In this document: piece by piece, positions 1-64,000 of the stretch | Layout of the letters: every line of letters begins with the position of its first letter | Position numbering within the stretch: position 1 is the first letter of the stretch | Assembly (NCBI RefSeq): GCF_965139275.1 | Contig: NZ_CBCSLE010000005.1 | DNA: 64,000 nucleotides | Source: Corallococcus exiguus | Lineage (GTDB): Bacteria; Myxococcota; Myxococcia; Myxococcales; Myxococcaceae | Direction: 5' to 3' (one strand) | The notes under the pieces: model-generated | What the model was told of the DNA's origin: nothing | Databases searched by the model: none | Seen by the model: only the letters and a program-made list of their open reading frames with translations | Position numbers and translations under genes: made by a program

Positions 1-1033
1 CGTTGCCGCCGGGCACGCTGGCCAGCCCGCAGGCCTTGAGCGCGTCGCGCCAGGCGTAGAAGTCGAAGGGCGCCTGCGGATCCCTGAACCACAGGCCCAC
101 GTTCTTGAGCGGAAGGCGCGCGCGGGCCACCAGGTCGCGCACGGCGGGCGTGAGGCCCAGGGCCCGCACGGGGTGCTCGGTGAGCAGCGTGGGCGTGACG
201 TCCAGGTCCGCGGGCTCCACGTGCAGGTACGTCGCGCCGCGCAGGAGCGTGGTGAAGTACAGCGCCGGCAGGTGCTGGAGCGGGTGGAAGCCCGGCGCCG
301 CCAGGTGGTCCCCCGGGTTCAGTCCGAAGGTCAGCAGCCCGTCCACCAGCGCGCTCCGCCACGCGTCTCCGGCGGTGAGCGGCACGGGGACGTCGCTGGG
401 TTTGGCCAGCGGAGAGAAGAGCAGGCCCACCGGCTCGGAGGGCTTGTACGTGTACGACGCGAGCGCGGGCGGCACCTGCGTCTGCATGGGCAGGAGCCGC
501 GAGGCGTGCTTGCCCAGGAGCGGCGCCTGGTGAGGCTCGGCGGCGATGTGTTGGGGCGCGAGCGCGTCCAGCCGGCGCGCCACGAAGGCGCGGGCCCCGG
601 GCGGCAGGAGGCTCACGCACGCGCCCAGGCCCAGCGCGGCGCACAGCGACACCATCAGCTCCGCGCCCGGCGGCAGCATCAGGCACAGCTTCGCGCCCGG
701 CTTCACCCCCAACCCCGCCCAAGCGGTGGCCCGCCGCGAGGCCTGCTCCTGGAGCTGGCGGTAGCTCAGCGTGCGCCAGCCCTGCGTCCGGGAGTACGCG
801 CGCAGCGCGATGCGGTCCGTGGTGGCGTGGCGGGCCACCAGGTCGTGGAAGAAGTCGTGGTGCTGGCCGGTGCGGCTCTTGAAGGGCGTGCTCCGGCCGG
901 CGTGAATGGGGGCCATCGCGGCGGCGAAGCCATCCGGATCCTCCCAGCTTCGCGCAAGCCACGCGGGCACGCTGTCCGGAGGCGGCTGGGTGCCGTCGAA
1001 CGCGGCGAGGACGATGCGTGGCTCGAAGGTCAT
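1..1033 (-). CDS. Partial CDS (N-terminal approx 344 aa; C-terminus beyond window start). Possible adenylate-forming/ANL-like enzyme; product assignment weak.
   Basis: Reverse-strand translation from ATG (revcomp of cat at 1031-1033) is open to position 1 with strong GC3 bias (MTFEPRIVLAAFDG...). Its start overlaps the stop of the upstream minus-strand gene (ATGA coupling). Gly/Ala/Leu-rich segments loosely resemble ANL adenylation domains, but the canonical TSGTTGxPKG motif is not clear. Absent from the ORF track because there is no in-window stop. Confidence 0.4.
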   Translation of the reverse strand, partial: MTFEPRIVLAAFDGTQPPPDSVPAWLARSWEDPDGFAAAMAPIHAGRSTPFKSRTGQHHDFFHDLVARHATTDRIALRAYSRTQGWRTLSYRQLQEQASRRATAWAGLGVKPGAKLCLMLPPGAELMVSLCAALGLGACVSLLPPGARAFVARRLDALAPQHIAAEPHQAPLLGKHASRLLPMQTQVPPALASYTYKPSEPVGLLFSPLAKPSDVPVPLTAGDAWRSALVDGLLTFGLNPGDHLAAPGFHPLQHLPALYFTTLLRGATYLHVEPADLDVTPTLLTEHPVRALGLTPAVRDLVARARLPLKNVGLWFRDPQAPFDFYAWRDALKACGLASVPGGN

Positions 1034-2070
1034 GGCGAGGGTGACGGCGCGGGTTCAGGGGGGAGCAGCTCGCGGGTGGGCACCGGCTCCACGCTCGAGT
1101 CCGGGACGTACTCCGGCTTCTTCTGGAACTCCTCCAGGCGCAGCTGGGGCACGGGCTCCGGGAGCACCTCCATCCGGGGAGGAGGCTCCTGGCGGAACGA
1201 CACGCCCAGGAGCACCCGTGCGATGGGCGTGCCCGGCGTGCGTCCCAGGCCAGGCCCCGCGAGCGCGTGCAGCTCCAGGCCCTCCGACAGGGGGATGCGT
1301 CCGCCGGCCAGCACCTCCACCGCGGGCTGGTCCATGTCCGCCGCGAAGGCGGCCTTCACCGCCAGCTCGCCGCGCAGCCCCTGTCCGGCCGTCGTCAACC
1401 CGGCGCCCAGGCGGACCTCCAGCATCTGTCCGGAGGCGCTCGGCCCGGAGAGCGGGTTGCGCGAGCGCAGCAGCACGCCGGCCTCCAGCGCGGGCTTGAG
1501 GAACCCCACCTGCGTGCCAATGGCGGCCAGGGCTCGCACGCGGATGCCCGAGTCCCGGCCCAGCACCGCCGCGCTGCCAATGGGCAGCCCCACGCCCAGG
1601 TCCATGGAGAGGTCCACGGGGTGGTCGTCACGGCGCGACAAGAGCCCCAGGCGCGCCTGTATCTCCGGGGTGCCCAGGCCCTGCGAGGCCAGCGGCGTCA
1701 GGCCCAGGGGCGCTGGATCATCCCCCTGCTGCCACAACACCACGGGCACCTGCGCGCCCACCTCCAGCCACGGCAGCACGCCGTAGCTGCCCGCCAGGAC
1801 GGAGGACGCGCGGTTGCGCACGGCCTCCAGGCGGCGCTCGCCGTTGAGGAGCACGAGCGGCAGCTGTTGGTACTGGCCCACCAGCCCCAGGCTCATGCCG
1901 CCGGGCACCAGCAGTTCGCCGCTGCGCATCACCGCGGTTCCGCGGCCAGGGTTGATCTCCAGGTGCTCCAATTCAAAGCCGGGAAGGGCGGACTGGGCCC
2001 AGGCGGGCAGGGCGCTCAACAGGACCGCGGCGGCGGCGCCGTGCACTGACAGGAATTTGGGCATGGGCAT
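1030..2070 (-). CDS. Secreted/outer-membrane-like protein with N-terminal signal peptide and Pro-rich C-terminal tail
   Basis: 346-aa ORF. N-terminus MPMPKFLSVHGAAAAVLLSALPAWAQS is a typical Sec signal peptide. Alternating hydrophobic patterns suggest beta-strands. C-terminal PEPVPTRELLPPEPAPSPSP tail. Translationally coupled to the downstream gene. Confidence 0.55.
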   Translation of the reverse strand: MPMPKFLSVHGAAAAVLLSALPAWAQSALPGFELEHLEINPGRGTAVMRSGELLVPGGMSLGLVGQYQQLPLVLLNGERRLEAVRNRASSVLAGSYGVLPWLEVGAQVPVVLWQQGDDPAPLGLTPLASQGLGTPEIQARLGLLSRRDDHPVDLSMDLGVGLPIGSAAVLGRDSGIRVRALAAIGTQVGFLKPALEAGVLLRSRNPLSGPSASGQMLEVRLGAGLTTAGQGLRGELAVKAAFAADMDQPAVEVLAGGRIPLSEGLELHALAGPGLGRTPGTPIARVLLGVSFRQEPPPRMEVLPEPVPQLRLEEFQKKPEYVPDSSVEPVPTRELLPPEPAPSPSP

Positions 2071-2235
2071 GATGGCGCTCTGACCCGCTTCTGGCGGGAC
2101 GCGCTCCCCCGGCCGACATCATACCCAGACAGCGATACGAAACATAGGCGTGCCCAGCGGTACGGATGAGCAGGAATGGGTCGGCGCGGCCCTGATGCAC
2201 GGGGTTGGCGACCTGCTCGGTCCTGGTGTTCCGGG

Positions 2236-4632
2236 TCAGGGGACCGGCAGCTCCACGATGAACGTCGCGCCATGGCCGGGCTGACTCTCCACGCGAAGGG
2301 TGCCGTGGTGGGCTTCGACAATCTGTTTGGTGATGAAGAGGCCCAATCCCAGACCGCCGTAATGCCGTGTCGACACGGCGCGGGTGAATTTCTCGAAGAT
2401 GGCCTGGAGGCTCCCCGGTGAGATGCCGATGCCTTCGTCCCTCACGCTCAGCCTCGCCCGGTCGCGGACCTGCTCCACGCGAATCGTCACCGGGTGGCCC
2501 GGGCCGTATTTCAGCGCGTTGGACAGCAGGCTGCTCGCCACCTGTTCCAGCCGGTGGGGGTCCCAGCGGCCCACGACGCCCGGTGTTTCGTGGACGATGA
2601 GCTCGCAGCCCACCTTCGCCGCCTGGGTCTGGAAGCGCTCCACCGCGTCGCGCACCACGTCCGCCAGATTCACGTCCTCCAGTTGCAGCGGTGCGGAGGG
2701 GCCGGTGAGTTGTGTCACCTCCAGCAGGTCGTTGATGAGCGTGGTCATCTTTCTTATCTGCCCGGAGATGGTCTCCGCCGTCTTCACCACGCGCTCCCGC
2801 AGTGACTCCAGCGTCTGTTCCGCCTGCGCGTCCTTGACCAGGGATTGGAGCTTGAGCTGCAACGGCGTCAGCGGCGTCTTCAATTCATGCGACGCCACCG
2901 TCAGGAATTCATCCCGGAGCGACACGGCGTGCTGGAGCTGGGCCTGTGTCTTTCTCAGCTCGGTGACGTCCTGGAGCGCCAGGAGGACCGCCTCCGGATG
3001 GCCGTGCTGGGCGGGCAGGGTGCCCGCCTCCATCAGCAGGGAGTAATGCCCCGTGGGCGTGTGCCAGACGACCGGCTCCCCGTGAACGGGATTGCCCAGG
3101 ATCGCGCGGATGCCGGGGATCTCCTCCATGGTCAGCTCGCGGCCCGCTTCGTCCGTGAAGTGGTGCGCGCCGTGCGTGTAGCTCTCCTCGCGCAGGCCCT
3201 CGGGGAAATCACCACCGGCCATCTGCCGGGCCGCCTGGTTCGCGAAGATGATGCGGCCAGTCACTGGCTCCACCAGGATGATGGCCACGGGCGTCTGGTC
3301 CAGCATCGCCTCCAGCCACTGCTGCTGGTTCCTCAATGACGCAGCGGACTCCTCCAGCTTCTTCCGGGCCTCCACCCGATCCGTCACGTCGACGGCGAAC
3401 GACAGCACGGAATCCACCTGGCCCCGCACGTCGCGCAGCGGCTGGTACGCCACGTCGAATGGCCGCGTCGACTGGACCCCGTCGCCCTGGAAGTCGGTGG
3501 TGACCGGGACCTCTCTTTCGATGAACGACTCTCCCTGGCGATAGGCCTTCTCCAAGAGCCGCGAGTACTCGACCCCCCGTTCGTCCTCGACGTCCTTGAT
3601 GGAGGTGCCCAACAGGTCCGCGCCTCCCGACAGCACCTTGTAGAGGGGGTTCACCAGCGTGAAGACCTGCCGCTCGCCGGAGAGGATGGCGATGGAGGCC
3701 GGGGCGCTCGTCAGCACGGAGCGCAGCCTCGCGCGTTCGTTCTCCGCCTGGGCCTCCGCCTGCTTGCGCTCGGTGATGTCCTCCGCGGTGGACACCCACT
3801 CCCGGATGACACCGTTGTCACCGAACACGGGCACCGCCCGGCCCACGACGTCCCGGTAGCCCCCCGCGTGGAAGCGCAGGCGGAACTCGCCGCGGTAGGA
3901 CGCCTTCGTGCGCAGGGACTCCACCCAGCTGCGCACCACGCGCTTGCGGTCGTCCGGATGGATGGCGGAAAGCCAGCCCAGCCCCAGGTGCTCCGCGTGG
4001 GTCTGGCCCGTGAAGGCCAGCCAGCGCGGCGCGGGCTCCACCACCTCGCCCCGGGCATTGGTGGACCACACCGGCTGCGCCATGGCCTCCACCAGTGAGC
4101 GGTAGCGCTGCTCGCTGGCCTGGAGCGCGTCGTGGGCCCTGCGCTGTTCGGTGACCTCCGACACGATGACGCCGATGCCCAGCAAGACGCCGGAGTTGGT
4201 GCGCACCGGGTAGTAGCTGACGAGGAAGTGGCGCTCCACGCCCGCGTCCTTGGAGGTGGCGCCCACCACCTCCACCGTCTGCGCGCTCCCTCCCTCCAGG
4301 ACGCGCTGATACTGGGGACGAAGCGTGGGCCACATCTCCGGGACGATGTCCTGAACCTTGCGCCCCAGGTGCGCGGCGCGCGGGATGCCATTCATGACGG
4401 CGAGCGCTTCGTTGACCTGGACGAAGCGCTGCGCCATGTCCACCACCGCGAGGCCCACCGGCGTGCTCGCCACCAGCGTCTCGAGGAGCAGCCGGGAATG
4501 CGCGTCGGAGAGGGTCTCGATGGCTTCCGGGTCGAAGCTTGCGCTGGGGCTCTCCACGCGCGCCTCCTTTGACCCCGGCCCTTCCCGGCGAGCTTGGAGG
4601 CAGGGCCCCGTGACGCCGCTTCCCACCATGGG
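2236..4632 (-). CDS. PAS/PAC-domain sensor histidine kinase (HisKA + HATPase_c), no receiver domain
   Basis: Multiple PAS-like segments, then H-box (SHELKTPLTPLQLKLQSL) and G-boxes (RDEGIGISPGSLQAIFEKF...GGLGLGLFITKQIVEAHHGTLRVESQPGHGATFIVELP). Start chosen at internal Met (MVGSG). The full ORF extends to 4722. Confidence 0.8.
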   Translation of the reverse strand, partial: PMVGSGVTGPCLQARREGPGSKEARVESPSASFDPEAIETLSDAHSRLLLETLVASTPVGLAVVDMAQRFVQVNEALAVMNGIPRAAHLGRKVQDIVPEMWPTLRPQYQRVLEGGSAQTVEVVGATSKDAGVERHFLVSYYPVRTNSGVLLGIGVIVSEVTEQRRAHDALQASEQRYRSLVEAMAQPVWSTNARGEVVEPAPRWLAFTGQTHAEHLGLGWLSAIHPDDRKRVVRSWVESLRTKASYRGEFRLRFHAGGYRDVVGRAVPVFGDNGVIREWVSTAEDITERKQAEAQAENERARLRSVLTSAPASIAILSGERQVFTLVNPLYKVLSGGADLLGTSIKDVEDERGVEYSRLLEKAYRQGESFIEREVPVTTDFQGDGVQSTRPFDVAYQPLRDVRGQVDSVLSFAVDVTDRVEARKKLEESAASLRNQQQWLEAMLDQTPVAIILVEPVTGRIIFANQAARQMAGGDFPEGLREESYTHGAHHFTDEAGRELTMEEIPGIRAILGNPVHGEPVVWHTPTGHYSLLMEAGTLPAQHGHPEAVLLALQDVTELRKTQAQLQHAVSLRDEFLTVASHELKTPLTPLQLKLQSLVKDAQAEQTLESLRERVVKTAETISGQIRKMTTLINDLLEVTQLTGPSAPLQLEDVNLADVVRDAVERFQTQAAKVGCELIVHETPGVVGRWDPHRLEQVASSLLSNALKYGPGHPVTIRVEQVRDRARLSVRDEGIGISPGSLQAIFEKFTRAVSTRHYGGLGLGLFITKQIVEAHHGTLRVESQPGHGATFIVELPVP

Positions 4633-4758
4633 AGTGGCCTGACTTGGAGAGTGTGCATTCTCGACCCCGGGGGGCAATCCACACCGGTCCGGAGGCGCGG
4701 CTGCCGCCTGGTCGGCACCCAATGACAGACAGGCGGCGGGCCGAGCCCTCCCGCCGGC

Positions 4759-5133
4759 TCATGCACGCGGAGGGCCGGGCCCCTCCTCGTCAGCTGGCTT
4801 GGATTGCCAGGGCCAGCGCCTGTCGATCTCCACCTCCAGGGTGAAGCTGAGGAAGGTCCGGATGAGGACGATGAGGCCCAGGATGAGCACCTGCCGCAGC
4901 GTGGGCGCCCCCGCGACCGTGCGGATGATGTCCGCCGCCACGAGCAGCTCCAGTCCCAGCAGGATGGCGCGGCCCAGGTAGTGGCGAAGCTGCCGGTACG
5001 CCTCCCCCCGCCGCGGTCCCCGCACGTCCTGGAGGACGAGCGCCACGGACACCACCGTTCCCACCACCATCACGCCCACGCCCGAGGCGTCGAACAATTG
5101 GGCGGCCAGGGCCACCAGATCCTCGAATCGCAT
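4759..5133 (-). CDS. Small DUF1622-like two-TM membrane protein
   Basis: MRFEDLVALAAQLFDASGVGVMVVGTVVSVALVL...LILGLIVLIRTFLSFTLEVEIDRRW is characteristic of the DUF1622 family. Diverges from the CIS operon across an AT-rich promoter island. Confidence 0.5.
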   Translation of the reverse strand: MRFEDLVALAAQLFDASGVGVMVVGTVVSVALVLQDVRGPRRGEAYRQLRHYLGRAILLGLELLVAADIIRTVAGAPTLRQVLILGLIVLIRTFLSFTLEVEIDRRWPWQSKPADEEGPGPPRA

Positions 5134-5224
5134 CCACCGCTCCCTCTCCGGCAAAGGTGGTTTGCGACGCAGCGGACAGCCACCGCGATCCACCCTCCCC
5201 TCGGGATGGGAGGCCCGTCGGAAT

Positions 5225-5300
5225 AGACACATAAAATATCAAAGCAATACATGCGTGCAGTGTTGACGGCGGCTGGGTTCCTGATTCATTGTCGCCGCCC
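5225..5300. promoter_or_regulatory. AT-rich island (acataaaatatcaaagcaatacat) plus TTGACG -35-like hexamer in the divergent intergenic region upstream of the CIS operon
   Basis: Only strongly AT-rich stretch in a 70% GC context. Lies between divergent genes 4759-5133(-) and 5407(+). TTGACG at 5263-5268. No convincing sigma54 -24/-12 match. Confidence 0.3.
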
Positions 5301-5406
5301 TTCGCGTGTCACAGCGGGAGTCGGGCGGTTTCCGAGGGGTGCCGGGGGGTGCCGTGACGCTGCAGCTTGAAACCAGACATGACATTGCCCTGGAGGGTCG
5401 TTTCGC

Positions 5407-7365
5407 GTGATTCGCGAGATCCTCAGCGGACTGCTATGGCAGGGCCGGGTGGCCTTGCGCAGCGGCGACGTGCGCGTCTTCGCCGCGCATGGCTACGTGG
5501 ATGAAGGCTACCGGCCTTCGCGCGTGCCATTCCTCTCCGTTGTCGGCCCGCTGGGCTTGTTCCCCGAACCCGAGCGAGAGAACGGCCGCACGGGCGTCGC
5601 CACCTTCCGTGTGCCGGGCCACCTTGTCGGCAGGCCTCGCGCTTCCGCGGACAGCGTGCCGCCCAATGGCTCGCTCAAGCTGCGCCTGGATGGCCGCGCC
5701 ACCGTCACCCTCACGGGGTTGCCGGGCGGCTCGTTTGCTTCCACCGCGACGGGCCCCGCGCTCGCTGACGCCATCAACGCGCGGCTGGCGGATGCGCTCA
5801 CCGGTGGACTCTTCCAGGAGCCCACGGGCGCGCCGCTCACGGACCCGTTGCTGCTGGAGGCGCTCGCTGGCGTCATCGCGCGCTGGGACGTGGAGGGGAG
5901 CCGGCTCGCGATCAGCTCCGACGCGGGCATCCCCTCCATGGAGTTCCGCTCCAGCGTGGAGGTGCTGCCCGTCGCTGGTGGCATCGAGGGCCCTCTGGGC
6001 CTGGAGCCTCCGGAGCGCTCTCAAGAGGGCAGGGTGTTCCTCAGCAAGATCCGCGCGCCCAAGGCCATGGCCATCGACGTGCAGGTGGACCTGTGGGCGG
6101 GCTCGCAGGTGGACCTGGCGTCCATCATGGACACGGTGGCGCTCTCCATCCCCACGCGCGGGCAGCTGGTGCTGCGCCCGTCGCTGCTGGCCGAGGACGT
6201 GCCCGAAGGCGCCACGACGGTCCGCCTGCTGACGCGCGGTGAGCCCACCACGGCTCTGTCCCTGGTGCACCTGGAGGCCAGCGACCAGAACCTGGAGCGC
6301 GCGCGCGGCGGACGCGTGGACCTGACGCCCGGCGCGTCCTTCCTTCCCACCGCCGAGGGCCTGCGCCTGTCCGGCACCGGCACCGCCTCCGTCCTCGTCT
6401 ACCCGATGCCCGCCGTGCCCGACCCCTTCCACGCCGACAATCCGGCCCCGGACGGGCTGGCGCTGTCGGTGGGGCTGCGCGTCGCCGCTGGCGCCGTGGC
6501 CGCGCAGTCGCTGCCGGTGGCCGTGCTGATGGCGCAGGGGCAGCCCGTGCTGCGGCTCATCGTCCGCTACGAGCAGGTGGACACCCGGCTCATGGGCGAG
6601 GTGGTGGCCACCGCGACGCTGGCGCAGGCCACCGGGACGCAGGTCGCGGAGACGCGCTGGCGGCTTCCGGTGGAGCGGCTGGAGGCCGGCGTGGTGCTGC
6701 ACGCGCGGCTGGAGGCGGGGGAGGGCGTGGTGTGGCTGTCGGCGGACGGGGTGCCGCAGCCGCTCCAGGATGCGGAGGCCACGCCCGCGCCGCCCGTCGC
6801 CGCGCCGGGCGTCACCGTCGCCGCGAGCGACATGGTGCTCACGCTGGGGGCGCAGACGGGCACTCCGCTGGACTTCACGGTGGACCACGTGCACCTGGTG
6901 GCGGAGCCCGTGGGGCCGTTGGATCCGGCGCTGCGCCGCTCCGTCACGGCGGCCTCGCGCCTCAAGCCCGGTGACGTGGTGGTGCTGGGCTCGAGCGACG
7001 ACGGCTACCGCGTGGGCAAGCAGCGCTTCCAGGCGCTGGTGCTGGGGCTGGATGGCGACCGCGTGACGCTCAGCCGTCCCGTGGAGGGCGCCTGGGCCCG
7101 GGGCCGCACGCTTGTGTTCCAGGAGGAGTGCTTCTTCTTCCAGACGCAGCTGCGCCGCCGCGACGACCTCTTGAACCACCTGTACCGCTGCTGCGTGGAC
7201 TACCGGGTCTCCGCGCTGATGGACGAGCCGAACGCGCGCAGCACCGCCCGCCTCGTCGAGACGCCGCGGGTGGACCTCATCGCGCGCGGTGCTGCGCGAG
7301 GCGCCAGCGGCCATCCGGGAACATCTGTCACCGAAGTCGATACCGCCAGGCGCGGGACCATCTGA
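5407..7365 (+). CDS. Hypothetical 652-aa protein, first gene of the contractile-injection-system operon
   Basis: Strong GC3 periodicity on the plus strand; the antisense 626-aa ORF is an Arg/His-rich shadow. GTG start with GGAGGG 10 nt upstream. Stop lies 10 nt before the sheath gene RBS. No recognisable family from sequence alone. Confidence 0.6.
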   Translation: MIREILSGLLWQGRVALRSGDVRVFAAHGYVDEGYRPSRVPFLSVVGPLGLFPEPERENGRTGVATFRVPGHLVGRPRASADSVPPNGSLKLRLDGRATVTLTGLPGGSFASTATGPALADAINARLADALTGGLFQEPTGAPLTDPLLLEALAGVIARWDVEGSRLAISSDAGIPSMEFRSSVEVLPVAGGIEGPLGLEPPERSQEGRVFLSKIRAPKAMAIDVQVDLWAGSQVDLASIMDTVALSIPTRGQLVLRPSLLAEDVPEGATTVRLLTRGEPTTALSLVHLEASDQNLERARGGRVDLTPGASFLPTAEGLRLSGTGTASVLVYPMPAVPDPFHADNPAPDGLALSVGLRVAAGAVAAQSLPVAVLMAQGQPVLRLIVRYEQVDTRLMGEVVATATLAQATGTQVAETRWRLPVERLEAGVVLHARLEAGEGVVWLSADGVPQPLQDAEATPAPPVAAPGVTVAASDMVLTLGAQTGTPLDFTVDHVHLVAEPVGPLDPALRRSVTAASRLKPGDVVVLGSSDDGYRVGKQRFQALVLGLDGDRVTLSRPVEGAWARGRTLVFQEECFFFQTQLRRRDDLLNHLYRCCVDYRVSALMDEPNARSTARLVETPRVDLIARGAARGASGHPGTSVTEVDTARRGTI

Positions 7366-7375
7366 AACCAGGAGG

Positions 7376-9703
7376 ATGAACGTGGCTGAGCGACTGCATC
7401 CGGGCGTCTATGTCGAGGAAATCAGTGCCGGTGCGCGCCCCATCGAAGGGGTGGGCACGTCCACGGCGGCGTTCGTCGGACGCACGGCGCGAGGCATCCC
7501 GGCCCTGGCCTCGTTCGTCACCGGCTTCGCCGAGTACGAGCGGGCCTTTGGCGGACACGAGCCCGGGGAGGCGGGCCTCGTCGCGCAGGCGGTGGAGGCC
7601 TTCTTCGATTCGGGCGGGCGGCGCGCCTACGTCGTGCGCGTGCTGCCCTCCGACGCGGTGGGCGGCGTGTCCACGCCCCTGGTCGCCAGAGCGGGCGGCA
7701 GCCTCAACGCCCTCACGTTCCTGGCGCGGGGCGCGGGCGAGTGGTCCGACTACTTGCGCGTCAACGTGAGCGACTCCCTCAACTTCCCCAGCGAGGCGTT
7801 CCGCGTGGAGGTGATGTGGACGGAGGCCGGGGCCACGCGCCGCCTGGAGACGTTCGAGGACGTGCGCATGGACCCGTCCAGCGAGGACTATGTCGGCGAC
7901 CGCATCAACGACATCTCCCGCTACCTCCGCGTGCGCGACGAGTTCCAGGTGGCGCTCGCCGCGAGGGCACCCGGCGCGGTGCTCGTCCCGGGCGTGCCTC
8001 CCCGGCTCAAGGCCGCCGTGCTGGCCAGCACGAAGTACAGCCTCTATGACGGCGGCAAGCTCCAGGTCTCCGCCTGGGACGAGGCCCAGCCGGACCTGCC
8101 CCGCACGACGCTGGACGTCTCCATCACCCAGGCCCTGGTGGTGGCCGCCGTGCCGGCCGCCGCGTTCGTCAACGGCCGAGCGCAGCTGACCGCCACGGAG
8201 CTCAAGGCCTTCCTCACCCAGGCCGTTACCGCGGCGGGTCTCACCAACACCTTCGTCATCGGAGGCACGGACTCGCCGGAGATTTCGCTGAAGGTGGCCA
8301 CCGGGCCCACGCTCACCATCCCCAAGCCCACGGGCGCGACGTACGACCTGGACCCGGAGGACGCGAAGGTCACCGTGGGCTCGCCGAGCGGCACCACGGT
8401 GGTGCCCATCCCCATCCTGGCGGTGGACAAGGGCGCGGTGACGCCCGCGGAGTTGAACCACTCGCTGAGCGTGGCGCTGGTCGGCAAGGTCGCGTCGGTG
8501 GTGACGGATGCGCAGGGCAACACCGTCATCACGGGCCTGGCCACGGCGGCGGGCACCTCCACGCTGTCGCTCTCCGCCACCGGCTTCACCGGCACCGCCG
8601 CCGCCGGCACGGCGGGCACGAGCGCGGAGTCCTTCGACGGGCTCCAGCTCTCCATCAGCGAAACGCTCCAGCCCACGGTGCCTACCATGCTCCGGCAACT
8701 GGGCTTCGCGCCGCGCGCACGTGGTTACTCGGATGATTCGCCCGCGAACCCGGTGGTGCGGCCGTCTTCTGTGACGAACCTGCGCCTCCTGGGCGGCGAC
8801 GACGGCGCGGGCCTCCTGGACACGTCCGACTTCGCGGGCGACGCGAAGCTGCGCACGGGCTTGCACGCGCTGGACACGGAGGACGTCAACATCGTGGCGC
8901 TGCCCGGCAAGAACGAGGTGTCGTTCATCGCCGCGGGCGTCGCGTACTGCGACAACCGGGGCGACTGCTTCTTCCTCGCGGACGGCCCCGGCGGCGTGGA
9001 CAAGGACTTCGCGGTGGTGCCGGACGACGCGAAGCAGTTCGTGGAGGGGTTGCCCTCGCGCTCGAAGAACTCGGCCATGTTCTACCCGTGGATCCGCGTG
9101 GCGGACCCCGTGGGCGTGGGCCGCAATCCCACGCGGCTGGTGCCTCCGTCCGGCCACGTGGCGGGCCTCTTCGCGCGCACGGACACCACACGCGGCGTGT
9201 GGAAGGCGCCCGCGGGCATCGAGGCTTCTCTCGCCAATGCGCTGGGCCTCCAGTACCCCGTCATCGACGCGGAGCAGGATCTGCTCAACCCGGCGAGCCT
9301 CAACTGCCTGCGCCAGTTCCCCGGCGTGGGACTCGTGTCGTGGGGCTCGCGCACGCTGGGGCCGGAACCCGAGTGGCGTTACATCCCGGTGCGCCGCACC
9401 GCGCTCTTCCTCAAGGAGTCGCTGAGGCGCGGCCTGATGTGGGCGGTGTTCGAGCCCAACGACGAAGAGCTCTGGGGCCGCATCCGCGTCGCCATCGAGT
9501 CGTTCATGCTGGGGCTGTTCCGGCAGGGCGCGTTCCAGGGCAGCACGCCGGAAGAGGCCTTCAGCGTCGTCTGCGACCGGAGCACCAACCCGCAGGAGAA
9601 CGTGGACGCGGGCATCGTCACCGCGCAGGTGGCGTTCGCGCCGCTGAAGCCCGCGGAGTTCGTGGTCATCGAAATCAGCCAGAAGAGCCTGCTGGCGGCC
9701 TGA
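7376..9703 (+). CDS. Contractile tail sheath protein (Afp2-4/Pvc2-4/T4 gp18 family), unusually long (775 aa)
   Basis: N-terminus MNVAERLHPGVYVEEISAGARPIEGVGTSTAAFVGRTARG matches the conserved sheath N-terminal motif (PGVY[IV]EE...TS.A.FVG). RBS AGGAGG 5 nt upstream. Stop overlaps the tube gene start (TGATG). Confidence 0.85.
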   Translation: MNVAERLHPGVYVEEISAGARPIEGVGTSTAAFVGRTARGIPALASFVTGFAEYERAFGGHEPGEAGLVAQAVEAFFDSGGRRAYVVRVLPSDAVGGVSTPLVARAGGSLNALTFLARGAGEWSDYLRVNVSDSLNFPSEAFRVEVMWTEAGATRRLETFEDVRMDPSSEDYVGDRINDISRYLRVRDEFQVALAARAPGAVLVPGVPPRLKAAVLASTKYSLYDGGKLQVSAWDEAQPDLPRTTLDVSITQALVVAAVPAAAFVNGRAQLTATELKAFLTQAVTAAGLTNTFVIGGTDSPEISLKVATGPTLTIPKPTGATYDLDPEDAKVTVGSPSGTTVVPIPILAVDKGAVTPAELNHSLSVALVGKVASVVTDAQGNTVITGLATAAGTSTLSLSATGFTGTAAAGTAGTSAESFDGLQLSISETLQPTVPTMLRQLGFAPRARGYSDDSPANPVVRPSSVTNLRLLGGDDGAGLLDTSDFAGDAKLRTGLHALDTEDVNIVALPGKNEVSFIAAGVAYCDNRGDCFFLADGPGGVDKDFAVVPDDAKQFVEGLPSRSKNSAMFYPWIRVADPVGVGRNPTRLVPPSGHVAGLFARTDTTRGVWKAPAGIEASLANALGLQYPVIDAEQDLLNPASLNCLRQFPGVGLVSWGSRTLGPEPEWRYIPVRRTALFLKESLRRGLMWAVFEPNDEELWGRIRVAIESFMLGLFRQGAFQGSTPEEAFSVVCDRSTNPQENVDAGIVTAQVAFAPLKPAEFVVIEISQKSLLAA

Positions 9704-10266
9704 TGCCCACGCCCGTCCCCGCCAACGCCCGCAACCCGCTGCGGACCTTCCAGTTCCGGCTCCGGATGAGCACGTCCGCGGCCGGCGACTACGTGGCGGG
9801 AGTGCGCACCGTGTCCGGCCTGTCCGTCAGCGTGGGCGCCTATGAGACGTGGGAGGGCGGCAACAACCTGCACCGCTACGCGCAGCCCCACAAGGTGAAC
9901 TGGGAGCCGCTCGTGCTGGAGCAGGGGCTGGCGCTGGACGACACGCTGGAGCGCTGGGCGCGCGCGGTGCTGGAGTTCGCACGCACCGGCAAGGCGCCCG
10001 GCGAGCCGGTGAAGCGCGACCTCTTCATCGACGTGTGGGACGCCTACGCGCACCCCACGGCCGTGCCGCCGCCCGGAGGCATGGAGGCGCGCATCCGCAG
10101 CTTCCACGTGCACAACGCGTGGGTGAGCAAGCTCCACGCCCTGCCCAAGCTGGACGCCATGGCGGGCGAGGTGGCGCTCCTGACGCTGGAGCTCACCCAC
10201 GAGGGCTGGGAGCCGGTGCCCCGGCCCGTGCTGTCCATGCCCGCGACGAGCCTCCCGACGCCCTGA
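9703..10266 (+). CDS. Tail tube protein (T4 gp19 / Afp1-Pvc1 family)
   Basis: 187 aa; RTFQFRLRMS...GLSVSVGAYETWEGGNN...WEPLVLEQG is typical of the gp19 tube family. Start overlaps the sheath stop. Confidence 0.8.
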   Translation: MPTPVPANARNPLRTFQFRLRMSTSAAGDYVAGVRTVSGLSVSVGAYETWEGGNNLHRYAQPHKVNWEPLVLEQGLALDDTLERWARAVLEFARTGKAPGEPVKRDLFIDVWDAYAHPTAVPPPGGMEARIRSFHVHNAWVSKLHALPKLDAMAGEVALLTLELTHEGWEPVPRPVLSMPATSLPTP

Positions 10267-10290
10267 CGTCCCCATTCGAGGAGTGAAGCC

Positions 10291-10782
10291 ATGCCCCGAT
10301 TCGTCGAATCCACGAAGCGCGACCCGTACCGCAACTTCAACTTCCGCGTGCTCTTCAACAACATCGAGGTGGCCGCGTGCCGGAAGATTTCCGGCATCAC
10401 CGGCACCGTGGAGGTGGTGAAGTTCCGCTCCGGCAACAGCCCGTCCTCCGTGGACGAGCTGTCCCCGGGCCGGGTGCACTACGAGCCCCTCACACTGGAG
10501 GCGGGCCTCACCCAGGACACGACGTTCCGGGACTGGGCCACCCAGCTCATCCGGCACGAAGCCACGCCCGGATTCCGCTCGGCGGAGCCGGACTTCCGGC
10601 GCACCGTGGAGATTCTCGTCTTCGACCTGGACTTCAACCGCGCGGTGAAGAAGTTCGTGCTGCGCAACGCGTGGGTCTCGAAGTTCACCGCGATGTCGGA
10701 GCTGGCCGCGGAGGCGAACGAGATCCTCATCGAGTCCCTGGAGGTCCAGCACGAGGGCTTCACGCTGGAGCCGGTGGTCTGA
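10291..10782 (+). CDS. Second tail tube protein paralog (gp19 / Afp5-like)
   Basis: 163 aa; YRNFNFRVLFNNIEVAACRKISGITGTVEVVKFRSGN...YEPLTLEAG is paralogous to the preceding tube protein. Confidence 0.8.
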   Translation: MPRFVESTKRDPYRNFNFRVLFNNIEVAACRKISGITGTVEVVKFRSGNSPSSVDELSPGRVHYEPLTLEAGLTQDTTFRDWATQLIRHEATPGFRSAEPDFRRTVEILVFDLDFNRAVKKFVLRNAWVSKFTAMSELAAEANEILIESLEVQHEGFTLEPVV

Positions 10783-10783
10783 C

Positions 10784-11659
10784 GTGCTCCTGGAACCTCC
10801 CATCCCGGTGCTGCTGCCGCACGGCCTCTTCGACGAGGACGGCCGCTGCCACCGCCAGGGCGAGCTGCGCCCGCTCACCGGCCGCGAGGAGTGGGCGCTG
10901 GCCCAGGCCGGCGAGCGTCCCGGCCCGCGCGCGGTGAGCGGGTGGCTGGCGGCGTGTCTGGGACGGTTGGGGGATTACTCGCGCGTGGACGAGGAGCTGG
11001 CGGCCTGCCTCACGCGCGGAGACCGGCACCACCTGGCGCTGCACCTGCGGGCCCGGATGTACGGGGACCGGGCGACGCTGGTGGCGCGCTGCCCCGCGCC
11101 TGGATGCGAGGCGATGGCGGACGTGGACGTGCGGCTCTCCGCGCTCTCTCCGGAGCGGGTGGACGCGGCGCCGGAGGTGCTCATTGTGGCGCTGCCAGAG
11201 GGACGGGCGGAGGTGCGCGAGCCCACGGGCGAGGACGACGCGCTGCTCGCGGAAGTGCAGGGCACGCGGGAGGAGCGGTCCGCGCTCCTGTGGTCGCGGC
11301 TGGTGGTGGTGGATGGGCAGACGCTGACGCCTTCCGCGTGGCTGGCCCTGCCCGCGCGCTCACGGCACGCGGTGGCGCTGGCGTTGGCGGACGGCACGAG
11401 CGCGCCGGATCTGGGGCTCCTGGCGCGCTGTCCGAAGTGCGCCGCGTGGTTGGAGCTGGAGCTGGATCCGTTCGCACTGCTGGCTCGCGAGCTGCGGGGT
11501 GGGGCGGCGCGATTGGAGACGGAGGTGCACGTGCTGGCCTTCCACTACCACTGGTCGGAGGCGGACATCCTGGCCCTGCCGCGGGCCCGGCGGTGGCGCT
11601 ACCTGGAGCTGCTTCGCAACGAGCTGGAAGGCCGTCCGCTGGTGGATGGCTGGAGCTGA
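10784..11659 (+). CDS. Hypothetical 291-aa CIS protein with two CxxC pairs (CPAPGC ... CPKCAAW); candidate tail terminator/cap or assembly factor
   Basis: GTG start 2 nt after the tube stop; strong GC3. Putative Cys4 zinc ribbon. Size is similar to Afp16/Pvc16-type caps, but homology cannot be confirmed by eye. Confidence 0.5.
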   Translation: MLLEPPIPVLLPHGLFDEDGRCHRQGELRPLTGREEWALAQAGERPGPRAVSGWLAACLGRLGDYSRVDEELAACLTRGDRHHLALHLRARMYGDRATLVARCPAPGCEAMADVDVRLSALSPERVDAAPEVLIVALPEGRAEVREPTGEDDALLAEVQGTREERSALLWSRLVVVDGQTLTPSAWLALPARSRHAVALALADGTSAPDLGLLARCPKCAAWLELELDPFALLARELRGGAARLETEVHVLAFHYHWSEADILALPRARRWRYLELLRNELEGRPLVDGWS

Positions 11660-11677
11660 CGAGAGGACGCGCACGCC

Positions 11678-11890
11678 ATGGCCCCACCCCCGGTGCAAGG
11701 ACAGGTCGGACTCACCCGCCGCGAGCTGGAGCGTGAGCTCGCGTGGATGCTGCGCAGCGTGCCGGACAACCCCAAGGAGTTCGTGAAGCTGTTCACCCAG
11801 ACGGTGGTGGCGCTGATGGACAAGAACAACGAAGCCATTGCCCGGAGCCTCGCCCAGCGCGAGCCGCCCGGCGCCCGGGGCAACGGATGA
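11678..11890 (+). CDS. Small 70-aa protein (Afp6/Pvc6-position small protein)
   Basis: Clear GC3 bias. Stop overlaps the next start (ATGA). Confidence 0.5.
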   Translation: MAPPPVQGQVGLTRRELERELAWMLRSVPDNPKEFVKLFTQTVVALMDKNNEAIARSLAQREPPGARGNG

Positions 11891-12615
11891 CGCGCAACCT
11901 GGACCCGACGCTCATCGCGTTCGATCAGCAGCTCCAGAAGGGCATGCTGGTGACGCTGCCGCCGTCGTCCGCCGACCCGAAGGCCGAGTCGGGCGTGATC
12001 GCGCTGCGCTTCCAGTACAACCCGGAGACGGTGACGCGCACGCGCGCGGGCCAGTGGGAGACGAAGCCCGGCAAGACGCCCGAGCAGACCAAGATTCTCA
12101 CCGACGGTCAGCGCGGCGGCGGCCTGCACGCCAAGAGCGAGACCATTGCCCTGAAGCTCGTCTTCGACGTGACGGAGGCGCTGCTGCGCGACACGAAGGG
12201 GGAGGGCATCCAGGGCGTGCTGCCGGAGCTGGCCATGCTGGAGGGCATGGCGCTGGGCAAGGACCAGACGGGGGACGAGGAGAAGAAGCCCGCGACGAAG
12301 CTCGTCTCGCTCAACCCCACGGAGCTGCTCTTGATGCTGGGGCCGCGCACCTTCCCGGTGGTCATCACCGGGATGACCATCGTGGAGCAGCGATTCGACC
12401 CGTCGTTGTTCCCACTGCGCGCGGAGGTGGACCTGCGCATGCGCATCCTGGAGGTGGGGGAGAACGCGGCGAACAGCAAGGTGGAGCAGGCGTTCGCGAA
12501 TCTGCGCGACCAGCGCCTGCGGATGGAGGACCTGGCGGCGGTGAAGGGCGCGGACGCGAGCACCCTCATCGCGCAGGCCCTGGCGCCGCAGGTGAAGCTC
12601 AACGGGGCGAGCTGA
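11887..12615 (+). CDS. Tube-like / tube-baseplate adaptor candidate (242 aa)
   Basis: IALRFQYNPETVTRTRAGQWE resembles the tube-fold motif of Hcp/gp19/Pvc5-7-type proteins. Positioned between the tube genes and the hub, as Afp7/Pvc7 is. Confidence 0.45.
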   Translation: MTRNLDPTLIAFDQQLQKGMLVTLPPSSADPKAESGVIALRFQYNPETVTRTRAGQWETKPGKTPEQTKILTDGQRGGGLHAKSETIALKLVFDVTEALLRDTKGEGIQGVLPELAMLEGMALGKDQTGDEEKKPATKLVSLNPTELLLMLGPRTFPVVITGMTIVEQRFDPSLFPLRAEVDLRMRILEVGENAANSKVEQAFANLRDQRLRMEDLAAVKGADASTLIAQALAPQVKLNGAS

Positions 12616-12625
12616 AGAGACGGCC

Positions 12626-12904
12626 ATGAGCGACCCTTCCTCGCGACACAAGGACCTGCCGACGTACGCGGTGCCGCTGGGGCCGGAGGGCGCCACGGTG
12701 TCGCTGTACGTGCCCCGCGTGGCGCCGAGCGTGCCCACGTCCCTGTTGCACAAGGTGGTGGCGGGGGACCGGTTGGACCTGCTCGCGCAGCGCTACTTCA
12801 GCGACCCGTATCAGGCGTGGCGCATCGTGGACGCCAACCCCACCTTCGAGCCCGAGGCGCTCCTGGAGCCGGGAACGGTGCTGTTCATCCCGGAGAAGCC
12901 CTGA
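12626..12904 (+). CDS. LysM-like peptidoglycan-binding protein (P2 gpX-like)
   Basis: HKVVAGDRLDLLAQRYFSDPYQAWRIVDANPTFEPEALLEPGTVLFIP matches the LysM consensus (Y.V..GDTL..IA..Y......I...N......L..GQ.L.IP). Confidence 0.7.
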   Translation: MSDPSSRHKDLPTYAVPLGPEGATVSLYVPRVAPSVPTSLLHKVVAGDRLDLLAQRYFSDPYQAWRIVDANPTFEPEALLEPGTVLFIPEKP

Positions 12905-14091
12905 TGGCGGATCAGCGCGCGGCGTTCCTCCAGCTGTGGATCGACGGGCAGCCCATGACGGACGCCCGCGGCAGGGTGTCGCGTCTGGAGGTGGACGAGC
13001 GCACCGACGACGCGTCCTCCTTCCACCTGTCCCTGGACATGGCGCCCACGAACTCGGGGGACTGGGACGCGCTGGCGGACGGGCGCTTCGCGCTGCTCAA
13101 GCGCGTCACCATCAGCTTCGGGCTGGGCGCTCCGGACAGCGAGGCGCCGGACGTGCAGGACGTGGTGTTCGACGGGTACATCACCGCGGTGGAGCCGTAC
13201 TTCGGCCCCTCCCGCATGCCGGACTCGTCGCTGGAGGTGTACGGGCTGGACGCGTCGTGCCTGATGCACCTGGAGGAGCGCACGCGCTCGTTCAGCGGGC
13301 TGTCCGACGCGGGCATCGTGCGGCAGCTGTACGGTGAATACGGCTTCGCGCTGGACGTGCAGGAGACTGCGCCCGTGCGCGACCCGGCGCGGGCGGTGGT
13401 GCTCCAGCGCGGCACGGATGCGTCGCTCCTCCGGTGGCTCGCGCGACGCAACGGCTTCGAGGTCTTCGTGGAGCGCAAGCAGGGGCCGGTGGGCGCGGGC
13501 GCCAACGCGGCGCCGGAGAGCGTGGGCCATTTCCACCTGCCCCGGCCGGACGGAGCGAAGCAGCCGGACCTGTCGCTCATTCCTCGCTCCACGCCGACCG
13601 TCATCGAGCTCAAGGCGCGCTGGGAGAGTCACCGCCCCACGGAGCTGCATGGCGAGCACATCGACGAGCGTACGCGGCGGATCCGCTCCGCCACGGTGAC
13701 GGCGCCGCGCTTCCCGCGCATGGGACCCACGAGCCGCGCGGACATCCTGAAGGCGCGCATGGCGGCGGTGCTGCCGAAGCGGCCCCAGACGAAGGCGGTG
13801 GGCCTGCAGTACGTGGACGTGCCGCACGACGTGCCGGAGGTGGAGAACCTGGCGTGGTCGGACTACCGCGAGGCGGACTGGCTCGCGGAGGCGAACGGCA
13901 CGGTGCAGGGCCTGCGCTACGAGCGCATCCTCCGCGCGCGGCGCCCGGTGGGGCTCGTGGGGGCGGGCAAGCTGATGGATGGCACCTGGTACGTGCGCGG
14001 CGCGCGGCACCGCTGGGTGTGGGCGGAGGCGCTGGCCCGCTACGAAGTGGACGTGGACCTGGCGCGCGACGCGCTCAACGGGGTGGCGTGA
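12904..14091 (+). CDS. Phage late-control-D (P2 gpD / gp27-like) baseplate hub protein
   Basis: 395 aa, a size typical of gpD. Operon position between the LysM protein and gp25. Start overlaps the LysM stop (TGATG). Confidence 0.6.
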   Translation: MADQRAAFLQLWIDGQPMTDARGRVSRLEVDERTDDASSFHLSLDMAPTNSGDWDALADGRFALLKRVTISFGLGAPDSEAPDVQDVVFDGYITAVEPYFGPSRMPDSSLEVYGLDASCLMHLEERTRSFSGLSDAGIVRQLYGEYGFALDVQETAPVRDPARAVVLQRGTDASLLRWLARRNGFEVFVERKQGPVGAGANAAPESVGHFHLPRPDGAKQPDLSLIPRSTPTVIELKARWESHRPTELHGEHIDERTRRIRSATVTAPRFPRMGPTSRADILKARMAAVLPKRPQTKAVGLQYVDVPHDVPEVENLAWSDYREADWLAEANGTVQGLRYERILRARRPVGLVGAGKLMDGTWYVRGARHRWVWAEALARYEVDVDLARDALNGVA

Positions 14092-14465
14092 TGGGGCGCG
14101 GCCTGAACTTCCCCTTCCAGCTGGGAGACCTGGGCACGCCGCGCACGGTGGGGCCCTCGCAGGTCATCCGCCAGCAGTTGGAGCAGCTGCTCTTCACGCT
14201 GCCCGGGGAGCGGGTGAACCGGCCGCGCTTCGGGTGCGGCGTGCAGCGGATGGTGTTCGGCGCCGCGAGTCCGGAGGCCGCCGCCACGGCCGAGTACATC
14301 ATCCGCCTCAATGTGCAGGAGTTCATGCGCGACCAGGTGCGCCTGGACGCGGTGAAGGTGAGCGCCGAGGACGCGACGCTCTACGTGGACATCCTCTACA
14401 CGCTGCTGGCGACGGGCGAGGAACACGCGGAGTTGTTCCGCCGGGACCTGGAGGCGCCGCCGTGA
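14091..14465 (+). CDS. Baseplate wedge protein gp25/gpW (GPW_gp25 family)
   Basis: SQVIRQQLEQLLFTLPGERVNRPRFGCGVQRMVFG matches the gp25 signature (E.I.Q.I..IL.T..GER...P.FG). Confidence 0.8.
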   Translation: MGRGLNFPFQLGDLGTPRTVGPSQVIRQQLEQLLFTLPGERVNRPRFGCGVQRMVFGAASPEAAATAEYIIRLNVQEFMRDQVRLDAVKVSAEDATLYVDILYTLLATGEEHAELFRRDLEAPP

Positions 14466-17400
14466 GCGCGCGGGTCCTGACATTGCCGCTGGAGGCGTCG
14501 CTCGCGGAGGCACAGGCCGCGTTGGAGACCACTCCGCCGGGCGAGGTGGAGTGGGTGCTGCCCGTGGGCGAGGGCGTGCTCACTGCGGACTTCGTCATCG
14601 GAACGCCCGCGCACGCGCTGCGGCTCACGGGCGGCCCGGGCGTGACGCTGAAGCTCGACGGCGGGACGCTCGAAGTCACCGGGCTCGTCACCGGACTGTC
14701 GGGCGTGACGGTGGTGGCGTTGGACGCCGGGTTGGTCCTCCTGGGGGCGCGGGTGGAGGTGTCGGACGTCACGGTGAGCGCCACGGCGTCGGGGGATTGC
14801 GCGGCGATGAGCGTGGAGACGCCGGACGGCACGGTGGTCATCGACTCGCTCACGGTGACGCAGGCGAAGGGCGAGGTGGCGACGGGGCTCCGGTTGCTGG
14901 CGACGGAGGCCCGCGTCACGGGCCTGTCCGTGGACGGCGTGAGGGCCACGGTGGGGGAGGCCTTTGGCGTGCGGGCGGTCTGCCAACGTTCGCAGTGGGC
15001 GGACGTGTCGGTGCGCAACGTCATGGGCATGGAGATGGGCGTGGGCCTGGAACTGGCGGGCTTCACCCATGCGGACCTGTCCGGGCTCACGGTGTCGCAG
15101 GTCTCCGGGCCGAACGCGACCGGAGCTCGGGTGCTGGTGGCTCGGGAGGAGGGCGAGGGCCTGTCCATGGTGGACGTGTCCGTGAGCGAGGTGGATGCGT
15201 TCGGGGTGCAGTGGAGCATCGGGCTCTTGGTGGCCTCGGCGGGCGCGCTCCAGGTGCGTGGCTTCACCGTGCAGCGGGTGCAGGGCGGGTTCCCGATGGG
15301 CGTGCTCGCGCTGGGCGGGCGGAGCATCGAAGTGGCCATGGGCCAGGTGGAGGATGTCTCCGCCGGAACGCGCGCCACGGGCATGCGGGTGCTGGGGGGA
15401 CCTTCGCTGGAGCCGGTGGTGGTTCGTGACGTGGAGGTGAGCCGTGTGTCCGCGGCGCCTGTTCCGGTGTCCGCGCAGCCCGAGGCGTCCTGGTCGGACT
15501 GGCTCATCGCCGCATTGGATGCACTGTCTGCTTCGGTCGTGGGGCCGCTGACGCTGCCTGCGTTTCCCACCGATGCGGACGTCGTGGGCCTGCACGTGGC
15601 CGCGCCGCTGGGCGGCCTTGAGCCGGTGCTGGACGTGGGCACGCCGGGGGAGATCGCCATCGAGGACTGCTCCCTCTTCGTCATCACCGGCACCGCGTTG
15701 CAACTGGAGGGCGGACTGCGCACGGCGCTGGTGCGACGCACCGAGGCCTGGACGTCCGTGCATGCGGGCTGGCTCCAGGCGGAGCAGCTGTTGCTGGCAC
15801 AGCTCACCTGGCACCGGCATGCGCATGGGCTGCGGCTGGGGCCTGGAGAGATTCGCGCCTACGACTCGCTCTTCACGGCCATCGTGGGCGCGCCGTTCGT
15901 GCTGGAGCCGGACGCGGAGCTGTCTGCCTCTCCCGCGCTGTTCGCTCAGGGCGCGGCCCCGCCGTTCCTGGAGGTGGGGCCCCTGCCGTACCGGACGCCG
16001 GGGACTCCGGAGGTTCCGCCGGTGTTGCTCACTGGCGGCCTGCCGCCTCCGGAGACCGTGGATCTGCGGCTGGTGCCGGATGCGGCCATCTCGCGCGCGG
16101 CCGTGCCGGTTCCGGGCGACGGTCCTCGCGACCCGGCGCCATTCATTGGGGCGTGGGCTCCGGACGTGGTGCCGGGATGTGACGTGAGGGATCCTCAGCC
16201 GCGCCCGTGGCTCGCGGCCCCGGAGCGTCCGGCGCCTGGCGCGCTGGTGGACTACCAGGCTCGCGACGCGCAGTCGTTGCTGGCGGTGATGCTGGAGCGG
16301 GCCCGCACGGTGATGGCGCCGTGGGAGGACCGGGGGCCCGCGGACTTCACGACCATGTTGCTGGAGGCCGTGGCCGCGCAGCTGGACTCGCTGGCGTACC
16401 AGCAGGAGCGCGCGGTGGTGGAGGGCTTCCTGGAGGACGCCCGGTTGCGGCGCTCCGTGGAGGACCACGCGCGTGGACTGGATTACGTGCCGGATCCGGG
16501 GCTCTCCGCCACGGTGATGCTGCGGTTCCGGTTGGATCCGGAGGCGCTCGCGGCGCTGGTGAAGGCGCGGTTGGATGAACTGAACCTGTCGGTGCTTCCG
16601 CCCGGCACCACCGCGCTGGAGTTCCTTACCGGTGGCGGCGTGCTGGAGATTCCCGCCGAAACGCTGGTGGCGAATGTCTCCACGGACGAGCACTCGCTGG
16701 TGTTCGTCACCGAGTCGCCCCTGTCGTACTTCCCCCGGCTGGAGATCGTGACGCTCGCGGAGTCCGTGCAGCCTGGGGACACGGGCGCGACGCTCGCGGG
16801 GCTGTACCCGGAGCTGGATCCCGGCCGGTGGCTGATCCTCTACCGGGGCCGCGGCGAGAGCGGGCACGTGGTGCGAGTGACGTCTGTAGCGCTCGCCACC
16901 GATACGACCTTCGTCGGGTGGGATCCCCGCAGGTTCGCGCCGGAGGTGTTCCTGGCGCCGGGAGACCCCGCACCCGGGCCTCGCGCGACGGTGCTGGGCA
17001 ACGTGGTGCCCGCGCATCACGGGCTGCCGGTGACGCCGCTTCCAGAGGGCTTCGAGGCGGACTCGGCGGAGCCCTTCGCGCGCAGCCTCGCGCAGTGGCG
17101 TGCGTTGCTGTCCCCGGTCGTGGACGGCAGCGAGGAGCGCGAGTTCGCCCTGCCGTTCCATCCGGTCAGCGTCCAGGCCTTTGGGTATCCACTGCCGGAG
17201 GAGACGTCGCGGCGCGGGACGCCCCAGCTCCAGGTGAGCGTGGAGGACGACCCCTGGACGCTGGTGGACGACCTGTCCGTCCAGGGGCCGGGGGATGAGG
17301 TGTTCGTGCTGCGCGCGACCCCCACGGGTGGCGCCAGCCTGCGCTGGGGCGACGGCGTCAACGGCGCCGTGCTTCCGCCCCGGGAGACGACGCTGGGACT

Positions 17401-18229
17401 GTCGCTGCGCGTGGGGCTGGGGACGGTGGCCAACGTGGGGGAGGGCGTGCTCACGCGGTTGCTCCAGGTGCCGTTGGATCCGCAGCGCTCCGCGTCCGCG
17501 GGCGAGCTGCTGGCCCAATCGATGGACGACGTGCGCGCGTTGGTGCGCGTGGACAATCCGCTGCCCGCGGTGGGGGGGCGCGACGCGGAGTCGCTCGACT
17601 CCATTCGCTATCGTGCACCGGCGGGTGTGTCGCAGCCGCTGTCCGCCGTCACGGTCGACGACTACGTGCGGATGCTCCAGCAGATGCCGGAGGTGGCGGG
17701 GGCCTCGGCGCGCGCCGTGGACCGGGACCTGCGCACGGTCATCCGTGTGACGGTGTTGCTGCGCGACGAGGACACGCTCGACCGCGACGAGCTGCTGCGC
17801 CGATGGGCGGGGGTGCGCAGTCGCCTGGAGGAATTCCGCCTGCTGGGCGTGGACGTGGAAGCGCTGCCGCCCAAATGGGTGCCGCTCGACTTGGACCTGG
17901 AGGTGGATGCCTCGCCGCATGCGCAGGCCGACCAGGTGCGCGACGCGGTGGTGGGCGCCATCGCTGGGGACGGCGGCCTGTTGGATCCGGACCGCTCTGG
18001 CCTGAACGGCGATGTGCAGCTCGCGGACCTGTACCAGGCGGTGCTGCGCGTCCCGGGCGTGACGGCGGTGCGGGTGAAGCGCTTCCGCCGGCTGGAGCCC
18101 CAATCGCAGGAGCGGCTGGAGGCGGGCGTCATTCCCATTGGACCCGACGAGGTGGCCACTGCTCGGGGTGGTTACTGGCCGGGTTCGGAAGGCGTCCTCA
18201 CCGTGCAGGTGTGCGGAGGGCTGCGATGA
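14462..18229 (+). CDS. Baseplate_J (gp6/gpJ-like) wedge protein with approx 500-aa N-terminal parallel beta-helix-like repeat extension (1255 aa)
   Basis: Central DFTTMLLEAVAAQLDSLAYQQERAVVEGFLEDARLRRSVEDHARGLDYVPDPGLSATVMLRF matches the Baseplate_J motif. N-terminal region shows approx 22-residue repeats (V.V.L.G..V.V..V.V). GTG start overlaps the gp25 stop (GTGA). Confidence 0.7.
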   Translation: MSARVLTLPLEASLAEAQAALETTPPGEVEWVLPVGEGVLTADFVIGTPAHALRLTGGPGVTLKLDGGTLEVTGLVTGLSGVTVVALDAGLVLLGARVEVSDVTVSATASGDCAAMSVETPDGTVVIDSLTVTQAKGEVATGLRLLATEARVTGLSVDGVRATVGEAFGVRAVCQRSQWADVSVRNVMGMEMGVGLELAGFTHADLSGLTVSQVSGPNATGARVLVAREEGEGLSMVDVSVSEVDAFGVQWSIGLLVASAGALQVRGFTVQRVQGGFPMGVLALGGRSIEVAMGQVEDVSAGTRATGMRVLGGPSLEPVVVRDVEVSRVSAAPVPVSAQPEASWSDWLIAALDALSASVVGPLTLPAFPTDADVVGLHVAAPLGGLEPVLDVGTPGEIAIEDCSLFVITGTALQLEGGLRTALVRRTEAWTSVHAGWLQAEQLLLAQLTWHRHAHGLRLGPGEIRAYDSLFTAIVGAPFVLEPDAELSASPALFAQGAAPPFLEVGPLPYRTPGTPEVPPVLLTGGLPPPETVDLRLVPDAAISRAAVPVPGDGPRDPAPFIGAWAPDVVPGCDVRDPQPRPWLAAPERPAPGALVDYQARDAQSLLAVMLERARTVMAPWEDRGPADFTTMLLEAVAAQLDSLAYQQERAVVEGFLEDARLRRSVEDHARGLDYVPDPGLSATVMLRFRLDPEALAALVKARLDELNLSVLPPGTTALEFLTGGGVLEIPAETLVANVSTDEHSLVFVTESPLSYFPRLEIVTLAESVQPGDTGATLAGLYPELDPGRWLILYRGRGESGHVVRVTSVALATDTTFVGWDPRRFAPEVFLAPGDPAPGPRATVLGNVVPAHHGLPVTPLPEGFEADSAEPFARSLAQWRALLSPVVDGSEEREFALPFHPVSVQAFGYPLPEETSRRGTPQLQVSVEDDPWTLVDDLSVQGPGDEVFVLRATPTGGASLRWGDGVNGAVLPPRETTLGLSLRVGLGTVANVGEGVLTRLLQVPLDPQRSASAGELLAQSMDDVRALVRVDNPLPAVGGRDAESLDSIRYRAPAGVSQPLSAVTVDDYVRMLQQMPEVAGASARAVDRDLRTVIRVTVLLRDEDTLDRDELLRRWAGVRSRLEEFRLLGVDVEALPPKWVPLDLDLEVDASPHAQADQVRDAVVGAIAGDGGLLDPDRSGLNGDVQLADLYQAVLRVPGVTAVRVKRFRRLEPQSQERLEAGVIPIGPDEVATARGGYWPGSEGVLTVQVCGGLR

Positions 18230-20742
18230 GCCGCGTTCCCTCCACGCACCAGGCGCTGACGCATGAGCAGCTCCGCACCCGGCTGGGCGAGTCGGCGCGC
18301 ATCGTCTTCACCCGGCTGGACGAGGCGCCCACGTGGAATCCGCTCGCGTACGCGGCGCCATCGTCGGTGGACCTGGGGCGGGGACTGCTGGACAGCGTGG
18401 CGCTCGCGCTGCACGTGCTGTGGACGTATCAGCAGGCGTGGGCGGAGGAGGGCTTCCTCGCCACCGCGCGGCTGGAGGACTCCGTCTCCAAGCTGCTCGG
18501 GCACATCGGTTATCGGCCGAGTCCGGGCACCGCGGCGGTGGGGCTCCAGCACTTCCGCTGCAAGGCGAACGTGCGCGGCACGCTGTCGCCGGGAACGGCG
18601 GTGAATTCAGCGGCGGAGGGGGAAGAGACCGCCGCTGTGTTCGAGACGCTCGCGTCGCTGCGCCTGCTGCCGGAACTCAACGAACTGCGTGCGTTCCTGC
18701 CTCCTCTGGTTGGAGCGGGGACAGGAGCTGGAACCGGGACGGAGACGGGCGGAGGAGCGGGAACAGGTGGAGGCACGGGGACGGGTGGTGGGACCGGTGC
18801 GCCTTCCGGCGAGGCGGGTGAGCCAGGGGCTCCGGCTCCCACGGGCGGCATCTTCGGGCCCGGCTCGGTGGTCGCGGGGCTCCAGGATCGCATCGAGGTG
18901 CAGCGCCACGGTCCGCTGGAGGAACGGCAGGTGGCTCGAGCGAAGCAGGATGCTCGCAAGCTGGCGTCGTTGATGAAGACGTTGGACCTGGGCGGGGATG
19001 CGGCGTGCAAGAGCACGCTGGACGCGCTCTGCGAACAACTGTGCGAGGCCCAGAAGGTCGTGGCGCAGGCCGTGCCTCCGCCCGGCCGTCCCGTGGGTGC
19101 GTTGTCCGAGTCGCAGGAGATCCTCGCCCGCCAGCTCCGCAACTTGCAGAAGCGGCAGGCGGACGCACTGGCCGCGTTGGAGGAGGCGCTGGCCCCGTGC
19201 GCGGACGAGGACCCGGCCGTGCACGCGGTCCGGTTGGACAAGATGGTCACGTTCCTGGATGCCTTCGTGAACAGCCTCATCCAGGAGGCGCGGGATCAAC
19301 TCGTCATCCTCAAGGGCAGTGAGGCGCTGAACCGGGCGGACCAGGCCTTCGGCGCGGACGCGGGAGTGGCCCGGCCGTTGGGCGTGGCGGCATCCGGTAC
19401 GGACACGCTCTATCTGCTGCCGCTGACGGATGCCTCCGGGCTCACCTCGCAGGAACCGCCGGTGCGGCCGGGAGACTGGTTCGTGCTGGCCGAGGACGTG
19501 GAGCGTCTGGGCCCCGGAGGCGCGAAGGGCACGGAGCGGATCTACCGCGAAGCACTGCGAGTGCTGCGTGTCCGCACGGAGGTTCCGCCCGGCCAGCGAA
19601 CGCCGATGACGCAGGTGACGTTCCAGCCGCCGCTGTCGCGCGCGTACGCGTTGGACGGCGTGGTGCTGCTGGGAAACAACACGCTCGTCAGCGAGGGCTC
19701 CACGGTGGAGGAGGTCGCCGTGCCTTCGCTGGATCTGCGCACGGTGTCGCTGCTGCATGGGCCGGTGACCTGGCTGCGCGACCCGAGCCGCGCGGGAGGC
19801 CGCCGGCCGGAGGTGTCCCTGACGGTGGGGGGACGCGCGTGGCATCCGGTGGATTCTTTGTTGGACGCCGCGCCTGATGAGCTGGCCTTCGCGGTGGAGT
19901 CGCTGCCGGCCGGGGCCGCGCGGCTGCGCTTCGGGGAAGGGGACCACGGTTCGGCGTTGCCCCTGGGCACGGAGGTGCGGGTCCGCTACCGGGTGGGCAG
20001 AGGGACGGGAGGCAACCGGGCCGCGCTGCGGCTGCTGGCGATGGCGAGCCCGCATCCCTGCGTGGAGAAGACGTTCAACCCGCTGCCGCTGGCCGGAGGA
20101 ACGGATCCGGAGGCACCGGCGCTGGCGCGCGTGCGAGGGCCCGCCACGGTGGGCGCGATGGACCGCGCCGTGTCGCTCTCGGACGTGCAGGCGCTGACGT
20201 TGGTGTTCGACGGCGTGCACCGCGCGAACGTGTTCCGGGATGGCGTGCGCCGCCGTTCGTTGAAGGTGGTGGTGGCCGGGCCGGAAGGAGCAGCCCTGGG
20301 CGCAGCCGATCTGGAAGAACTCCACGCGCATCTGGCGGCACGGGTGGCGCCGAAGGTGGAGCTGAACCTGATCAACCGGCAGCGTGTGGAAGTGCGGCTG
20401 CGGGTGCTGCTGCGCGTGGTGAAGGGGGCTGATCCGGTCGCGGTGCTTCAAGAGACGCGCCTGCGGCTGGGCGTGGACCGAGACCCGGAGCGTGAGCCTG
20501 GTCTGCTGGATCCGGATCGCGTGGAGCTGGGACAGGATCTGCAGCTGTCGGACGTATACGGCGCGCTCGCGGAGATCACGGGCCTGCGCTCGGTGGTGGT
20601 GCAGCGGCTGCATCGCGAAGGCACGCCGCCAGCACTCTTCGAGCGCATCGTCACCGCGCCCGGCGAGCTGCTCGCCTGGGCCCCGCCGTCCGGAGAAAGC
20701 GATGGCGTCGCGCTCACCTACGAGGAGGCCCAGGATCTATGA
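18226..20742 (+). CDS. Second Baseplate_J-family paralog (gp7/Afp12-Pvc12-like), 838 aa, with internal Gly/Thr repeat linker
   Basis: LLDSVALALHVLWTYQQAWAEEGFLATARLEDSVSKLLGHIGYRPSPGTAAVGLQHF is again a Baseplate_J-type motif. GAGTGAGTGTETGGGAGTGGGTGTGGGTGAPSGEAGEPGAP low-complexity linker at approx 19130-19270. ATGA overlap with the previous gene. Confidence 0.65.
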   Translation: MSRVPSTHQALTHEQLRTRLGESARIVFTRLDEAPTWNPLAYAAPSSVDLGRGLLDSVALALHVLWTYQQAWAEEGFLATARLEDSVSKLLGHIGYRPSPGTAAVGLQHFRCKANVRGTLSPGTAVNSAAEGEETAAVFETLASLRLLPELNELRAFLPPLVGAGTGAGTGTETGGGAGTGGGTGTGGGTGAPSGEAGEPGAPAPTGGIFGPGSVVAGLQDRIEVQRHGPLEERQVARAKQDARKLASLMKTLDLGGDAACKSTLDALCEQLCEAQKVVAQAVPPPGRPVGALSESQEILARQLRNLQKRQADALAALEEALAPCADEDPAVHAVRLDKMVTFLDAFVNSLIQEARDQLVILKGSEALNRADQAFGADAGVARPLGVAASGTDTLYLLPLTDASGLTSQEPPVRPGDWFVLAEDVERLGPGGAKGTERIYREALRVLRVRTEVPPGQRTPMTQVTFQPPLSRAYALDGVVLLGNNTLVSEGSTVEEVAVPSLDLRTVSLLHGPVTWLRDPSRAGGRRPEVSLTVGGRAWHPVDSLLDAAPDELAFAVESLPAGAARLRFGEGDHGSALPLGTEVRVRYRVGRGTGGNRAALRLLAMASPHPCVEKTFNPLPLAGGTDPEAPALARVRGPATVGAMDRAVSLSDVQALTLVFDGVHRANVFRDGVRRRSLKVVVAGPEGAALGAADLEELHAHLAARVAPKVELNLINRQRVEVRLRVLLRVVKGADPVAVLQETRLRLGVDRDPEREPGLLDPDRVELGQDLQLSDVYGALAEITGLRSVVVQRLHREGTPPALFERIVTAPGELLAWAPPSGESDGVALTYEEAQDL

Positions 20743-20858
20743 GCCCCGCCTCGACGCGCCCGACCGGCCCCCGCCCCAGGCCCGCGGACATGGGGTCAGT
20801 CTCCGTGGCTGAGAAAGAGGGAACCCTGCGGGGACTCCCGGCTGCGGCGCACCGCATG

Positions 20859-20996
20859 AACCTGTCCGACAGTCGGACAGGATTAAAGGACCCAGGCCGG
20901 GGACCTCCGTGCCAGCCGAGCCGTGAAAACCTGTCCGACAGTCGGACAGGTTTGGAGGACCGAGGCGGGGGACCTCTGCTCCAGCCGAGCAGTGAA
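20859..20996. repeat. Two tandem approx 69-bp repeat units, each starting with the perfect palindrome CCTGTCCGACAGTCGGACAGG (20861-20881 and 20930-20950)
   Basis: Direct comparison: unit 1 aacctgtccgacagtcggacaggattaaaggacccaggccggggacctccgtgccagccgagccgtgaaa; unit 2 aacctgtccgacagtcggacaggtttggaggaccgaggcgggggacctctgctccagccgagcagtgaaa. Lies in the 361-bp intergenic gap inside the CIS operon. Confidence 0.7.
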
Positions 20997-21103
20997 AGTT
21001 GGGACCGTGTCGGGCGGAAGGTGCACGGCACTGATGTTCGGGCGCTTGGCGTGGCGCGTTACGGCGTGGCCGCGACGCTTCCGGTCGTGGAGGGGCAGGC
21101 CCC

Positions 21104-24100
21104 ATGAGCCCTCCTTCTCAGCGGCTGAGCCAGCTCCTCCCGGGTCTCTACTCGGCGCGGGACTTCACGCTCGCGGATCAGCCGCTCCTCAAGCTGCTCG
21201 CCGTGCTGGGCATGGAGCTGGATGCGTTCGCGCGCGCGGTGGATCAGCTCTGGGATGATCATTTCGTGGAGCGTGCGGGTCCGCAGGCGCTGCCGTTGCT
21301 CGCGGAGTTGATGGGCGCACGGCTGATCACCGACGACCCTCGCGTGCAGCGCGGTGTGGTGGCTCGCGCGGTGGCGTGGCGCCGACGGAAGGGCACGCTC
21401 GCGTCGCTGGAGGAGGTGCTCTCCGTCACCAGCCTCTGGGATGCGGAAGTGGACGAGTCCTTCCGTTCGCTGCTGGAGACCCAGGACCTCAACGACTTGC
21501 TGCCCTGGCGCGGCCGCAGCGCGGTGATGTGGGATCCCATCGGCCTCGCGGATCCGCTCACCCGCCGCTCGCCTGGCATCGAGCGTCCCCGCGATGGTGT
21601 CCCGGAGCGTGGCCCGTTCATTGGCATCGCGCCGGGGGAGACGCTGGACCAGGCCTTGCGTCGGCTGGGGAGCGCGGATGCGGGCCGTGTCGCCGCGACG
21701 CCGCGCACGTTGGATCTGCTGGGCTGGGCGCGTCCCGATGTCGCCCTCATCCGCACCGCGCGCTTGACGCTCGTGGAGTTGGAGGAAGTCACCCCGGCCA
21801 CCGTGCTCACGCTGCCCAACGGTTACCGGGGCTTTCGCGTGGATCCACTGGACCGCGATGGTCCCCTGGTTTGGCTCAAGCCTCTGGAGCGCGCGGATCT
21901 CACTGGAGGCCTCACTGCTCGCCATGAGCCCGCGCCTCCGTCGCTCGTCACGGGACGCACGGCGGCGATGCTGCTCACCCCTACCTCGCTGGCCGAGGAC
22001 GCCGACGCCGCTGAACGCGCGGATGCCATCACCATCTCTGTCGACGGCATTCCGCTGGTGGGTCCGGAGTCCCTGCCGCTCCTGCGCGGACCCCTGCCCA
22101 CCGCACCCGTGGGGCCCGCTCCCACGCTGCGCTTCGCGGACCGGGGCAGGCCTTCGCCTGGAGACACCTGGCGACTGACGCTGCTGGCCGCGCGTGAGAA
22201 CTCGGACACGGTGCTCCTGTCCACGGAACTGGTGTCGGACGCACTGAACGCCGTCACCGTCTCGCCGGAAGCGAACCAGCTCCTGGGCGGCACCACGGCG
22301 GCGTTGCTCGTGGAGCGGGTGAGCGGTGAGCCGCGCCTGCGCGACGTGGACGGAACGTGGCGCACCCTCACCGTGGGTCTGCGCCAGGGGCCTCCTCGCA
22401 GCAATGCCATCCGCGTGGACCTGGCCGGTGCGCCGTGGGTCGCTCGCATCGAGCAACACCTCGCGGATGGCAGCCTGCGCCTTGCCCGCTTCGACGCGAG
22501 CGCTGACGGTGCGCCCTGGCAGGTGGCGGAGCTCATCGGCGCGTTGCCTCCAGACGGTCCAGGCATGTCCCTGGCCATCGCTGGTGACGCACTGTTGCTG
22601 GTTGCGCCGGACGGCACGGGGAAGCTGGGCGTGTGGTCGGTGACGGGCCTGGACACCGCGACTCCGACGGGGACGCGGTTGGACACCGCGAGCCCACGGC
22701 AGCCCTCGGCGCGACTGGCTCCCAGCCTGTGCGTGCGCGGCGGCCGGGTCTTCGTCTTCGGCGGTGACCTGGGCGGTGCGCCCACTGGAGACCTCTGGTC
22801 GCTGCCGGTCACGGGCGGACCGTGGCGGCCCCATGCGGTGCGCAACCGCCAGGAGCGCAAGGCCGCGACGCTGCTGAGCACGGCACAAGGACTGATGCTC
22901 GTGGGCGGCGAGGCCGTGACGGGAGAACTGGCCGTGCCGGTGATGCTCTGTGATCCGGCCTCCGCGAGCCCTGTCTGGCGCCCCCTTGCCCCACTGCCCA
23001 TCACCGCGAACCTGCCCGGCACGCTCGTGGCAACCACCACCGCCGACGGCGTGGAGGCGCTCGTCTGGGCGGACACGACGCGTCCTCAACGGATGACGCT
23101 GAAGGCAGGCGAGGATGCCTGGGTCGCCGGACTGCTGGAGGCCTCGGGGACGAACCCGCCGGTTCCGGGCGAAGCGCTGTACGTCGACGGGCGCGTGCTC
23201 CTCACGGATCCGGCGCCGCTGCCCGCGTCGGAGGTCGTCTTCTCACTGGGCGGGCGGGGCTACCTGGCCTTCCTGCCAGAGTTGGCCCTGCTCCCGGATG
23301 AACTCCTGCGTTTCAACGTCGCCAACGACGGCGCCGCGTTCATCGAGCCTCGCGAGGGCCAGCCGCTCCCGCTCGATTCCCGGCCCGGTGGTGCGTACCA
23401 CTCGCGGGATGCTTCCGTGGCCGGCGGTGCGCGGCGCTACTCGGTGCCAGGACGGCTGAGTCGCCACCCGTTCCAGCTGCGCCAGCGAAGCCTGGGCCCG
23501 TGGACGACGCTCGCTCCGAGCATCGCCTCCGGCATCGTCGCGGTGGATCCACGCCTGGGCCGCGTCGTGCTCCAGGACGACGCACCCGTGGGCCGCGTCA
23601 CCGTCTCCGCGCGGGTAGGGCGGGGCGCCTCATTGGGAGCGGGGCTGCTTCCGCCGGACCGCCGTCCGCCCGCCGCGTGGGCGGAGCCGGACTTCCCATT
23701 CATCGATCCGCCGGACCGTCCTGGCGACCGCTCCGGCGCCGGCCTTCCTGTCACCGCGTGGATCTCCCCGGAGCGCGCGGGCGGAGTGCTGGCGGCCGGA
23801 GGCCAGGAGCGGCCCATCGTCGCCACCGTCGCGGATGGACTCCAAGCCGTAGCGCTTCCGGCGCTGGCGACTGGAGGCCAGGCGCGCCCCATCGTCGCAA
23901 GCGGCTCGCCGTCGGTGCTGACAACCGGAGGCCAGGCACCGACGGACATCGTGAACGTCACGGAAGGAAGCCCATCCGGATCACCTCCGGTGCTGGGCCT
24001 CATCGGTTCGCCGCGCCTGGCTCCAGAGCGTCTGTCACAGGGGCTGGACAACGGGCTGTCCCTCTTCGCCGCGGACACGGGCGCGGCGCCCTGCATCGGC

Positions 24101-24874
24101 GCGGACGAGCACGGCCTCTCGTTGGCGCTCTACCCAGGCTTCGGAGGCAGCGCGGCCACGCGCGTGTGGCTCGCGGGTCTGTGGCTCGCGGGACGGCTGG
24201 ATCTGGTGCTCGCTCGGGGGCAAGCGGATCTGCGCTGGTGCAACCTGGGCGTCCCCGGACAGGTGGGCCTGTGGATGCCGGGCGGTGGGCACCAGGACAT
24301 CAGCGCGCGGCGTTCGCTGCCTCCCGCCGACGTGGAGCTGCGCCTCTACGGCTGCATGGTGGGCGCCATCGAACTGCCGCCCTGGGTGCACCTCATCGCC
24401 GCGGGCTGCACCTTCGACGCCGGAGACCGCGACGCCGTCGCCATCCGAGCGGCGGGCGCGACCGTGCGACTGCGGCACTGCACGGTGCTCGGGGCCACGG
24501 AAGCGGGCGTGCTGGAGGCTTCCTCCTGTGCCTTCGCGGGCGAGGTGCGCACGGACCGGCCGGACCTGGGCTGGCTGCGCTACAGCCTCCTCGCACGCGG
24601 CGGACAGCCTCCGGTGTCGCACCAGTCGCGGGTGCACACCGTGTCCTTCCAGTCGAACCGCCAGACGGACCCGGGCTACCTCGTCCTGGGCGACAACAAC
24701 GGCCCCGACGCGCTCCACGCCTCCGAGCGCGGCGGAGTCCCCGGTGCCCACGACGAGCGCTCCGACCACGAGCGCGAACTCTCCGCGCGCACCGACGACA
24801 GCATGCCCATTGGCATCACGCCCTTCCACGCCGACCGCAGCCAGGACGACCTCGTTCGGATGAGCCGACCATGA
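21104..24874 (+). CDS. P2 gpI-like baseplate/fibre-attachment protein N-terminus fused to a long C-terminal extension containing Kelch/galactose-oxidase-type propeller repeats (1256 aa)
   Basis: N-terminus LLPGLYSARDF...LLAVLGMELD...VDQLWDDHFVERAGPQALPLLAELMG...AVAWRRRKGTLASLEEVL matches the Tail_P2_I family (LLPP...RRKGT). Later PSLCVRGGRVFVFGGDLGGAPTGDLWSLPVTGGPWRP is Kelch-like. Confidence 0.65.
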   Translation: MSPPSQRLSQLLPGLYSARDFTLADQPLLKLLAVLGMELDAFARAVDQLWDDHFVERAGPQALPLLAELMGARLITDDPRVQRGVVARAVAWRRRKGTLASLEEVLSVTSLWDAEVDESFRSLLETQDLNDLLPWRGRSAVMWDPIGLADPLTRRSPGIERPRDGVPERGPFIGIAPGETLDQALRRLGSADAGRVAATPRTLDLLGWARPDVALIRTARLTLVELEEVTPATVLTLPNGYRGFRVDPLDRDGPLVWLKPLERADLTGGLTARHEPAPPSLVTGRTAAMLLTPTSLAEDADAAERADAITISVDGIPLVGPESLPLLRGPLPTAPVGPAPTLRFADRGRPSPGDTWRLTLLAARENSDTVLLSTELVSDALNAVTVSPEANQLLGGTTAALLVERVSGEPRLRDVDGTWRTLTVGLRQGPPRSNAIRVDLAGAPWVARIEQHLADGSLRLARFDASADGAPWQVAELIGALPPDGPGMSLAIAGDALLLVAPDGTGKLGVWSVTGLDTATPTGTRLDTASPRQPSARLAPSLCVRGGRVFVFGGDLGGAPTGDLWSLPVTGGPWRPHAVRNRQERKAATLLSTAQGLMLVGGEAVTGELAVPVMLCDPASASPVWRPLAPLPITANLPGTLVATTTADGVEALVWADTTRPQRMTLKAGEDAWVAGLLEASGTNPPVPGEALYVDGRVLLTDPAPLPASEVVFSLGGRGYLAFLPELALLPDELLRFNVANDGAAFIEPREGQPLPLDSRPGGAYHSRDASVAGGARRYSVPGRLSRHPFQLRQRSLGPWTTLAPSIASGIVAVDPRLGRVVLQDDAPVGRVTVSARVGRGASLGAGLLPPDRRPPAAWAEPDFPFIDPPDRPGDRSGAGLPVTAWISPERAGGVLAAGGQERPIVATVADGLQAVALPALATGGQARPIVASGSPSVLTTGGQAPTDIVNVTEGSPSGSPPVLGLIGSPRLAPERLSQGLDNGLSLFAADTGAAPCIGADEHGLSLALYPGFGGSAATRVWLAGLWLAGRLDLVLARGQADLRWCNLGVPGQVGLWMPGGGHQDISARRSLPPADVELRLYGCMVGAIELPPWVHLIAAGCTFDAGDRDAVAIRAAGATVRLRHCTVLGATEAGVLEASSCAFAGEVRTDRPDLGWLRYSLLARGGQPPVSHQSRVHTVSFQSNRQTDPGYLVLGDNNGPDALHASERGGVPGAHDERSDHERELSARTDDSMPIGITPFHADRSQDDLVRMSRP

Positions 24875-27800
24875 CCGTGAAAGCGTACACCTCCAGGTCC
24901 CGCTTCGACGAAGCCCGGCGATTCTCCGGCGTCTATCAGCAGATGGGGCGCATGAGCCTCGACGCTGACTGGAACGAGGAGGTGCGGCTGCGCACCGTGG
25001 ACTCGCGCCGCCGCTCCGCCGACGTCGCCGAGGGCTCGCCCGACGACGGCTTCCGAATCGTCGACACGTACCTGGTGGATCCCATCCGCAACGTGCTCGG
25101 CTGGACGGGGCAGGGCCTGCCCGCGGACGACGAGCGCATCATCCCGCGCGAGCTGCGCCTGGACCGTTACGACTCGGAGACGCTGCCGTTCGTGGTGCGC
25201 AGCCGGGGCCACATCGCGCTGCGCCGCACGCTGCCCGCGCCGTTGGATCTCACGGCAGTGCCTCGCTCGGACAGCACCACCTTCACCGCCTCCGTGCTCG
25301 TCATCGGCCTGCGCTTCGAACGGCCACTCACCGACGATGAGTTCATCGACCTGCGCGTGGTCGTCGCGGACACGGAAGGGAATGAAGCGGTCCTCTCCGC
25401 CGGTCTGGGGCAGCGGCCCACGGGATGGAACGACGTGCGCTTCCCCGTCGCCGCGTTCGCGGGCGTGGACCCGACGAAGCTGAGCTCCTGGGGCGTGCTG
25501 GGCCTGCCGCCCGTGGCCCGCACGTGGGTGGCCGCGCTGCGTGTGGAGGACGCGGCGCTGGGCGCCGATATCATTATTAGGGGTGGTGACGGGACGCTGC
25601 CGGGCGCGGGCCGCATGCTGCTCGACGGCGTGCGCATCTTCCTGGAGCAGGACCTGCGCTACTCCGTGCAGCTGGATCTACCGGAGGCGGATCCGCTGGC
25701 GGCGCTGCCCACGGACGGCTCGCGGCACCACTTCTTCTTCCTCGACTGCTGGGAGCAGACCACCACCCAGTACGACGACGCGTTCCTGGAGGAGCCCGCG
25801 CTGGACGGCCAGGACACCACCGTGCGCCTGCGGCTCGTCACCCAGGTGCGCGCGCTCCAGGGGCTGTCTGACACCGACGCGGAGGTCCTGCCCACGCCCA
25901 CCAGCGGCGCACGCCTCACCACCAACATCCCGAAGGGCGCGCTGCCGGACCGCTTCCCACCAGAGCCGCTGGATCCCTGCCGAGACCGCTGCCTGTCCAC
26001 GGAGAACGCCTCCACGGGCGAGGGCTACACAGGCTCCGACAACCTCCACTTCCGCGTGGAGTTCTTCCGGGGCGGAGCGCAGCCGGTGGTGCTGTGGTCG
26101 CGAGACAACGGCTCCACGGTGCTCCCGCTGACCGCGCCCGCGGCGGCGGATGCGATGACGCTCCAGGTCTCCCCCGCGAGCGCCGCGAAGCTGCGCGCGG
26201 GAGACCTCGTCGTCATCGAAGACCGGGTCACCCGGCTCCAGCCGGAAGGCCCGTCGCTGCCAGTGCTGCGGCGGCTGCGAGGCGTCCAGGCGGACACGGG
26301 CAAGCTGGAGCTGGCGGACGCGAGCACGGTGCTCACCACGGACCCCGTGCCGCTCCCCGTGGGAGGAACGCTGGGCCGGGCCTTCAGTCCGGAGCAGGGC
26401 GCGGTGGTGCGCCGGTGGGACGGCGGCGACCTGGTGGTGCCCAACACGCGCTACCGCTTCGACGATGGCATCACCCTGGCCTTCGGCAACACGGAAGGAC
26501 GCGCGACCGAATACTGGTCCTTCACCGTGCGAGTGCGCGCGGCGGACGGCGCGGCCCGGGGTGAAGTCGAGCAGCTCACGGACGCGCCCGTGCACGGTCC
26601 GGTGCACCACTGCGTGCCCCTGGCGCGAGTGACAGGAGGCGAGACGCGAATCTTCGAGGACCTTCGTCCGCGCTACCTGCCGCTCGCCCAGGTGCGAGAC
26701 AGGTTGGTGGAGCTCTCCGAGCGCGTCATCGGCCCGGGCGTCTTCACGGTGGTCGTGGGCGACGGCGTGCGCAGCTTCGGCGACGTCGACCAGGACCTGC
26801 TCGAAGGCATCACTGGCGACGAGGCGCTCCAGGCGGCGGTGGACCGGATGGGAGGGCAGGGCGGCTCCATCTTCGTGCGAGCCGGCCGCTACAAGCTGGA
26901 GCACCCCGTGCTGCTGCGCAACCTGTCCTCCGTGCACCTCCTGGGCGACGGAGAGGCCACCGAGCTGCGCACCCAGGGCTCCGGCGGAGCCTTCTTCTTG
27001 GACCGCTGCGGCCTGGATGGCGATGTGCGCATCGAGGACCTCAAGCTGGTGGAGGCCCCCTTCGAGGACGTGGTGATTGGCGGAGGCCTCCAGCCCGTGG
27101 TGAAGGCGGTGAAGACGAGCGTGGCCCTGTCGAACGGCCAGCGCTTCGTGCCGCTGGTGGAGGTGGACGACGACCGGGTGCTGGAGGAGGACGACGTGAA
27201 GCACCCGTCCGCCGAAGCCGACTTCGTGGACGTGGTCGTCGACCGCATCAAGGCCATCGTCCCGGGCCAGGGCCGCGCGGCGGGCTCCGTGGTGGCCACC
27301 CTGGTGCAGCTGCGCAAGCTGCAACGCCAGCATCCAGGCCAGCCGCTGGAGGACGTGCCGGAAGCGAAGCCGCTGCTCGACGCGCTGGCGGCGCTGCCTC
27401 ACGGCGTGGTGACGCTGGCGGACTCCAGCGGCGTGACGCTGCGCCGCTGCCACATCCAGGCGAACCAGGCCGGCTCCGAGGCGACAGGCGTGCTGGTGAC
27501 GGGCACCTGCGCTCGCATCGTCATCGACGAGAATCGCGTCGGCGCGGCGACAGGCATCGCGGTGGCGCCGTATGCCCCGTATCTCGCGGAGCGCTTCCTC
27601 GCGTCCTTCCCGCGCGCGGGCCTCTTCGTGGACGCGCTGGCCATCACCAACAACCGGCTCCAGCCGCTGGGGGACGCGACCACGGGCATCCACGTGGCGG
27701 ACGGGCGGCTGGCGGGCGTGGAGGTGCGCGGCAACAGCGTCCAGGGCTTCCAGGTGGGCATCCTGGTGCAGGACCTGGCGGAAGGGGGACTCGCGGGGCC

Positions 27801-30800
27801 GGTGGACCGCGTGGTGGTGGCGGAGAACCAGATTCTGGGATCCGCGGCCGTGGGCATCCAGGTCGCGGGCGATGGCGTGGACGTCGTGGGCAACGAGATC
27901 CGCAACGCCGTGTCGGACAGCCTGTTCCAGGTGGGCATCCAACTGGTGGGCCGGGCGCTGCGCGTGCGCGAGTCGTGGATCTCCCTGCCGGCCGTGCCCG
28001 CCGCGTCCGTGCTGGGCGTGGTGGCCGGCATCGTCGTGGGCGACGGCCTGGATGACGGCGCGTCCAACGGCCGCCCCGCCTCGGACGTGGAGGTGGTGGA
28101 CAACCGCATCGAAGGCGACGGCGAGTCCACGCCGGGCTTCGGCATCCTGCTGGGCGGTCCGCAGCCGGTGTTCGACGTGCGCATCCGAGGCAACGTGGTG
28201 CGCGCGCTGGGGGACTCGGCCGTGCGCACCTGGGGCACGGGCGGCGCGGTGGGACGCCTGCGCGTGGAGGACAACCGCTTCGAACAGGTGGCGCTCGCGG
28301 ACGTGCCGTCGCAGGAGGACAACACGCTGGCGCTGTCCCGCCTGGACCCAGGCCTGGAGGCCGTGCTGAGCGCGGACGCGAAGTCCCGTCCCCGGCCGCT
28401 CGTGGAGGCGCTGCTCGCCAACGCCACGACCCGCGTGCGCGCTCCCCTGGACGCGGCGCTGCGCTGGCTGGAGCGGTTGACGCTCCGGGGCGCGGTGGTG
28501 CTCGCGGGCGTGGACGAGGCGCAGGTGCGCGGCAACCGGCTGCTCCAGGTGGGGCGCACGGAGGCCTACGGCGCGCCCGGACTCCCGGACGCGGAGGTGC
28601 GAGCTGCGGGTATCGCGGTGGTGTCCGGCTCCGGCATCACCGTGGAGGGCAACGAGGTGGACGGCGTGCACGCGCCGGTGACGACGACGCAGCCGCCGCC
28701 CGTGACGGGCCCGGTGAAGCTGCCGCCCATCACCGTGGTGCTCCAGCAACTCAGTGTCACGAGCTCCACGGTCCGCCCGGAGCGCGCGGACGTGCACGGC
28801 GCCGTGGTGGGCCTGTACGCCATCGTGTTGCAGTACACGGGCGCGAACGTGGACGGACGCCAGAAGGCTGGCCGGGGCCTGTACGGCCCGCTCGACACCC
28901 TGGTGGTGGAGCTGGAGGACCTGGGGACCGTGCCCGACTCCATTCTCTCCGCGCTGGAGAACGACGTCGCGGAGCTGCGCGCCGCCCAGAGCTTCAACGA
29001 CCACACCCAGACCGCGCACGCGGTGCGCTCGTCGCTGAGCCGCGCCTCCAGCTTCACCGCGCCGGACCCCGTGTCCCAGGAGGCGTGGGACATGGTGGCG
29101 CAGTTCGATCTGGCCACTGTGTCCGGCAAGGACGCCGTGGTGGCGACGGCGGACCGCATCAAGGGCGCCTTCGACTCGCTGGTGCAGGGCCTGCCCTCCG
29201 ACACGCAGGAGGGCCTCCTCAAGGCCCTGGCCCGGGTACAGGGCGGGCCGACTGACCTGACCGCGCTGGTCACGCTGGCGGGGGCGTTGAGCCAGGTGGC
29301 CCAGCTGCGCGAGGCGCAGGCGCAGCGCGCGAGGCAGCCCGTCATCGGCCAGGCGGTGGGGCCCAAGAAGACCATCATCGGCACCTTCGCCCAGGCCGCG
29401 CTGCAACAGCTGCCGCTCCAGCCGGGAACCCGGGACGCGAAGGCCAACACGGACGTGCTCGTGCAGCTGCGCCTGTCCAAGGAGGCCCTGACGGATCAGC
29501 TCCAGGAGCTTCACCCCGCGCTGGCCTCGCAGGTGGAGGCGGACTACCGCGACGTGGAGCGCACCGGCGGCAAGATGCAGCCGGTGGTGGACCGCATGCG
29601 CGCCACGCTCAAGCAGGTGCTGGACTTCACCACCGGCGTGCTGCCCCCGTCGGACGTCGCGCCGGAGGACGGCACGCGCATCGCGGCGCAGGGGATCACC
29701 GCCACCATCGGCCTGTACGCCACGAACCTGGACCGGCAGGCGGCGGGCCTCGTCACGGAATCCGACGACACGGTGGAGAAGCAGCTGCGCGCCTTCGGCA
29801 CCGCGGTGGGGCAGCTGGGCGAGCTGGTGAGCGGCGACGCGGAGCTGTCCGCGCTCTCGTTGCAGGCGCACCAGGCGGTGGTCGACGCCATCGCCCAGCC
29901 GCAGAAGCGCATGGAGCAGGTGGCCATCGCCCGGAGTCTCCTGGACCGCATCCGCGTGCAGACGCTGGAGGTGCTGCCCATGCCCCTACCGCCCGTGCCG
30001 CCGAAGGCAGAGCCGCTGGAGCGCTGGGTCTCCGCCCTGGGCGCGCTGGTGCTGGCCGTGCGCGACATGGCGCCGGGGCCGGTGCTCAGCGGCTCGTTGC
30101 AGCTCTACCTCTCCCAGTACGACCGCGTGCTGGATATCGCGGGCATCCAGGGGAGGCTCCGCACGCTGGCGCTCCAGCGCGTGAGCGACGCCATCACCGC
30201 GCTCACCAGCGGCAACGGCGGCGTGCCCGCGCGCCAGGCCCTGCACCTGCTGGTGGACGAGCCCGCGACCACCGCCGCGGAGGCCGTCGCCAGATCCAGC
30301 GCGGTGACGGCCGAGCTGGACGCCGCCGCGGTCCTGCTGCGCGCCGTGGAGCAGGCCCTGGATCCCGACGAGGACGACGCATCACGAGTCGCGCGGCTCC
30401 AGGAGTACCTGCGCCAGCGCTCCGACAAGGTCTCCGCGTCGCTCGTCGCCGTCGTCACCGGCATGCAGGAGCTGGACGGCATCCTGGACATGCTGAGCAA
30501 GTCGCTGGAGCAGCTGGCGCGCGGCGAGGCCCCGGACCCCGGCGACCTGGTGGACCCCGTCTTCGACACCTTCCCGTTGCCCGCGGACGGCCTCTTCGTG
30601 TCCGGCGTGCAGGGCCGCGTTCGGCTGGCGGACAACACCGTGCGCGACACCGTCACCGGTATCACCGCCCTGGGCGCTGCGGGGCACCTGCTGACGGAGG
30701 CGCCCACGGATCCAGGCTCGCTGCTGGATGTGGACGGCAATCGGCTGGAGGGCTGCGCGGTGTCGGGCCTGCGGCTGCGGCCGGACCTGTCCGTGACGGT

Positions 30801-32478
30801 GGTCTCCGACAACCACCTCTTCGCGTGCGCGGGCCTGCCCACCGCGGGCGAGCCCGGCCTGGGCCAGGCGGTGGCCTCGTTCGTGGGCTCTGGCGAGCTG
30901 GTGGTGAAGGGCAACGTCTTCCTGGAGAGCGGCAACACGCTGCCGCAGGCGGTGCTCCACGAGGTGGCCATCGACTGGCGAGGCGAGACGGTGGTGCGCG
31001 GCAACACCGTGCGCCACGCGGGCGGCGGTGGCGGAGGCGCGGGCGTCCTCGTCGTCACCGACACGCTGCCTCCGGACCTGGTGGCGAAGCTGTCGCGCGT
31101 ACCCTTCCTCGCCACGGACCCGGTGCCCAAACCGAGCACGGATGGCCGCACGGTCCCCGGCAACTCCGCGCCGTCCTCCATCGCCACGCTCGCGTCGGTG
31201 CCCCGCGTGGAGGACCTGGTGCAGCTGGGTTCGTTGAAGCAGAAGTTCGCCGCGGGGCCGGTGCTCAACCGCGCGCTCACGGTGACGGCCGCGGACTTCG
31301 CGCCCACCCTGAGCGCCAGCGCGGCGGCCTCGCGCTACCTCTCGGCGACGACGGCGCTCGTGCAGCCCGCGTTGGTGGACTTCCTCGTCAAGCCCATCCC
31401 CATCCTTCCGAAGCCGGTGGTGAAGGAGAAGCGGGGCGTGCAGGTGGAGGGCAACGACATCACCGCGCGAGGCCCGGCGCTGCTCCTGCTGGGCAATGGC
31501 GGCGCGGTCATCTCCGCGGCCGTGTCCGGCAACGAGCTGCGCAGCGAGGGCGGCGTGGGCGCGGTGTACCTGCGCCGCGCGGACTCCACCGTCTTCAGCG
31601 GCAACCGGTGCCAGTGCCTGGACGCCGTGAACGTCGTCGTCCTGCGCGTGGAGAAAGCGCCGGTGACCTTCACCGGCAACGTGGTGCTGGGCGCGGAGAC
31701 GGTGACGCCGCCCCCGCCGGTGGTGCGTCCCCAGTGGCTGATGCCCTCGGACAGGCTGACGCTCCAGATTCCCGTGGGCGGAGGCTCCACCCTGGGCGTG
31801 CCCCTGGACCAGGAGCTGCTCCTGGGTGGCCTCCAGCGCCGCCGCGACGTGGCGAGCGATGCCTTCTCCACGCTGCTCGCGGAGCTCGTCTTCCAACCCA
31901 CGCCCCTCCCGCCCCAGGCCCGGGCGGAGATCCCCGCCAAGGGCGTGCTGGACAACACCACGATGCAGGACGTCCGCTCGAAGCTGCCCGCGACCATGGA
32001 CGTGAGCATGGCGGCCCGGACGCTCTACGGCATCGCGGTGACCAAGGACGACTCGCCCACGAGCGCCCTGCGGGACCTGGTGGACCGCGTCGCGATGCAC
32101 GCGGACAAGCCCGAGGACGTGCAGGGCCAGGTGCGCTCCGTGCTGACCGCGGCGGACGGCGACCCGAAGAAGGCCCTCCAGCTGGTGGACAAGAGCGTGC
32201 TCGGCATCGACTCGGCGGCGTCCACGGTGAAGGAGAGCATCCTCAACGTCTCCGTGCTGCACGAGGTGCTGGCGGACTCGTTCTACACGGGCGGCACCAC
32301 CGGCCCCATCCCGGTGCAGGACGCGGGCATCCGGCCCCTCCCGCCGGAGCCGCTACCGGATCCGTATGCCCACTCCGTCATCATCCTGGGCGGCTCGCGC
32401 GTGGCGGCCGTCGGCAACGCGACCACCTCCGGTGTGCACGTCCAGGAAGCCGACGCCGTGGTGGAGCTCAACCCGTAG
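24871..32478 (+). CDS. Giant (2535 aa) beta-helix-repeat protein; putative tail fibre / receptor-binding or surface-degrading component
   Basis: ATGA-coupled to the gpI-like gene. Long tracts of pectate-lyase-like parallel beta-helix repeats (NRVGAATGIAVAP...ITNNRLQPLGDATTGIHVADGRLAGVEVRGNSVQGFQVGILVQD...). Alpha-helical C-terminal third. Occupies the fibre (H-like) position after J/I. Confidence 0.6.
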   Translation: MTVKAYTSRSRFDEARRFSGVYQQMGRMSLDADWNEEVRLRTVDSRRRSADVAEGSPDDGFRIVDTYLVDPIRNVLGWTGQGLPADDERIIPRELRLDRYDSETLPFVVRSRGHIALRRTLPAPLDLTAVPRSDSTTFTASVLVIGLRFERPLTDDEFIDLRVVVADTEGNEAVLSAGLGQRPTGWNDVRFPVAAFAGVDPTKLSSWGVLGLPPVARTWVAALRVEDAALGADIIIRGGDGTLPGAGRMLLDGVRIFLEQDLRYSVQLDLPEADPLAALPTDGSRHHFFFLDCWEQTTTQYDDAFLEEPALDGQDTTVRLRLVTQVRALQGLSDTDAEVLPTPTSGARLTTNIPKGALPDRFPPEPLDPCRDRCLSTENASTGEGYTGSDNLHFRVEFFRGGAQPVVLWSRDNGSTVLPLTAPAAADAMTLQVSPASAAKLRAGDLVVIEDRVTRLQPEGPSLPVLRRLRGVQADTGKLELADASTVLTTDPVPLPVGGTLGRAFSPEQGAVVRRWDGGDLVVPNTRYRFDDGITLAFGNTEGRATEYWSFTVRVRAADGAARGEVEQLTDAPVHGPVHHCVPLARVTGGETRIFEDLRPRYLPLAQVRDRLVELSERVIGPGVFTVVVGDGVRSFGDVDQDLLEGITGDEALQAAVDRMGGQGGSIFVRAGRYKLEHPVLLRNLSSVHLLGDGEATELRTQGSGGAFFLDRCGLDGDVRIEDLKLVEAPFEDVVIGGGLQPVVKAVKTSVALSNGQRFVPLVEVDDDRVLEEDDVKHPSAEADFVDVVVDRIKAIVPGQGRAAGSVVATLVQLRKLQRQHPGQPLEDVPEAKPLLDALAALPHGVVTLADSSGVTLRRCHIQANQAGSEATGVLVTGTCARIVIDENRVGAATGIAVAPYAPYLAERFLASFPRAGLFVDALAITNNRLQPLGDATTGIHVADGRLAGVEVRGNSVQGFQVGILVQDLAEGGLAGPVDRVVVAENQILGSAAVGIQVAGDGVDVVGNEIRNAVSDSLFQVGIQLVGRALRVRESWISLPAVPAASVLGVVAGIVVGDGLDDGASNGRPASDVEVVDNRIEGDGESTPGFGILLGGPQPVFDVRIRGNVVRALGDSAVRTWGTGGAVGRLRVEDNRFEQVALADVPSQEDNTLALSRLDPGLEAVLSADAKSRPRPLVEALLANATTRVRAPLDAALRWLERLTLRGAVVLAGVDEAQVRGNRLLQVGRTEAYGAPGLPDAEVRAAGIAVVSGSGITVEGNEVDGVHAPVTTTQPPPVTGPVKLPPITVVLQQLSVTSSTVRPERADVHGAVVGLYAIVLQYTGANVDGRQKAGRGLYGPLDTLVVELEDLGTVPDSILSALENDVAELRAAQSFNDHTQTAHAVRSSLSRASSFTAPDPVSQEAWDMVAQFDLATVSGKDAVVATADRIKGAFDSLVQGLPSDTQEGLLKALARVQGGPTDLTALVTLAGALSQVAQLREAQAQRARQPVIGQAVGPKKTIIGTFAQAALQQLPLQPGTRDAKANTDVLVQLRLSKEALTDQLQELHPALASQVEADYRDVERTGGKMQPVVDRMRATLKQVLDFTTGVLPPSDVAPEDGTRIAAQGITATIGLYATNLDRQAAGLVTESDDTVEKQLRAFGTAVGQLGELVSGDAELSALSLQAHQAVVDAIAQPQKRMEQVAIARSLLDRIRVQTLEVLPMPLPPVPPKAEPLERWVSALGALVLAVRDMAPGPVLSGSLQLYLSQYDRVLDIAGIQGRLRTLALQRVSDAITALTSGNGGVPARQALHLLVDEPATTAAEAVARSSAVTAELDAAAVLLRAVEQALDPDEDDASRVARLQEYLRQRSDKVSASLVAVVTGMQELDGILDMLSKSLEQLARGEAPDPGDLVDPVFDTFPLPADGLFVSGVQGRVRLADNTVRDTVTGITALGAAGHLLTEAPTDPGSLLDVDGNRLEGCAVSGLRLRPDLSVTVVSDNHLFACAGLPTAGEPGLGQAVASFVGSGELVVKGNVFLESGNTLPQAVLHEVAIDWRGETVVRGNTVRHAGGGGGGAGVLVVTDTLPPDLVAKLSRVPFLATDPVPKPSTDGRTVPGNSAPSSIATLASVPRVEDLVQLGSLKQKFAAGPVLNRALTVTAADFAPTLSASAAASRYLSATTALVQPALVDFLVKPIPILPKPVVKEKRGVQVEGNDITARGPALLLLGNGGAVISAAVSGNELRSEGGVGAVYLRRADSTVFSGNRCQCLDAVNVVVLRVEKAPVTFTGNVVLGAETVTPPPPVVRPQWLMPSDRLTLQIPVGGGSTLGVPLDQELLLGGLQRRRDVASDAFSTLLAELVFQPTPLPPQARAEIPAKGVLDNTTMQDVRSKLPATMDVSMAARTLYGIAVTKDDSPTSALRDLVDRVAMHADKPEDVQGQVRSVLTAADGDPKKALQLVDKSVLGIDSAASTVKESILNVSVLHEVLADSFYTGGTTGPIPVQDAGIRPLPPEPLPDPYAHSVIILGGSRVAAVGNATTSGVHVQEADAVVELNP

Positions 32479-32509
32479 CGCTGGAAGTCCCTTTCGCGAG
32501 GACACCCCC

Positions 32510-32851
32510 ATGCCCGACCCCTTCGCCCTCAGTGGCCTTGTCGCCCTCCAGCGCACCGCGCTGCCCGAAGTCTCCCTCTCCGCCACGCCGGACGCGCCCG
32601 ACGCGAAGGCCGCGACGCTGGAGAACCTGGCCGGCACGCGCGCGAAGCTGGACCTGGACACCTCCGTGCTCCGGGCGCTGGACGTGCGCATCTCCCGTCT
32701 GCCGCCGGTGCCCACGGTGCCCGTGACGCTCCAGGACCTGGTGCGCGCCGCGCGCCGCAGGCTCGCCTCCGAGCGCCAGCGCGACGTGGGCGTCTGGGTG
32801 GACACGCGCGTGAAGCTGGCCACGCGGCTGGTGCAGAAGCTGGAGGAGTGA
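32510..32851 (+). CDS. Hypothetical 113-aa protein upstream of the spike
   Basis: In-frame ATG with GC3 bias. Stop overlaps the next start (TGATG). Confidence 0.45.
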   Translation: MPDPFALSGLVALQRTALPEVSLSATPDAPDAKAATLENLAGTRAKLDLDTSVLRALDVRISRLPPVPTVPVTLQDLVRAARRRLASERQRDVGVWVDTRVKLATRLVQKLEE

Positions 32852-33060
32852 TGCGCAAGCTGCTCGAAGCCAGCATGGGGCAGCGCTGCTACCTCTTCAC
32901 CACGCTGGGCCAGGTGTACGTGGGCCTGGTGGTGGAGCTCATCGACGACGTCGTCCACCTCACCGGGCCGGATGGCGCCACACCCGTCTACATCAACCTG
33001 TCGGACGTCTCCGGCGTGCGCCAGTACGACGAGGACGACGACCTGGGGAGCGCGCGATGA
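32851..33060 (+). CDS. Hypothetical 69-aa protein (small beta-rich); candidate spike adaptor/tip
   Basis: MRKLLEASMGQRCYLFTTLGQVYVGLVVELIDDVVHLTGPDGATPVYINLSDVSGV. Translationally coupled on both sides; directly precedes the spike gene. Confidence 0.45.
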   Translation: MRKLLEASMGQRCYLFTTLGQVYVGLVVELIDDVVHLTGPDGATPVYINLSDVSGVRQYDEDDDLGSAR

Positions 33061-34244
33061 TCGAACAACTGCTGCAGCAGCTCATCGAACGCACGGAGAG
33101 CCGCTACTTCGGCAAGTACCGGGGCTATGTGACGAACGTCTCGGATCCGCTCAACCTGGGGCGCATCCAGTGCGTGGTGCCGCGCCTGATGGGGGACGTG
33201 GCCACGGGCTGGGCCATGCCGTGCACGCCATACGCGGGACCGGATCAGGGCCTCTTCGTGGTGCCGGACGTGGGCGCGGGCGTCTGGGTGGAGTTCGAGG
33301 GCGGAGACCTATCCCAACCCATCTGGAGCGGCATGTGGTGGGGGCAGCCCGCGCTCGCGGACCTGGGCCAGCCGGACTCCACCGCGCGAGTGGCCCCGGA
33401 CGTCAGTGAGATTCCCAAGCACGATTACCCGCCCCAGTCCGCGGTGCCGGGCGTGCGGATGCTCAAGTCCGCCACGGGCCACTACATCGTCCTGGACGAC
33501 CGGCCGGAGACCGCGCGCGTGGAGATCCACGACCGGCAGGGCAACCGCGTCATCCTGTCCGCGGAAGGCCTGGACCGGCTCATCAGCAACGAGCGCACGG
33601 TGAACGAGGGCAACCGCTCCGCGGAGGTGGACGGCGACGACCACCTGGAGGTGGCGGGCAAGCAGGACGAGACGGTGGACGGCAGCCACACCCGCGACGT
33701 GGGCGGGGACGTGTCGCTGCACGTGACGGGGTCGCTGACGGAAAAGGTGGACGTGGCGGGCTACTCGCGCACGGTGGGTGGCAGCGGCCTGAAGGAGATC
33801 GTCGGCGGCCCGCGTGAGGACCGCATCCAGGGCAGCCACACGCGCATCGTCTCCGGCGCGTCGCAGGAAACAGCGGTGGGAGGCTACGGCGTCACGTCCG
33901 GCGGCAACGTGAACCTCGCGGCGGGCAAGGCGGTGACGGTGGCCGCGGCGATGCCGGACATGCCGGGCCCGTCGCTCAACGCCGTCTCCATCGACGCGTT
34001 GGCAGGCAACGTGTCCATCAACACGATGCTGGGCGTGTGCCAGATGGGAGGCCTCACCGCCATCTCGCCCATGGTGTTGGGGGACGGGCTGGCCATCCAC
34101 TTCACGATGCTGGCGCAGATCCTCAAGGCGGTGAACCCGATGACGGTGGCTGCGTACGGGCCGCTCCTGGATGTCTGGGCGGCGATGACGCCAATGCTGG
34201 ACTGGTCCTACTTCGGCTTCGTCAAGCGCATGCCGGTGGGGTGA
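33057..34244 (+). CDS. Baseplate spike protein (P2 gpV / T4 gp5 / VgrG-like: OB-fold plus beta-helix)
   Basis: YRGYVTNVSDPLNLGRIQCVVPRLMGDVATGWAMPCTPYAGPDQGLFVVPDVGAGVWVEFEGGDLSQPIWSGMWW is the hallmark Phage_base_V N-terminal domain. Followed by repetitive beta-helix-like segments (VDG..H.., GGxV). Confidence 0.8.
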   Translation: MIEQLLQQLIERTESRYFGKYRGYVTNVSDPLNLGRIQCVVPRLMGDVATGWAMPCTPYAGPDQGLFVVPDVGAGVWVEFEGGDLSQPIWSGMWWGQPALADLGQPDSTARVAPDVSEIPKHDYPPQSAVPGVRMLKSATGHYIVLDDRPETARVEIHDRQGNRVILSAEGLDRLISNERTVNEGNRSAEVDGDDHLEVAGKQDETVDGSHTRDVGGDVSLHVTGSLTEKVDVAGYSRTVGGSGLKEIVGGPREDRIQGSHTRIVSGASQETAVGGYGVTSGGNVNLAAGKAVTVAAAMPDMPGPSLNAVSIDALAGNVSINTMLGVCQMGGLTAISPMVLGDGLAIHFTMLAQILKAVNPMTVAAYGPLLDVWAAMTPMLDWSYFGFVKRMPVG

Positions 34245-34248
34245 CGCG

Positions 34249-34443
34249 ATGAAGGCTCCCGACTGGAAGCCACTGGAAGCCTCGGTGCTGCGCGAGCGGC
34301 TGGAGGAGGTGAAGGCCCTGCTGCTCCAGGCGGCGGCGGTGGGCGTGGCCCAGGACGCCGAGCGGCTGGAGAAGCTGATGGAGCTGGAACAACGCACCCG
34401 GGAGGACGCGCGTGGCCGAGTTCAACGACGCCGCTATCGCTGA
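34249..34443 (+). CDS. Small 64-aa coiled-coil ORF; its 3' end overlaps the next gene by 32 nt, so reality or extent is uncertain
   Basis: ATG 5 nt after the spike stop. GC3 bias is good at the 5' part but degrades in the overlap with 34412-36022. Confidence 0.35.
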   Translation: MKAPDWKPLEASVLRERLEEVKALLLQAAAVGVAQDAERLEKLMELEQRTREDARGRVQRRRYR

Positions 34444-36022
34444 GCTCCACGGCGCGCTGGAGGCCTGCTGCGAGGACCTGGCGAAGGCATTGGAGGATGC
34501 GGAAGGCACGGACGCCACCGGCACTGAGGCCGGGGGCGGGCCCGCGTGGCGGCCGCTGCTGATCGGCGTGCCGCCGGGGTTGGAGCAGCTGGTGGGCATC
34601 ATCAAGCCGCCGCTGCAGATCATCATCGCGGTGCTCCAGTTCGTGCAGGCGCTGCTCCAGGCGCTGGCGGCCATCCTCCTGGGCCTGCCGGATCCGTTCC
34701 GGGCGCTCATCCTCGCGGCCTACGAGCTGCTCAAGGACATCATCAACGACCTGCTCAACGCGGGCGCGTACCTCTACGCCGACGCGCCGGGCATCGGGCC
34801 CACGGAGACGAACCTGGCGGAGACGGGCTTCATCCCGAACATCCCCAAGGACTTCAAGGCGGGCTTCGCGCTGGAGCGCCCGCCAGTGACGCCGGACGGC
34901 TTCGCGCGCTGGGCGGGGCGGTTCGTCGCGTCCTTCGATGATCCGGGGGACGACTCGCGCCCGACGGTGACGGACGGCGCGCCGGTGCAGGCGGTGTTCA
35001 TCGTGATGGCGGCACCGTCGCTGGATGCACTCCGGCAGGCGCTGTACCTGCTGGGCAAGCTGCTCAACATCAGCGCGTTCAAGAAGGCGTTCGAGAAATA
35101 CCCGAAGGGCGCGCTGGATCCGCGCCGCAGCCGGGCGCGTGGCAGGTCGGTGAAGCCGGACTGGAAGTCCGCGCGCATGCGCGACCTGTTCCCGGACCTG
35201 GAGAAGCTGCTCATCCTCCCGGAGGCGCTGAGGGCGCTGCTCCTGTCGGTGGACAACCTGGCGACGCTTCTGCGGAGTCTCGCCGCCGCGATGCAGGACA
35301 AGGTGCAGGTGTTGATGAAGCTGGCGCAGGCGGTGCAGGCCATCATCGACCTGCTGAACGCGCTCAAGTCCGCGGGCATGTACGCGCTGCCGGTGTCCAC
35401 GACGGGCGGAGTGGCGGGGCTGAAGCAGGCCTTCCTCACGGCGACGAACCGGCCCCCGGGAGGCTACGTGGGAGGCATCTGCCTGCTGGCGGCGGGGCCC
35501 AACCTGGCGAAGGCCGCGATGCTCTGGGAACTGCTGGGCCTGTCCGCGGCGATGGAGCTGGCATCGGGAGACCTCACGCTCCAGGACGTGAAGAAGGCCC
35601 TGCTGGAGAGCGAGGCCGCGCAGGTGCTGGAGGCGAGCGGTGACGAGGTGAAGGACGCCTGGGGCAACCTGAAGACGAAGGCCCAGAAGCAGGCGGACAA
35701 GTTCGTGAACGCGGTGGAGAAGGCGCCCGAGAGGTTCGTGAAGGCGGTGGGGCGCACGCCCGATGAACTGAAGGCCGCGGCCGAGCGGAGCCGCTCCGCG
35801 CTGGTGGAGGTGCTGGACCAGTCGAAGGAGCACGTGGAGGAACAGAAGGAGATCCTGGAGGGCATGGCGTCCACGAAGCACTCCCAGCGCCGGGGAGGGC
35901 GTTCACTGGCCATCGGCTTCGGAGGTCCAGGCGCGTCCGAACGTCCGCCGAGTCCGCAGCCCCCCGCGGCTGACACGTCCACGCCGCCACCCGGCACGCC
36001 GAAGAAGGGAAACGGCCCGTGA
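34412..36022 (+). CDS. Alpha-helical 536-aa protein; candidate tape-measure (Afp14/Pvc14-like) or assembly protein
   Basis: GTG start. Predicted long helices (LQIIIAVLQFVQALLQALAAILLG..., KVQVLMKLAQAVQAIIDLLNALK) with a Lys/Glu-rich C-terminal half. No other helical TMP-like gene lies among the structural genes. Confidence 0.45.
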   Translation: MAEFNDAAIAELHGALEACCEDLAKALEDAEGTDATGTEAGGGPAWRPLLIGVPPGLEQLVGIIKPPLQIIIAVLQFVQALLQALAAILLGLPDPFRALILAAYELLKDIINDLLNAGAYLYADAPGIGPTETNLAETGFIPNIPKDFKAGFALERPPVTPDGFARWAGRFVASFDDPGDDSRPTVTDGAPVQAVFIVMAAPSLDALRQALYLLGKLLNISAFKKAFEKYPKGALDPRRSRARGRSVKPDWKSARMRDLFPDLEKLLILPEALRALLLSVDNLATLLRSLAAAMQDKVQVLMKLAQAVQAIIDLLNALKSAGMYALPVSTTGGVAGLKQAFLTATNRPPGGYVGGICLLAAGPNLAKAAMLWELLGLSAAMELASGDLTLQDVKKALLESEAAQVLEASGDEVKDAWGNLKTKAQKQADKFVNAVEKAPERFVKAVGRTPDELKAAAERSRSALVEVLDQSKEHVEEQKEILEGMASTKHSQRRGGRSLAIGFGGPGASERPPSPQPPAADTSTPPPGTPKKGNGP

Positions 36023-38181
36023 GCGCGGTGACGCGCCTGAGCGCGGAGCTGGACGGCTGGACGGCGGCATGGAAGCAGCTGGAGGCGTTCCTGGACCGCA
36101 TGGACGGCGTGGCGGATCAGGACGCGCCACACGTCCAGACGGTGTGCGCGCTCCTGCCCGTGTTCAACGTCATCGAGCGGGCCCGTCGTCGCGCGGTGGG
36201 CATCGCGCTAGCGCCAGCCCTGGCCGCCGCGCCCCGGGGCGAAGGCCTGCCGAATGTGTCCGTCGGTTCGCTCGTGGGGAGTGAGAGCCGGCTGCCGGGC
36301 GCGGAGGAGCTGGAGTTCGCGGTGGGCACCATCGGAGCGGATGGAGACGGGAAGCTCACGGGAGCGGCGGTGCTCGCTGGCACGGTGACGCTGTTCGCGT
36401 TCCGCGACGAGAAGCACGGCGGCGAGGTGGCGGTGCGAGTGCCCACGTATGACTTCGGGCCCCTGTCGGCGAGCGGCACCGTGGAGGACGCCATCGACGC
36501 GGGGCTGTTCACCACGGACCAGCGGAAGGATGCGGCGGAGAGCGGCGTCGCGGAGCTGGGGACCTGGACGGGCCTGCGCACCACGAGGCGGGCGGAGCTG
36601 AAGACGACATCGGAGACGGTGTCCCTGAGCAGCGTGCTGGATGGGCTGAGCGTCTCGTCGACATCCAGCGCCTTTGATCCGGTGGCGTCCGGGGCCTCAA
36701 CCCGCCAGAGCGAGTGCCTGGCGGACCGGAACGTGCTGCTCCAGGCGAAGGCCACGCTGGAGGAGCAGGGCGCGGCACCTGAGTTGACGGATGCGCTCCA
36801 ACGCGCGGCGGACTCACTTCAGGCGTCGGCGACGGACTACGGAGCGGTGGCCACGGCGCTCCAGCCGCCACGCACCGTGACTGCGTCCGTGTCGGGGCTT
36901 GCGTCGTTGAAGACCACGCTGCGGAGGGCGGATTCACCCGGCATCCCCGGACAGCTGTCCAACGAGCTGACGACGTTGGACATCGAGGCAGGGAAGGGAA
37001 TGGACGAGGCGGTGGCGTCGCGGCTGGCATATCCGGACGGGTCGCTGCGGATGCTCCGGACGTTGGAATGGTCGCTGCGCTTCCACTGGGTGTTCCGTCA
37101 GCGATGGTTCGACGTGCGCAACCGGGCTGCTCTGGCACCGCTGCTGAAGCTCGTGCTGAAGCCATTCTGCGACAGCCTGACGCGAGTGCTCGCGGGACAG
37201 TCCACGGGAATCCCGCTGGTGGGACCGGTGGCCCTGGTGAAGGACACGCTCACGCAGGCGACGGTGTTGTCGGTGACGCCCACGGTGGACCTGGGACAAG
37301 TGCAGCCGGGACATGTGGCGAACGTGGGAGGGGACCGGCCCACGCTGGCGCTGGTGCTGGGCTGGGAGGTGAAAGGAGCCGAGAAGCGACTGCGAATCGC
37401 ACCGCTGAATGTGTCCATCGCGACGGACGCGAAGCTGCCGGGTGTCGCCGGGCTGGTGAGGAGTGGCTCGCCCGTGAGTGGAAGCGCGGTGTCCATCTCC
37501 ACGCAGGAATTGATGGAGGGACACGCGGCGGCGGGTCCGCAGGCGGACGGGGTGGTGCAGGAGATCATCGCTCTGGGAGCGAAGCTGAGCCTGATCCTGG
37601 GGCAGGTCGGAGGCGCGCTGGGACTGGTGCCGTCATCGGTGGCCGCGCCGTATCCAGGCCAGACGTTCAAGTTGCTGCCGCCGGTGGAGGTCGGCGCGAC
37701 GCGACTGTTCCTGGATGGCGTTCCGCTGACGAGCACATCTGGCTCAAGCAAACCGATGCAGGTTGCAAGGCCCGGGGAGCTGTTGCTCGTGCGCGGAGCG
37801 GATGATGAAGGAACGTGGTGGCAGGGAGTGGCCACCGTGGACACGGTGGACGTGCGCACGGGCGCGGCGGCCCGAGCGGACGACGAGGTGACAACGACGC
37901 CCACTCCGCTGTGCTGCGAGGACGACGAGGAGGTCGTGGTCATCACGCTGCGCGACCTGCAGATGCCCAAGGCGCTGGTGCGCGACGTGACGCTGCGGCG
38001 CGACTTCAAGGGCTTCGGAGGCCCAAGTCTCGCCACGGGAGTCATGCTCCCCATCGAGCTGGATTCAGGCACGGCCAACATCACGGTGCAGGACGGCGGC
38101 GTGACGAAGACGGTGTTGAGGGACCCGGAGTTGAGAGCCGCGACCACGGTCCTCAAGTCCTGGCTGGGAGTGCCGACATGA
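36019..38181 (+). CDS. Hypothetical 720-aa protein (trailing module of CIS operon)
   Basis: GTGA-coupled start. GC3 bias. No recognisable motifs. Confidence 0.55.
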   Translation: MSAVTRLSAELDGWTAAWKQLEAFLDRMDGVADQDAPHVQTVCALLPVFNVIERARRRAVGIALAPALAAAPRGEGLPNVSVGSLVGSESRLPGAEELEFAVGTIGADGDGKLTGAAVLAGTVTLFAFRDEKHGGEVAVRVPTYDFGPLSASGTVEDAIDAGLFTTDQRKDAAESGVAELGTWTGLRTTRRAELKTTSETVSLSSVLDGLSVSSTSSAFDPVASGASTRQSECLADRNVLLQAKATLEEQGAAPELTDALQRAADSLQASATDYGAVATALQPPRTVTASVSGLASLKTTLRRADSPGIPGQLSNELTTLDIEAGKGMDEAVASRLAYPDGSLRMLRTLEWSLRFHWVFRQRWFDVRNRAALAPLLKLVLKPFCDSLTRVLAGQSTGIPLVGPVALVKDTLTQATVLSVTPTVDLGQVQPGHVANVGGDRPTLALVLGWEVKGAEKRLRIAPLNVSIATDAKLPGVAGLVRSGSPVSGSAVSISTQELMEGHAAAGPQADGVVQEIIALGAKLSLILGQVGGALGLVPSSVAAPYPGQTFKLLPPVEVGATRLFLDGVPLTSTSGSSKPMQVARPGELLLVRGADDEGTWWQGVATVDTVDVRTGAAARADDEVTTTPTPLCCEDDEEVVVITLRDLQMPKALVRDVTLRRDFKGFGGPSLATGVMLPIELDSGTANITVQDGGVTKTVLRDPELRAATTVLKSWLGVPT

Positions 38182-39389
38182 GCGAAGCCAGAGACGACCT
38201 CTTCGCGGTGGCCGCGCTGCTCGCGGAATTGGACCGGGTGCTCCATCCCCTGGAGAGGGGGGAGCGCGGAGACTTCAAGGTGGATCCACCGCTGCCACCG
38301 TCCCTGCCAACGCCGGGTGCGCGAAGGCGGGAAGGGGAGCCAGGCCGCGCGGTGAAGACCGCCTCGCCCTCGACAGGCCCCAGGTCCATGGGGCTCATGG
38401 AGTCTGACAACGCGGCACCACTTGTGCTCAAGCGTCCTGAGCGGGTCGAAGTCCCGGCCGTAACGGAACCCATCGCACCCATCCGCCGTCGCGTTCCCCG
38501 ACCTGTCGGCACGTCGGCACAGCTCAAGGAACCAAGGCCACCGGTCGAACTCGTGACCCGAAGCCCAGATGGGCAACTGCCTTCCACGCTCGCGCTCCCC
38601 GTTGTCCCCAGCGCCCCAGAGTTCCAGACGGAGGTCGCGGAGCCACGACCACTTCGTCCTCGCACCGCGGGCGGGGATGTCACTTCACAACGAAGCGACC
38701 GGCCCGAACCTGAAAGCCAGAAGGCCCTTGCGGTCCCTCGCGCCGTCGAAACACGCGTGAATGCTGCAAGTCCTCGAAGGAGCCGGGTGCCGAGACCCTC
38801 CGTGGAGAGGAACGCCGAACCCCCACGGATCAGCGCACGGGTCCCGGAGTCTCCAACACGCCGCCATCGCGTCGCGCGCGCCACCACCCAAGCGCCACCA
38901 CAGGCGCTCCCAGTGGAGCAAAGGGAGACGCCCGTCAGGGCATCGCCACGGAGGAGACGGACACCCCGAGCCCTGGACCGACGGCCAGCACCGGACACAC
39001 GAAAGGTCCCACAGTTCCAGGAGGAACTCGGACCACGTCGTCACGACAGACCTGAGCCACGGACTCCGCATCCATCTCAATCGGAGGAACGGGGCGAATC
39101 CATCCTCTCCCCATCACGGGCTACGAGGCACACCACACCAGGCCCGGTGCACATCGAAGTGAAGACGTTGCTTCCTCCGCCGCGAGTCCAGGCACCGCCA
39201 CGACCCGAAGTCCCTGATGAAGAACCCGTGTGGGAAGAAGCCCCGGGACGCGAACTGGAACCCAGCACACGGGCCTTCTTCATGAACGGTCGCCGACTCA
39301 CGGCGAGGGACGCTGAAGCGCTCCATCAAGCAGAACAGCGACTGCGGCGCCGGATGGTCGGCCGTTCGCTGTGGAGGAGGCGAGGATGA
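38178..39389 (+). CDS. Pro/Arg/Glu-rich predicted disordered 403-aa protein with atypical (A/T-ending) codon usage; candidate cargo/effector
   Basis: ORF stays open for 1.2 kb and is ATGA-coupled at both ends (38178 and 39386). Local GC and GC3 are clearly lower than in neighbours (many cca/cga/gaa/aca codons). Confidence 0.5.
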   Translation: MSEARDDLFAVAALLAELDRVLHPLERGERGDFKVDPPLPPSLPTPGARRREGEPGRAVKTASPSTGPRSMGLMESDNAAPLVLKRPERVEVPAVTEPIAPIRRRVPRPVGTSAQLKEPRPPVELVTRSPDGQLPSTLALPVVPSAPEFQTEVAEPRPLRPRTAGGDVTSQRSDRPEPESQKALAVPRAVETRVNAASPRRSRVPRPSVERNAEPPRISARVPESPTRRHRVARATTQAPPQALPVEQRETPVRASPRRRRTPRALDRRPAPDTRKVPQFQEELGPRRHDRPEPRTPHPSQSEERGESILSPSRATRHTTPGPVHIEVKTLLPPPRVQAPPRPEVPDEEPVWEEAPGRELEPSTRAFFMNGRRLTARDAEALHQAEQRLRRRMVGRSLWRRRG

Positions 39390-40117
39390 ACGCACTTCCT
39401 CCAAGACAGCGATTGGGCCACCTGCTGCGCTCCCTCGCGAAACAGCTTCCGGACCAGCTCGACGGCCTGTTGGAGAACGCCCGGTTCCGGGACGGCGCCT
39501 CGGCGCTCCAACGACTGGCGGATCCGGCGCACGTGGAGAAGGCCCTGGAACGGATGTCGCCAGAAGAAGCCGGCTGGCTCGCGGACCTGCTCACAGAGCG
39601 CTGGTCCTGGATCGCGGACGTCCAACTTGAGCCCGAAGTGGCCATCGTCGCGCCAGACGAACTCTGGCTGGGCGCGGAACCCATCCGCGTGCCGTTGTCG
39701 CTCGCGGCGGTGGGGCTGGACGAAGGATTCGAAGCGGTCTGGGAAGGCGCGGTCCTCCCAGGCCCACCCTCGGCCAGTGCCACGCTCCTCGCGAGACCTC
39801 CCGAAGACAAGACACCCGGAGTCGCCCGGGTCCGCGCCCAGGTCCGAGCGAGCGTGAAGGGTCAGCGCTGCGTGCTCATCGCGCAGGCGCAGGTCACATT
39901 GAGGCGCCCGTCGGTGGTGGTGAGCGACGACCGGCGCAGGCTGCTGGTCCAGGACCACACGGGACGCCCGGCCGTGGGCTGCCGTCTGGAGATTGGCCCG
40001 GACGTGCACCTCACTGGCGCAGGAGGCCTGGTGGACCTGGAAGTCCCAGCGCAGCCCGGTGTGTCGCTCAAGCTGGAAGGCATCCCCGCCGGACGCATTC
40101 CCGGAGGCAACCCATGA
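39386..40117 (+). CDS. Hypothetical 243-aa protein
   Basis: ATGA-coupled. GC3 bias. Confidence 0.5.
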   Translation: MNALPPRQRLGHLLRSLAKQLPDQLDGLLENARFRDGASALQRLADPAHVEKALERMSPEEAGWLADLLTERWSWIADVQLEPEVAIVAPDELWLGAEPIRVPLSLAAVGLDEGFEAVWEGAVLPGPPSASATLLARPPEDKTPGVARVRAQVRASVKGQRCVLIAQAQVTLRRPSVVVSDDRRRLLVQDHTGRPAVGCRLEIGPDVHLTGAGGLVDLEVPAQPGVSLKLEGIPAGRIPGGNP

Positions 40118-40335
40118 AGACAATGACGTCCCAGACGCGGAAGACACCCGACCGCAAGCCCGCCATGAACAAGGCCATCGCGCCGTCGCAGCAGCCCAAG
40201 ACGGACACAGCCAGGGCCCAACTGGGAACCGCGGCCAAGGGGCCCACGATGAAGGCCGCGGCTGGCGGCAGCTTCAAGGCGAAGAGCGCCCCCCGAGTCA
40301 CGGCGAACCCCAACATCCGGATGCCAAAGAAGTAG
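40114..40335 (+). CDS. Small 73-aa Lys/Ala/Pro-rich basic protein, last gene of plus-strand operon
   Basis: ATGA-coupled. Strong GC3 bias despite low complexity (MKTMTSQTRKTPDRKPAMNKAIAPSQQPKTD...). Confidence 0.45.
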   Translation: MKTMTSQTRKTPDRKPAMNKAIAPSQQPKTDTARAQLGTAAKGPTMKAAAGGSFKAKSAPRVTANPNIRMPKK

Positions 40336-40413
40336 CCCGCCCCGACTCGACGGACGAGGACAGTGGCCGGTGGCTCCACGGGGAACGGGCCCCGGGCCTG
40401 CGGCCTCGGGAAA

Positions 40414-40434
40414 CCTGTCCGACAGTCGGACAGG
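40414..40434. repeat. Third copy of palindrome CCTGTCCGACAGTCGGACAGG, located between the convergent 3' ends of the two CIS operons; bidirectional terminator candidate
   Basis: Exact 21-bp match to the copies at 20861 and 20930. Flanked by aaa...ttt. Sits in the 209-bp gap between 40335(+ end) and 40545(- end). Confidence 0.65.
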
Positions 40435-40544
40435 TTTGAGGCGCTTCGTCCCCGGAGGTGGCCGCCGGCCTGAAACTCCCCGCCATCCCAGGGGGCCCAG
40501 CTTCGTGCGCGGCAGTCCCGGCGTCCTCGCACTGCCAGTCAGCT

Positions 40545-42059
40545 TCAGGAGGCCAGCACCCACCGCACGGCGCCCACCCCCGCCGACACCTCGCGGCGCG
40601 AAGCGCACAGCGGCTGTTCCCGTCCCCCGCACAGCAGTCCCGCCCGCGCCCACTGCGGAAGCGAAGCCACGAGCTTCTCCACGCCCCAGGGGGAAGCCCG
40701 CGTAGCCCCGTCGTCCCGCATCGAATTACCCCAGGGGAACAGCCGCCCATCTGGCCCACGGGCCGCCATCTCCCATTCCTCGCTGGAGGGCAGCCGCAGC
40801 GCCACGCCTTCAATGCGTGACAGCGCCGAGCACAGCTCCTCTGCCTCCACGAGAGTGCACGGCAGTGGTTCCTCCGCGTCCGGCCCCGCGGTCCCCATCG
40901 GCCCCTGTGAAGCCGCCATCGCCCAGGCCGCCGCGGCCCGGCTCACGGGTACCCGAGCAACGAAGAACCCCGGAGACATCACCCGCCGCAGCGTCGGCCC
41001 TGTCCCCAGCCAATGCTCCACCGGAGGCACCCAGCGCGCCTCCAACCCGGACCGGCGTAGTCTGTACGTGCCGTCCCGTTCCACCACTGCTTCGGGCAGT
41101 CCCACCGGGCGCGGCCCCGGATCCACCGGCGTCGTGAGCGCATGCAACAGCAGCGTGGGGTCGTCCCGAACATCCGCGGGACCCGACAGCGCGCGCAGCA
41201 GCGGAGCCATCCGCTCGCGCTTCGGTGAGCCCTCTGGAGGCAGCGGCCGGCCCGCGAGCACATGGACCACCAGGTCCCGCAGGTTCGAATAGAACTGCCG
41301 GTCCCTCGGGTCCGCGCCCTCCCGCGTCGACGTAGGCATCCGAGCCTCGCGCAGCGCCGGAAGCACCTCCCTCGCCTGGAGCCGGGCCGCCGCCATCACC
41401 GCCGTCACCCGCACCTCCGCGTCCGCGTCCACCAGCGCGGAGCGCAGCACCGCGTCGACGTCCGGATTGGACGCCGCCTGATCATGGATGAGCCAGCGCA
41501 ATACCTGCCGCCGCTGCTCCTCCCCTGGCAGGTGCGCGAACAGCACGGAGCGGTCCGGGTGCGCCTCCTTCTCCGCCTTCAACCGCGCGAACGCTTCCTC
41601 CGTCCCATCCGGCACCAGCGACGCCAGCACGCGCTCCGCGGTCCGAGACACGCTGAACTCCGGATGGAAGCGCAGCGCCGCCACGCGCTCCATCGACGAG
41701 CGCTCGCGCAGCGTCTCCGTGGCCAGTAACCCCAGCAACACTTCCCGCGTCTCCGACGAAGCCAGCAGCGCCGCGAGCGCCGGGGCCTCCATCACCGGCA
41801 CCGCCTTGCGCACGGCCACCCATTCCCCCACGGCGTCAGGTCCGGAGAACTCCAGCACCCGAAGCCGGAGCACCGGGTTGAACGTGTAATGGATCGCCGA
41901 GTCCGTCCCGCGCTTCACGTACACCGCGAACTCCGGCTCGCCTGGGATGAGCGGAGGCGTCTGGCTTTCGGACTGGAGGAACCAGCCCAGCGCGGACAGC
42001 ACCCGGTCCATCACCTCGAAAGAAACCTCAGGCCGGGCGACAAGGGCAGGGGAGCGCAT
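40545..42059 (-). CDS. HEAT-like N-terminal repeats plus C-terminal FGE-sulfatase (SUMF1/formylglycine-generating-enzyme-like) domain protein
   Basis: C-terminal RLPSSEEWEMAARGPDGRLFPWGN matches the FGE-domain core motif (RLPTEAEWEYAARGG...YPWGN). Last gene of the minus-strand CIS operon. Confidence 0.6.
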   Translation of the reverse strand: MRSPALVARPEVSFEVMDRVLSALGWFLQSESQTPPLIPGEPEFAVYVKRGTDSAIHYTFNPVLRLRVLEFSGPDAVGEWVAVRKAVPVMEAPALAALLASSETREVLLGLLATETLRERSSMERVAALRFHPEFSVSRTAERVLASLVPDGTEEAFARLKAEKEAHPDRSVLFAHLPGEEQRRQVLRWLIHDQAASNPDVDAVLRSALVDADAEVRVTAVMAAARLQAREVLPALREARMPTSTREGADPRDRQFYSNLRDLVVHVLAGRPLPPEGSPKRERMAPLLRALSGPADVRDDPTLLLHALTTPVDPGPRPVGLPEAVVERDGTYRLRRSGLEARWVPPVEHWLGTGPTLRRVMSPGFFVARVPVSRAAAAWAMAASQGPMGTAGPDAEEPLPCTLVEAEELCSALSRIEGVALRLPSSEEWEMAARGPDGRLFPWGNSMRDDGATRASPWGVEKLVASLPQWARAGLLCGGREQPLCASRREVSAGVGAVRWVLAS

Positions 42060-42829
42060 CAGGCCGGTTTCACGAGCGCATGCAGCGACTCACCCACCCG
42101 CGCCACCGGCCGCCCCTCCACGCCCACGAAGTACGCCCGAGCCGCCCAAAGCAGGTCACTCCACGAGACCTGCTCCGCGGCCTTCTTCTTCGGAAAGCCC
42201 TCCACGAAGGACTCCCACGCGGGCCGCACCGCTTCAGACGGTGCCCCGACCTTCATCGCCGTCGCCAGGTAGCGCACGAAGCCCTGGACGTTGAAGCCGA
42301 ACTGCTCCCCGGGCGTGAGCGTCGCCGGAAGCGTCCCACCCCCCACCAGCTTCGCCGCCAGGTCCGGTTCCCCCAGGCAGAGCGCCACCAGCCCGCAGCG
42401 ATAGAGCAACACGTCATCCAGCTTCTTCACCTTCTTCGCCAGGGCCTCCAGCCACGCCTTCGCGGGCGACGCCTGCACCAGCCCCTGCGCGGCCCCGCAC
42501 GCTTCCGCCGCGTTCACGAAGGACAGCACCTGGAGGGCGACTCGCGGCGGATCCACCGAATCGAAGAACCCCCCGGCCTGCTCGATTCCAGCCGCACACA
42601 GCGGCACCAGGGGCGCGGCCGCCGCGCGGGCCTCCTCGGCTCCCGTCAACACGATGAGCGACGCGAGCACATCCGCCAGCGTCCGCAGGTATTGAACGGG
42701 CGTGTTCGCCTTCGTCAGCGCGATGGGCGAGAAGCGCTTCATGAGCTCGCGCGCGTGGGTGTTCTCTCCCCACTCGGCGGAGAAGAGCCCGGCCCAGGTG
42801 CCTGGAACGTTCACGGGGATTCCAGCCAT
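42059..42829 (-). CDS. Hypothetical 256-aa protein
   Basis: GC3 bias. Overlaps the downstream start. Confidence 0.5.
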   Translation of the reverse strand: MAGIPVNVPGTWAGLFSAEWGENTHARELMKRFSPIALTKANTPVQYLRTLADVLASLIVLTGAEEARAAAAPLVPLCAAGIEQAGGFFDSVDPPRVALQVLSFVNAAEACGAAQGLVQASPAKAWLEALAKKVKKLDDVLLYRCGLVALCLGEPDLAAKLVGGGTLPATLTPGEQFGFNVQGFVRYLATAMKVGAPSEAVRPAWESFVEGFPKKKAAEQVSWSDLLWAARAYFVGVEGRPVARVGESLHALVKPA

Positions 42830-42844
42830 GTCACTCCGCCTTGT

Positions 42845-43369
42845 TCACGGCTGCTGCCGTTGCTGGAAGAGGGCCATGTGGTGCTTCCACAGGGCGCGGT
42901 GCGCATCTTTGACGGTCGTCGCGGCGCGCTGCAATCGCTCGAAGAGGCCACCGTCCTCCGCCTCCTCGCGGAGCTTCGAGACGAACTTCGTCTCCGTCTT
43001 CAGCCCCGCATCCTTGCTCCGCTGGAGCCGCGCCAGGTTGCCCGACTCCCAGGCCTCCAGGTCCAGTTCGCGCGCCAACGTCAGCAGCGTGTCCACCTCC
43101 GCCTCCGTGCGGGTGAAGCGCTCCAGGAACCGCTCCACCGTTCCGTATGTCTTCTTCTCCTCCGGCGCGCCGGCCTCGGTGAGCAACAGGCTCTTGGCCA
43201 CGCCCACGTCCAGCTTGGGGATGCTCCGCAGGGGCGCATCACAGAAGGGACAGGCCGACGGTTCCTGGAGGACGGTCCGCCGGCCTCCGGTCAGGTCCAC
43301 CCGGTTGTGGACGGTGAACGTGGAGCCGCACACGAAGCAGGTGACGGAGGTGGAAGGAGCGACGCGCAT
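42845..43369 (-). CDS. Hypothetical 174-aa protein with N-terminal Cys4 zinc ribbon (CFVCG...CPFC)
   Basis: MRVAPSTSVTCFVCGSTFTVHNRVDL...SACPFCDAPL. Helical C-terminus. 12 nt downstream of the giant gene. Confidence 0.5.
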   Translation of the reverse strand: MRVAPSTSVTCFVCGSTFTVHNRVDLTGGRRTVLQEPSACPFCDAPLRSIPKLDVGVAKSLLLTEAGAPEEKKTYGTVERFLERFTRTEAEVDTLLTLARELDLEAWESGNLARLQRSKDAGLKTETKFVSKLREEAEDGGLFERLQRAATTVKDAHRALWKHHMALFQQRQQP

Positions 43370-43381
43370 GTCGGAACCTCA

Positions 43382-46300
43382 TCATGGAGGAGGCCAGCGG
43401 GGCGGCAAGAGATCGATGACGCGGCGGCCGAAGCTCTCCGCGTCCGTTTCAATGGGCTGCCGGAAGTACCGGGGGTCTCCCGGCCCGTAGTAGTGGCCGC
43501 CGGAGCCAGGCAGGTTGCGCCACCACCGGCGTGAGAACGGATGCGACTGTCGGCCTATCGAGTACTGGTAGGCCTGATACGCCTGATAGTAGTGACGCGA
43601 CTCATGGACGGCGGTGCCCACCGCGTCGCCCACGTCCAGGTTCTCGTTGATGACGATGACGCCACGCCGGCTCACGGGCGCGAGCCGGCCCTGGTGCGTC
43701 ACGTTGAAGTCCCATTCCATCCATCCGTAGTCCCCAGCCGGCAGGTTCTGGAACTGGACTTGTGGACGGCGCGACCGGGGGATGCCCATTGCGTCCATGG
43801 CCGCGCCCACCGACTTCTTGAGGGCCTGCTGCCGGTCCCGGAGCGACAGCGTGCCGAACGTCGAGGGGTCCAGCTCCGGGATGTCCTCCAGCCCCGCTTG
43901 CAGGTCCCGCATCTGCGCCAGCTCGAAGCGCTTGAACCGGCGGCTGCTCCAGCTGCGAGAGACGGTGATGTCGAAGTCCCCCCAGCCCAGCACATTGCCG
44001 GTGGGACCTATCGTGCGAATGCGCTTCGCGGTCTCGAACGGTTCGATGATCCGGGCGATCTCCCCCGGCTTCACGTTCGGGTCCAGGCTGTGGATGAGCC
44101 CCTTCAGCTGTTTGGGATCGATGTTGTACTGGGCCAGCAGGCCTGGCTTGCGCTTCGTGCCCTTGAGCGCTGACTCCACCTTCTTCAGCACCTTCAGCGT
44201 GGCCCCGACGCGGCCCTTCTTCAGCTCGTCCCTGAAGACACCCATCAGGGCATCGAGCTCCGCGCGGGGGGCCGAACCGTGGGGCATGACCTCCCGGACC
44301 AGCGACATCTTGCGCCACGCGTCCGCGATGCGTTCGACGCGGTCGACGAGCTCCCAGCCCGGCGGAGGCATGGGGGTGATGGGCCCCACGCGCAGCTCGA
44401 TGGAGACCCGCCACTCGTCGATGGCCTTGGTCAGCGCCTCCAGGTGCGCCGGCCCCAGGCCTCTCGCCCGGGCCCAGGCCAGGTCCGACAGCTGCGCTTG
44501 CAGGTCGTCCAGGTTCTTGCGGAGGTTCTCTCCCACCGCAGTGAAGTCCTTGAGCCTGGGGGCGTGCTTGCCGCCCTTCACCTCGACCAGGTGGAGCTTC
44601 GCGCTCGTCGGATCCGCGGCGTGGTCGAACTCGACGATGATTTCATCGATGCCACTGCCTTGCTCCGCGCCCCTGGGCTTGAAGTCCAGCCGCCGGAATC
44701 GCTCCGTCGGCCCCAGCCGCTCGCCGAGCAGCGCCTCCGTGAACGCCAGGGATTTCTGCTTCTCCACCACCTCGCCCGCCTCGGTGGTGATGAAGCCGCG
44801 CGGCTCCCAGCGATTGCCGGAGCGCTTGGACAGGATGAGCTCGATGTATTCCGTCTCACCGCTGGCGCGCGTCACCTCCACCAGCTTGTAGTAGCGGAGC
44901 TCCTTGGGGCGGTACTTGACCTCCTGCCACGCGGGGCCGATCTGCGCCACCGTGTCCGACGGATCCAGCACCAGCGTGGTGCGCGCCCGCTGCGCGTCGG
45001 TGAACACCTGGCGCGGCGCGCTCTTGATGAACGGGTCATCCAGCTCCGGCCCCCCCTTCGAGAACGGCCCCACCTCCGGGTGGTCGGCGTGGAGCACGGT
45101 GTTGGGCCACACGTCGTTGGGCCGGCCTGACTGCCGGATGACCGGCTCCGTGTCCGTCACGGTGAGCACCAGGGCCTTCTTCTTCCCACCTCCGCGCGTC
45201 GTGACCGCCGGCGGCTTCGTTTCCGGAACGACCACCTCCGGTGGCTTCGCCGGGGTGAATTCCATCTCCAGCTGCCTGGCCCCCTCCGCCTCCGGCGGAG
45301 GCACGGGCGGTTTCTTCTTGCTGAACAGCCGCGGAGGCTCATTCAGGTACTGCGGCTTCGAGCGCACGCCCTGGCCGAACTCCGCCATGTCCAGGGGCGT
45401 GAAGGCATCCACCTCCTTCATCCGCTGGCGCAGGTTCTCCAGCGTCTTCTTGCCCTGCCGGATGCGGCGGGTCGCCTCCTCCGGCTCCATGGACACGCCG
45501 CGCTTGCCCTCCAGCGACGTGAGCAGCGACTCCTGCGCATCGATCTCCAGGAGCAGCTTCTTGCGATAGAGCTCGAACTGCTTCTCGATGGGCAGCTTGT
45601 CCCAGTGCCGCAGCGCCCGTTCGTCCAGGGCCTTGATCAGGTCGCGCGTCGCCTTGTCGTGGCGCTGGAGCAGGTGCAGGCCCTCCTCGCCCAGGTCGGA
45701 CAGGTCCGCGCCCGCCTTGACGATGATGGTGGGCTTGCCGCGCCGGAACATCGTGACGGCCTGCGCGGACTTGCTGCCGGTGAGGGCTTCGAAGTCCGCC
45801 TCGGAGATCAGCTCGATGGGCGTGTTCGCGAACGCCTTTCGCTGCGCGGGCGGGATGTGCTCCAGCAGCTCCTTGCGCATGGCGCGCTGGAGCTGCTGCC
45901 GGTCGAAGTCGCCCGACATCTGCTTGAGCAGGCCCTCGTCGAACTCGCGCAGGAACTCCTTCATGTTCCCGGCGGGGTTCTCCGCCTTCCACTTCTTGAA
46001 GAGGGTCAGCCGCTCCTTGGGCGTGCCCCGGAAGTTGAGCAGGTCCTGGGTGCGCGGTGGCACGTGGGGCTTGGAGATGCCGCCCAGCGCGCCCAGCCCT
46101 CCGGCCATCACCGCGCCCGGCGCCGCCTGCAGGGCGGTGCCGGCCAGCACGTTGAAGAGCGCGTTGCCGCCCTTGTAGTTCGCGTCGTTGAGGACGTTGC
46201 CCAGGAACGCGGAGGGCACGGACTGCGCCAGGCCTTCCGCGCCCTGGGCCAGGCCGTGCGCCGTCATCCGCGCCAGCACGCCGCCTTCCTCCGCCATGCG

Positions 46301-49300
46301 CGCCAGGAACCCCAGCTTGAGCAGCTTCGTGCCCATGCCGGCGGTGGCCGCGGCGGTGAGGGCGTCCACCGCGCCCATGCCCGCGTCGGTGGCGGCCTCC
46401 TCCCAGCCGTAGGCGCTGCCCTTCATGGCGGCCTTGGTCACCATCGTCACCGCGGCCGTCGCCACCGCCGTGCCCACCAGCACCGGCGTGCTGGCCATGA
46501 ACGCGCCGAACGCGGCCCAGAACCCCGCGCCCGCGGGCGGGAAGAAGATGCTGACGATGACGCCGATGATGACCACCACCGCCATCACCACCGCGGTGAG
46601 GACCATCACCAGCCGGTCGGTGATGAAGTCCACCTGCTCGCGGTGCATCTGCACCGACTCGTCGGCGTACTCGCCCTGGCGCTGCACGCGCTCGGACTTC
46701 TTCTCCCAGTCGTCCTGCCACTTGCGCAGCCCGTCGGCGGTGTAGTTCTTGTCCCCGGGCTTGGGGCGCATCCGCTCGTGCAGCTCCAGCGCGCTCACCT
46801 CGGCGTCGAGCGCGGACGCCTGGTCCAGCACCAGCTGGTACTCCGAGGACGCCATGCTGTTGGTGGAGCTCGCCTCGAAGTGCACCCGGCGCCAGGCGCG
46901 GTCCGCCTTCTCGCGGGGTGTGACGGGCTCGCCGTAGTCCACCATGTCGAGGATGTCGAAGGCCTCGCGTCCGCTCAGCTCCTCGTCGATGCGCGCGCGG
47001 AAGCGCTCGAAGGGCGTGCGCGTGTCGCCAGGGTCGGCGGGGTGGTCCTTGGCCCACTCCTCGGCCATGGCCTGGATCTCCGCCTTCGACTTCCCGGCGA
47101 AGACCTCCTTGAGCGCGTCCTCGTCCGTGCCCACGCCCTGCACGGCGTACTGAACGATTTCCGCGTCGGTGAGGTAGCCCTTCTGCAGCATCGCCGCGAC
47201 GGCGTCCCGGTCCGCGCCGGACGTGTCCATCAGGACGGCCTGCTCGAAGCTCGCCTGCAGGTGCGTGCCCTCCACGTAGGCGCTGTCGTACTCGGCCGCC
47301 AGCGCCTTCATGTTCGCCATGGCATCGGCCTGGGCCTGGGCCTTCGCCTTGACGTCCACCTCCTTGTGTTCCTTCGCGATGCGGGCCTGGACCTTCTCCG
47401 GGCTCCACTTCTCCAGGAACTCCAGCTCGCTGATGCGGCCCTTGCGGCGGTCCTCCTCGGTGAGCGGGCCTTCGCTGGCGGGCTTGACCTTCGCCTCGTC
47501 CAGGCCGCGCTCGATGTCCATCCGTTCCTGGATGTCCAGGTAGCCGTCGCGGCGCGCGTCGGCGACCTGCCGCTTGCCCTGCGCGGACATGGCGTCGCGG
47601 ATGATCTTGTCGTCCGCGTAGATGATGCTGGTGTGCTCGATGCGGATGCGCGCGGCATCCACCTGGAGTCCCTTGTCGTCGCGCAGGCCCTCGATGAGCT
47701 TGAGGTCCTCGCCCTTCATCTCGTCGTGGAACGCGGCGCTGAGCGCGCTCTCGCCCGCGGTGCGCTGGGTCCAATCCGTGCCGTATTGCTGCTCATACGA
47801 CGCGTCGATGGCCTGGTTGCGCTTGAGCAGCTCCGCGCGGAACGTCTTGGTGTCCCAGCCGTACTGCTGGGCGTCGGCCTCCGTCTCCTTGCGGATGCGG
47901 TCGTAGACGCCCTCCATGGCCTTGCGGTCGGTGCCCAGGCCGAAGAACCACCCGCCGCGCATGGCGCGGTCCATCTCGATGGCGCGCGCGTCCTCGGTGC
48001 GGCCCTCCACCAGGGCGTGCATCTCGTCCGCGTCGTGCGTCGTGCGCGCGCCGCTGCGCAGCTCGTCGTCCATCTGGGCGACGAGGTCCTTGCCGTACTT
48101 CAGCTGGTAGGCCTTCTTGATGGCCTCGATCTGCTCCGGCGTCTTGCCGCGAAGCAGGTTGAAGATGGCGTCCTCGTCCGTGCCCCAGCCGGTCCCGAGG
48201 AAGGTGCCCTCCATGGCGTCGTTCAGCTCGACGGCGGCGGCCTTGGAGGCGTTGCCGGAGAGCAGCGCCTCCGCCTTGTCCCAGTCGTGCGTGGTGGTGC
48301 TGAAGAAGTCGTCCAGCTCGCTCTTGAGCCGCTCGCGCAGGTTCTCGTTGTGCTCCTGCTGGTAGAGGACCTCGATGTAGTGGCCCTGGAGCGGGTTGAG
48401 GTTGGCGAGCGCGTCGAAGATCTTCTTCTCGTCCGTGCCCCACTGGTCCACGCCCTCCCAGACCTTGAGGGAGATGTTGCGAGCGCGGTTGCTGAAGAGG
48501 GGCTCCTGCTGGTCGACGACGGTCTTGAGCCGCTCCAGGTCCGTGGACGCGAGCAGCTCCTTCTCCAGGGCCTCCATGAGCGGCTTGCGCCGCTGGCCGA
48601 TGATTCGCACGGCCAGGCCCTCCGCGAGCGCCTGCACCGCGTCCTTGCCACCCTTGCCGTAGTAGGAGAGCAGGATGGCCTTCTGCTCCTCGCTGAGGGC
48701 GTTGTTCCCCTTGATGGTCTCCGCGTCCAGCTCCTCGCCCTGGCGCAGGCGCACCTCCGCGAGGAACAGCATGTTCTGGTCCAACGACGTCTTGTTCTCC
48801 GCCGCGCGAGCGGTCTCCCACGCGCGGCTCTCGTCGTGGGCGGCCTCCAGCCAGTCGATGATCCACCCGAGCAGCCGGTCCCAGAAGCCGCGCTCGTAGC
48901 CGACCTGCTTCGCGTGCCAGTCGCGGATGACGTCCCGGGCCTCCCTGCCGGCGTCGCGCAGTTCCTGCTGATAGCGCTCCACGCTCTGGTCGATGTCGCG
49001 CTTCGCCTTCGTGACGACGGCGCCAATCTCCTTGCGCCGGTCGTCCATCCACTTCTTGGTGGGGCGGTACGCCTCCGTGGCGGTCTTGAGCTTCACCGGA
49101 TCATCGCCAGCGTCCTTCTTGAGCTCCCACTCGTCCTGGAGGGCGGCGAGCTCGTAGGCGTGCATCTGGTCGCTCGCGGCCTTCGCGAAGGCTTCCTTGA
49201 AGCGCTTGCCGTTCTGGTCATACCGGACGACCCAGTTGCTCACCTTGGTGTCCACGGCCGCGATGAGCGCGTCGCGCTTGCGCCGGGCCTCGGTCAGGTC

Positions 49301-51394
49301 GACGCCGCCCTTGATGGCGGCGGCCTTCGCCTCGGACTGCGCGTCGAGCGACGCGCGCATGCGCGACAGGGAATCAGCGAACGACTTGCCGCCCTCCTCC
49401 AGGCTCGTCTTCGCATCCTCGTGGGCCTTGCTGAGCGTGCCGGTGGTGGCGGCGTGTGAGTCCACCAATTGCTTGCGGCGGGCCTCCACCTTCGCGTCCA
49501 GGTCCTCCTTCTTGATCTGAGCGGCGTCCGCGACGCGCTGGAGCTCCGCGGCGAAGATGGGGCGTTCGGCGGCGATGAGCGCGATGCCCCAGGACGCATC
49601 CAGGCCGCCCGGGACATAGGCCTCGCGGGCCTTCTGGACGGAGGCGTCCGCGTACTTGTCCGGAGCGACGAGCAGCCGAGCCAGCACGTCGCCAATGTCC
49701 ACGCGAGCGAAGTCAGGGACGTTGATGGGCGCGGGGGCGGCCTGTTCGAGGACGGTGATGCCCTTCGCGGGTTCCTTGGGCTGGACCTTCGCCTTCTTCT
49801 GCTTGTCGGCCTCGGCGGTGATCTTCTTCTGGAGACGCGTCCAGTCCTTGAGCTTCTCCGGGTCGGTGGGCTTGGGACCGCCGGGCTTGTAGACGAGGTC
49901 GCCGAGCGGGCCCTTGATGAGCATGTGCCCGCCGTCGTCGCGCACGAGCTGCGCGCCAATCTCCGGCACGTGGCCCAGCGGGCTCTTCTGCAGGTCGGGG
50001 AGTTTGGCCTCCTTGACGTCCAGCTTCCGGTCGCACTTCGCATCCACCAGCGAAGAGGCCTTGCCGGTGGGATCATCCGGGATGGCTGGAAGGTCCTTCG
50101 GCTGCTTCGCCGGGGTGATGGCCTTCTTGCCTTCGTCCTCCAGTTGCTTGAGGCGCGCGGCGCGGACCGCGTTGGGGTCCACGGCGGCCTGGGTGATCTT
50201 GAACGTGTAGCGGGGCGCCGGAGGAAGCTGTGGCTCCGGCACCTGCGCCGTGCTGCTGGCGATGCGGCCCTTCCATGCGGCGACCGGATCCGCGTCCGCG
50301 CTCACCGCTGGCGCAGCGGGGATGGGCCCCGCCGTGACAGGTGCTGCCGGAGCAGGAGGCGGCGCGGGAAGGCTGGCAGGAGGCTCCACCGCCGCGACGG
50401 CACCCGTCGGATCCGGAGCGGTTTCGAGACCGTGCTTGATGCCTTGGACGCCCTGCGCATGGGCCGCGGCCAGCTCCTTCTGCCACTCCATCGCGGCCGG
50501 AGGCACGGGCACCCTGGGGCCTGTGTCGACCGTGGCATCCGTCTGGATGGGAGGAGGCTCCTGGGGCCCTGCGCCAGGGGAGGCCTGACGGACGACGATG
50601 TGGACATCGCTCTGACTCGACAGCGCGGACACCCGCGTGTCGATGCGCGCGGCGTCGTCCATGCCGCCGGGAGCGGTCCCCGTGGGGATGGATGCCGGCG
50701 CGGGAGCTTGCTCAGGCGTTGCCACGTCGCCGCCCGCGCTGGGCGCTTCGACGGTGGTTGCTGCAATGGCATCAGGCGCTGGAGAAGTGCTGCCCCCGAG
50801 TCCCGCTGCTTCCGACTCCTCAGTGACCGTAGAGGGTTCGAGGTCTGAAGCACGGGCCTCGGCGAGCCGCGCGGCGGTGTCTCCGAGTTGCTCAGCGGAA
50901 CCCAGAGGCAGGACGGCCATGCGCGCCGCATCACGCCGTCGAGCATCCTCTTCCTGCTGCTCGAGGGTCGCGGGCTGGGACGCGCCAGCCGCCTGCGCGA
51001 GCCCGGTGTTCGGCTGTGGCGCGAGCCCATGGATGCCCAGCTCCGCCTCGACGGCGCCGGGCGTGGAGAGCAGCGCGACCTCCGGTGGGTGGACCGGGCA
51101 CGGCTCGAAAAGATGCGAGCGCGGACCGCCCAGCGTGCGCCACGCCGGGTCGCTCCACCGGCGCTCCAGGTCGCGAGCGGCATCACGGAGCACAGGCCCG
51201 TGGAGAGCAGGGGCCGCGCCCTTCAGCGACGCGAGCCGCGCCGCCAGCTCACGCGCGGGATTGGACGAGGAAGGGCCCCGGGGAACGACACCCGGAGCAC
51301 GAGGAAGGGCCGCGGAGGACGAGGGAGTGCGCCCGGAGTTCTTCCGGAGCATGGCCTTGGCGGAGGCCTTCGGGCCCTGGTCACGGATGCGCAC
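43382..51394 (-). CDS. Giant 2670-aa protein: disordered Ala/Pro-rich N-terminus, long Lys/Glu-rich helical region, four annexin repeats, multi-helix TM block, C-terminal HExxH motif; candidate CIS effector/toxin (alternatively an oversized tape measure)
   Basis: Annexin repeats: WGTDEKKIFDALANLNPLQGHYIEVLY; GWGTDEDAIFNLLRGKTPEQIEAIKKAYQLKYGKDLVAQMDDELRSG; GLGTDRKAMEGVYDRIRKE; GVGTDEDALKEVFAGKSKAEIQAMAEEW (approx nt 47040-48450). TM block FITDRLVMVLTAVVMAVVVIIGVIVSIFF... (approx 46300-46650). VHESRH (approx 43594-43611). Directly downstream of the ATPase. Confidence 0.7.
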   Translation of the reverse strand: MRIRDQGPKASAKAMLRKNSGRTPSSSAALPRAPGVVPRGPSSSNPARELAARLASLKGAAPALHGPVLRDAARDLERRWSDPAWRTLGGPRSHLFEPCPVHPPEVALLSTPGAVEAELGIHGLAPQPNTGLAQAAGASQPATLEQQEEDARRRDAARMAVLPLGSAEQLGDTAARLAEARASDLEPSTVTEESEAAGLGGSTSPAPDAIAATTVEAPSAGGDVATPEQAPAPASIPTGTAPGGMDDAARIDTRVSALSSQSDVHIVVRQASPGAGPQEPPPIQTDATVDTGPRVPVPPAAMEWQKELAAAHAQGVQGIKHGLETAPDPTGAVAAVEPPASLPAPPPAPAAPVTAGPIPAAPAVSADADPVAAWKGRIASSTAQVPEPQLPPAPRYTFKITQAAVDPNAVRAARLKQLEDEGKKAITPAKQPKDLPAIPDDPTGKASSLVDAKCDRKLDVKEAKLPDLQKSPLGHVPEIGAQLVRDDGGHMLIKGPLGDLVYKPGGPKPTDPEKLKDWTRLQKKITAEADKQKKAKVQPKEPAKGITVLEQAAPAPINVPDFARVDIGDVLARLLVAPDKYADASVQKAREAYVPGGLDASWGIALIAAERPIFAAELQRVADAAQIKKEDLDAKVEARRKQLVDSHAATTGTLSKAHEDAKTSLEEGGKSFADSLSRMRASLDAQSEAKAAAIKGGVDLTEARRKRDALIAAVDTKVSNWVVRYDQNGKRFKEAFAKAASDQMHAYELAALQDEWELKKDAGDDPVKLKTATEAYRPTKKWMDDRRKEIGAVVTKAKRDIDQSVERYQQELRDAGREARDVIRDWHAKQVGYERGFWDRLLGWIIDWLEAAHDESRAWETARAAENKTSLDQNMLFLAEVRLRQGEELDAETIKGNNALSEEQKAILLSYYGKGGKDAVQALAEGLAVRIIGQRRKPLMEALEKELLASTDLERLKTVVDQQEPLFSNRARNISLKVWEGVDQWGTDEKKIFDALANLNPLQGHYIEVLYQQEHNENLRERLKSELDDFFSTTTHDWDKAEALLSGNASKAAAVELNDAMEGTFLGTGWGTDEDAIFNLLRGKTPEQIEAIKKAYQLKYGKDLVAQMDDELRSGARTTHDADEMHALVEGRTEDARAIEMDRAMRGGWFFGLGTDRKAMEGVYDRIRKETEADAQQYGWDTKTFRAELLKRNQAIDASYEQQYGTDWTQRTAGESALSAAFHDEMKGEDLKLIEGLRDDKGLQVDAARIRIEHTSIIYADDKIIRDAMSAQGKRQVADARRDGYLDIQERMDIERGLDEAKVKPASEGPLTEEDRRKGRISELEFLEKWSPEKVQARIAKEHKEVDVKAKAQAQADAMANMKALAAEYDSAYVEGTHLQASFEQAVLMDTSGADRDAVAAMLQKGYLTDAEIVQYAVQGVGTDEDALKEVFAGKSKAEIQAMAEEWAKDHPADPGDTRTPFERFRARIDEELSGREAFDILDMVDYGEPVTPREKADRAWRRVHFEASSTNSMASSEYQLVLDQASALDAEVSALELHERMRPKPGDKNYTADGLRKWQDDWEKKSERVQRQGEYADESVQMHREQVDFITDRLVMVLTAVVMAVVVIIGVIVSIFFPPAGAGFWAAFGAFMASTPVLVGTAVATAAVTMVTKAAMKGSAYGWEEAATDAGMGAVDALTAAATAGMGTKLLKLGFLARMAEEGGVLARMTAHGLAQGAEGLAQSVPSAFLGNVLNDANYKGGNALFNVLAGTALQAAPGAVMAGGLGALGGISKPHVPPRTQDLLNFRGTPKERLTLFKKWKAENPAGNMKEFLREFDEGLLKQMSGDFDRQQLQRAMRKELLEHIPPAQRKAFANTPIELISEADFEALTGSKSAQAVTMFRRGKPTIIVKAGADLSDLGEEGLHLLQRHDKATRDLIKALDERALRHWDKLPIEKQFELYRKKLLLEIDAQESLLTSLEGKRGVSMEPEEATRRIRQGKKTLENLRQRMKEVDAFTPLDMAEFGQGVRSKPQYLNEPPRLFSKKKPPVPPPEAEGARQLEMEFTPAKPPEVVVPETKPPAVTTRGGGKKKALVLTVTDTEPVIRQSGRPNDVWPNTVLHADHPEVGPFSKGGPELDDPFIKSAPRQVFTDAQRARTTLVLDPSDTVAQIGPAWQEVKYRPKELRYYKLVEVTRASGETEYIELILSKRSGNRWEPRGFITTEAGEVVEKQKSLAFTEALLGERLGPTERFRRLDFKPRGAEQGSGIDEIIVEFDHAADPTSAKLHLVEVKGGKHAPRLKDFTAVGENLRKNLDDLQAQLSDLAWARARGLGPAHLEALTKAIDEWRVSIELRVGPITPMPPPGWELVDRVERIADAWRKMSLVREVMPHGSAPRAELDALMGVFRDELKKGRVGATLKVLKKVESALKGTKRKPGLLAQYNIDPKQLKGLIHSLDPNVKPGEIARIIEPFETAKRIRTIGPTGNVLGWGDFDITVSRSWSSRRFKRFELAQMRDLQAGLEDIPELDPSTFGTLSLRDRQQALKKSVGAAMDAMGIPRSRRPQVQFQNLPAGDYGWMEWDFNVTHQGRLAPVSRRGVIVINENLDVGDAVGTAVHESRHYYQAYQAYQYSIGRQSHPFSRRWWRNLPGSGGHYYGPGDPRYFRQPIETDAESFGRRVIDLLPPRWPPP

Positions 51395-51425
51395 GGTCCC
51401 CCCCGCACCATCAGCGCGAGGAACG

Positions 51426-53774
51426 CTAGGTCATCTCCACATCGAGGACCAGCGAGGCCCGGATGGGATGTCCATGACTGCTCCAGAAGCGATGGAGCAG
51501 GTCAAAGTCATAACTCTCCTGGACGCGAGGTGTGAGCTTGCGGCCATCCAGCTCGTGCGGGAGTCCACGTGAGAGCAACCCATGCAACACGCCAAGCAGC
51601 TCATGTTCCTCCTCCGCGCGGTGGGACCACGCGGAGACGATGAGCCCCAGCCGCAGCGCACCGTTCTGGGTGACAGCCAGCCGGTAGAGCGCAAGCGACA
51701 CGGCGGGCCGCTTCCCCGCGAGCGCCTCCCGGGTGGGAGAGCCGTGGAGGATGTGGACCTCCTTGAGGAAGTGTTGTCTGAGCTGCGAGTCCAGTGCCTC
51801 CTGGAACACTTCCGCCACGCGGCGCAAGCGTGTGCCCGCGTCCGAAGGAGCCTCCGCCTCCGGACGCCGCGAGAGCCGGCCCAGCTCGTACAGCTCCAGC
51901 GCGACCGCGCGCTCCAGGTGCTCCTGAGACAGCGGAGCACCCGCCTGTTCGGCGAGGAAGATGGCCTTGAGCGCGGCGTTGCGGATGTCGCCGCCCGCCA
52001 GCCGGTGCCGCTGCGCCAGGCCCGCCAGGTCGAGCGCCCCCGCGCGAGGCACACCCTCCGGAAGCATCAGCTCCCAGATGCGGCGGCGCTCGTCGACCTC
52101 GGGGAAGGGGAACTCGATGCGCGCGTGGAAGCGGCGCAGGAAGGCTTCATCGATGGCCGTCTGCAGATTGGTGGCGAGGATGATCAGCCCGTCGTGACGT
52201 TCGATGCGCTGGAGGAGGAAGCCGACCTCCAGGTTGGCGAAGCGGTCATTGGCGTTGCTGACCTCCGTGCGCGCGGAGAACAGCGAGTCCGCCTCGTCGA
52301 AGAACAGCACGGCGCCGGAGCGCTCGCCGTGGGACAGCACCTCGTCGATGTTCTTCTCCGTCTCACCCACGTACTTGCTGACGAGCCGGGACAGGTCGAT
52401 GACATACAGCGGCCGGCCCACCGCATGGGCGATGACCTCCGCCGCCAGGGTCTTTCCCGTGCCGGAGCGTCCAGAGAAAAGCGCCACCGGGCCCGTGTGC
52501 AACCGGAAGCGGCGAGACAGGCCACGCTCTTCGGCGACGCGGTCGCGCTGGGCCACGTAGAACAGCAGGCGCTCCAAGGCCGCGCGAGTGGTGTCACGCA
52601 CCACGAGGTCCTCGAACGTCCGCGATGTCTCCAGCCGGTAGCCATGGCGCAAGGGCACCTGGACCAGCCGAGATGCAGCGGCACGAAGCGCATCCGCGTC
52701 ACCGCCGGGAGCCGAGTCGAACACGCGGCGGATCTCCTGAAGCCCGCCCCGAAAGCCAGACGCCAGCCGTCCCGCATCCGCCTCCGTCAATGACAGTCCC
52801 CGAACCTGGGCCTCCTCCAGCCACAGGGTCCGCCGCTGGACGAAGCCTGGCGCGGGAGCCTCATGGTGCGGCACGGCGAAAGGCTGCGCGGAGTCCGCGA
52901 GCACCAGGGCCCGCCCGCCAAACCGTTGGCACAACCCAGACAGCGTCTCCGTGACGGAGAGTGCCAGCCCCCGCTCACCACCGGACATGTCCACGGCCAG
53001 CATCGCGCCGCGCACCGACGCCAGACGCCACAGGGCCCGGGCCATGGAAACCGGCTCCGGTGCCCCAGCCCACCGAGCGACAACCAGCGGCACACCGGCT
53101 TCGTCAGCGAGGCTCATCGCCACGCCCAGCCGCTCCCCCTCGCCATGCACGACAGCGAACGTCCCGAGTGACGAAGACGGCAGCACCTCCGGTCCATGCC
53201 ACTCCAGCGAGAGCTCGCCCAGCACGGAGGGCCGGGGCAGCTCCAGCAGGGCCTCGCGGACCTCCGGAGCCAGGTCCACGGGCCGGAGCATGGGAGGAAA
53301 AGCGCCAGCGCCCGTCTGCAACAATCCTCCGCCCACCAGGAGTCCGCTGTCGGTCAGGGACGCCAGCAAGCGCTGCGCGCGAGCAGGCGTGCGTCCCAGG
53401 ACGGTGAGCAGCAGTCGCTCCACGTTCCATCCCTGCGCGGTCTCGTCCTGGAGCACGGCGAACAGGCGCGAATACCGGGGCTCCAGCCACGTCGCGAGCA
53501 GGAGCAATAGCGCCTCCTCCTCCACGGTGTCGACGCGAAGTGAAGCCCGCAGCCGCGCGAAGGGAAGGGGAGGCGAAGTCCCCAGGAGCGGCGTCTCCGC
53601 GAGCGCCGAGCTGAAGGCGAGCTCGGCGGTGGAAGGGCGCACGGTGGTGCGCACGGCATCCCAGCCATTCTCCTGTTCCCCCCGGAGCTTCGAAGCGCGG
53701 GCCTCCTCCAGGTCACACACCTGGACGAGCAGCGCATCCAGACGCCTCAGCGTCTCCCCCCACAACGGATCCAT
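51426..53774 (-). CDS. eCIS-type AAA+ ATPase (Afp15/Pvc15-like, CDC48-family)
   Basis: Walker A GPVALFSGRSGTGKT. Walker B VLFFDEADSLF. SRH ATNLQTAIDEAFLRRF. Start chosen at MDPLWG, with GGAGG 5 nt upstream; the ORF extends to 53867. Confidence 0.8.
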   Translation of the reverse strand: MDPLWGETLRRLDALLVQVCDLEEARASKLRGEQENGWDAVRTTVRPSTAELAFSSALAETPLLGTSPPLPFARLRASLRVDTVEEEALLLLLATWLEPRYSRLFAVLQDETAQGWNVERLLLTVLGRTPARAQRLLASLTDSGLLVGGGLLQTGAGAFPPMLRPVDLAPEVREALLELPRPSVLGELSLEWHGPEVLPSSSLGTFAVVHGEGERLGVAMSLADEAGVPLVVARWAGAPEPVSMARALWRLASVRGAMLAVDMSGGERGLALSVTETLSGLCQRFGGRALVLADSAQPFAVPHHEAPAPGFVQRRTLWLEEAQVRGLSLTEADAGRLASGFRGGLQEIRRVFDSAPGGDADALRAAASRLVQVPLRHGYRLETSRTFEDLVVRDTTRAALERLLFYVAQRDRVAEERGLSRRFRLHTGPVALFSGRSGTGKTLAAEVIAHAVGRPLYVIDLSRLVSKYVGETEKNIDEVLSHGERSGAVLFFDEADSLFSARTEVSNANDRFANLEVGFLLQRIERHDGLIILATNLQTAIDEAFLRRFHARIEFPFPEVDERRRIWELMLPEGVPRAGALDLAGLAQRHRLAGGDIRNAALKAIFLAEQAGAPLSQEHLERAVALELYELGRLSRRPEAEAPSDAGTRLRRVAEVFQEALDSQLRQHFLKEVHILHGSPTREALAGKRPAVSLALYRLAVTQNGALRLGLIVSAWSHRAEEEHELLGVLHGLLSRGLPHELDGRKLTPRVQESYDFDLLHRFWSSHGHPIRASLVLDVEMT

Positions 53775-53920
53775 GGGCGCCTCCAGCCGGCCAGCATACG
53801 GAGGGCGGGTGGATCCGGCCATGGACGGGCCCGGAGGGCAGGTTCCACTGCGTTGGTATTCCGCCAATGGATTGGAGGAAGTGCTGACCGGGTGGCGGGG
53901 CGGGTGGTAGAGACCGGCAC

Positions 53921-54421
53921 ATGACTCAGAGTGGTACTGAAGGGGTGTCGGCCCTGGACTTCCGGGAGGCGATGTCCCGGTGGGCGAGCGGGGTGGCGGT
54001 GGTCTCCGTCCGTGACGCGGACGGGATCGCGGCGACGACGGTCAGCTCCTTCAGCTCCCTCTCCCTGACGCCTCCGCTGATTGCCCTGGCGCTGCAGCAG
54101 TCCTCCCGCACGCTCAAGCGCGTGGAGGCCGCCCGCCGCTTCAGTGTGAGCGTGCTGTCCACCATCCAACGCGACGTGTCGGTCCGCTGCGCGAAGGGGG
54201 AGGCCGAAGGCCGGATGTTCGACGAAGGTGCCTTCGTGCAGGACAGCCTGGTGGGTCTGGCGTGCGCTCTGTTGGATGTGCACCGTTACGGCGATCACCT
54301 GTTGCTGGTGGGCCGTGTGGAGCGCATCCAGCGGGGAGTGGACGAAGAACCGTTGCTCTACTGGAACCGGGGGTATCGCGCGCTGACGGCGCACCCGGAG
54401 CCAGGGCCCGCCCCGAAGTAG
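53921..54421 (+). CDS. Flavin reductase-like (FMN-binding, Flavin_Reduct domain) protein
   Basis: FREAMSRWASGVAVVSVRDADGIAATTVSSFSSLSLTPPLIALAL and YGDHLLLVGRVERI are typical of the family. Confidence 0.7.
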   Translation: MTQSGTEGVSALDFREAMSRWASGVAVVSVRDADGIAATTVSSFSSLSLTPPLIALALQQSSRTLKRVEAARRFSVSVLSTIQRDVSVRCAKGEAEGRMFDEGAFVQDSLVGLACALLDVHRYGDHLLLVGRVERIQRGVDEEPLLYWNRGYRALTAHPEPGPAPK

Positions 54422-54466
54422 CGAACGAGTAGCCGAATCTCACTGAACCCGGAAAGGACGCACCCG

Positions 54467-55051
<585 letters not shown>

Positions 55052-55069
55052 TGTGAAGTGAAGTGACGG

Positions 55070-55113
55070 GAACCGCGCGGCCCGGCTCGGCACGGTCCGG
55101 AGCGGCGCGGTTC
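55070..55113. terminator. Stem-loop (GAACCGCGC...GCGCGGTTC) between convergent sod and kinase genes
   Basis: 9-bp perfect inverted repeat with structured loop. No strong U-tract. Confidence 0.3.
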
Positions 55114-55123
55114 TCGGATGTGT

Positions 55124-57880
55124 TCAGTGCCGCTCCGGGGCAGACCGGGCTTGCGCCAGTCCCTCCACCAGGAACAGCCGCGAAAGCGCTTCGTTGTAGC
55201 TGTATGCGTAGGACCTTCCGTCCTCGGAGATCGCCAGCGTCATCACGGAGATGAGGCCCGGCTTGATGCCTCCCGCTGGAAGGGTCAGGTGCGGTGTGCT
55301 CACGCCGGTCTTCACGTCGACCCTGGAGACGCGCACCGGGAGCGAGACGCTTCGCAGATAGAGCGCCGTTCCGCTCGCGTCCCAGCCCGCCACCCATTGA
55401 TCCGTGAACCGGCCGGGGACGGTGCCTTGCGCCTCACCCGTCTGGGAGAACAGGCGGAGGCTTCCCTCCGCGTCCACGGTCGCGAGGCGGAGGCCATCGG
55501 GTGAGATGACCGTGTGGAAGCCCGTGCCTTCCTCCGTGATGGGCCTGGGGGCTCCGGAGCCGGGTTCGAAGACCCAGAGCCGGGCAGGACGTCCCTCTTC
55601 GTGCGCGCGAAGGAGCAACCGCTTCCCATCCGGGAACCAGCGCGCCGTGAGCACCGTGGTGACAGGAGCGAGCGACAGCGACCGAGGCTCGCCCGCGCCC
55701 GTGGGCAGCAGCAGGAACTCCATCTGTTCGCCGTAGCGCACCAGCAGCACCTGCTTGCCGTCCGGAGACAGCGCCATGGGGATGCCGTCGCCCAGGCGGA
55801 TCGGTGGTGCGCCATCGGAGGTGCGCAGATAGGCGCCGTAGGTGGGGCCCTCCACCTCCGCGCCCTCGGTGAAGAGGAAGGTCCGGCCATCGCGGGACAT
55901 GTCCGTCATGAACGACGAGTCCGACCACGTCAGGTCCCGCTCCGTGCCCGCGTGCCCGAACGCCAGCCCCGTGCGGATCATCGGGTGATCCACCAGGACG
56001 GAGCCGTCCTGGGAGATGTCATGCAGCACCATCCGCCCGGCGATCCGATCCACCGGCCGCGTCGTGCCGCGCAGGTCGACCGCGAACAGCTCGGAGTCCG
56101 CGCCTGTACGCGAGGCGGTGAACCACACCTCGCTTCCATCGGGAGACCACGCCAGTCCCCGGATGCTCGCCCAGTCCGACGAAAGCTCGCGGGGCGGACC
56201 GTCCTTCTCCAGCACCCAGACCCCGCCCCGGTCGTCCTTGGGATGCGCATGGAACAGGAAGGCGATCCGCGCTCCGTCGGGGGAGACGCGTGCGTGGCTG
56301 ATCCATCCCTGGGATTCGAAGCGCACCGTGCCGGGGGGCTGCTCCAGCCGGAAGTTCTCGCCCACGCGGCGCACCACCGCGAGCGGTCCATCCGCACGTC
56401 CCCAGTCCGCCTCCAGCACGCCATCGAGCACGGCTCGGGGCGCGCCGCCCGCGAGCGGCATCAAGCCGAGCGTCCCGCTGCCATGCTCGGCGTCGAAGAA
56501 CCGGGGCTCGAGCAGCACCGCCAGCTCCCCCTTCGAGGACGCGGCGAGCACATCCGCGTGCTGCCCCAGCGGTTGTGACAGCGGGCGCTCCGTGCGCGCG
56601 CTGTAGAGCTCCGCGGGTCCTCCCTCCCACGCCGCGCCATAGAGCAACGTGTGTCCGTCCGCGGAGAACCGGGCGTTGAGCACGTGGCCCCGGCGGAACG
56701 TGACGGGGCGGTACGTTGGGCGCGATGACTGCGCCGTTGGCACCGCCACAGTCGCCGTCCGGCGGTCGAACGCCAGGAAGCCAACGACGACGAGCAGCAG
56801 CAGCACAGCCGCCGCGGCCGCCAGCAGGGCAGGGCGTGGGAACACCTGGCGCCGCACGGCCAGGGGCGCACCGCGAGCCGCGATGGACTCCAGGGCGAAG
56901 GCCAGGTCCTGCGCGGACTGGAACCGGTCGCCTGGGTCCTTCGCCAGACAGCGGGCAATCACCGTTCCCAGCTCACCCGGCAGTACGGGTGGAGCATCGC
57001 GGAGCGAGGCGCTCATCCGCTCCACCGGGCTGTCACCGCCAAAGGGAGCCTGACCGCTCACGGCCTCGTAGAGCACCGTGCCGAGCGAGAACACATCCGC
57101 GCGAGCATCCACGCCCTGACCGCGGATCTGCTCCGGAGCCATGTACCCGGCGGTGCCCACCACCGCGCCGCTCTGGGTGAGCGAGGCGTCCTCGGTGTGC
57201 TCGACGCGCTCGGTGAGCCGGGCCAGCCCGAAGTCGAGGATCCTCGCTCCGCCGTTCGCGCACAGGAAGATGTTCGCGGGCTTGAGGTCGCGGTGGATGA
57301 CACCCCGCGTGTGCGCGGCCGCGAGCCCCTGGGACAACTGGATGCCCAGCCGCAGTGCCTGCTCCGGTGGCAGCGGCCCACGCATCAGCCGAGCCCGCAG
57401 GGTGACGCCCTCCAGCCACTCGGTGACGAGGTAGGGCACGTCCTCGTGGGTGCCCACGTCGAACAGCGTGAGCAGGTTGGGATGGGACAGCGCGCCCGCG
57501 GCACGAGCCTCCTGTCGGAAGCGGGCCAGTCGCTCCGGATCCCGGGCGAACCGGACCTGGAGCACCTTCAGCGCCACCTCCCGTCCCAGCCGCCCATCGC
57601 GTGCCCGGTACACGTCCCCCATCGCGCCACTGCCCGCATGGTCGACGATGACGTACGGCCCCACCTGCTCCGCGGGCGCGAACGTGCGGGGTGGAGGCGC
57701 CGCTTCCACGAACCGGCCCTCCGCGTGCCACGTCGCCGCGACGGCCGCGAGCAGCGACCCACAGGCGTCGCAGCGGGACAGGTGTGCCTCCGCGAGGGCG
57801 CGCTGCTCGTGCGGCAGGCGGTCCTCCACGAAGGCGAGAATCGTTTCCTCGGAGGGACATCCCGACATGGTGGGATGCAA
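55124..57880 (-). CDS. zf-HC2 (anti-sigma-like) N-terminus :: Ser/Thr protein kinase :: TM :: TolB/WD40-like beta-propeller fusion
   Basis: N-terminus LAEAHLSRCDACGSLL (H-x3-C-x2-C). Kinase motifs VALKVL, HRDLKPANIFL, DFGLA, APE. Hydrophobic TM (LLAAAAAVLLLLVVVGFLAF). C-terminal repeats with DGxxL/SPDG propeller blades. Confidence 0.8.
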   Translation of the reverse strand: MHPTMSGCPSEETILAFVEDRLPHEQRALAEAHLSRCDACGSLLAAVAATWHAEGRFVEAAPPPRTFAPAEQVGPYVIVDHAGSGAMGDVYRARDGRLGREVALKVLQVRFARDPERLARFRQEARAAGALSHPNLLTLFDVGTHEDVPYLVTEWLEGVTLRARLMRGPLPPEQALRLGIQLSQGLAAAHTRGVIHRDLKPANIFLCANGGARILDFGLARLTERVEHTEDASLTQSGAVVGTAGYMAPEQIRGQGVDARADVFSLGTVLYEAVSGQAPFGGDSPVERMSASLRDAPPVLPGELGTVIARCLAKDPGDRFQSAQDLAFALESIAARGAPLAVRRQVFPRPALLAAAAAVLLLLVVVGFLAFDRRTATVAVPTAQSSRPTYRPVTFRRGHVLNARFSADGHTLLYGAAWEGGPAELYSARTERPLSQPLGQHADVLAASSKGELAVLLEPRFFDAEHGSGTLGLMPLAGGAPRAVLDGVLEADWGRADGPLAVVRRVGENFRLEQPPGTVRFESQGWISHARVSPDGARIAFLFHAHPKDDRGGVWVLEKDGPPRELSSDWASIRGLAWSPDGSEVWFTASRTGADSELFAVDLRGTTRPVDRIAGRMVLHDISQDGSVLVDHPMIRTGLAFGHAGTERDLTWSDSSFMTDMSRDGRTFLFTEGAEVEGPTYGAYLRTSDGAPPIRLGDGIPMALSPDGKQVLLVRYGEQMEFLLLPTGAGEPRSLSLAPVTTVLTARWFPDGKRLLLRAHEEGRPARLWVFEPGSGAPRPITEEGTGFHTVISPDGLRLATVDAEGSLRLFSQTGEAQGTVPGRFTDQWVAGWDASGTALYLRSVSLPVRVSRVDVKTGVSTPHLTLPAGGIKPGLISVMTLAISEDGRSYAYSYNEALSRLFLVEGLAQARSAPERH

Positions 57881-57898
57881 CTCTAGGAGCGTTCGCGC

Positions 57899-58861
57899 TC
57901 AGGGCAGAAGAGGGGGGACCGCGACCCGGTACGCGCGGAAGGGCAGGGCCGGGGTCCCCGGCGTGCCGAAGAAGAACCCCATCTGCGACTCCAGCACCCA
58001 CGCGCCGTCCTTCGTGATCGCGGCGGCGGTCGGCTCCACGAAGCCGTTGGCGAGCACCTCCTTCGCGCCAGCGCCTTCACCCAGCGTCACCAGCGAAGCC
58101 CGCCCCACCGTGTTCTCCACGACGAACAGCCGGCCCGAATCCACCCACTCGACCCCGTCCGGCGTCTCCAGCGCCGGCGTCACCGGGATGTTCACGGGCG
58201 CCGCCGCGCTGCCATCCGGCTGGATATCGATGGAGAACAGCGCGCCCGTGTCGCTCTTCACGACGTAGAGCCGGTTCGCCCCGTCGTAGGCGATGCCGTT
58301 GAGCGTGATGAGGCCCGGCTCGGAGGGCTCGTACGCGGCATCCGAGGACCACGTGTCGAGCGCCGTCCCACCCACGGCCAGCCGGAAGACCGCGTTCCCG
58401 AACGAGTCCGTCACGTACACGTTGCCCGCGGCATCGACGGCGACGTCGTTGCAGAAGCTGACCTGGCTGGGCATGGCATGGCTGGCCTTCAGGGCACCCG
58501 TGGAGAGCGCATACCCGTTCAGGTACGAGGCCTGCGCGGGCAGCAGCAGGTCGTCGTAGGTGCAGGCCCAGAGCGTGTCGTGGGCCTCATCCACCTCGAG
58601 CCCGTAGACGCCGAATGAGGCCCGGCCCGGGACGAAGACCTCGGCCCCCAGCGAGCCCGGCTTGACGCGCGCGATGGCGCCGGTGCCCAGGCTGCCCGCG
58701 TAGAGCGTGCCGTCCTTCGAGGCCGCGATGCCCTCTGGAAAGAAGGCCTCGCCGGGCCACTGCACCTCGGTGGGGATGGAGGGGGCATCGTCGGGGAACG
58801 GCTCGCAGGCGGAGACGGTGGCGGCGAGGGTGACGACGGACAGCCAGGAAGAGACGCGCAT
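57899..58861 (-). CDS. Lipoprotein with six-bladed beta-propeller (SGL/NHL-like) fold
   Basis: Signal peptide plus lipobox (VVTLAATVSAC). Repeated YxxD.xG.lYV motifs (LYAGSLGTG, VYVTDSFGNAVF, LYVVKSDTGALFSID). Confidence 0.5.
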   Translation of the reverse strand: MRVSSWLSVVTLAATVSACEPFPDDAPSIPTEVQWPGEAFFPEGIAASKDGTLYAGSLGTGAIARVKPGSLGAEVFVPGRASFGVYGLEVDEAHDTLWACTYDDLLLPAQASYLNGYALSTGALKASHAMPSQVSFCNDVAVDAAGNVYVTDSFGNAVFRLAVGGTALDTWSSDAAYEPSEPGLITLNGIAYDGANRLYVVKSDTGALFSIDIQPDGSAAAPVNIPVTPALETPDGVEWVDSGRLFVVENTVGRASLVTLGEGAGAKEVLANGFVEPTAAAITKDGAWVLESQMGFFFGTPGTPALPFRAYRVAVPPLLP

Positions 58862-58937
58862 GGGGCTTCCTCGGTGAGGCCCGGAAGGGGCCTTTCGACG
58901 CCCTGACACCGGCCGGGAAAAACCTTGCAGCGAAAGT

Positions 58938-59927
58938 TCAGCCCCCCGGACCGAGCAGCCGCGTCAGGCTGAGGTCCACCTGGCTCACGACCAGCGCCGC
59001 GATGCTGTCCACCGAGGACGCACCCACCCCCAGGCGTTCGCACAGCCGCCGCGTCGTGGTCTCCGCCACCTGCTCACGCGCGCGGCTGAGCCAACGTGAG
59101 ACAGTGGACATGTGCACGCGGTAGAGCGCCGCGATGGCGTCCAGGGACAGCGCCTCCACGTGATACAGGCGCATCAGCGTGCGGTCCCGGTCGGACAGCT
59201 CACCCAGCGCCGTGCGCACGGCCTCCGTGAAGGCCTCGCGGTATCGCGAGCGCAGGTGTTCGAGCTCCGGCCCCAGCTGTTCACCGAACGCGGACTCAAC
59301 GGAGTCCTGCGCGGCGGTGTCGGCCCGGGCCTCGGAGCGCTTGAGGTTGAGCGCGATGCGCAGCGCCGCCACCCGCACCCATCCCCCCAGCGCGCCGCCG
59401 CCGGTGAACTCCGAAATCTTCGGCTCACAGCCAGCGGCCGCCGTGAACAGCTTCTCCCGGAGCACCTGCCGCACCTCCGCGACGAAAGCGGGCGAGCGGT
59501 CCACGCCGGACACGAACGCGCCGACATCGCGCAGGTAGCCGTCCTCGAAGAACTGGAGCGCGGCGCGGTCGTGCCGCAGGCACCCGAAGGCCAGATACAA
59601 CTCCGAGAAGGCAGGCGAGGCCCCTTCGAGCGCCTCCAGCAGCCCCTTCGGAGACGTCAATCGCTCAGCGACGAACACCACGAAGGCGAGCGCCTCCAGC
59701 TCCAGTCCGGGCCAGCGCGACCGGGCGCGCTCGAGCGACGCGCGGAGCAGCTCCTCCAAGCGCGAGGGCTCCGCAAGCGAAGCAGGCGCGTGGCCAGGAG
59801 CCGCGAGAAAGGCGGAGGCCAAAGGAGTGGGAGCCGGGGACACGCCTGGGACGCTACCACCCCCACCGGGCGGACGAAGGCCACCGCCCGCCCGAGCCCA
59901 CGTTGCTCGTGACCCCCGGAGTTCCAC
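58938..59927 (-). CDS. ECF-type sigma-70 family sigma factor (start uncertain)
   Basis: Region 2-like [24 protein letters not shown]. Region 4 [31 protein letters not shown]. The N-terminal approx 60 aa of the listed ORF is low complexity and may not be translated. Confidence 0.6.
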
Positions 59928-59970
59928 CGGCGAGAATGCCGGAGCGGTTCACTTGCCAGAGGACACTGCC

Positions 59971-61059
59971 ATGCGCGTCATCAACTTCAATCCCGGCCCG
60001 GCCGGTCTTCCCACGGCAGCGCTGGAGCGGGCCCGGGACGAGCTGCTCGACTTCCAGGGCACGGGGATGTCGATCATCGAGCACAGCCACCGGGGCAAGG
60101 CGTTCGAGGCCGTCCACAACGAGACCCTCGCCCTCGTGAAGGAGCTGCTGGCGGTTCCGGACACCCACGAGATCCTCTTCCTCCAGGGCGGCGCCTCGCA
60201 GCAGTTCGCGCAGGTGCCCATGAACTTCATGCCCCAGGGCGGCTCCGCGGACTACGTGGTGACGGGAGGCTGGAGCGAGAAGGCGGTGGACGAGACGCGC
60301 TACTACGGCACGCCGCGCATCGCCGCGAACACGGTGGACAAGGACAAGCGCTTCACGCGAGTCCCCACCCAGGCCGAGCTCCAGTTGGATCCGAAGGCCG
60401 CCTACGTCCACATGACGAGCAACAACACGCTCTTCGGGACGCAATGGCACACGTTCCCGGACGTGGGTCAGGTGCCGCTGGTGGCGGACATGAGCTCCGA
60501 CATCCTGTGGAAGCCCATCGACGTGAGCCGCTTCGCGCTCATCTACGCCGGAGCCCAGAAGAACATCGGGCCGTCAGGCATCGTCCTGGTGCTGGTGGAG
60601 AAGTCCTTCATGGCGAAGGGCCGCAAGGACATCCCGAAGATCTTCCGCTACACGACCTACGCGGAGAACAACTCGCTCTACAACACGCCCCCGACCTTCT
60701 CCATCTACCTCTGCCGCAACGTGCTCTCGTGGATCAAGGGCGTGGGCGGCCTGAAGCAGGTGGAGGCCTGGAACCGCGAGAAGGGCGACCTGCTGTACAC
60801 GGCCATCGACCGCAACGCGGGCTTCTACCGGGCCCCGGTGGAGAAGGCGTCGCGCTCGTACATGAACGTCGTGTTCCGCCTGCCGGATGAAAAGCTGGAA
60901 GAGGCCTTCGTGGCCGAAGGCGCCAAGGCCGGCATGGTGGGCATGAAGGGCCACCGCATCACGGGCGGCATCCGCGTGTCGCTGTACAACGCGGTGACCG
61001 TGGATCACGTGAAGACGCTCGTCTCATTCATGGACGACTTCGCGAAGCGCAACGGATAG
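59971..61059 (+). CDS. serC: Phosphoserine aminotransferase
   Basis: [14 protein letters not shown]...[10 protein letters not shown]...NTLFGTQW...[11 protein letters not shown] is a full-length SerC signature. 362 aa. Confidence 0.9.
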
Positions 61060-61075
61060 CTCGCTCACCGGTCCA

Positions 61076-61098
61076 CGTGTCTCAATTCGAGACACGTT
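61076..61098 (+). terminator. Intrinsic terminator-like hairpin (ACGTGTCTC-aattc-GAGACACGT) followed by T-rich tract, downstream of serC
   Basis: 9-bp perfect stem, 5-nt loop. Followed by tgtgtttgattgtattg. Confidence 0.4.
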
Positions 61099-61130
61099 CC
61101 GGTGAAGTTGCTCCCTGTGGCTGTGTTTGA

Positions 61131-61889
61131 TTGTATTGCCCAATGACTCCCACAGGGGCGAAGCGACTCTTCCGGGCCGTGGTGCCCGACGGCATCTATC
61201 AGTGGCTGTCTCATCACAAACGCCAGGTCTCCAGGGGGCGGGTGCGGTGGGGCAGCCTGGGCCGGCAGACGCCCATTGGCACGCACTGGGGGCACGACCG
61301 CGGTCAGCCCATTGATCGCTATTACATCGAGCGCTTCCTGGCGCGGCACGCGGCTGACGTCCAGGGCCGAACGCTGGAGGTCGGGGACGCGCGCTACACG
61401 CGGCGGTTCGGCGCCAGCCGCGTCACCCGCTCCGACATCCTCCACGCGCTTCCTGGGAACCCGGAAGCCACCTTCGTGGGAGACATCGCCCACGCGGTCG
61501 ACATCCCCTCGGATGCGTTCGACTGCGTCCTCTTCACCCAGGTGCTGCAGTACGTCTTCGATGTCCAGGCCGCAGTGCGGGAACTGCACCGCATCCTCCA
61601 GCCTGGCGGCGTGGCGCTGCTGACCGTGCCCGGCATCATCAAGGTGGACTGGGGCGCGATGGAGCAGTGGCCGGACTGCTGGCGGTTCACCTCCCGCTCC
61701 GTCCACCGCCTCTTTGAGCAGTCCTTCGGCCCCGGCAACGTGCGGGTGGAGTCCTTCGGGAACGTCCGCGCCGCGGTCGCGACCCTGCACGGCCTGGCCC
61801 GGGAGGACCTGCGAACCGCCGACCTCGACGTGCATGACCCCCACTACGAAGTCGTCATCGGCGTCCGCGCCGTGAAGTCCCGGGGCTGA
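61131..61889 (+). CDS. Class I SAM-dependent methyltransferase
   Basis: RTLEVGDARYTRRFG (motif I-like) ... CVLFTQVLQYV...LQPGGVALLTVP. The start may be the downstream Met at 61143. Confidence 0.6.
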   Translation: MYCPMTPTGAKRLFRAVVPDGIYQWLSHHKRQVSRGRVRWGSLGRQTPIGTHWGHDRGQPIDRYYIERFLARHAADVQGRTLEVGDARYTRRFGASRVTRSDILHALPGNPEATFVGDIAHAVDIPSDAFDCVLFTQVLQYVFDVQAAVRELHRILQPGGVALLTVPGIIKVDWGAMEQWPDCWRFTSRSVHRLFEQSFGPGNVRVESFGNVRAAVATLHGLAREDLRTADLDVHDPHYEVVIGVRAVKSRG

Positions 61890-61943
61890 GCCACCGCGTC
61901 GGCCCACGCGCTACGGCATACGGGCTGCAATGGTCAGGGGTGC

Positions 61944-63446
61944 ATGGCCCCTGAGAGATCGCTCCTGAGGATGAGCGTCGACGTGCTCGCGTCGTGCGCT
62001 CGGCACGTGGTGCAGATCGTGACGGGGCTGGCGACGGTCGCGCTGGTGGTGCGTCTGCTCGGTCCGGAGAGCCTCGGCGCCTGGGGCGTCCTTGGCACGA
62101 CGGGCTTCCTCCTCGGGTTGTCGGACCTGGGCCTCAGCATCGCCGTCCAACGCACGGCGGCCAGACCGGACGATGCCGCCACGCGCCAGCTCATCCGCCT
62201 CACGCTGCTGGTGGTGACGCTCGTCTGTCCCTGTCTCTGCGTCTGTGCGTACGTGTTCTTCCTCCACCTCCCGTCCGCGTCCGAAGCGCTGCGGGCGGAC
62301 GTGGCCCGCGCCGCGCTTCCGGTCCTCTCGGCAGGACTCGCGGGCTCGCTGGCGGCACCGTTGCGTGCGTTCCTGCTGATGCGGGGCGCCAACACCTCGC
62401 TCGCCTGGGCGCGCGCCATCGGAGCCGCGAGCCAGATTGCGTTGACGGCGGCGGTGCTCGGCACCACGCGCTCGTTGCTGGGGCCGGCGCTGGGGCTGTT
62501 CGCGGGAGGCACGCTGGAGCTCCTGCTCCTAGCGGCGGTGTCCAGGCGCATCGACCCGCACCTCTCGCTGCGTCCTGGATGGCCGGCGGATCCGGCCCAG
62601 GTGCGCAGCGCGTTCCGGCAGGGCGCCGCGGCCCTGGCCATGAACGTGGGCATCGCGGCGGCGGTCCGCGCGGATGTCCTCATCCTGACCCGCTCCGCGT
62701 CCCTGAGTTCGGTGGGCGCGTATCAGGTGGCCTCCCGCGCCGTGGAGCAGATCCTCGCCTTCGCGAAGCAAGCGGGCGGATGGCTCATCCATCGCCTCGG
62801 AGATGCCCGGCACCGCTCCAGCGCGCTTCGCCTTGGCACGGCCCTTCTGGGCGGCCTGGCCTCCAGCGGTGTCATCGCGCTGGCCCTGGATGGCACCGCC
62901 CTGCTGGAGGCCTGGGTGGGCGCGCTCGCGCACGACTCCGTCACCATGCTCGCGGTCGTCCTCCTGGGCACCGCGGCGGTCATCGCGGCCGCCGAGGAGA
63001 GCGCGTCCTCGGCCCTGGCCGTGAGCGGTGAGACGCCGTGGCACCTGACCCACCCGGTGCTCATCGGCCACGCGCTGAACGTCGCCGTCTCCATGGCTGG
63101 GGTGCGGTACGCCGGTGCGTGGGCCGTCGCCGGGGGCACCGTCCTCGGAAACGGGGTCATCGCCGTGCTCGTCTGGCGCAAGGTCCGCGCCCTGGTCCAG
63201 TGGACCGTCCGGGAGGTGCTCTGGGCACTGGCCCCGGTCGGAGCCGCGGGCCTCGTGTCGTTCGTCGTGGGCTGGGGGCTCGCGCCGTTCGCCTCGCGGG
63301 GTCCGCTGGGGAGCGCCTGCGTCTGCGCGCTCGTCACGCTGCTGGGGACCGGGATGGCGCTGCTCGTCTGGTGGCGGCGGGATGCACGCCTCGCGGCGGC
63401 GGCATCCACTCCGGTGGGCGGCGCGGTGCCGACGTACGCGCCCTGA
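61944..63446 (+). CDS. Polytopic membrane protein, Wzx/MOP-flippase-like (polysaccharide biosynthesis protein family)
   Basis: About 12 predicted TM helices with Ala/Leu/Gly-rich composition. Genomic context with WecB/TagA glycosyltransferase and methyltransferase. Confidence 0.5.
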   Translation: MAPERSLLRMSVDVLASCARHVVQIVTGLATVALVVRLLGPESLGAWGVLGTTGFLLGLSDLGLSIAVQRTAARPDDAATRQLIRLTLLVVTLVCPCLCVCAYVFFLHLPSASEALRADVARAALPVLSAGLAGSLAAPLRAFLLMRGANTSLAWARAIGAASQIALTAAVLGTTRSLLGPALGLFAGGTLELLLLAAVSRRIDPHLSLRPGWPADPAQVRSAFRQGAAALAMNVGIAAAVRADVLILTRSASLSSVGAYQVASRAVEQILAFAKQAGGWLIHRLGDARHRSSALRLGTALLGGLASSGVIALALDGTALLEAWVGALAHDSVTMLAVVLLGTAAVIAAAEESASSALAVSGETPWHLTHPVLIGHALNVAVSMAGVRYAGAWAVAGGTVLGNGVIAVLVWRKVRALVQWTVREVLWALAPVGAAGLVSFVVGWGLAPFASRGPLGSACVCALVTLLGTGMALLVWWRRDARLAAAASTPVGGAVPTYAP

Positions 63447-63449
63447 GGA

Positions 63450-64000
63450 CTACCGCAGCTTCTGCCAGAGGATGCGGAGCAGGAAGAGCGGATTGCCCAG
63501 CAGGTAGCGGACGGCCATCCGGCGGGGCTCCTGGAGCAGGCGATACATCCACTCCAAGCCCAGCTCACGCCAGGCGATGGGCGCGCGTTGGATCCGGCCC
63601 GAGTAGAAGTCGAACAGCCCTCCCACCGTGAGGATGACGGCCTGCGCGGCCCCGGAGAGGTACTCGCGCGCCCACAGCTCCTGCCGGGGGCTGCCCATGC
63701 CCACCAGCACCAGGCAGGGGCCCAGCCGCGAGATGGACTCCGCCAGCGCGCGGGAGCCAGCGGCGGTGAGGAAGCCGTGCGAGACGATGGGGAGCTCCAG
63801 GCCCGGGTGGGCCCTTCGCAGGTTCTCCGCGCAGGCCTCCGCCACGCCGGGGGCCGCCCCCACCAGCACCACGGGCCAGCCTCGCGCGGGTGCGTGCTTG
63901 CAGAGCAGCGGCAACAGGTCCGTGCCGTTGAGGTTGTGGCGCATGGCCACGCCGAGCAGCGCCGCGCCCACCCGGATGCCAATGCCATCCGGAAGCACCA
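63450..64000 (-). CDS. WecB/TagA/CpsF-family glycosyltransferase, partial (N-terminus beyond window end)
   Basis: C-terminal signature GxPRQE.W (LVGMGSPRQELW) and YRLLQEPRRMAVRYLLGNP are typical of Glyco_tran_WecB. Confidence 0.65.
   Translation of the reverse strand, partial: VLPDGIGIRVGAALLGVAMRHNLNGTDLLPLLCKHAPARGWPVVLVGAAPGVAEACAENLRRAHPGLELPIVSHGFLTAAGSRALAESISRLGPCLVLVGMGSPRQELWAREYLSGAAQAVILTVGGLFDFYSGRIQRAPIAWRELGLEWMYRLLQEPRRMAVRYLLGNPLFLLRILWQKLR

Follow-up and report, generated by a model that had tools for sequence, protein, structure and literature searches.

Contractile injection systems (CIS) of the Afp/PVC-like ("eCIS") superfamily have been divided in dbeCIS, where subtype IIa features a split gp27/gp5 spike, two copies of Afp11, divergent Afp12/13 and no Afp14 (PMC6899500). 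This type of gene set is found both in the membrane-anchored CIS of haloarchaea and in the cytoplasmic CIS of Streptomyces (PMC11566945, PMC10066040). DUF6519 (eBAP5) is a baseplate-anchoring fibre marker downstream of Tail_P2_I, often with beta-helix C-termini (PMC12923769), and annexin has been catalogued as an eCIS-associated, eukaryote-like effector domain (PMC8213781). Here we analysed a window of 64,000 nucleotides (the whole stretch of DNA, ∼70% G+C), in which positions 5407-53774 hold a contractile injection system locus in the chromosome of a Corallococcus exiguus-like myxobacterium; the locus has no prophage genes.

Results

Genes were chosen by third-position GC, calls in near-identical Corallococcus contigs and HMM scans (Table 1). 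All core parts are encoded: a sheath, two tubes, a tube initiator, a LysM protein, the split gp27 and gp5 spike, gp25, two Baseplate_J proteins, a Tail_P2_I adaptor and a DUF6519 (eBAP5)-anchored beta-helix fibre. An earlier sequence-only reading had named the sheath, two gp19 tubes, LysM/gpX, gpD hub, gp25, two Baseplate_J paralogs, a gpI-like protein, a fibre-like giant, the gpV spike and an AAA+ ATPase; HMM scans bore all of these out, with some matches weak here and clean in relatives (Phage_tail_X is unmarked in L009, and Phage_GPD, weak in this window, is unmarked in L010). The ORF at 13979-18229 was rejected as one 1416-aa gene, as it comprises two, gp25 and the 1255-aa Baseplate_J protein.

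Table 1. Features of the locus, with positions in the window
Feature	Position	Strand	Evidence or remark
Leader gene g01, 652 aa	5407..7365	+	Clade-specific; ConA-like lectin jelly-roll domain
Sheath (Cis2/Afp2-4 type), 775 aa	7376..9703	+	Phage_sheath_1 3e-12, Phage_sheath_1C 6e-10
Tube protein 1 (gp19/Cis1a type), 187 aa	9703..10266	+	Phage_T4_gp19 2.8e-20
Tube protein 2 (gp19/Cis1b type), 163 aa	10291..10782	+	Phage_T4_gp19 2.1e-29
Conserved 291-aa protein, Cys-pair motifs	10784..11659	+	DUF6760, T4_baseplate, sub-threshold only
Conserved 70-aa protein	11678..11890	+	Called in relatives; 47-63% identity
CIS_tube family, Afp5/Afp7-like tube initiator, 242 aa	11887..12615	+	PF19266 CIS_tube 1e-6, above curated cut-off
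LysM/gpX-like baseplate protein, 92 aa	12626..12904	+	Phage_tail_X 7e-4, LysM 1.5e-3, both below cut-off
gp27/gpD-like hub, first half of split Afp8, 395 aa	12904..14091	+	Phage_GPD 1.2e-4, below cut-off
gp25 wedge protein, 124 aa	14091..14465	+	GPW_gp25 4.1e-14
Baseplate_J paralog 1 (Afp11/Cis11a-like), 1255 aa	14462..18229	+	Baseplate_J 9e-6, above cut-off, aa 1022-1167
Baseplate_J paralog 2 (Afp11/Cis11-like), 838 aa	18226..20742	+	TIGR02243 putative baseplate assembly protein 2e-43
MITE/REP-like insertion, 365 bp	20747..21111	.	Between two baseplate genes; flanked by direct ATGAGCCC repeats
Tail_P2_I (gpI/Afp12-like) + Kelch beta-propeller, 1256 aa	21104..24874	+	Tail_P2_I 4.6e-7, above cut-off
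Giant fibre-like protein, 2535 aa	24871..32478	+	N-terminal DUF6519 5e-8, right-handed Beta_helix 9e-12
Conserved 113-aa protein	32510..32851	+	115-aa homologs in relatives, 40-45% identity
Conserved 70-aa protein directly 5' of spike gene	32848..33060	+	∼61% identity in relatives
gp5/gpV spike, second half of split Afp8, 395 aa	33057..34244	+	Phage_base_V 6e-24
Conserved 64-aa helical protein	34249..34443	+	60-65% identity in relatives
Conserved 536-aa helical protein	34412..36022	+	57-58% identity in relatives
Conserved 720-aa protein	36019..38181	+	Myxobacterial relatives 37-38%, Micromonospora 29% identity
403-aa Pro/Arg/Glu-rich disordered protein	38178..39389	+	ATGA overlaps at both ends
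Conserved 243-aa protein	39386..40117	+	48-49% identity in relatives
73-aa Lys-rich ORF, gene status uncertain	40114..40335	+	Called in L007; ATGA overlap
Third copy of 23-nt palindrome AACCTGTCCGACAGTCGGACAGG	40412..40434	.	Gap between convergent operons, left inversion junction
HEAT-repeat + FGE-sulfatase-domain protein, 504 aa	40545..42059	-	FGE-sulfatase 4e-8, HEAT_2 4.5e-4
256-aa protein	42059..42829	-	Called at equivalent position in Corallococcus sp. L007/L008
174-aa protein, N-terminal Cys4 zinc-ribbon-like motif	42845..43369	-	Weak Zn-ribbon matches only
Giant protein g27, 2670 aa, candidate cargo/effector	43382..51394	-	Annexin 5e-21, DUF6782 4e-5
Afp15/Cis15-type AAA+ ATPase, 782 aa	51426..53774	-	AAA 1e-24, WHD 3e-8

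The absence of a prophage backbone, also claimed before, stood. Both flanks of the cluster are housekeeping genes in profile searches, and HMM scans of the cluster and either flank gave no match to integrase, capsid, terminase, portal, holin or endolysin; capsid, terminase or integrase on the flanks had been named in advance as counter-evidence. The same scans matched no TssB/C/K/L/M or ClpV inside the cluster or on its flanks, in agreement with the earlier view that this is not a canonical T6SS with a TssB/C-type sheath. Neither a lysis cassette nor a PAAR protein was found at the locus by HMM scans, no convincing tape measure emerged there from HMM and PHROG profile searches, and the locus held no tRNA genes or Rfam matches. 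The ORFs of the cluster are kept intact across at least 10 Corallococcus species.

The locus belongs to lineage II of the superfamily. Its gene content has the marks of dbeCIS subtype IIa, a subtype assignment made from gene content and best matches, not phylogeny. The gene order, previously called non-canonical, is that of a known type: the split gp27/gp5, the two Afp11 copies and the presence of Afp12/13 match the published subtype IIa (PMC6899500). Likewise, a reading of the two convergent operons as the design of the system is not supported. Among relatives at 45-55% identity the operon is single and co-directional, as seen for the same genes in the Haliangiales MAG and JGI (metagenome) relatives, so the convergent layout is an inversion of the ATPase-to-HEAT module in the Corallococcus lineage. 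The HEAT/FGE-sulfatase gene ends the inverted module, and in relatives HEAT proteins hold the equivalent position; the position of the ATPase varies across the clade.

The 365-bp insertion holds two 23-nt palindromes and is missing from another Corallococcus (L002), in which the ATG of P2_I and the stop codon upstream of it overlap. A 122-aa ORF (20739-21107) was therefore rejected as spurious, having been created by the insertion. For the palindrome, 6 matches were observed versus 0 expected, and the copy between the operons is kept in L007.

The leader g01 is a rare lectin-fold protein, and the sheath gene always lies directly 3' of it. In the PDB the sheath matched H. borinquense Cis2 best (9EZM, 8e-89), with S. 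coelicolor 8BKY/8BL4 next; the variable outer domain has ∼180 extra residues, and alignment to the 574-aa archaeal sheath is limited to aa 5-149 and 483-770. The long sheath and the leader gene, of unknown identity to the sequence-only reading, had suggested a divergent lineage, and our results support this. Many Corallococcus assemblies hold a protein identical to tube protein 2, and the 291-aa protein keeps its position in relatives (50-58% identity). Baseplate_J paralog 2 matched the S. coelicolor Baseplate-J protein (Cis11; PDB 9GTP_1K, 2e-6), while the Kelch matches in the Tail_P2_I protein are sub-threshold. Identity to relatives is 41-44% for the giant fibre-like protein and 67-68% for the spike, whose Gp5_trimer_C match (1.5e-6, 28.8 bits) falls slightly under the 30.9-bit cut-off.

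For the 113-aa protein, alignment with the homologs begins at residue 49 of the long ORF. The 70-aa protein next to the spike is not a PAAR protein and has only weak MM0924 and DUF6897 matches. The earlier reading had also placed a putative tape measure after the fibre module. A weak candidate is the 536-aa helical protein, in which aa 57-102 are hydrophobic and whose PHROG matches (tape measure and baseplate hub, E ∼1e-3) are weak and composition-prone. No family was matched by the 720-aa protein in family or PHROG profile searches, and the 73-aa ORF had no detectable homolog in distant relatives. The 403-aa ORF is a real gene: uncalled in the GenBank Corallococcus assembly examined, it is intact in L007 (52 substitutions, zero indels), and its homologs, with a conserved N-terminus, are called in L011 (406 aa) and L012 (451 aa).

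On the minus strand, the ATPase starts at Met32 of the long ORF, as judged by homolog alignment. Its C-terminal 143 aa (aa 640-782, window 51429-51857) are a cap (tail-terminator) domain of the Afp16/Cis16 type. The cap fold is thus part of the AAA+ ATPase, at its C-terminal end, and has no gene of its own. Pvc16_N (Pfam) matched 21 of 26 members of the ATPase family (best 7.9e-7), and the domain has a profile match to S. coelicolor Cis16. The AF2 model of the domain has a pLDDT of 90.5, and its best Foldseek match in the PDB was 9GTS_0A (2e-6, TM 0.72), then 9QGN, 7B5I, 6J0F and 7ADZ; all five are CIS caps, and the pyocin collar, lambda gpU and Afp16 came next. The locus has no stand-alone Afp16 cap gene, and none of PF14065 occurs among the gene calls of relatives, whose loci comprise the two cluster ends without the middle baseplate/fibre stretch. 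In contrast, Cis15 ATPases of more distant systems stop right after the AAA lid. A literature search found no experimental precedent for a fused ATPase on every particle.

The N-terminus of the giant g27 is disordered and is followed by three annexin repeats and, at aa 1588-1645, a triple hydrophobic block; the C-terminus is variable and bears an HESRH metallopeptidase-like motif. Its aa 365-1910 are 29% identical to 3060- and 2554-aa proteins after the ATPase in L011 and L012, respectively, with no alignment at the C-terminus; in the Rhodospirillaceae MAG and Micromonospora it does not adjoin the ATPase. Other Corallococcus carry a protein identical to the 174-aa one. The 256-aa protein, with no detectable homolog in distant relatives, is possibly a chaperone or immunity protein.

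Discussion

The system is known here from its genes alone, and from these we infer all functional steps. In the cytoplasm, the baseplate would nucleate polymerisation of tube and sheath. A hexamer of the ATPase-cap fusion would dock via its cap domains on the distal tube/sheath end. There it would terminate and stabilise the particle, and it could also load the tube lumen by threading in cargo whose N-terminus is disordered. After its release by lysis of the producer, the particle would bind a target surface, as the giant fibre and the Kelch and lectin-like modules suggest. Contraction of the sheath would then push the gp5 spike, with the cargo, into prey or a eukaryotic cell. We regard it as fairly probable that this is a prophage-free lineage II CIS with an inverted module, an ATPase-fused cap, and the proposed cargo loading and extracellular delivery.

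Of this mechanism, the extracellular step is the one held with least certainty. The gene set had been taken to define extracellular systems, which is not supported: the nearest solved sheath, 9EZM, belongs to a membrane-anchored haloarchaeal CIS ("T6SS") of clade IIa (PMC11566945), and 8BKY/8BL4 come from cytoplasmic Streptomyces CIS (PMC10066040). That these closest structurally characterised relatives are not extracellular speaks against the extracellular step here. Because both kinds of system have this type of gene set, the mode of action is unreadable from gene content.

The role of g27 can be read in two ways. Afp18 is a giant toxin, and by analogy the adjacent annexin/TM/HExxH protein would be the best cargo candidate. 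A membrane anchor could equally fit, given the strong hydrophobic block and the core conserved in two relatives. The earlier description of the gene as effector-like remains plausible, but with its annexin/TM core conserved in this way g27 is not cargo that is exchanged freely.

By our results, the soil predator Corallococcus carries a genuine and complete contractile injection system of the Afp/PVC-like kind, from a poorly studied branch of the superfamily. New here are the cap-fused ATPase, the annexin giant beside the ATPase in two relatives, the lectin-fold leader, the uncalled 403-aa disordered gene and the MITE-like insertion behind the 122-aa ORF. The one real surprise of the locus is the end-cap domain fused to the putative loading ATPase.

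Gene content of the CIS locus

Mechanical ORF lists were mostly noise because the G+C content of the window is ∼70%, and genes were picked instead by third-position GC, together with the gene calls of near-identical public contigs, and then checked by HMM scans. One metagenome contig matches the window at 98% identity across 20 kb. As gp25 sits at 14091-14465, the long ORF at 13979-18229 is really two genes, and comparison with homologs placed the start of the ATPase at Met32 of its long ORF. All 28 ORFs were intact, including those of 2535 and 2670 aa, and start/stop overlaps (ATGA or GTGA) were kept at many gene junctions.

Features of the CIS locus and its surroundings, in order along the window
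Feature	Length	Coordinates	Strand	Match or remark
PAS histidine kinase and small DUF1622 membrane protein		2236-5232	-	kinase with at least three PAS domains; divergent from leader
Leader (g01)	652 aa		+	first gene; no family match
Sheath	775 aa		+	Phage_sheath_1, Phage_sheath_1C
Two tube proteins		one at 10291-10782	+	both Phage_T4_gp19; the one with coordinates has identical copies in many Corallococcus assemblies
Two conserved proteins	291 and 70 aa		+	between gp19 tubes and CIS_tube protein
CIS_tube protein			+	after the 291-aa/70-aa pair
LysM/gpX protein			+	sub-threshold in window, clean in orthologous relatives
gpD-like hub (gp27)		12904-14091	+	Phage_GPD sub-threshold in window, clean in orthologous relatives
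gp25		14091-14465	+	4e-14, passes cut-off
Baseplate_J protein (g11)	1255 aa		+	Baseplate_J 9e-6, passes cut-off
Second Baseplate_J-type protein (g12)	838 aa		+	TIGR02243; sole solved match S. coelicolor Cis11
MITE/REP-like element	365 bp	20747-21111		8-bp direct repeats ATGAGCCC on both sides
Tail_P2_I protein (g13)	1256 aa		+	Tail_P2_I plus Kelch
Giant fibre-type protein	2535 aa		+	DUF6519 plus beta-helix
Two small conserved genes			+	between giant fibre-type gene and spike
Spike		33057-34244	+	Phage_base_V 6e-24 (passes cut-off) / Gp5_trimer_C
Five or six more genes			+	3' of spike; they include the next three
Helical protein (g19)	536 aa	34412-36022	+	hydrophobic stretch
Pro/Arg/Glu-rich protein	403 aa	38178-39389	+	apparently disordered; N- and C-terminal ends conserved
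Lys-rich ORF	73 aa	40114-40335	+	ATGA overlap with preceding stop; called in Corallococcus
Third copy of AACCTGTCCGACAGTCGGACAGG		40412-40434		gap between convergent operons; kept in another Corallococcus
HEAT/FGE-sulfatase protein (g24)		40545-42059	-	HEAT repeats plus partial FGE-sulfatase domain
Two unknowns			-	between HEAT/FGE-sulfatase gene and annexin giant
Annexin protein (g27)	2670 aa		-
ATPase	782 aa	51426-53774	-	WHD plus AAA

The CIS gene set claimed by the sequence-only reading was present, as HMM scans recovered a sheath, two tubes, a baseplate, a fibre, a spike and an ATPase. The sheath is a single Phage_sheath_1 chain of the Afp2/3/4 type, the tube is represented by two Phage_T4_gp19 proteins and one CIS_tube protein (Afp1/5, gp19 type), and the baseplate core is complete with counterparts of Afp7 (LysM), Afp8 (gp27/gp5), Afp9 (gp25) and Afp11 (Baseplate_J). 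The nearest solved relatives of the ATPase, with its WHD plus AAA architecture, are Cdc48/VCP-type AAA+ proteins. The same reading had seen neither a prophage backbone nor a T6SS-specific gene, and both observations held. HMM scans of the 64-kb window found no integrase, capsid, terminase, portal, holin or endolysin, none of its ORFs matched TssB/C, TssK/L/M, TssJ or ClpV, and tRNA and Rfam scans of the window returned nothing. The flanks are of a housekeeping type (PAS histidine kinase, DUF1622, AMP-binding enzyme, flavin reductase, superoxide dismutase, Ser/Thr kinase, sigma factor, aminotransferase and genes for polysaccharide synthesis). Markers of the Afp/PVC-like superfamily are present: the Afp15-type ATPase, the CIS_tube protein, the DUF6519 anchor and a cap fold of the Pvc16_N type.

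No ORF, the small genes flanking the spike included, matched PAAR_motif, and no exact database match is on record for the spike protein. A tape measure was not identified; the helical protein g19 gave weak tape-measure-like (PHROG) matches only, and beyond this noise there was no Afp14-like match. A permissive-threshold domain search of the annexin, HEAT/FGE-sulfatase, large Baseplate_J and Tail_P2_I proteins revealed no additional domains.

Two of the small genes deserve comment. The GenBank Corallococcus assembly examined has no call for the gene of the disordered 403-aa protein, probably owing to an atypical codon-position GC pattern. The gene has an ATGA overlap at each end, it is an indel-free intact ORF in another Corallococcus, and called homologs of 406 and 451 aa exist in distant relatives. 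A 524-aa ORF beginning at 37815 was rejected, as the true gene runs only from 38178 onward. In the Micromonospora locus, an N-terminus matches that of the disordered protein. The Lys-rich 73-aa ORF had no detectable homolog in distant relatives, where unrelated small ORFs are found instead.

Sheath and gene content point to a dbeCIS IIa-like system

The best solved match of the sheath was Cis2 of Halogeometricum borinquense (9EZM, 8e-89), followed by two Cis2 entries of S. coelicolor (2e-81 and 3e-78). The sheaths of PVC, Afp, tCIS and AlgoCIS gave values of 1e-34 to 1e-42, and those of pyocin and T4 were far weaker. The alignment with archaeal Cis2 was confined to residues 5-149 and 483-770, and the Corallococcus sheath carries ∼180 extra residues in the variable outer domain; the sheaths of relatives are 768-799 aa long.

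In dbeCIS, two afp11 copies are typical of subtypes IIa and IIc, afp8 is split into gp27 and gp5 ORFs in IIa, IIb and IIc, divergent afp12/13 are kept in IIa and IIb, and afp14 is generally absent across lineage II (Chen et al. 2019, PMC6899500). In the locus, the two parts of Afp8, the gpD-like gene and the gpV spike, lie ∼19 kb apart, Afp11 is present in two copies (the Baseplate_J protein and the TIGR02243 protein matching S. coelicolor Cis11), and the Tail_P2_I protein and the DUF6519 fibre are the counterparts of Afp12/13. Since all four IIa features occur in the window, the gene order previously described as non-canonical is the ordinary, published IIa pattern (PMC6899500). The sole mismatch is the missing PAAR gene, as a PAAR protein (Afp10) is expected in IIa, IIc and IId (PMC6899500). 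Judged from gene content and best matches, we would class the locus as IIa-like.

DUF6519 is the eBAP5 baseplate anchor of eCIS fibres, which typically lies downstream of Tail_P2_I and often has a beta-helix C-terminus (PMC12923769). The 2535-aa protein is called a fibre because of its DUF6519 anchor, its beta-helix and its place downstream of Tail_P2_I; the DUF6519 match covers only its first ∼50 residues. The locus thus shares with the eBAP5/Tail_P2_I eCIS class (PMC12923769) a DUF6519 fibre directly downstream of Tail_P2_I and a beta-helix (pectin-lyase-like) C-terminus. Myxococcota are rich in eCIS fibres, and eBAP5 is correlated with Actinobacteriota (PMC12923769). In the available portion of the supplement to that study, Corallococcus is listed under eBAP3 only, and this listing probably refers to its other CIS locus.

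We compared the locus with characterised systems. The H. borinquense CIS ('archaeal T6SS', dbeCIS IIa, PMC11566945), which gave the top sheath match, also has two Cis11/Baseplate_J paralogs and Cis12/13-type peripheral baseplate genes, lacks an Afp14 tape measure and a Cis6 plug, and has its structural genes in two sub-clusters. Its sheath is shorter (574 aa versus 775 aa in Corallococcus) and, according to the available sections of its description, the system is plasmid-borne, has a six-TM membrane anchor gene and follows a cis1-16 nomenclature that includes a cis16 cap, whereas the Corallococcus locus has a lectin-fold leader, an ATPase-fused cap and a giant annexin protein. S. coelicolor CIS-Sc (dbeCIS IId, PMC10066040, 8BKY, 9GTP, 9GTS) gave the second-best sheath match, its Cis11 is the sole solved match of the second Baseplate_J-type protein, and its Cis16 is the best match of the ATPase C-terminal domain in both sequence and fold. 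CIS-Sc is a cytoplasmic system that works together with the membrane protein CisA; its Afp8 is contiguous, it has a single Cis11 and a separate Cis16 of 225 aa, and it lacks a tail fibre, while in the Corallococcus locus the spike is split, there are two Baseplate_J proteins and a P2_I adaptor with a giant fibre, and a separate cap is missing. Sheath and cap folds also match the Anabaena thylakoid-anchored tCIS (7B5H/7B5I), which has an 'eCIS-type' gene set and yet is not extracellular; its Cis19 crown, Cis6 plug, separate Cis16 cap and anchoring via Cis11 extensions were not identified in the Corallococcus locus. The Serratia entomophila Afp and the Photorhabdus PVC (dbeCIS Ia) resemble the locus in the overall machine, with a sheath, tube, gp25, Baseplate_J, spike, cap fold and an Afp15-type ATPase next to which cargo genes lie. 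A cargo protein of ∼2500 aa has a precedent in the giant Afp18 toxin. Unlike the locus, the Afp and PVC systems possess three sheath paralogs, an Afp8 that is contiguous, a PAAR protein, an Afp14 tape measure, separate genes for Afp15 and Afp16, and an Afp12 bearing adenovirus-like Afp13 fibres, and their sheaths match the Corallococcus sheath much more weakly (1e-38 to 1e-42).

Conservation, an inversion and a repeat insertion

The leader shares 98% identity with a protein of Corallococcus exiguus and 94% with COCOR_03262 of C. coralloides DSM 2259. Its family is rare (68 clusters among 1.84 billion representatives), with members in many Corallococcus species, Archangium, MAGs of Kofleriaceae and Haliangiales and two 'proteobacterial' MAGs. 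Across many Corallococcus species the leader was 78-91% and the ATPase 87-99% identical, and the gene order of both halves was kept in the Corallococcus assemblies examined. In more distant relatives the 5' half was collinear with the window at 44-58% identity. The 3' half was co-directional in both a JGI metagenome contig and a MAG of Haliangiales, in the order fibre, 115 aa, 67 aa, spike, 65 aa, 532 aa, 754 aa, 406 aa, 239 aa, a small ORF, ATPase, a giant of 2554-3060 aa, a 200-277-aa protein and a HEAT protein. This indicates that Corallococcus carries an inversion of the module from the ATPase to the HEAT gene. The ATPase of a Rhodospirillaceae MAG, and that of one further MAG, is instead placed upstream of the leader in divergent orientation. 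The position of the ATPase is thus variable within the clade, and the two convergent operons are the outcome of the inversion and not a design of the system. The left inversion junction holds a copy of the palindromic repeat AACCTGTCCGACAGTCGGACAGG; direct or inverted repeats common to both junctions were 9-mers only and are not meaningful.

The 365-bp element has inserted precisely where the stop and start codons of two baseplate genes overlap, and it contains two copies of the 23-nt palindrome AACCTGTCCGACAGTCGGACAGG inside 69-nt tandem units. In another Corallococcus locus (L002), which lacks the element, the P2_I start codon overlaps the upstream stop. The P2_I ATG is kept despite the element, which provides the downstream gene with a Shine-Dalgarno-like sequence, GGAGGGG. 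A 122-aa ORF at 20739-21107 was ruled out as a gene, being the repeat-bearing insertion missing in L002.

A cap domain is fused to the ATPase

There was no stand-alone DUF4255/Pvc16_N gene in the window, and none in those gene calls of relatives that cover both cluster ends, outside the middle baseplate/fibre stretch. The Afp16-type cap is present instead as a domain, ATPase residues 640-782. The C-terminus of the ATPase matched Pvc16_N weakly in the window, and 21 of 26 family members matched it (best 7.9e-7). With the last 143 residues as a profile, the best PDB match was S. coelicolor Cis16, and a W..EH.LL motif is common to both. An AlphaFold2 model of residues 640-782 had a mean pLDDT of 90.5, and a Foldseek search of the PDB with this model returned CIS caps in all of the top five places: S. 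coelicolor Cis16 (9GTS_0A, E 2e-6, TM 0.72), followed by the P. luminescens PVC cap (9QGN), the Anabaena tCIS cap (7B5I), Pvc16 (6J0F) and the AlgoCIS cap (7ADZ). A pyocin collar, lambda gpU and Afp16 stood below them. A more distant Cis15-type ATPase (33% identity) ends straight after the AAA lid, indicating that the fusion is confined to a clade of at least 45% identity, which includes MAGs of Kofleriaceae, Rhodospirillaceae and Acidimicrobiales and a Micromonospora.

Earlier work describes ATPase and DUF4255 genes as frequent head-to-tail neighbours (PMC4122934). We found no description of an Afp15-Afp16 fusion in the searchable literature, and its absence there does not prove novelty.

In the Micromonospora sp. 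locus (L034, GCA_042871425.1), two large DUF4157 (eCIS_core) proteins (6391-9129 and 15037-19455) flank the cap-fused ATPase. No annexin giant lies beside this ATPase, and with IS (rve) and RepSA genes close by, this hints at mobility and an exchange of the cargo set.

The giant annexin protein and putative regulators

The annexin protein g27 has a low-complexity N-terminus, three annexin repeats, a HESRH motif within a DUF6782-like region and three adjacent strongly hydrophobic windows at 1588-1645. Its residues 365-1910 share 29% identity with the giants found after the ATPase in two relatives, while its C-terminal 760 residues did not align with them. A conserved core with a non-aligning C-terminus fits a polymorphic cargo protein; the TM block together with the conserved core also allows a membrane-anchor role. 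Annexin has already been catalogued as an eCIS-associated eukaryote-like effector domain (PMC8213781). In the ATPase neighbourhood of two other relatives, no counterpart of g27 was found.

The HEAT/FGE-sulfatase gene is the last of the ATPase module, and HEAT proteins hold the same position in relatives; beside its HEAT repeats is a partial formylglycine-generating-enzyme-like domain. The PAS kinase and DUF1622 pair lies directly upstream of the CIS leader in all Corallococcus contigs examined, and both proteins may be regulators of the locus. In a metagenome relative (L009), a sigma-54 enhancer-binding activator (6581-7966) is just upstream of the leader gene. The window contains no match to the sigma-54 promoter TGGCAC-N5-TTGC, and a scan of the convergent gap for promoters and terminators gave nothing convincing.

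Mode of action

An 'eCIS gene set' alone cannot tell an extracellular CIS from a membrane-anchored or cytoplasmic one. The gene set had been equated with an extracellular system, and this equation fails, as one of the nearest characterised relatives, the haloarchaeal CIS, is membrane-anchored and the other, that of Streptomyces, cytoplasmic. We nevertheless lean towards an extracellular particle as the probable mode of action, a reading favoured by the eBAP5 fibre, the Kelch and lectin-like modules and the annexin cargo candidate. A possible but less probable alternative is that the same machine works from inside the producer, either T6SS-like or as a cytoplasmic CIS, attached to the inner membrane. 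Attachment could be via peripheral baseplate proteins (the large Baseplate_J protein, the P2_I protein and the DUF6519 giant) and/or via the TM block of g27, and firing would be either outward, in contact-dependent predation, or inward, triggering developmental or stress lysis. In favour of this alternative, myxobacteria kill prey on contact and undergo programmed lysis, and no lysis cassette is present in the locus. The two best solved sheaths also speak for it, since H. borinquense Cis2 belongs to a membrane-anchored, contact-dependent system of clade IIa and S. coelicolor Cis2 to a cytoplasmic one. Cis11, 12 and 13 are proposed as membrane contacts in the archaeal system, and g27 combines hydrophobic windows with phospholipid-binding annexin repeats and a core conserved in two relatives. 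However, g27 is missing near the ATPase in two other relatives, a Gram-negative envelope requires a trans-envelope anchor and none is encoded at the locus, and by domain content the conserved genes include no homolog of the archaeal six-TM anchor or of a Streptomyces CisA-type adaptor. The eBAP5-type fibre with its huge beta-helix downstream of Tail_P2_I is a catalogued hallmark of target-binding fibres, although in the related archaeal system peripheral baseplate proteins are proposed to anchor the machine to the producer's own membrane.

It is very improbable that the locus is a decaying or silent remnant that no longer makes particles. The 365-bp element broke the translational coupling between two baseplate genes, the inversion parted the ATPase module from the structural operon and promoter scans gave nothing convincing, but the insertion preserved the P2_I ATG and brought GGAGGGG, ATGA/GTGA overlaps persist at many junctions, every ORF is intact up to the largest two, and the leader and the ATPase are retained across many Corallococcus species at the identities given above, with the order of both halves kept in the assemblies examined. 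Hardly credible is an origin as a defective prophage, R-type tailocin or canonical T6SS. Tail-like genes are common to all of these, but the 64 kb hold no integration, head, packaging, lysis or tRNA gene and no TssB/C, TssK/L/M or ClpV, the one Phage_sheath_1 protein is nearest to CIS sheaths, with pyocin and T4 far weaker, and the superfamily markers from the ATPase to the cap fold are present.

Significance of the locus and its fused cap

Myxococcota eCIS loci are already known from surveys, and the eCIS-type gene set, the odd order and the convergent operons are already described or incidental. Another PLTS/eCIS locus of C. coralloides comprises Cocor_02848-02867 (CP003389 3,522,183-3,558,527). 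Judged by locus-tag distance from the Geller-listed locus, the one starting from COCOR_03262 is a second CIS locus of this species, and it does not appear in the available parts of the 2014 and 2021 survey lists. The machine is a member of a known superfamily; what sets its clade apart is one core component, the ATPase-fused cap, along with clade-specific accessory genes.

PVC papers leave open how Afp15/Pvc15-type ATPases engage the particle and load cargo (PMC11495950, PMC9054023). Here the cap fold sits covalently on the ATPase in a clade that spans Myxococcota, an alphaproteobacterial MAG and Actinomycetota, with no separate cap gene seen, which predicts, in a testable way, that the distal end of the tube is where the ATPase works. 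As a speculative and rather doubtful extension, the fusion may be of the Rosetta-stone kind and the AAA+ ATPase a permanent part of the particle, a 'powered cap' of six subunits held on the distal tube end by their Cis16-like domains. If this is true, Afp15-type ATPases would act at the cap position in all CIS, and unfolded cargo, here the 290-kDa annexin/TM/metallopeptidase protein, would be threaded into the lumen distally. A predatory, developmentally lysing myxobacterium carries an uncharacterised injection system which, in a bolder version of the powered cap, would be cell-anchored and serve contact-dependent predation or developmental lysis.

Follow-up and report, generated by a model that had tools for sequence, protein, structure and literature searches.

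The DNA analysed here is a 64,000-nucleotide stretch from Corallococcus exiguus (the window), in which two neighbouring CIS genes on the + strand are separated by 361 bp. The upstream gene (17803..20742; placed from the ORF list and its orthologs) encodes 979 amino acids without a Pfam match, its stop being the TGA of an ATGA tetranucleotide. The downstream gene (21104..24874) encodes a Tail_P2_I-like, gpI-like protein of 1256 amino acids, recognised from its homologs and 97% identical to its C. exiguus ortholog. Between the two genes lie two copies of a 21-bp palindrome, CCTGTCCGACAGTCGGACAGG (20861-20881 and 20930-20950), and a third is found at 40414-40434; the preliminary description of this DNA had given all three as exact, and so they are, where 0.01 exact matches would be expected in the window by chance. 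Each is a perfect stem of 10+1+10 architecture, with A as its central base on the + strand. The 21-mer forms the core of a perfect palindrome of 25-27 bp, AAACCTGTCCGACWGTCGGACAGGTTT. Exact-match searches place the perfect 27-mer, AAACCTGTCCGACAGTCGGACAGGTTT (AAACC...GGTTT), at 20927..20953 (copy 2) and 40411..40437 (copy 3), and copy 1 (20858..20884) carries two mismatches, both in its outer A/T positions (GAA...ATT in place of AAA...TTT). The palindrome contains no stop codon in any frame. Further copies of the 27-mer were absent from the window with up to six substitutions allowed, and a search of the whole window against Rfam at gathering thresholds gave zero matches.

The gap has the reported length, though it is not intergenic in the strict sense: it is wholly covered by an ORF of 122 codons on the + strand (20739..21107), here termed the bridge ORF, whose ATG overlaps the upstream stop and whose TGA overlaps the downstream start, in each case as ATGA. 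The first part of the gap (20739..20770, + strand, ATGAGCC...) duplicates the downstream gene's 5' end in diverged, locus-specific form; these approximately 30 nt share 24-27 of 37 positions with the true gene start or with the corresponding sequence of relatives lacking the insert (shuffle P 0.026 to 0.0005). Homology of the gap to other loci starts only at about 20771-20786, with a 'leader'-type repeat body (20771..20857, + strand; TGAGAAAGAGGGAACCCTGCGGGGACTCCC...GCACCGCATGAA) which, according to blastn, recurs 5' of palindrome arrays at many unrelated loci, more than nine in number, and which includes a minus-strand hairpin with a T-rich tail at 20839-20819. There follow palindrome copy 1, the body of the first tandem unit (20885..20926, + strand), copy 2, and the body of the second unit (20954..20997, + strand), which ends the array. 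Tandem Repeats Finder reports 2.0 copies of period 69 with 87% matches over 20859-20997, in agreement with the earlier estimate of two units of about 69 bp and about 85% identity. The C. exiguus ortholog has two extra units at the array end, a difference of 90 nt. Downstream is a 'trailer' (20998..21040, + strand; GTTGGGACCGTGTCGGGCGGAAGGTGCACGGCA) that also occurs 3' of arrays at two other loci, and the gap closes with a Shine-Dalgarno-like GGAGG and the ATGA junction (21082..21107, + strand), retained as GGAGGGGCAGGCCCCATGA compared with GGAGGCGCAGGACCTATGA at sites without the insert, and constituting the duplicate of the ancestral junction. As a side observation, a short-read (Logan) contig of the downstream gene starts approximately at palindrome copy 2, so that it represents a typical assembly break at a repeat.

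The third copy was described as lying between converging gene ends, and this is correct. It is preceded, 76 bp away, by the end of a 73-residue ORF on the + strand (40114..40335), also called as a gene in two orthologous loci, and followed after 108 bp by the end of an FGE-sulfatase/SUMF1-family gene on the - strand (40545..42059; Pfam PF03781 and homologs). It stands there as a single copy. At the orthologous site in C. exercitus the sequence is CTGGTCCGACAGTCGGACCAG, with two changes in each arm that leave the palindrome perfect (CTGG...CCAG). In C. macrosporus and C. interemptor no copy was present in the retrieved loci, where the gene order 3' of the FGE gene differs. The copy at 40414 is probably a separate insertion into a convergent intergenic region.

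The preliminary description placed the palindrome at CIS module boundaries only. Within the window this holds, but at the scale of the genome the palindrome is a scattered repeat. The scan query CCTGTCCGACNGTCGGACAGG, run against reference contigs with one genome per species, matched at least 120 stretches, nearly all from Corallococcus; the few other matches listed belonged to an uncultured 'delta proteobacterium' MAG, to Archangium and Myxococcaceae MAGs, and to Hyalangium. The corresponding 8-kb blocks, at least 120 in number, contain at least 162 exact 21-mers, whose central base is A in 90, T in 71 and G in 1. On the C. exercitus SDU142 chromosome (10.1 Mb) at least 38 blocks spread from 0.9 to 9.0 Mb hold at least 58 exact copies and at least 105 copies at no more than two mismatches. 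Counting extra clusters per block yields a density of about one cluster per 52 kb, which extrapolates to about 190 clusters per genome; totals per genome are thus lower bounds or extrapolations. At such a density the two clusters of the window are about the number expected. The preliminary description had named hundreds of occurrences across the genome, in unrelated places, as what would refute it, and the counts essentially come to that. Viral contigs yielded no copy.

Across loci, conservation is confined to AA(A), the 21-mer and TT(T), the flanks falling into several sub-families; the window's leader, unit bodies and trailer all recur at many unrelated loci. Clusters range from a single palindrome (83 clusters) to 12 at no more than two mismatches, or 13 at no more than three, with a usual spacing of 69-73 bp. 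Most copies are extragenic and every type of intergenic region is represented: a crude GC3-based gene caller assigned 27 clusters to convergent, 40 to co-directional (tandem) and 17 to divergent contexts. Variants are mostly one-sided mismatches off a dominant master sequence, the compensated sub-families being small. The palindrome is, then, a dispersed multi-copy Corallococcus repeat resembling REP, MIRU and RPE elements and ordinary in kind. Searches of the literature, of incomplete coverage, with the sequence and for myxobacterial REP, MITE or RAYT elements returned nothing relevant, and the repeat family is undescribed in the literature searched.

Copies are also found inside protein-coding genes. 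A PKS gene that in C. carmarthensis holds a single repeat unit contains, in C. coralloides KYC2213, some 8-9 palindromes in frame between KS and KR, spaced mostly by 72 bp (24 codons) and reading ...NLSDSRTGL..., the same frame as in the window. Single in-frame copies lie in NRPS adenylation and condensation regions at three further loci.

Comparison of orthologous CIS junctions reveals both filled and empty states. In four orthologs, those of C. sicarius, Corallococcus sp. ZKHCc1 1396, a metagenomic relative (58% identity) and a further relative (60%), the stop of the upstream gene directly overlaps the start of the downstream gene as ATGA or GTGA. In six species the junction is filled, with gaps of 229 bp (C. 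caeni), 361 bp (this window), 451 bp (C. exiguus), 457 bp (C. interemptor), 487 bp (Corallococcus sp. AB011P) and 814 bp (C. coralloides DSM 2259). The contents of the filled gaps differ, with one to five palindromes each at spacings of 53, 69, 104, 140 or 153 bp. Species with the insert all belong to one clade, in which the downstream protein shares at least 89% identity with that of the window. As the empty ATGA junctions of relatives show, the insert is secondary and lineage-specific, and its contents have turned over. The last approximately 20 nt of the gap keep GGAGG...ATGA; farther upstream of this element, similarity attributable to junction duplication is weak and not significant (P = 0.06-0.3). 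In the one filled/empty comparison made, the duplicated junction measures at least about 45 bp, which is unusually long.

These observations suggest a history in which a single insertion into an overlapping (ATGA), translationally coupled CIS junction gave rise to the pair at 20.86-20.95 kb. It would date to the ancestor of the coralloides/exiguus/interemptor/caeni group, the junction having been duplicated along with it, and the array would later have grown, shrunk and turned over. The earlier proposal that the palindrome is a REP- or MITE-like repeat marking where modules were joined is therefore only half right. A dispersed repeat of that general kind it is; but the ancestral junction is a 4-bp ATGA overlap into which the pair came later, as a lineage-specific insertion, and the repeat is not a marker of module joining.

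Common to the filled junctions is that the frame linking the two genes remains open. From left ATGA to right ATGA the six orthologs measure 237, 369, 459, 465, 495 and 822 nt, all multiples of three, and in all six the coupling frame has no stop codon, while each other forward frame has one to six. Among non-coupling frames, 8 of 30 are open. Dinucleotide shuffles of the individual gaps gave probabilities of an open frame of 0.26, 0.116, 0.082, 0.081, 0.053 and 0.004, values that are not independent since the six orthologs share ancestry. Alignments of divergent gaps show mutually compensating indels of 1, 2, 8, 10, 16 and 43 nt, and the palindrome is accordingly translated differently in different species (NLSDSRTG vs PVRLSDRF). 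The GC contents of the three codon positions of the bridge ORF are 0.72/0.63/0.73, lacking a coding-type GC3 signature, and the ORF had no match in Pfam. The open frame, and not the peptide, is therefore what is conserved, given the differing frames, the compensated indels, the non-coding GC3 and the result with Pfam.

Part of this signal is intrinsic to the repeat, since arrays are stop-poor genome-wide in either orientation, with a mean of 1.43 open frames per cluster in the sense and 1.68 in the antisense direction. The broader idea that operon-internal arrays in general are held open in the sense frame was rejected, sense and antisense showing no difference, and the claim of a frame kept open is consequently limited to the CIS locus. 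Here it is likely that selection for translation across the insert maintains the coupled initiation of the downstream gene. The variants that survived would be those with one stop-free, in-phase ORF from upstream stop to downstream start, so that ribosomes could still cross the insert and reinitiate at GGAGG-ATGA; the peptide encoded by the bridge ORF would be a by-product.

Clustering of coding-like ORFs from the at least 120 loci singled out one family lying directly on palindromes. It belongs to GntR (Pfam, E = 1.5e-14) and, by tblastn, is present in 23 of the at least 120 loci, the SDU142 chromosome accounting for 11. The 21-mer is situated 5' of the GntR ATG in 23/23 cases in this sample, which was itself chosen for containing the palindrome, at a distance of 87-91 nt in 17 and of 59-62 or 72 nt in the rest. 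A 5' site was likewise present in 11/11 independently ascertained GntR loci, namely those retrievable via another exact copy. A metagenome scan for GntR relatives, the one unbiased test at the DNA level, returned no confirmed locus. When the diverged upstream regions are aligned, the 27-mer is the sole invariant block, and the GntR gene strand carries a central A in 19/23 (p = 0.003). In about half of the loci a second palindrome follows some 930-1350 nt downstream. DNA homology among the paralogs runs from between -210 and -270 to between +880 and +1130, and the GntR unit is a discrete single-gene module without a conserved neighbour. A canonical promoter and terminator scan of one GntR upstream region found nothing at the palindrome.

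At E <=1e-10 the family comprises 381 clusters; the best 120 of these are all from Corallococcus, with 16 on one chromosome and several from C. exiguus. Residues 1-235 of the protein, comprising a wHTH and a helical domain, are highly conserved and are followed by a disordered Pro/Ala-rich tail and then a C-terminal helix. The tail contains GNLSDCRTG, a translated palindrome that corresponds to the 3' coding copy. In a set of 117 family proteins gathered solely by homology, NLSD[CS]RTG occurs exactly in 16, with at most one substitution in 38 and with at most two in 56, compared with 0/163 control proteins, and the recognition-helix motif is present in 112/117. A profile search against PDB sequences found the wHTH domains of PdhR, NanR and FadR, and an AlphaFold model matched solely FadR-subfamily regulators along their entire length, the top 50 all with probability 1.00. 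All matches to NCBIfam fell below equivalog cutoffs. The family protein is a dimeric regulator of FadR type and not a transposase.

For operators of the FadR subfamily the published consensus is NyGTM-N0-1-KACNy, GT and AC usually being separated by 3 nt (PMC4494728). The 21-mer holds the core of this type, GTM-N-KAC, twice, as TGTCCGACA and AGTCGGACA with centres 8 bp apart; the overlapping cores read GTC-C-GAC and GTC-G-GAC, and the central A/T determines which 11-bp sub-palindrome (CTGTC-N-GACAG) is perfect. Invariant 5' of the GntR genes, present in their 3' coding tail and containing two FadR-type cores, the palindrome is most likely an operator that has proliferated. The suggestion in the preliminary description of an operator for a dimeric transcription factor thereby gains unexpected support as to where the sequence comes from, while nothing links such an operator to CIS regulation. 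The window is without a FadR/GntR gene, and a canonical promoter scan of both its sites found nothing at the palindromes. The notion that its copies are recent relics of GntR modules was rejected: their flanks agree with those of GntR-linked copies at 44-49 of 90 positions, a marginal likeness, whereas true module copies agree with one another at about 69.

We consider it probable that these elements together explain the locus: a dispersed repeat derived from an operator, of which the window copies are orphans, and an insert at the CIS junction that preserves coupling. The palindrome would be the binding site of the GntR family, dispersed over the genome both as solitary orphans and as tandem arrays. 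Both sites in the window are orphans, and interpretations specific to the CIS fail. The orphans do not resemble a designed regulon, given that promoter-bearing, divergent regions (17) are not enriched in them relative to convergent regions (27), that variants mostly decay in one arm, and that the flanks of the window copies show only marginal likeness to those of GntR copies.

Several other explanations must be weighed against this one, and three of them operate through RNA or protein made from the insert itself. The first idea of the preliminary description was a hairpin acting as attenuator, terminator or RNase processing site that would set the ratio of baseplate to fibre-module transcripts. 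The position of the palindromes inside an operon and at an operon end suits this idea, as does the strong hairpin potential, the 361-bp gap folding better than its shuffles (z = -3.29). We find it highly improbable, since sister species with the same CIS have the same junction without the insert, copy number (1-5) and contents vary where it is present, and the same element sits at PKS, NRPS, regulator and many other unrelated loci. Moreover, none of the three window copies (0/3) shows the canonical terminator pattern of a GC-rich stem with at least five T in eight, only TTT following the stem, and the preserved in-phase ORF favours read-through over termination. A more general RNA-level role, in which the hairpin, at any site of insertion, increases the stability of upstream mRNA or acts as a barrier to 3' exonucleases, like enterobacterial REP, would fit the perfect stem of 10-13 bp, the frequent location 3' of gene ends (27 convergent and many tandem contexts) and the existence of compensated variants such as that at the orthologous 40414 site. 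This too is improbable, if less so: variants mostly break pairing instead of compensating, the loop base is limited to A/T and the sequence itself is conserved across genera, and the position 5' of GntR starts is fixed. Nor is there a copy-specific hairpin extension. A long hairpin of that kind was rejected because cross-arm pairs number 17.7 for real arms against 19.9 for swapped arms; real arms pairing no better than swapped ones, the conserved module is the core only. A structure maintained by covariation was likewise rejected, variants being mostly one-sided mismatches. Finally, the bridge ORF might encode a functional CIS repeat protein; it is open in six species and the 78-residue version in C. 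caeni has been called as a gene. This we find barely credible in view of its length of 78-273 residues, its absence from sister species, a palindrome frame that differs between species with indels shifting the frame locally, and, as noted, the lack of coding GC3 and of a Pfam match.

The remaining alternative retains the mobile character of the repeat and dispenses with the operator. A purely selfish REP- or MITE-like element could be moved by a transposase (e.g. RAYT) encoded elsewhere, its likeness to an operator being coincidental and the GntR copies simply inherited. High copy number, mostly intergenic location, tandem clusters, largely one-sided decay from a dominant master sequence, a central base that is almost exclusively A or T (90/71/1), insertion polymorphism with a duplicated target and orphans without promoter enrichment are all in keeping with such an element. 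We nevertheless hold it to be unlikely. In 941 kb around the copies tblastn with an approximate E. coli query, a weak test, found no credible RAYT-like ORF, the one weak match in the at least 120 loci being noise according to ORF translations. A GTAG/GGAG head is lacking and the stem, instead of being imperfect, is perfect. The 21-mer fits the FadR operator consensus twice. Furthermore, the site keeps its fixed -89 position and is perfectly conserved across paralogs of 55-80% identity whose upstream DNA has diverged, which argues for purifying selection at the GntR sites.

The analysis has implications beyond the window. A tempting misinterpretation is removed, in that the palindromes neither mark CIS module boundaries nor regulate CIS stoichiometry. 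What is unusual is the presence of a FadR-type regulator family in the place of a transposase, along with a MIRU-like conservation of a bridging ORF over an insert whose contents have turned over. A REP-like family accompanied by dozens of FadR-type paralogs instead of RAYT would offer a concrete case of a transcription factor site spreading like a mobile element. More speculatively, and in our judgement rather doubtfully, palindrome and FadR/GntR gene could form a new self-propagating module, a regulator and not a transposase, flanked by its own putative site, which has colonised the genome. Were that so, dozens of paralogs with near-identical specificity would occupy the hundreds of orphan sites and arrays in vivo, giving a genome-wide roadblock, decoy or regulatory layer that extends to the CIS operon, to PKS/NRPS genes and to many other genes. 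The six-species series, in which an array within a 4-bp gene overlap is kept stop-free and in phase, provides a clean system in which to study how far operon evolution is constrained by translational coupling, and the in-frame expansion of the array in a PKS linker deserves specialist attention. On a practical level, short-read assemblies break at these repeats, which in annotation can be mistaken for CRISPR arrays or small genes.

The repeat was also compared with several known systems. A CRISPR array, in which unique spacers alternate with conserved repeats beside a leader and usually cas genes, was rejected, as the 'spacers' are homologous between units (87%) and between loci, and there was no match in Rfam. 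With respect to MITEs, which derive from an IS and have terminal inverted repeats (TIRs) and a short target-site duplication (TSD), no TIRs were identified here, the junction duplication of at least about 45 bp is not a short TSD, and a copy-specific long hairpin is lacking. The repeat is like REP/BIME elements in that both are short GC-rich palindromes (about 21-65 bp in REP/RAYT systems) of high copy number that are mainly extragenic and often clustered. RAYT genes are flanked by REPs (PMC3184786), and here, too, a protein-coding gene has copies of 'its' palindrome on either side. However, the stem is perfect with AAA/TTT flanks, unlike the REP stem, which is imperfect and has GTAG/GGAG at its head; the flanked gene encodes a FadR/GntR regulator lacking a catalytic domain and not a Y1 transposase; there are many GntR paralogs per genome in contrast to one RAYT per REP family; and the 3' copy lies inside the GntR coding tail.

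MIRUs are tandem intergenic units of 40-100 bp inside operons, polycistronically transcribed and with sites that are filled in some species and empty in others (PMC3184786, citing Supply et al. 1997), and their ORFs overlap the adjacent genes at both ends (PMC3184786). The 69-bp tandem units between co-directional CIS genes, with the ORF at 20739-21107 bearing ATGA at both ends, follow the same pattern, the likeness in the kept-open ORF resting on this one locus. The phylum is unrelated and the sequence presumably so, the present repeat has a perfect palindromic core and a link to a regulator family, and it occurs also between convergent and divergent genes; the repeat at the CIS junction may best be called an analogue of MIRUs and not a member. 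Rickettsia palindromic elements (RPE) are tolerated in frame inside protein genes (PMC3184786), as are the copies in the PKS KS-KR linker, NRPS domains and GntR tail, but RPE measure 105-146 bp and are not arrayed, whereas here the unit joins 27 bp to a variable body, and in-frame expansion into an array is possible. Lastly, the putative site shares with operators of FadR-subfamily GntR regulators the consensus with 3-nt GT-AC spacing and the location 5' of its own regulator gene, the associated protein having the FadR-type combination of wHTH and all-helical domain. It differs from them in having two overlapping cores within a perfect palindrome of 21-27 bp, in being GC-rich and not A/T-rich, and in existing as hundreds of copies, including arrays and intragenic copies.

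Copies of the 21-bp palindrome are found in frame within PKS and NRPS genes. A polyketide synthase (PKS) gene of C. coralloides KYC2213 carries some eight or nine copies as an in-frame array between its KS and KR domains (L051:1605-2186), mostly spaced by 72 bp, equivalent to 24 codons, whereas the C. carmarthensis version of this gene shows just one unit there (L048:5510). The palindrome repeat is expanding within a coding linker of the PKS gene. In-frame palindromes, exact or near-exact, are also present in NRPS genes at three loci (L091:3851, L093:7357 and L085:3257): in two of them the palindrome shortly precedes the NLAYVIYTSGSTG motif of the adenylation domain, and in one it lies in a condensation-domain region. 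These copies may represent either insertions or conversions. Particularly long arrays, of 13 (L034:619-1768), 10 (L116:6452-7089) and 9 palindromes (L052:792-1382), are hosted by C. coralloides and C. exercitus. Across the approximately 1.27 kb region of the 13-palindrome array (cluster plus 60-nt flanks), one sense frame, and no antisense frame, is open throughout.

In 161 of the 162 copies among the matches listed genome-wide, the palindrome is centred on A or T. The first two copies of the window (20861 and 20930) have A at the centre, as against T in the corresponding copies of C. exiguus (L122, positions 2168 and 2237), in gaps that are 93% identical. This difference suggests that the centre of the palindrome has flipped or that one unit has converted another. 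A much longer form is seen in MAG CAVYSY01, an uncultured 'delta proteobacterium' with 16 loci among the matches listed, where the core is the centre of a near-perfect palindrome of about 70 bp, CCTCCCGGGCGCGCTTTTCAAAAA-core-TTTTTGAAAAGCGCGCCCGGGAGG (e.g. L009, L015, L020 and L047). The GntR gene is absent from all 16 of these loci.

The sole terminator-like call within the 361-bp gap is a hairpin, GGGAGTCCCCGCAGGGTTCCC, with TCTTTCTCAG after it, in the conserved leader (window 20819-20839, minus strand), and is oriented opposite to operon transcription. The operon convergent on the third palindrome copy (window 40545-51394, minus strand) includes the gene for an FGE-sulfatase/SUMF1-like protein with HEAT repeats; its other products are a pair of small conserved proteins and a protein of around 2,600 residues with weak annexin-repeat matches. 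Downstream of the FGE gene, gene order varies among species (window and loci L129-L131).

Among the FadR/GntR proteins (P0164-P0283, the best 120 of 381 family clusters), the disordered tail is followed in most paralogs by a terminal amphipathic helix of conserved sequence, GRWAARLWRFIAHSLGxPAS (columns about 470-500 of alignment A1). Two members annotated as VOC-family proteins (P0202 and P0220, 529-562 residues) have the GntR domain joined to glyoxalase-type Pfam domains; these may be fusions, or may reflect mis-called starts from open repeat sequence upstream. In the helical domain of the aligned family proteins, His86, Cys115, Cys116, Cys131, Cys146 and His166 are invariant, a conservation that suggests a metal or ligand site.

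What the first reader, a model, noticed from the sequence alone, without database searches (positions are those of the whole stretch)
21104..32478. Host-recognition module: gpI-like N-terminus fused to Kelch propeller, followed by a 2535-aa parallel-beta-helix giant
A P2 gpI-like domain normally anchors tail fibres and is approx 170 aa. Here it is fused to a more than 1000-aa extension with Kelch-like blades. The next gene, ATGA-coupled, is a 2535-aa protein dominated by pectate-lyase-type beta-helix repeats. Such domains in phage tailspikes bind or degrade surface polysaccharides, suggesting a target-cell glycan, possibly prey bacteria or eukaryotic cells. It is a very large investment for a fibre and could instead be a surface-anchoring adhesin.
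Basis: partly seen in the sequence, partly recalled or inferred. Interest (0 to 1): 0.55.

Follow-up and report, generated by a model that had tools for sequence, protein, structure and literature searches.

The report
Giant baseplate adaptor and tailspike pair
These two very large genes are the outer baseplate parts of a phage-tail-like injection machine in a Corallococcus soil bacterium, an oversized version of a fibre class first catalogued in 2026, and unlike normal receptor-binding fibres they have stayed the same along their whole length across five bacterial phyla.

Summary
Two coding genes overlap by ATGA at 21104-24874 (T1, 1256 aa) and 24871-32478 (T2, 2535 aa). They sit in a contractile injection system operon of a Corallococcus genome.

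- **T2:** a genuine DUF6519 ("eBAP5") fibre (hhalign E 3e-65), a class described in Nat Commun 2026. Corallococcus genes, probably orthologs of T2, are in that paper's eBAP5 gene list.
- **Size and conservation:** T2 is about 2.5 times larger than ordinary DUF6519 fibres. T1 and T2 diverge at the same rate as the core wedge proteins in 14 distant loci, and no C-terminal swapping was seen.

Best reading: a wedge adaptor plus a tailspike-like glycan-binding appendage. It is a new variant of a known kind and moderately interesting.

The parts
21104..24874 (+). T1: 1256-aa baseplate wedge adaptor (gpI / gp7 / TssG position). Probable SD sequence GGAGGGG upstream.
   Evidence: ORF; GC3 0.84; Tail_P2_I above cut-off; 63 full-length homologs; AF2 model pLDDT 84.
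21140..21496 (+). T1 aa 13-131: Tail_P2_I domain, helical. Inferred to join the two Baseplate_J proteins in the wedge core.
   Evidence: Pfam PF09684 E 4.6e-7. Aligns to the N-terminus of the Azoarcus I-position protein at 28% id, E 5e-10. Helices in the model.
21476..21718 (+). T1 aa 125-205: stretch that is disordered in the monomer model yet highly conserved. Candidate partner-binding loops.
   Evidence: pLDDT <50 at model residues 69-117 and 133-147, but 57% identity between phyla. The binding role is inference.
22166..23353 (+). T1 aa ~355-750: Kelch-type beta-propeller. It is a lineage-specific middle insertion and the least conserved folded domain of T1.
23837..23983 (+). T1 aa ~912-960: disordered linker with a strain-variable copy number of a GGQxRPIVATVxxGL motif.
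   Evidence: pLDDT ~30. 77-80% gaps in homologs and 18% id even within the genus. Alignment shown.
23990..24871 (+). T1 aa ~963-1256: C-terminal right-handed beta-helix module with Cys-containing rungs, plus a helical tail. Together with the beta domain just upstream (from aa ~807), it is shared with the I-position proteins that precede ordinary DUF6519 fibres.
24871..32478 (+). T2: 2535-aa DUF6519/eBAP5-class tailspike-like appendage. Its start codon overlaps the T1 stop (ATGA).
   Evidence: ORF; GC3 0.94; overlap; about 85 homologs, most 2400-2800 aa.
24871..26730 (+). T2 aa 1-620: DUF6519 (eBAP5) baseplate-anchor region. It is split by a family-specific ~180-aa insertion at aa 54-237.
   Evidence: Pfam DUF6519 32-39 bits vs cut-off 22.4. 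phmmer to canonical DUF6519 proteins: aa 7-53 plus aa 238-610. hhalign prob 100%, E 2.7e-65 over aa 241-710.
26731..28740 (+). T2 aa 621-1290: first right-handed beta-helix domain. It has a pectin-lyase-like N-cap (GDG...GG..Y) and an insert at aa 731-850. This domain was not modelled.
   Evidence: Beta_helix hits at aa 848-966. phrog_2234 tail spike, E 7e-5. Highest density of invariant residues, 27%, at aa 621-730. Weak profile hits to pectin lyase and AlgE4 caps.
28741..30567 (+). T2 aa 1291-1899: all-alpha domain of about 24 helices. It is family-specific and the least conserved large domain.
   Evidence: AF2 pLDDT 85-93, all helices. 26% id between phyla. Only 25 hits among 1.84e9 representatives, all family members or fragments, the full-length ones with the domain at the same position.
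30568..32475 (+). T2 aa 1900-2535: second beta-helix, built from three segments (aa 1908-2062, 2187-2273, 2503-2533). These are interrupted by a low-confidence linker and a helical excursion (aa 2314-2475).
13979..20742 (+). Two Baseplate_J paralogs: J1 13979-18229 (1416 aa) and J2 18226-20742 (838 aa), ATGA-coupled. Presumed wedge partners of T1.
   Evidence: Baseplate_J, TIGR02243 and phrog_6/219 hits. Overlap in the sequence. Syntenic in all loci.
33057..34244 (+). gp5/V-type spike, encoded after the fibre gene (context).
   Evidence: Phage_base_V E 6e-24 and Gp5_trimer_C.

Best explanation
T1 and T2 form the peripheral baseplate module of an extracellular contractile injection system (eCIS) of the DUF6519/eBAP5 type, in an enlarged lineage.

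**T1** is the wedge adaptor, at the position of P2 gpI, T4 gp7 or T6SS TssG.
- Its N-terminal Tail_P2_I helices are inferred to join the two Baseplate_J paralogs in the wedge core.
- Its conserved C-terminal beta-helix module, and a conserved stretch that is disordered in the monomer model (aa 125-205), are inferred to hold T2.
- A Kelch propeller inserted in the middle is inferred to be an extra lectin-like contact surface.

**T2** is the appendage, probably a trimer by analogy with other eBAP fibres. It consists of:
1. a DUF6519 anchor;
2. a long right-handed beta-helix;
3. a family-specific 600-aa alpha-helical domain;
4. a second, tailspike-like beta-helix at the tip.

The beta-helices most likely bind a surface polysaccharide on the target cell and may also cleave it. 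Binding would be passed through T1 and the J proteins to trigger sheath contraction.

Shown here: gene structure, domain folds, family memberships, synteny and the evolutionary behaviour. Inferred: the T1-T2 contact, oligomeric state, glycan binding or cleavage, and the role in triggering.
For: **Operon context.** Sheath, two gp19 tubes, CIS_tube, LysM, gpD hub, two Baseplate_J genes, T1, T2 and a gp5/V spike lie on the + strand. An AAA+ ATPase with a Pvc16_N-like region lies on the minus strand.

**T1.**
- Tail_P2_I scores above its cut-off.
- The AF2 model has pLDDT 84.
- Both the N-terminal P2_I domain and the C-terminal module are shared with the 711-aa protein that precedes a canonical DUF6519 fibre in Azoarcus.

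**T2.**
- DUF6519 membership is supported by Pfam above its cut-off, phmmer and hhalign at E 2.7e-65.
- Beta_helix scores above its cut-off.

**Linkage of the two genes.** The ATGA overlap couples them. In every locus long enough to show it, T1 is followed by a T2 ortholog.

**Literature.** DUF6519 = eBAP5 fibre anchor. eBAP3/5 fibres follow Tail_P2_I genes and often end in pectin-lyase beta-helices (PMC12923769). Corallococcus genes are in that paper's eBAP5 list.
Against: - T2 does not behave like a specificity determinant. Its normalised phmmer score in 14 distant loci (median 0.26) equals those of J1 (0.24), J2 (0.29), T1 (0.27) and CIS_tube (0.25).
- T2's length is held at about 2400-2800 aa, and no locus has a swapped C-terminus.
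- No catalytic motif was identified, and PDB sequence matches are insignificant.
- The N-terminal 1335 residues of T2 were not modelled, so the shoulder-like fold, the 180-aa insertion and the first beta-helix rest on sequence evidence only.
- The T1-T2 contact and the trimeric state were not tested.
- gp25 and PAAR homologs were not detected, so the baseplate plan is only partly understood.
- Whether particles are released from the cell is unknown.
Confidence: 0.6

Rival explanations
1. T2, and T1's extension, are mainly invariant structural parts of an unusually large baseplate, such as a skirt, strut or stabilising cage. They would not be a target-specific receptor-binding protein. Specificity, if any, would lie elsewhere, for example in the Kelch propeller, the variable alpha domains, or another protein.
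For: - Full-length conservation and co-divergence with the core wedge proteins across Myxococcota, Actinomycetota, Alphaproteobacteria, Planctomycetota and Chloroflexota.
- Conserved gene sizes.
- The beta-helix segments and anchor are the best conserved parts (41-61% id), while the alpha domains vary (17-26% id).
- Typical eCIS fibres are described as rapidly evolving (PMC12923769).
Against: - The tip fold is the same as that of bona fide tailspike receptor-binding domains.
- An invariant polar cluster on the distal beta-helix (His, Arg, Tyr, Asp) suggests a conserved ligand site rather than pure scaffolding.
- A conserved receptor-binding protein is possible if the target glycan is itself conserved.
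Confidence: 0.22
2. The system is a cell-associated or intracellular CIS, like the Streptomyces or thylakoid-anchored systems. T1 and T2 would then anchor the baseplate to a structure of the producing cell rather than recognise a foreign cell.
For: - Relatives occur in Actinomycetota, where characterised CIS are cytoplasmic (paper text quoted).
- No lysis cassette was noticed among the genes annotated near the operon.
- The large conserved appendage could be an anchor.
Against: - T2 is conserved between Gram-positive and Gram-negative producers with very different envelopes. That argues against binding the producer's own envelope.
- T1 and T2 have no transmembrane segments.
- The tailspike-type fold is typical of extracellular glycan recognition.
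Confidence: 0.1
3. The genes are the tail-fibre module of a functional or defective myovirus prophage.
For: All neighbouring genes have phage-tail homologs. Databases name T1 'phage tail protein'.
Against: - The genes annotated in the 64-kb window include no capsid, portal or terminase gene.
- No T1 or T2 relative occurs in 50,697 phage genomes.
- eCIS markers are present: CIS_tube, DUF6519, and an AAA+ ATPase with a Pvc16_N-like region.
- The same tail-only block recurs in five phyla.
Confidence: 0.04
4. T2 is a free secreted or surface-anchored adhesin or polysaccharide lyase that merely lies next to the tail genes.
Against: - The N-terminus shows no obvious signal peptide, there is no TM segment, and no anchor-type domain was found by Pfam.
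- It has an N-terminal DUF6519 baseplate-anchor domain.
- It is coupled to T1 by the ATGA overlap.
- It lies between T1 and the spike in every locus.
Confidence: 0.03

Closest known systems
eBAP5 (DUF6519) tail fibres of eCIS and their Tail_P2_I adaptors (PMC12923769, Nat Commun 2026)
   Same: - T2 has the DUF6519 N-terminal region.
- It lies directly after a Tail_P2_I gene.
- It carries pectin-lyase-type beta-helices, as the paper describes for eBAP5 fibres.
- Corallococcus genes are in that paper's eBAP5 list.
- T1's N- and C-terminal modules match the I-position protein of a canonical eBAP5 locus.
   Different: - T2 is about 2.5 times longer than canonical DUF6519 proteins, which are 450-1114 aa, with some of 1471-1835 aa. 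The paper's 'mega pectin lyase' is 1079 aa.
- T2 has a 180-aa insertion in the anchor, a 600-aa family-only alpha domain and a second beta-helix.
- No macroglobulin-family match was found by Pfam.
- T1 carries an inserted Kelch propeller.
- The pair co-diverges with the core instead of evolving fast.
- gp25 and PAAR were not detected, and the spike gene follows the fibre.
Phage tailspike proteins with a right-handed beta-helix (cyanophage Pam1, Det7, 9NA, HK620, CBA120 TSPs, Klebsiella depolymerases)
   Different: - Sequence identity is only 10-17%, and no phage genome holds a relative.
- No catalytic residues were identified.
- It is far larger, with two beta-helices separated by an alpha domain.
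- There is no modular swapping between relatives.
T4 gp7 / P2 gpI / T6SS TssG wedge proteins
   Same: T1 has the Tail_P2_I domain and sits after two gp6/gpJ-like genes. From general knowledge, T4 gp7 (about 1030 aa) is likewise a large multi-domain version of the minimal gpI (about 176 aa), and TssG binds TssK trimers through loops. PMC12923769 draws the same TssG/TssK analogy.
   Different: - There is no detectable sequence similarity to gp7 or TssG beyond the Pfam domain.
- A Kelch propeller plus a beta-helix module is not known to me in those proteins.
- Here there are two distinct J paralogs instead of two copies of one gp6.
Kelch beta-propellers (LZTR1, KLHL and KLHDC families; bacterial YjhT/NanM; jumbo-phage virion proteins)
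   Same: The fold and repeat signature match. Kelch-like propellers also occur in phage virion proteins such as PhiPA3.
   Different: It is embedded in a baseplate protein. It scores below the Pfam cut-off for the specific Kelch families. Its ligand is unknown.

Membership tests
Tail_P2_I (PF09684) / gpI-gp7-TssG wedge adaptor | Sequence match to the family model above its curated cut-off | tested here: met
   30.2 bits vs cut-off 20.6, aa 26-118. TIGR02242 scores only 20 bits vs 51.85, which is not met.
Tail_P2_I (PF09684) / gpI-gp7-TssG wedge adaptor | Gene position directly after the gp6/gpJ-like baseplate gene(s) and before the fibre | tested here: met
   J1, J2, T1, T2 order in the window and in all complete related loci.
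Tail_P2_I (PF09684) / gpI-gp7-TssG wedge adaptor | Forms the wedge core bundle with two gp6/gpJ chains and holds the fibre | not testable with these tools
   No multimer prediction or particle structure is available.
Kelch beta-propeller | Kelch repeat signature in the sequence | tested here: met
   The family profile hits solved Kelch domains (LZTR1 4e-12, KLHDC10 1e-9, KLHDC3 5e-7). The single sequence is below the cut-offs of PF24681 and PF24981 (26 and 16 bits vs 50).
Kelch beta-propeller | Propeller fold | tested here: met
DUF6519 / eBAP5 eCIS fibre anchor | Sequence membership in PF20129 | tested here: met
   32-39 bits vs cut-off 22.4. phmmer to six canonical members, iE down to 8e-27. 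hhalign prob 100%, E 2.7e-65, 405 columns. A family-specific insertion lies at aa 54-237.
DUF6519 / eBAP5 eCIS fibre anchor | Located in an eCIS locus downstream of a Tail_P2_I gene | tested here: met
   The same layout occurs in canonical loci.
DUF6519 / eBAP5 eCIS fibre anchor | Trimeric shoulder-like fold that docks on the adaptor | not tested
No multimer tool was available.
Right-handed parallel beta-helix (pectate-lyase-like) / tailspike fold | Beta-helix fold | tested here: met
Right-handed parallel beta-helix (pectate-lyase-like) / tailspike fold | Catalytic residues of a polysaccharide lyase, hydrolase or epimerase | tested here: inconclusive
   No significant sequence match to any solved enzyme. 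An invariant His/Arg/Tyr/Asp cluster exists but could not be mapped to a known active site.
Phage/eCIS receptor-binding fibre (as an evolutionary class) | Conserved N-terminal anchor with a fast-evolving or swapped distal part | tested here: not met
   Full-length homology in all complete loci. The normalised score of T2 equals that of the core wedge proteins. The distal beta-helix is 41-53% identical between phyla.
Extracellular contractile injection system (eCIS) | Sheath, tube, baseplate, spike and AAA+ ATPase genes, with no head genes | tested here: met
   The Pvc16_N match is below its cut-off (19.6 vs 27 bits). gp25 and PAAR were not detected. None of the genes annotated in the 64 kb is a capsid gene.
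Extracellular contractile injection system (eCIS) | Particles released and acting from outside the target cell | not testable with these tools
   Needs microscopy or biochemistry.

The most novel reading that the evidence does not exclude
This would be a distinct 'giant-baseplate' eCIS lineage in which the fibre is no longer an exchangeable host-range module. It would instead be a fixed core component of about 265 kDa per chain (estimated from length), with two beta-helix domains and a lineage-only 600-aa alpha-helical domain. That component has been kept intact, together with a Kelch-bearing adaptor and two J paralogs, through transfer among five phyla. This would imply a universal ligand, or a mechanical or enzymatic role in firing or envelope penetration that ordinary eCIS fibres do not have.
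Probability: 0.3. Interest if true: 0.6.

Novelty: new variant of a known kind. Interest (0 to 1): 0.42.

Why it matters
How eCIS particles recognise targets is the main obstacle to understanding and re-engineering them. The eBAP5 class was defined only in 2026, from predictions.

This lineage shows that a DUF6519 'fibre' can be a huge, length-constrained component that co-evolves with the core rather than a plug-in specificity module. It also shows that the Tail_P2_I adaptor has a conserved C-terminal beta-helix module shared across DUF6519 systems, with lectin-like inserts that differ between lineages (Kelch here; PA14 or PLL propellers in neighbouring genes elsewhere).

That gives concrete domain boundaries for structural work and for engineering. 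It also raises a testable question: what conserved ligand or mechanical role explains an appendage kept intact from Corallococcus to Micromonospora? For a predatory myxobacterium it is also a candidate predation or anti-eukaryote device. None of this is shown yet.

Tried and rejected
- **Single-sequence searches of T1 and T2 against PDB sequences:** no hits. The T2 family profile gave only insignificant hits, to apolipoprotein-like helices and pectin-lyase caps.
- **BLAST coverage artefact:** tblastn and BLASTP suggested that some loci (L023, L029, L031) keep only 5-30% of T2, which looked like fibre swapping. I rejected this. The ORFs are the same length, there are no N runs, and phmmer aligns them over the full length.
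- **The paper's 'mega pectin lyase':** I suspected it was this family. It is not; it is 1079 aa.
- **Small ORFs after T2:** I looked for gp25 or PAAR among them and found nothing.
- **J2-T1 gap:** an Rfam scan gave only chance microRNA-type hits.
- **Tandem repeats in the two genes:** nothing meaningful.
- **Foldseek of T1 against viral structures:** only propeller-level matches, with no shared architecture.
- **First MAFFT run:** timed out and was rerun with faster settings.
Full report
**1. The observation**

The window is about 71% G+C, and six-frame ORF lists are full of spurious frames. Third-position GC identifies the real genes. ORF 21104-24874 (T1, 1256 aa) has GC3 0.84. ORF 24871-32478 (T2, 2535 aa) has GC3 0.94. 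The alternative long frame 23500-24871 has no coding signal. The T2 ATG at 24871 overlaps the T1 TGA at 24872-24874. A GGAGGGG motif precedes the T1 start.

**2. Context**

The best homologs are from Corallococcus (97% identity to C. exiguus).

On the + strand lies a tightly packed operon:
- a sheath (7289-9703);
- two gp19-type tubes;
- a CIS_tube protein;
- a LysM/tail-X protein;
- a gpD-like hub;
- two Baseplate_J/TIGR02243 paralogs, J1 13979-18229 and J2 18226-20742, also ATGA-coupled;
- T1 and T2;
- two small ORFs;
- a gp5/V spike (33057-34244);
- further conserved unknown genes.

On the minus strand are an AAA+ ATPase with a weak Pvc16_N-like region and a 2670-aa annexin/metallopeptidase-like protein. 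None of the genes annotated in the window is a capsid, portal or terminase gene. Neither T1 nor T2 has any relative in 50,697 phage genomes. This is an eCIS-type locus, not a prophage.

**3. T1**

Tail_P2_I matches aa 26-118 above its cut-off. A 49-sequence alignment gave an AlphaFold2 model of aa 57-1256 with pLDDT 84 and pTM 0.82.

The domain order is:
1. P2_I helices;
2. a stretch at aa 125-205 that is disordered in the monomer model yet 57% identical between phyla;
3. a beta/alpha domain;
4. the Kelch propeller (aa ~355-750);
5. a beta domain;
6. a disordered linker whose GGQxRPIVA-type motif varies in copy number between Corallococcus strains;
7. a Cys-rung beta-helix with a helical tail (aa ~963-1256).

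A canonical DUF6519 locus in Azoarcus has a 711-aa protein at the same position. That protein shares T1's N-terminal P2_I domain (E 5e-10). It also shares T1's C-terminal module (hhalign 99%, E 2e-18). It lacks the middle. The Kelch propeller is therefore an insertion into a conserved two-ended adaptor. In other DUF6519 loci, lectin-like modules sit in neighbouring baseplate genes: PA14/GLEYA in an Azoarcus J paralog, and a PLL propeller in a metagenomic one.

**4. T2**

*N-terminal region.* Residues 7-53 and 238-610 match canonical DUF6519 proteins, with a family-specific insertion of about 180 aa between them. Profile-profile comparison gives probability 100% and E 2.7e-65 over aa 241-710.

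*First beta-helix.* From about aa 621 a pectin-lyase-like cap starts the first beta-helix. This cap has the highest density of invariant residues in the protein. Pfam Beta_helix and a PHROG tail-spike family hit aa 848-1082.

*C-terminal half.* The AlphaFold2 model of aa 1336-2535 has pLDDT 79. It shows:
- about 24 confident helices up to aa 1884;
- beta-helix segments at aa 1908-2062, 2187-2273 and 2503-2533;
- a low-confidence linker and a helical excursion (aa 2314-2473) between those segments.

*Alpha domain.* It is found nowhere else. There are 25 hits among 1.84 billion representatives, all of them family members or fragments, the full-length ones carrying the domain at the same position.

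*Export signals.* No hydrophobic segment exists in either protein, and the N-termini show no obvious signal sequence.

**5. Relatives and evolution**

T1-type genes occur in 36 loci among about 186,000 species genomes. These span Myxococcota, Actinomycetota (Micromonospora, Cellulomonas, Acidimicrobiales), Alphaproteobacteria, Gemmataceae and Anaerolineae. Gene order and even gene sizes are kept. Micromonospora has J1 1507, J2 814, T1 1231, T2 2590, 107, 71, spike 406, 74, 536 and 817 aa.

Most T2 homologs are 2400-2800 aa. Ordinary DUF6519 proteins are 450-1114 aa, with some of 1471-1835 aa.

BLAST suggested partial T2 genes in some loci. phmmer shows these are homologous over the full length.

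Median normalised phmmer scores (ortholog score divided by self score) over 14 distant loci:

| Protein | Median score |
|---|---|
| T2 | 0.26 |
| T1 | 0.27 |
| J1 | 0.24 |
| J2 | 0.29 |
| CIS_tube | 0.25 |
| LysM | 0.30 |
| hub | 0.39 |
| spike | 0.58 |

The pair evolves like the core wedge, with no C-terminal exchange. Within T2, the anchor and beta-helices are best conserved (41-61% between phyla). The alpha domains and linkers are the variable parts (17-26%).

**6. Comparison with what is known**

A 2026 catalogue (PMC12923769) defines DUF6519 as 'eBAP5', one of five N-terminal baseplate-anchor domains of eCIS fibres. It reports that eBAP3/5 fibres follow Tail_P2_I genes and that eBAP5 fibres often end in pectin-lyase beta-helices. 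It proposes loop-mediated docking on the Tail_P2_I protein, by analogy with TssG-TssK and R-pyocins.

Its eBAP5 gene list contains Corallococcus entries, among them C. coralloides DSM 2259, C. exiguus and C. interemptor. Orthologs of T2 are therefore almost certainly already catalogued. The identity of the IMG gene with COCOR_03275 is my inference.

The paper's large example, a 'mega pectin lyase', is 1079 aa and belongs to a different family. The words 'giant' and 'largest' do not occur in its main text.

Compared with that paper, this analysis adds:
- the size class;
- the alpha domains;
- the split anchor;
- the Kelch-bearing adaptor and its conserved C-terminal module;
- the core-like evolution of the pair.

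**7. Mechanism and verdict**

Most likely (about 0.6), T1 is the wedge adaptor and T2 is a probably trimeric, tailspike-like appendage docked on it. T2 would bind, and perhaps cleave, a surface polysaccharide and relay binding to the baseplate.

The main rival (about 0.2) is that T2 is chiefly an invariant structural element of a T4-scale baseplate. A producer-anchoring role, a prophage fibre and a free adhesin are less likely, for the reasons given under the rival explanations.

The module and folds are right. The phage framing, the 'dominated by beta-helix' description and the implied host-range role need revision. I rate this a new variant of a known kind, of moderate interest.

Noticed in passing
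window 20861-20881, 20930-20950, 40414-40434: A perfect 21-nt palindrome, CCTGTCCGACAGTCGGACAGG, occurs three times (0.01 expected by chance). Two copies lie in tandem ~69-bp units inside the 362-bp J2-T1 gap. That gap is absent in other phyla, where J2 and T1 abut. The third copy lies in the convergent gap between the + and - strand operons. It could be a REP/MITE-like element or an operator.
   Followed up: partly
window 43382-51394 (- strand): A 2670-aa ORF carries three annexin repeats (E 5e-21) and a C-terminal DUF6782 metallopeptidase-like region. It lies directly downstream of the AAA+ ATPase gene. It is a candidate eCIS cargo with a eukaryote-like membrane-binding domain. It was not found in the flanks of related loci.
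   Followed up: partly
window 51426-53867 (- strand): An AAA+ ATPase ORF (Afp15-like) has a sub-threshold Pvc16_N match at its C-terminal end (19.6 vs 27 bits). This may be a fusion, or the ORF as listed may be too long.
   Followed up: no
window 13979-20742: Two different, very large Baseplate_J paralogs (1416 and 838 aa, ATGA-coupled) stand in place of a single gp6/gpJ gene. The same two-paralog plan appears in canonical DUF6519 loci (L039 2262-7831). This suggests that each paralog fills one of the two gp6 positions of a wedge.
   Followed up: partly
window 32510-33060 and 34249-34443: No gp25 or PAAR homolog is detectable in the operon. Three small conserved ORFs (113, 69 and 64 aa) flank the spike gene, which unusually lies after the fibre gene. 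The 69-aa ORF is conserved across phyla (39-62% id).
   Followed up: partly
window 23837-23983 (T1 aa ~912-960): Strain-variable copy number (one to several) of a GGQxRPIVATVxxGL motif in a disordered linker of T1. It is seen only in the C. exiguus clade.
   Followed up: yes
L023 13548-21356; L029 8985-17441: BLASTP and tblastn reported only 5-7% coverage between T2 and these orthologs, although phmmer aligns them end to end (scores 1563 and 1152). This is a caution for BLAST-based coverage on very long, high-GC proteins.
   Followed up: yes
window 5407-7365 and 34412-38181: Three sizeable operon genes (652, 536 and 720 aa) have no Pfam family. The 536- and 720-aa genes are conserved in Micromonospora and other loci. 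The 536-aa one has weak tape-measure/hub PHROG hits.
   Followed up: no
window 40545-42059 (- strand): A 504-aa protein with an FGE-sulfatase-like domain and HEAT repeats lies at the end of the minus-strand operon that carries the annexin giant.
   Followed up: no
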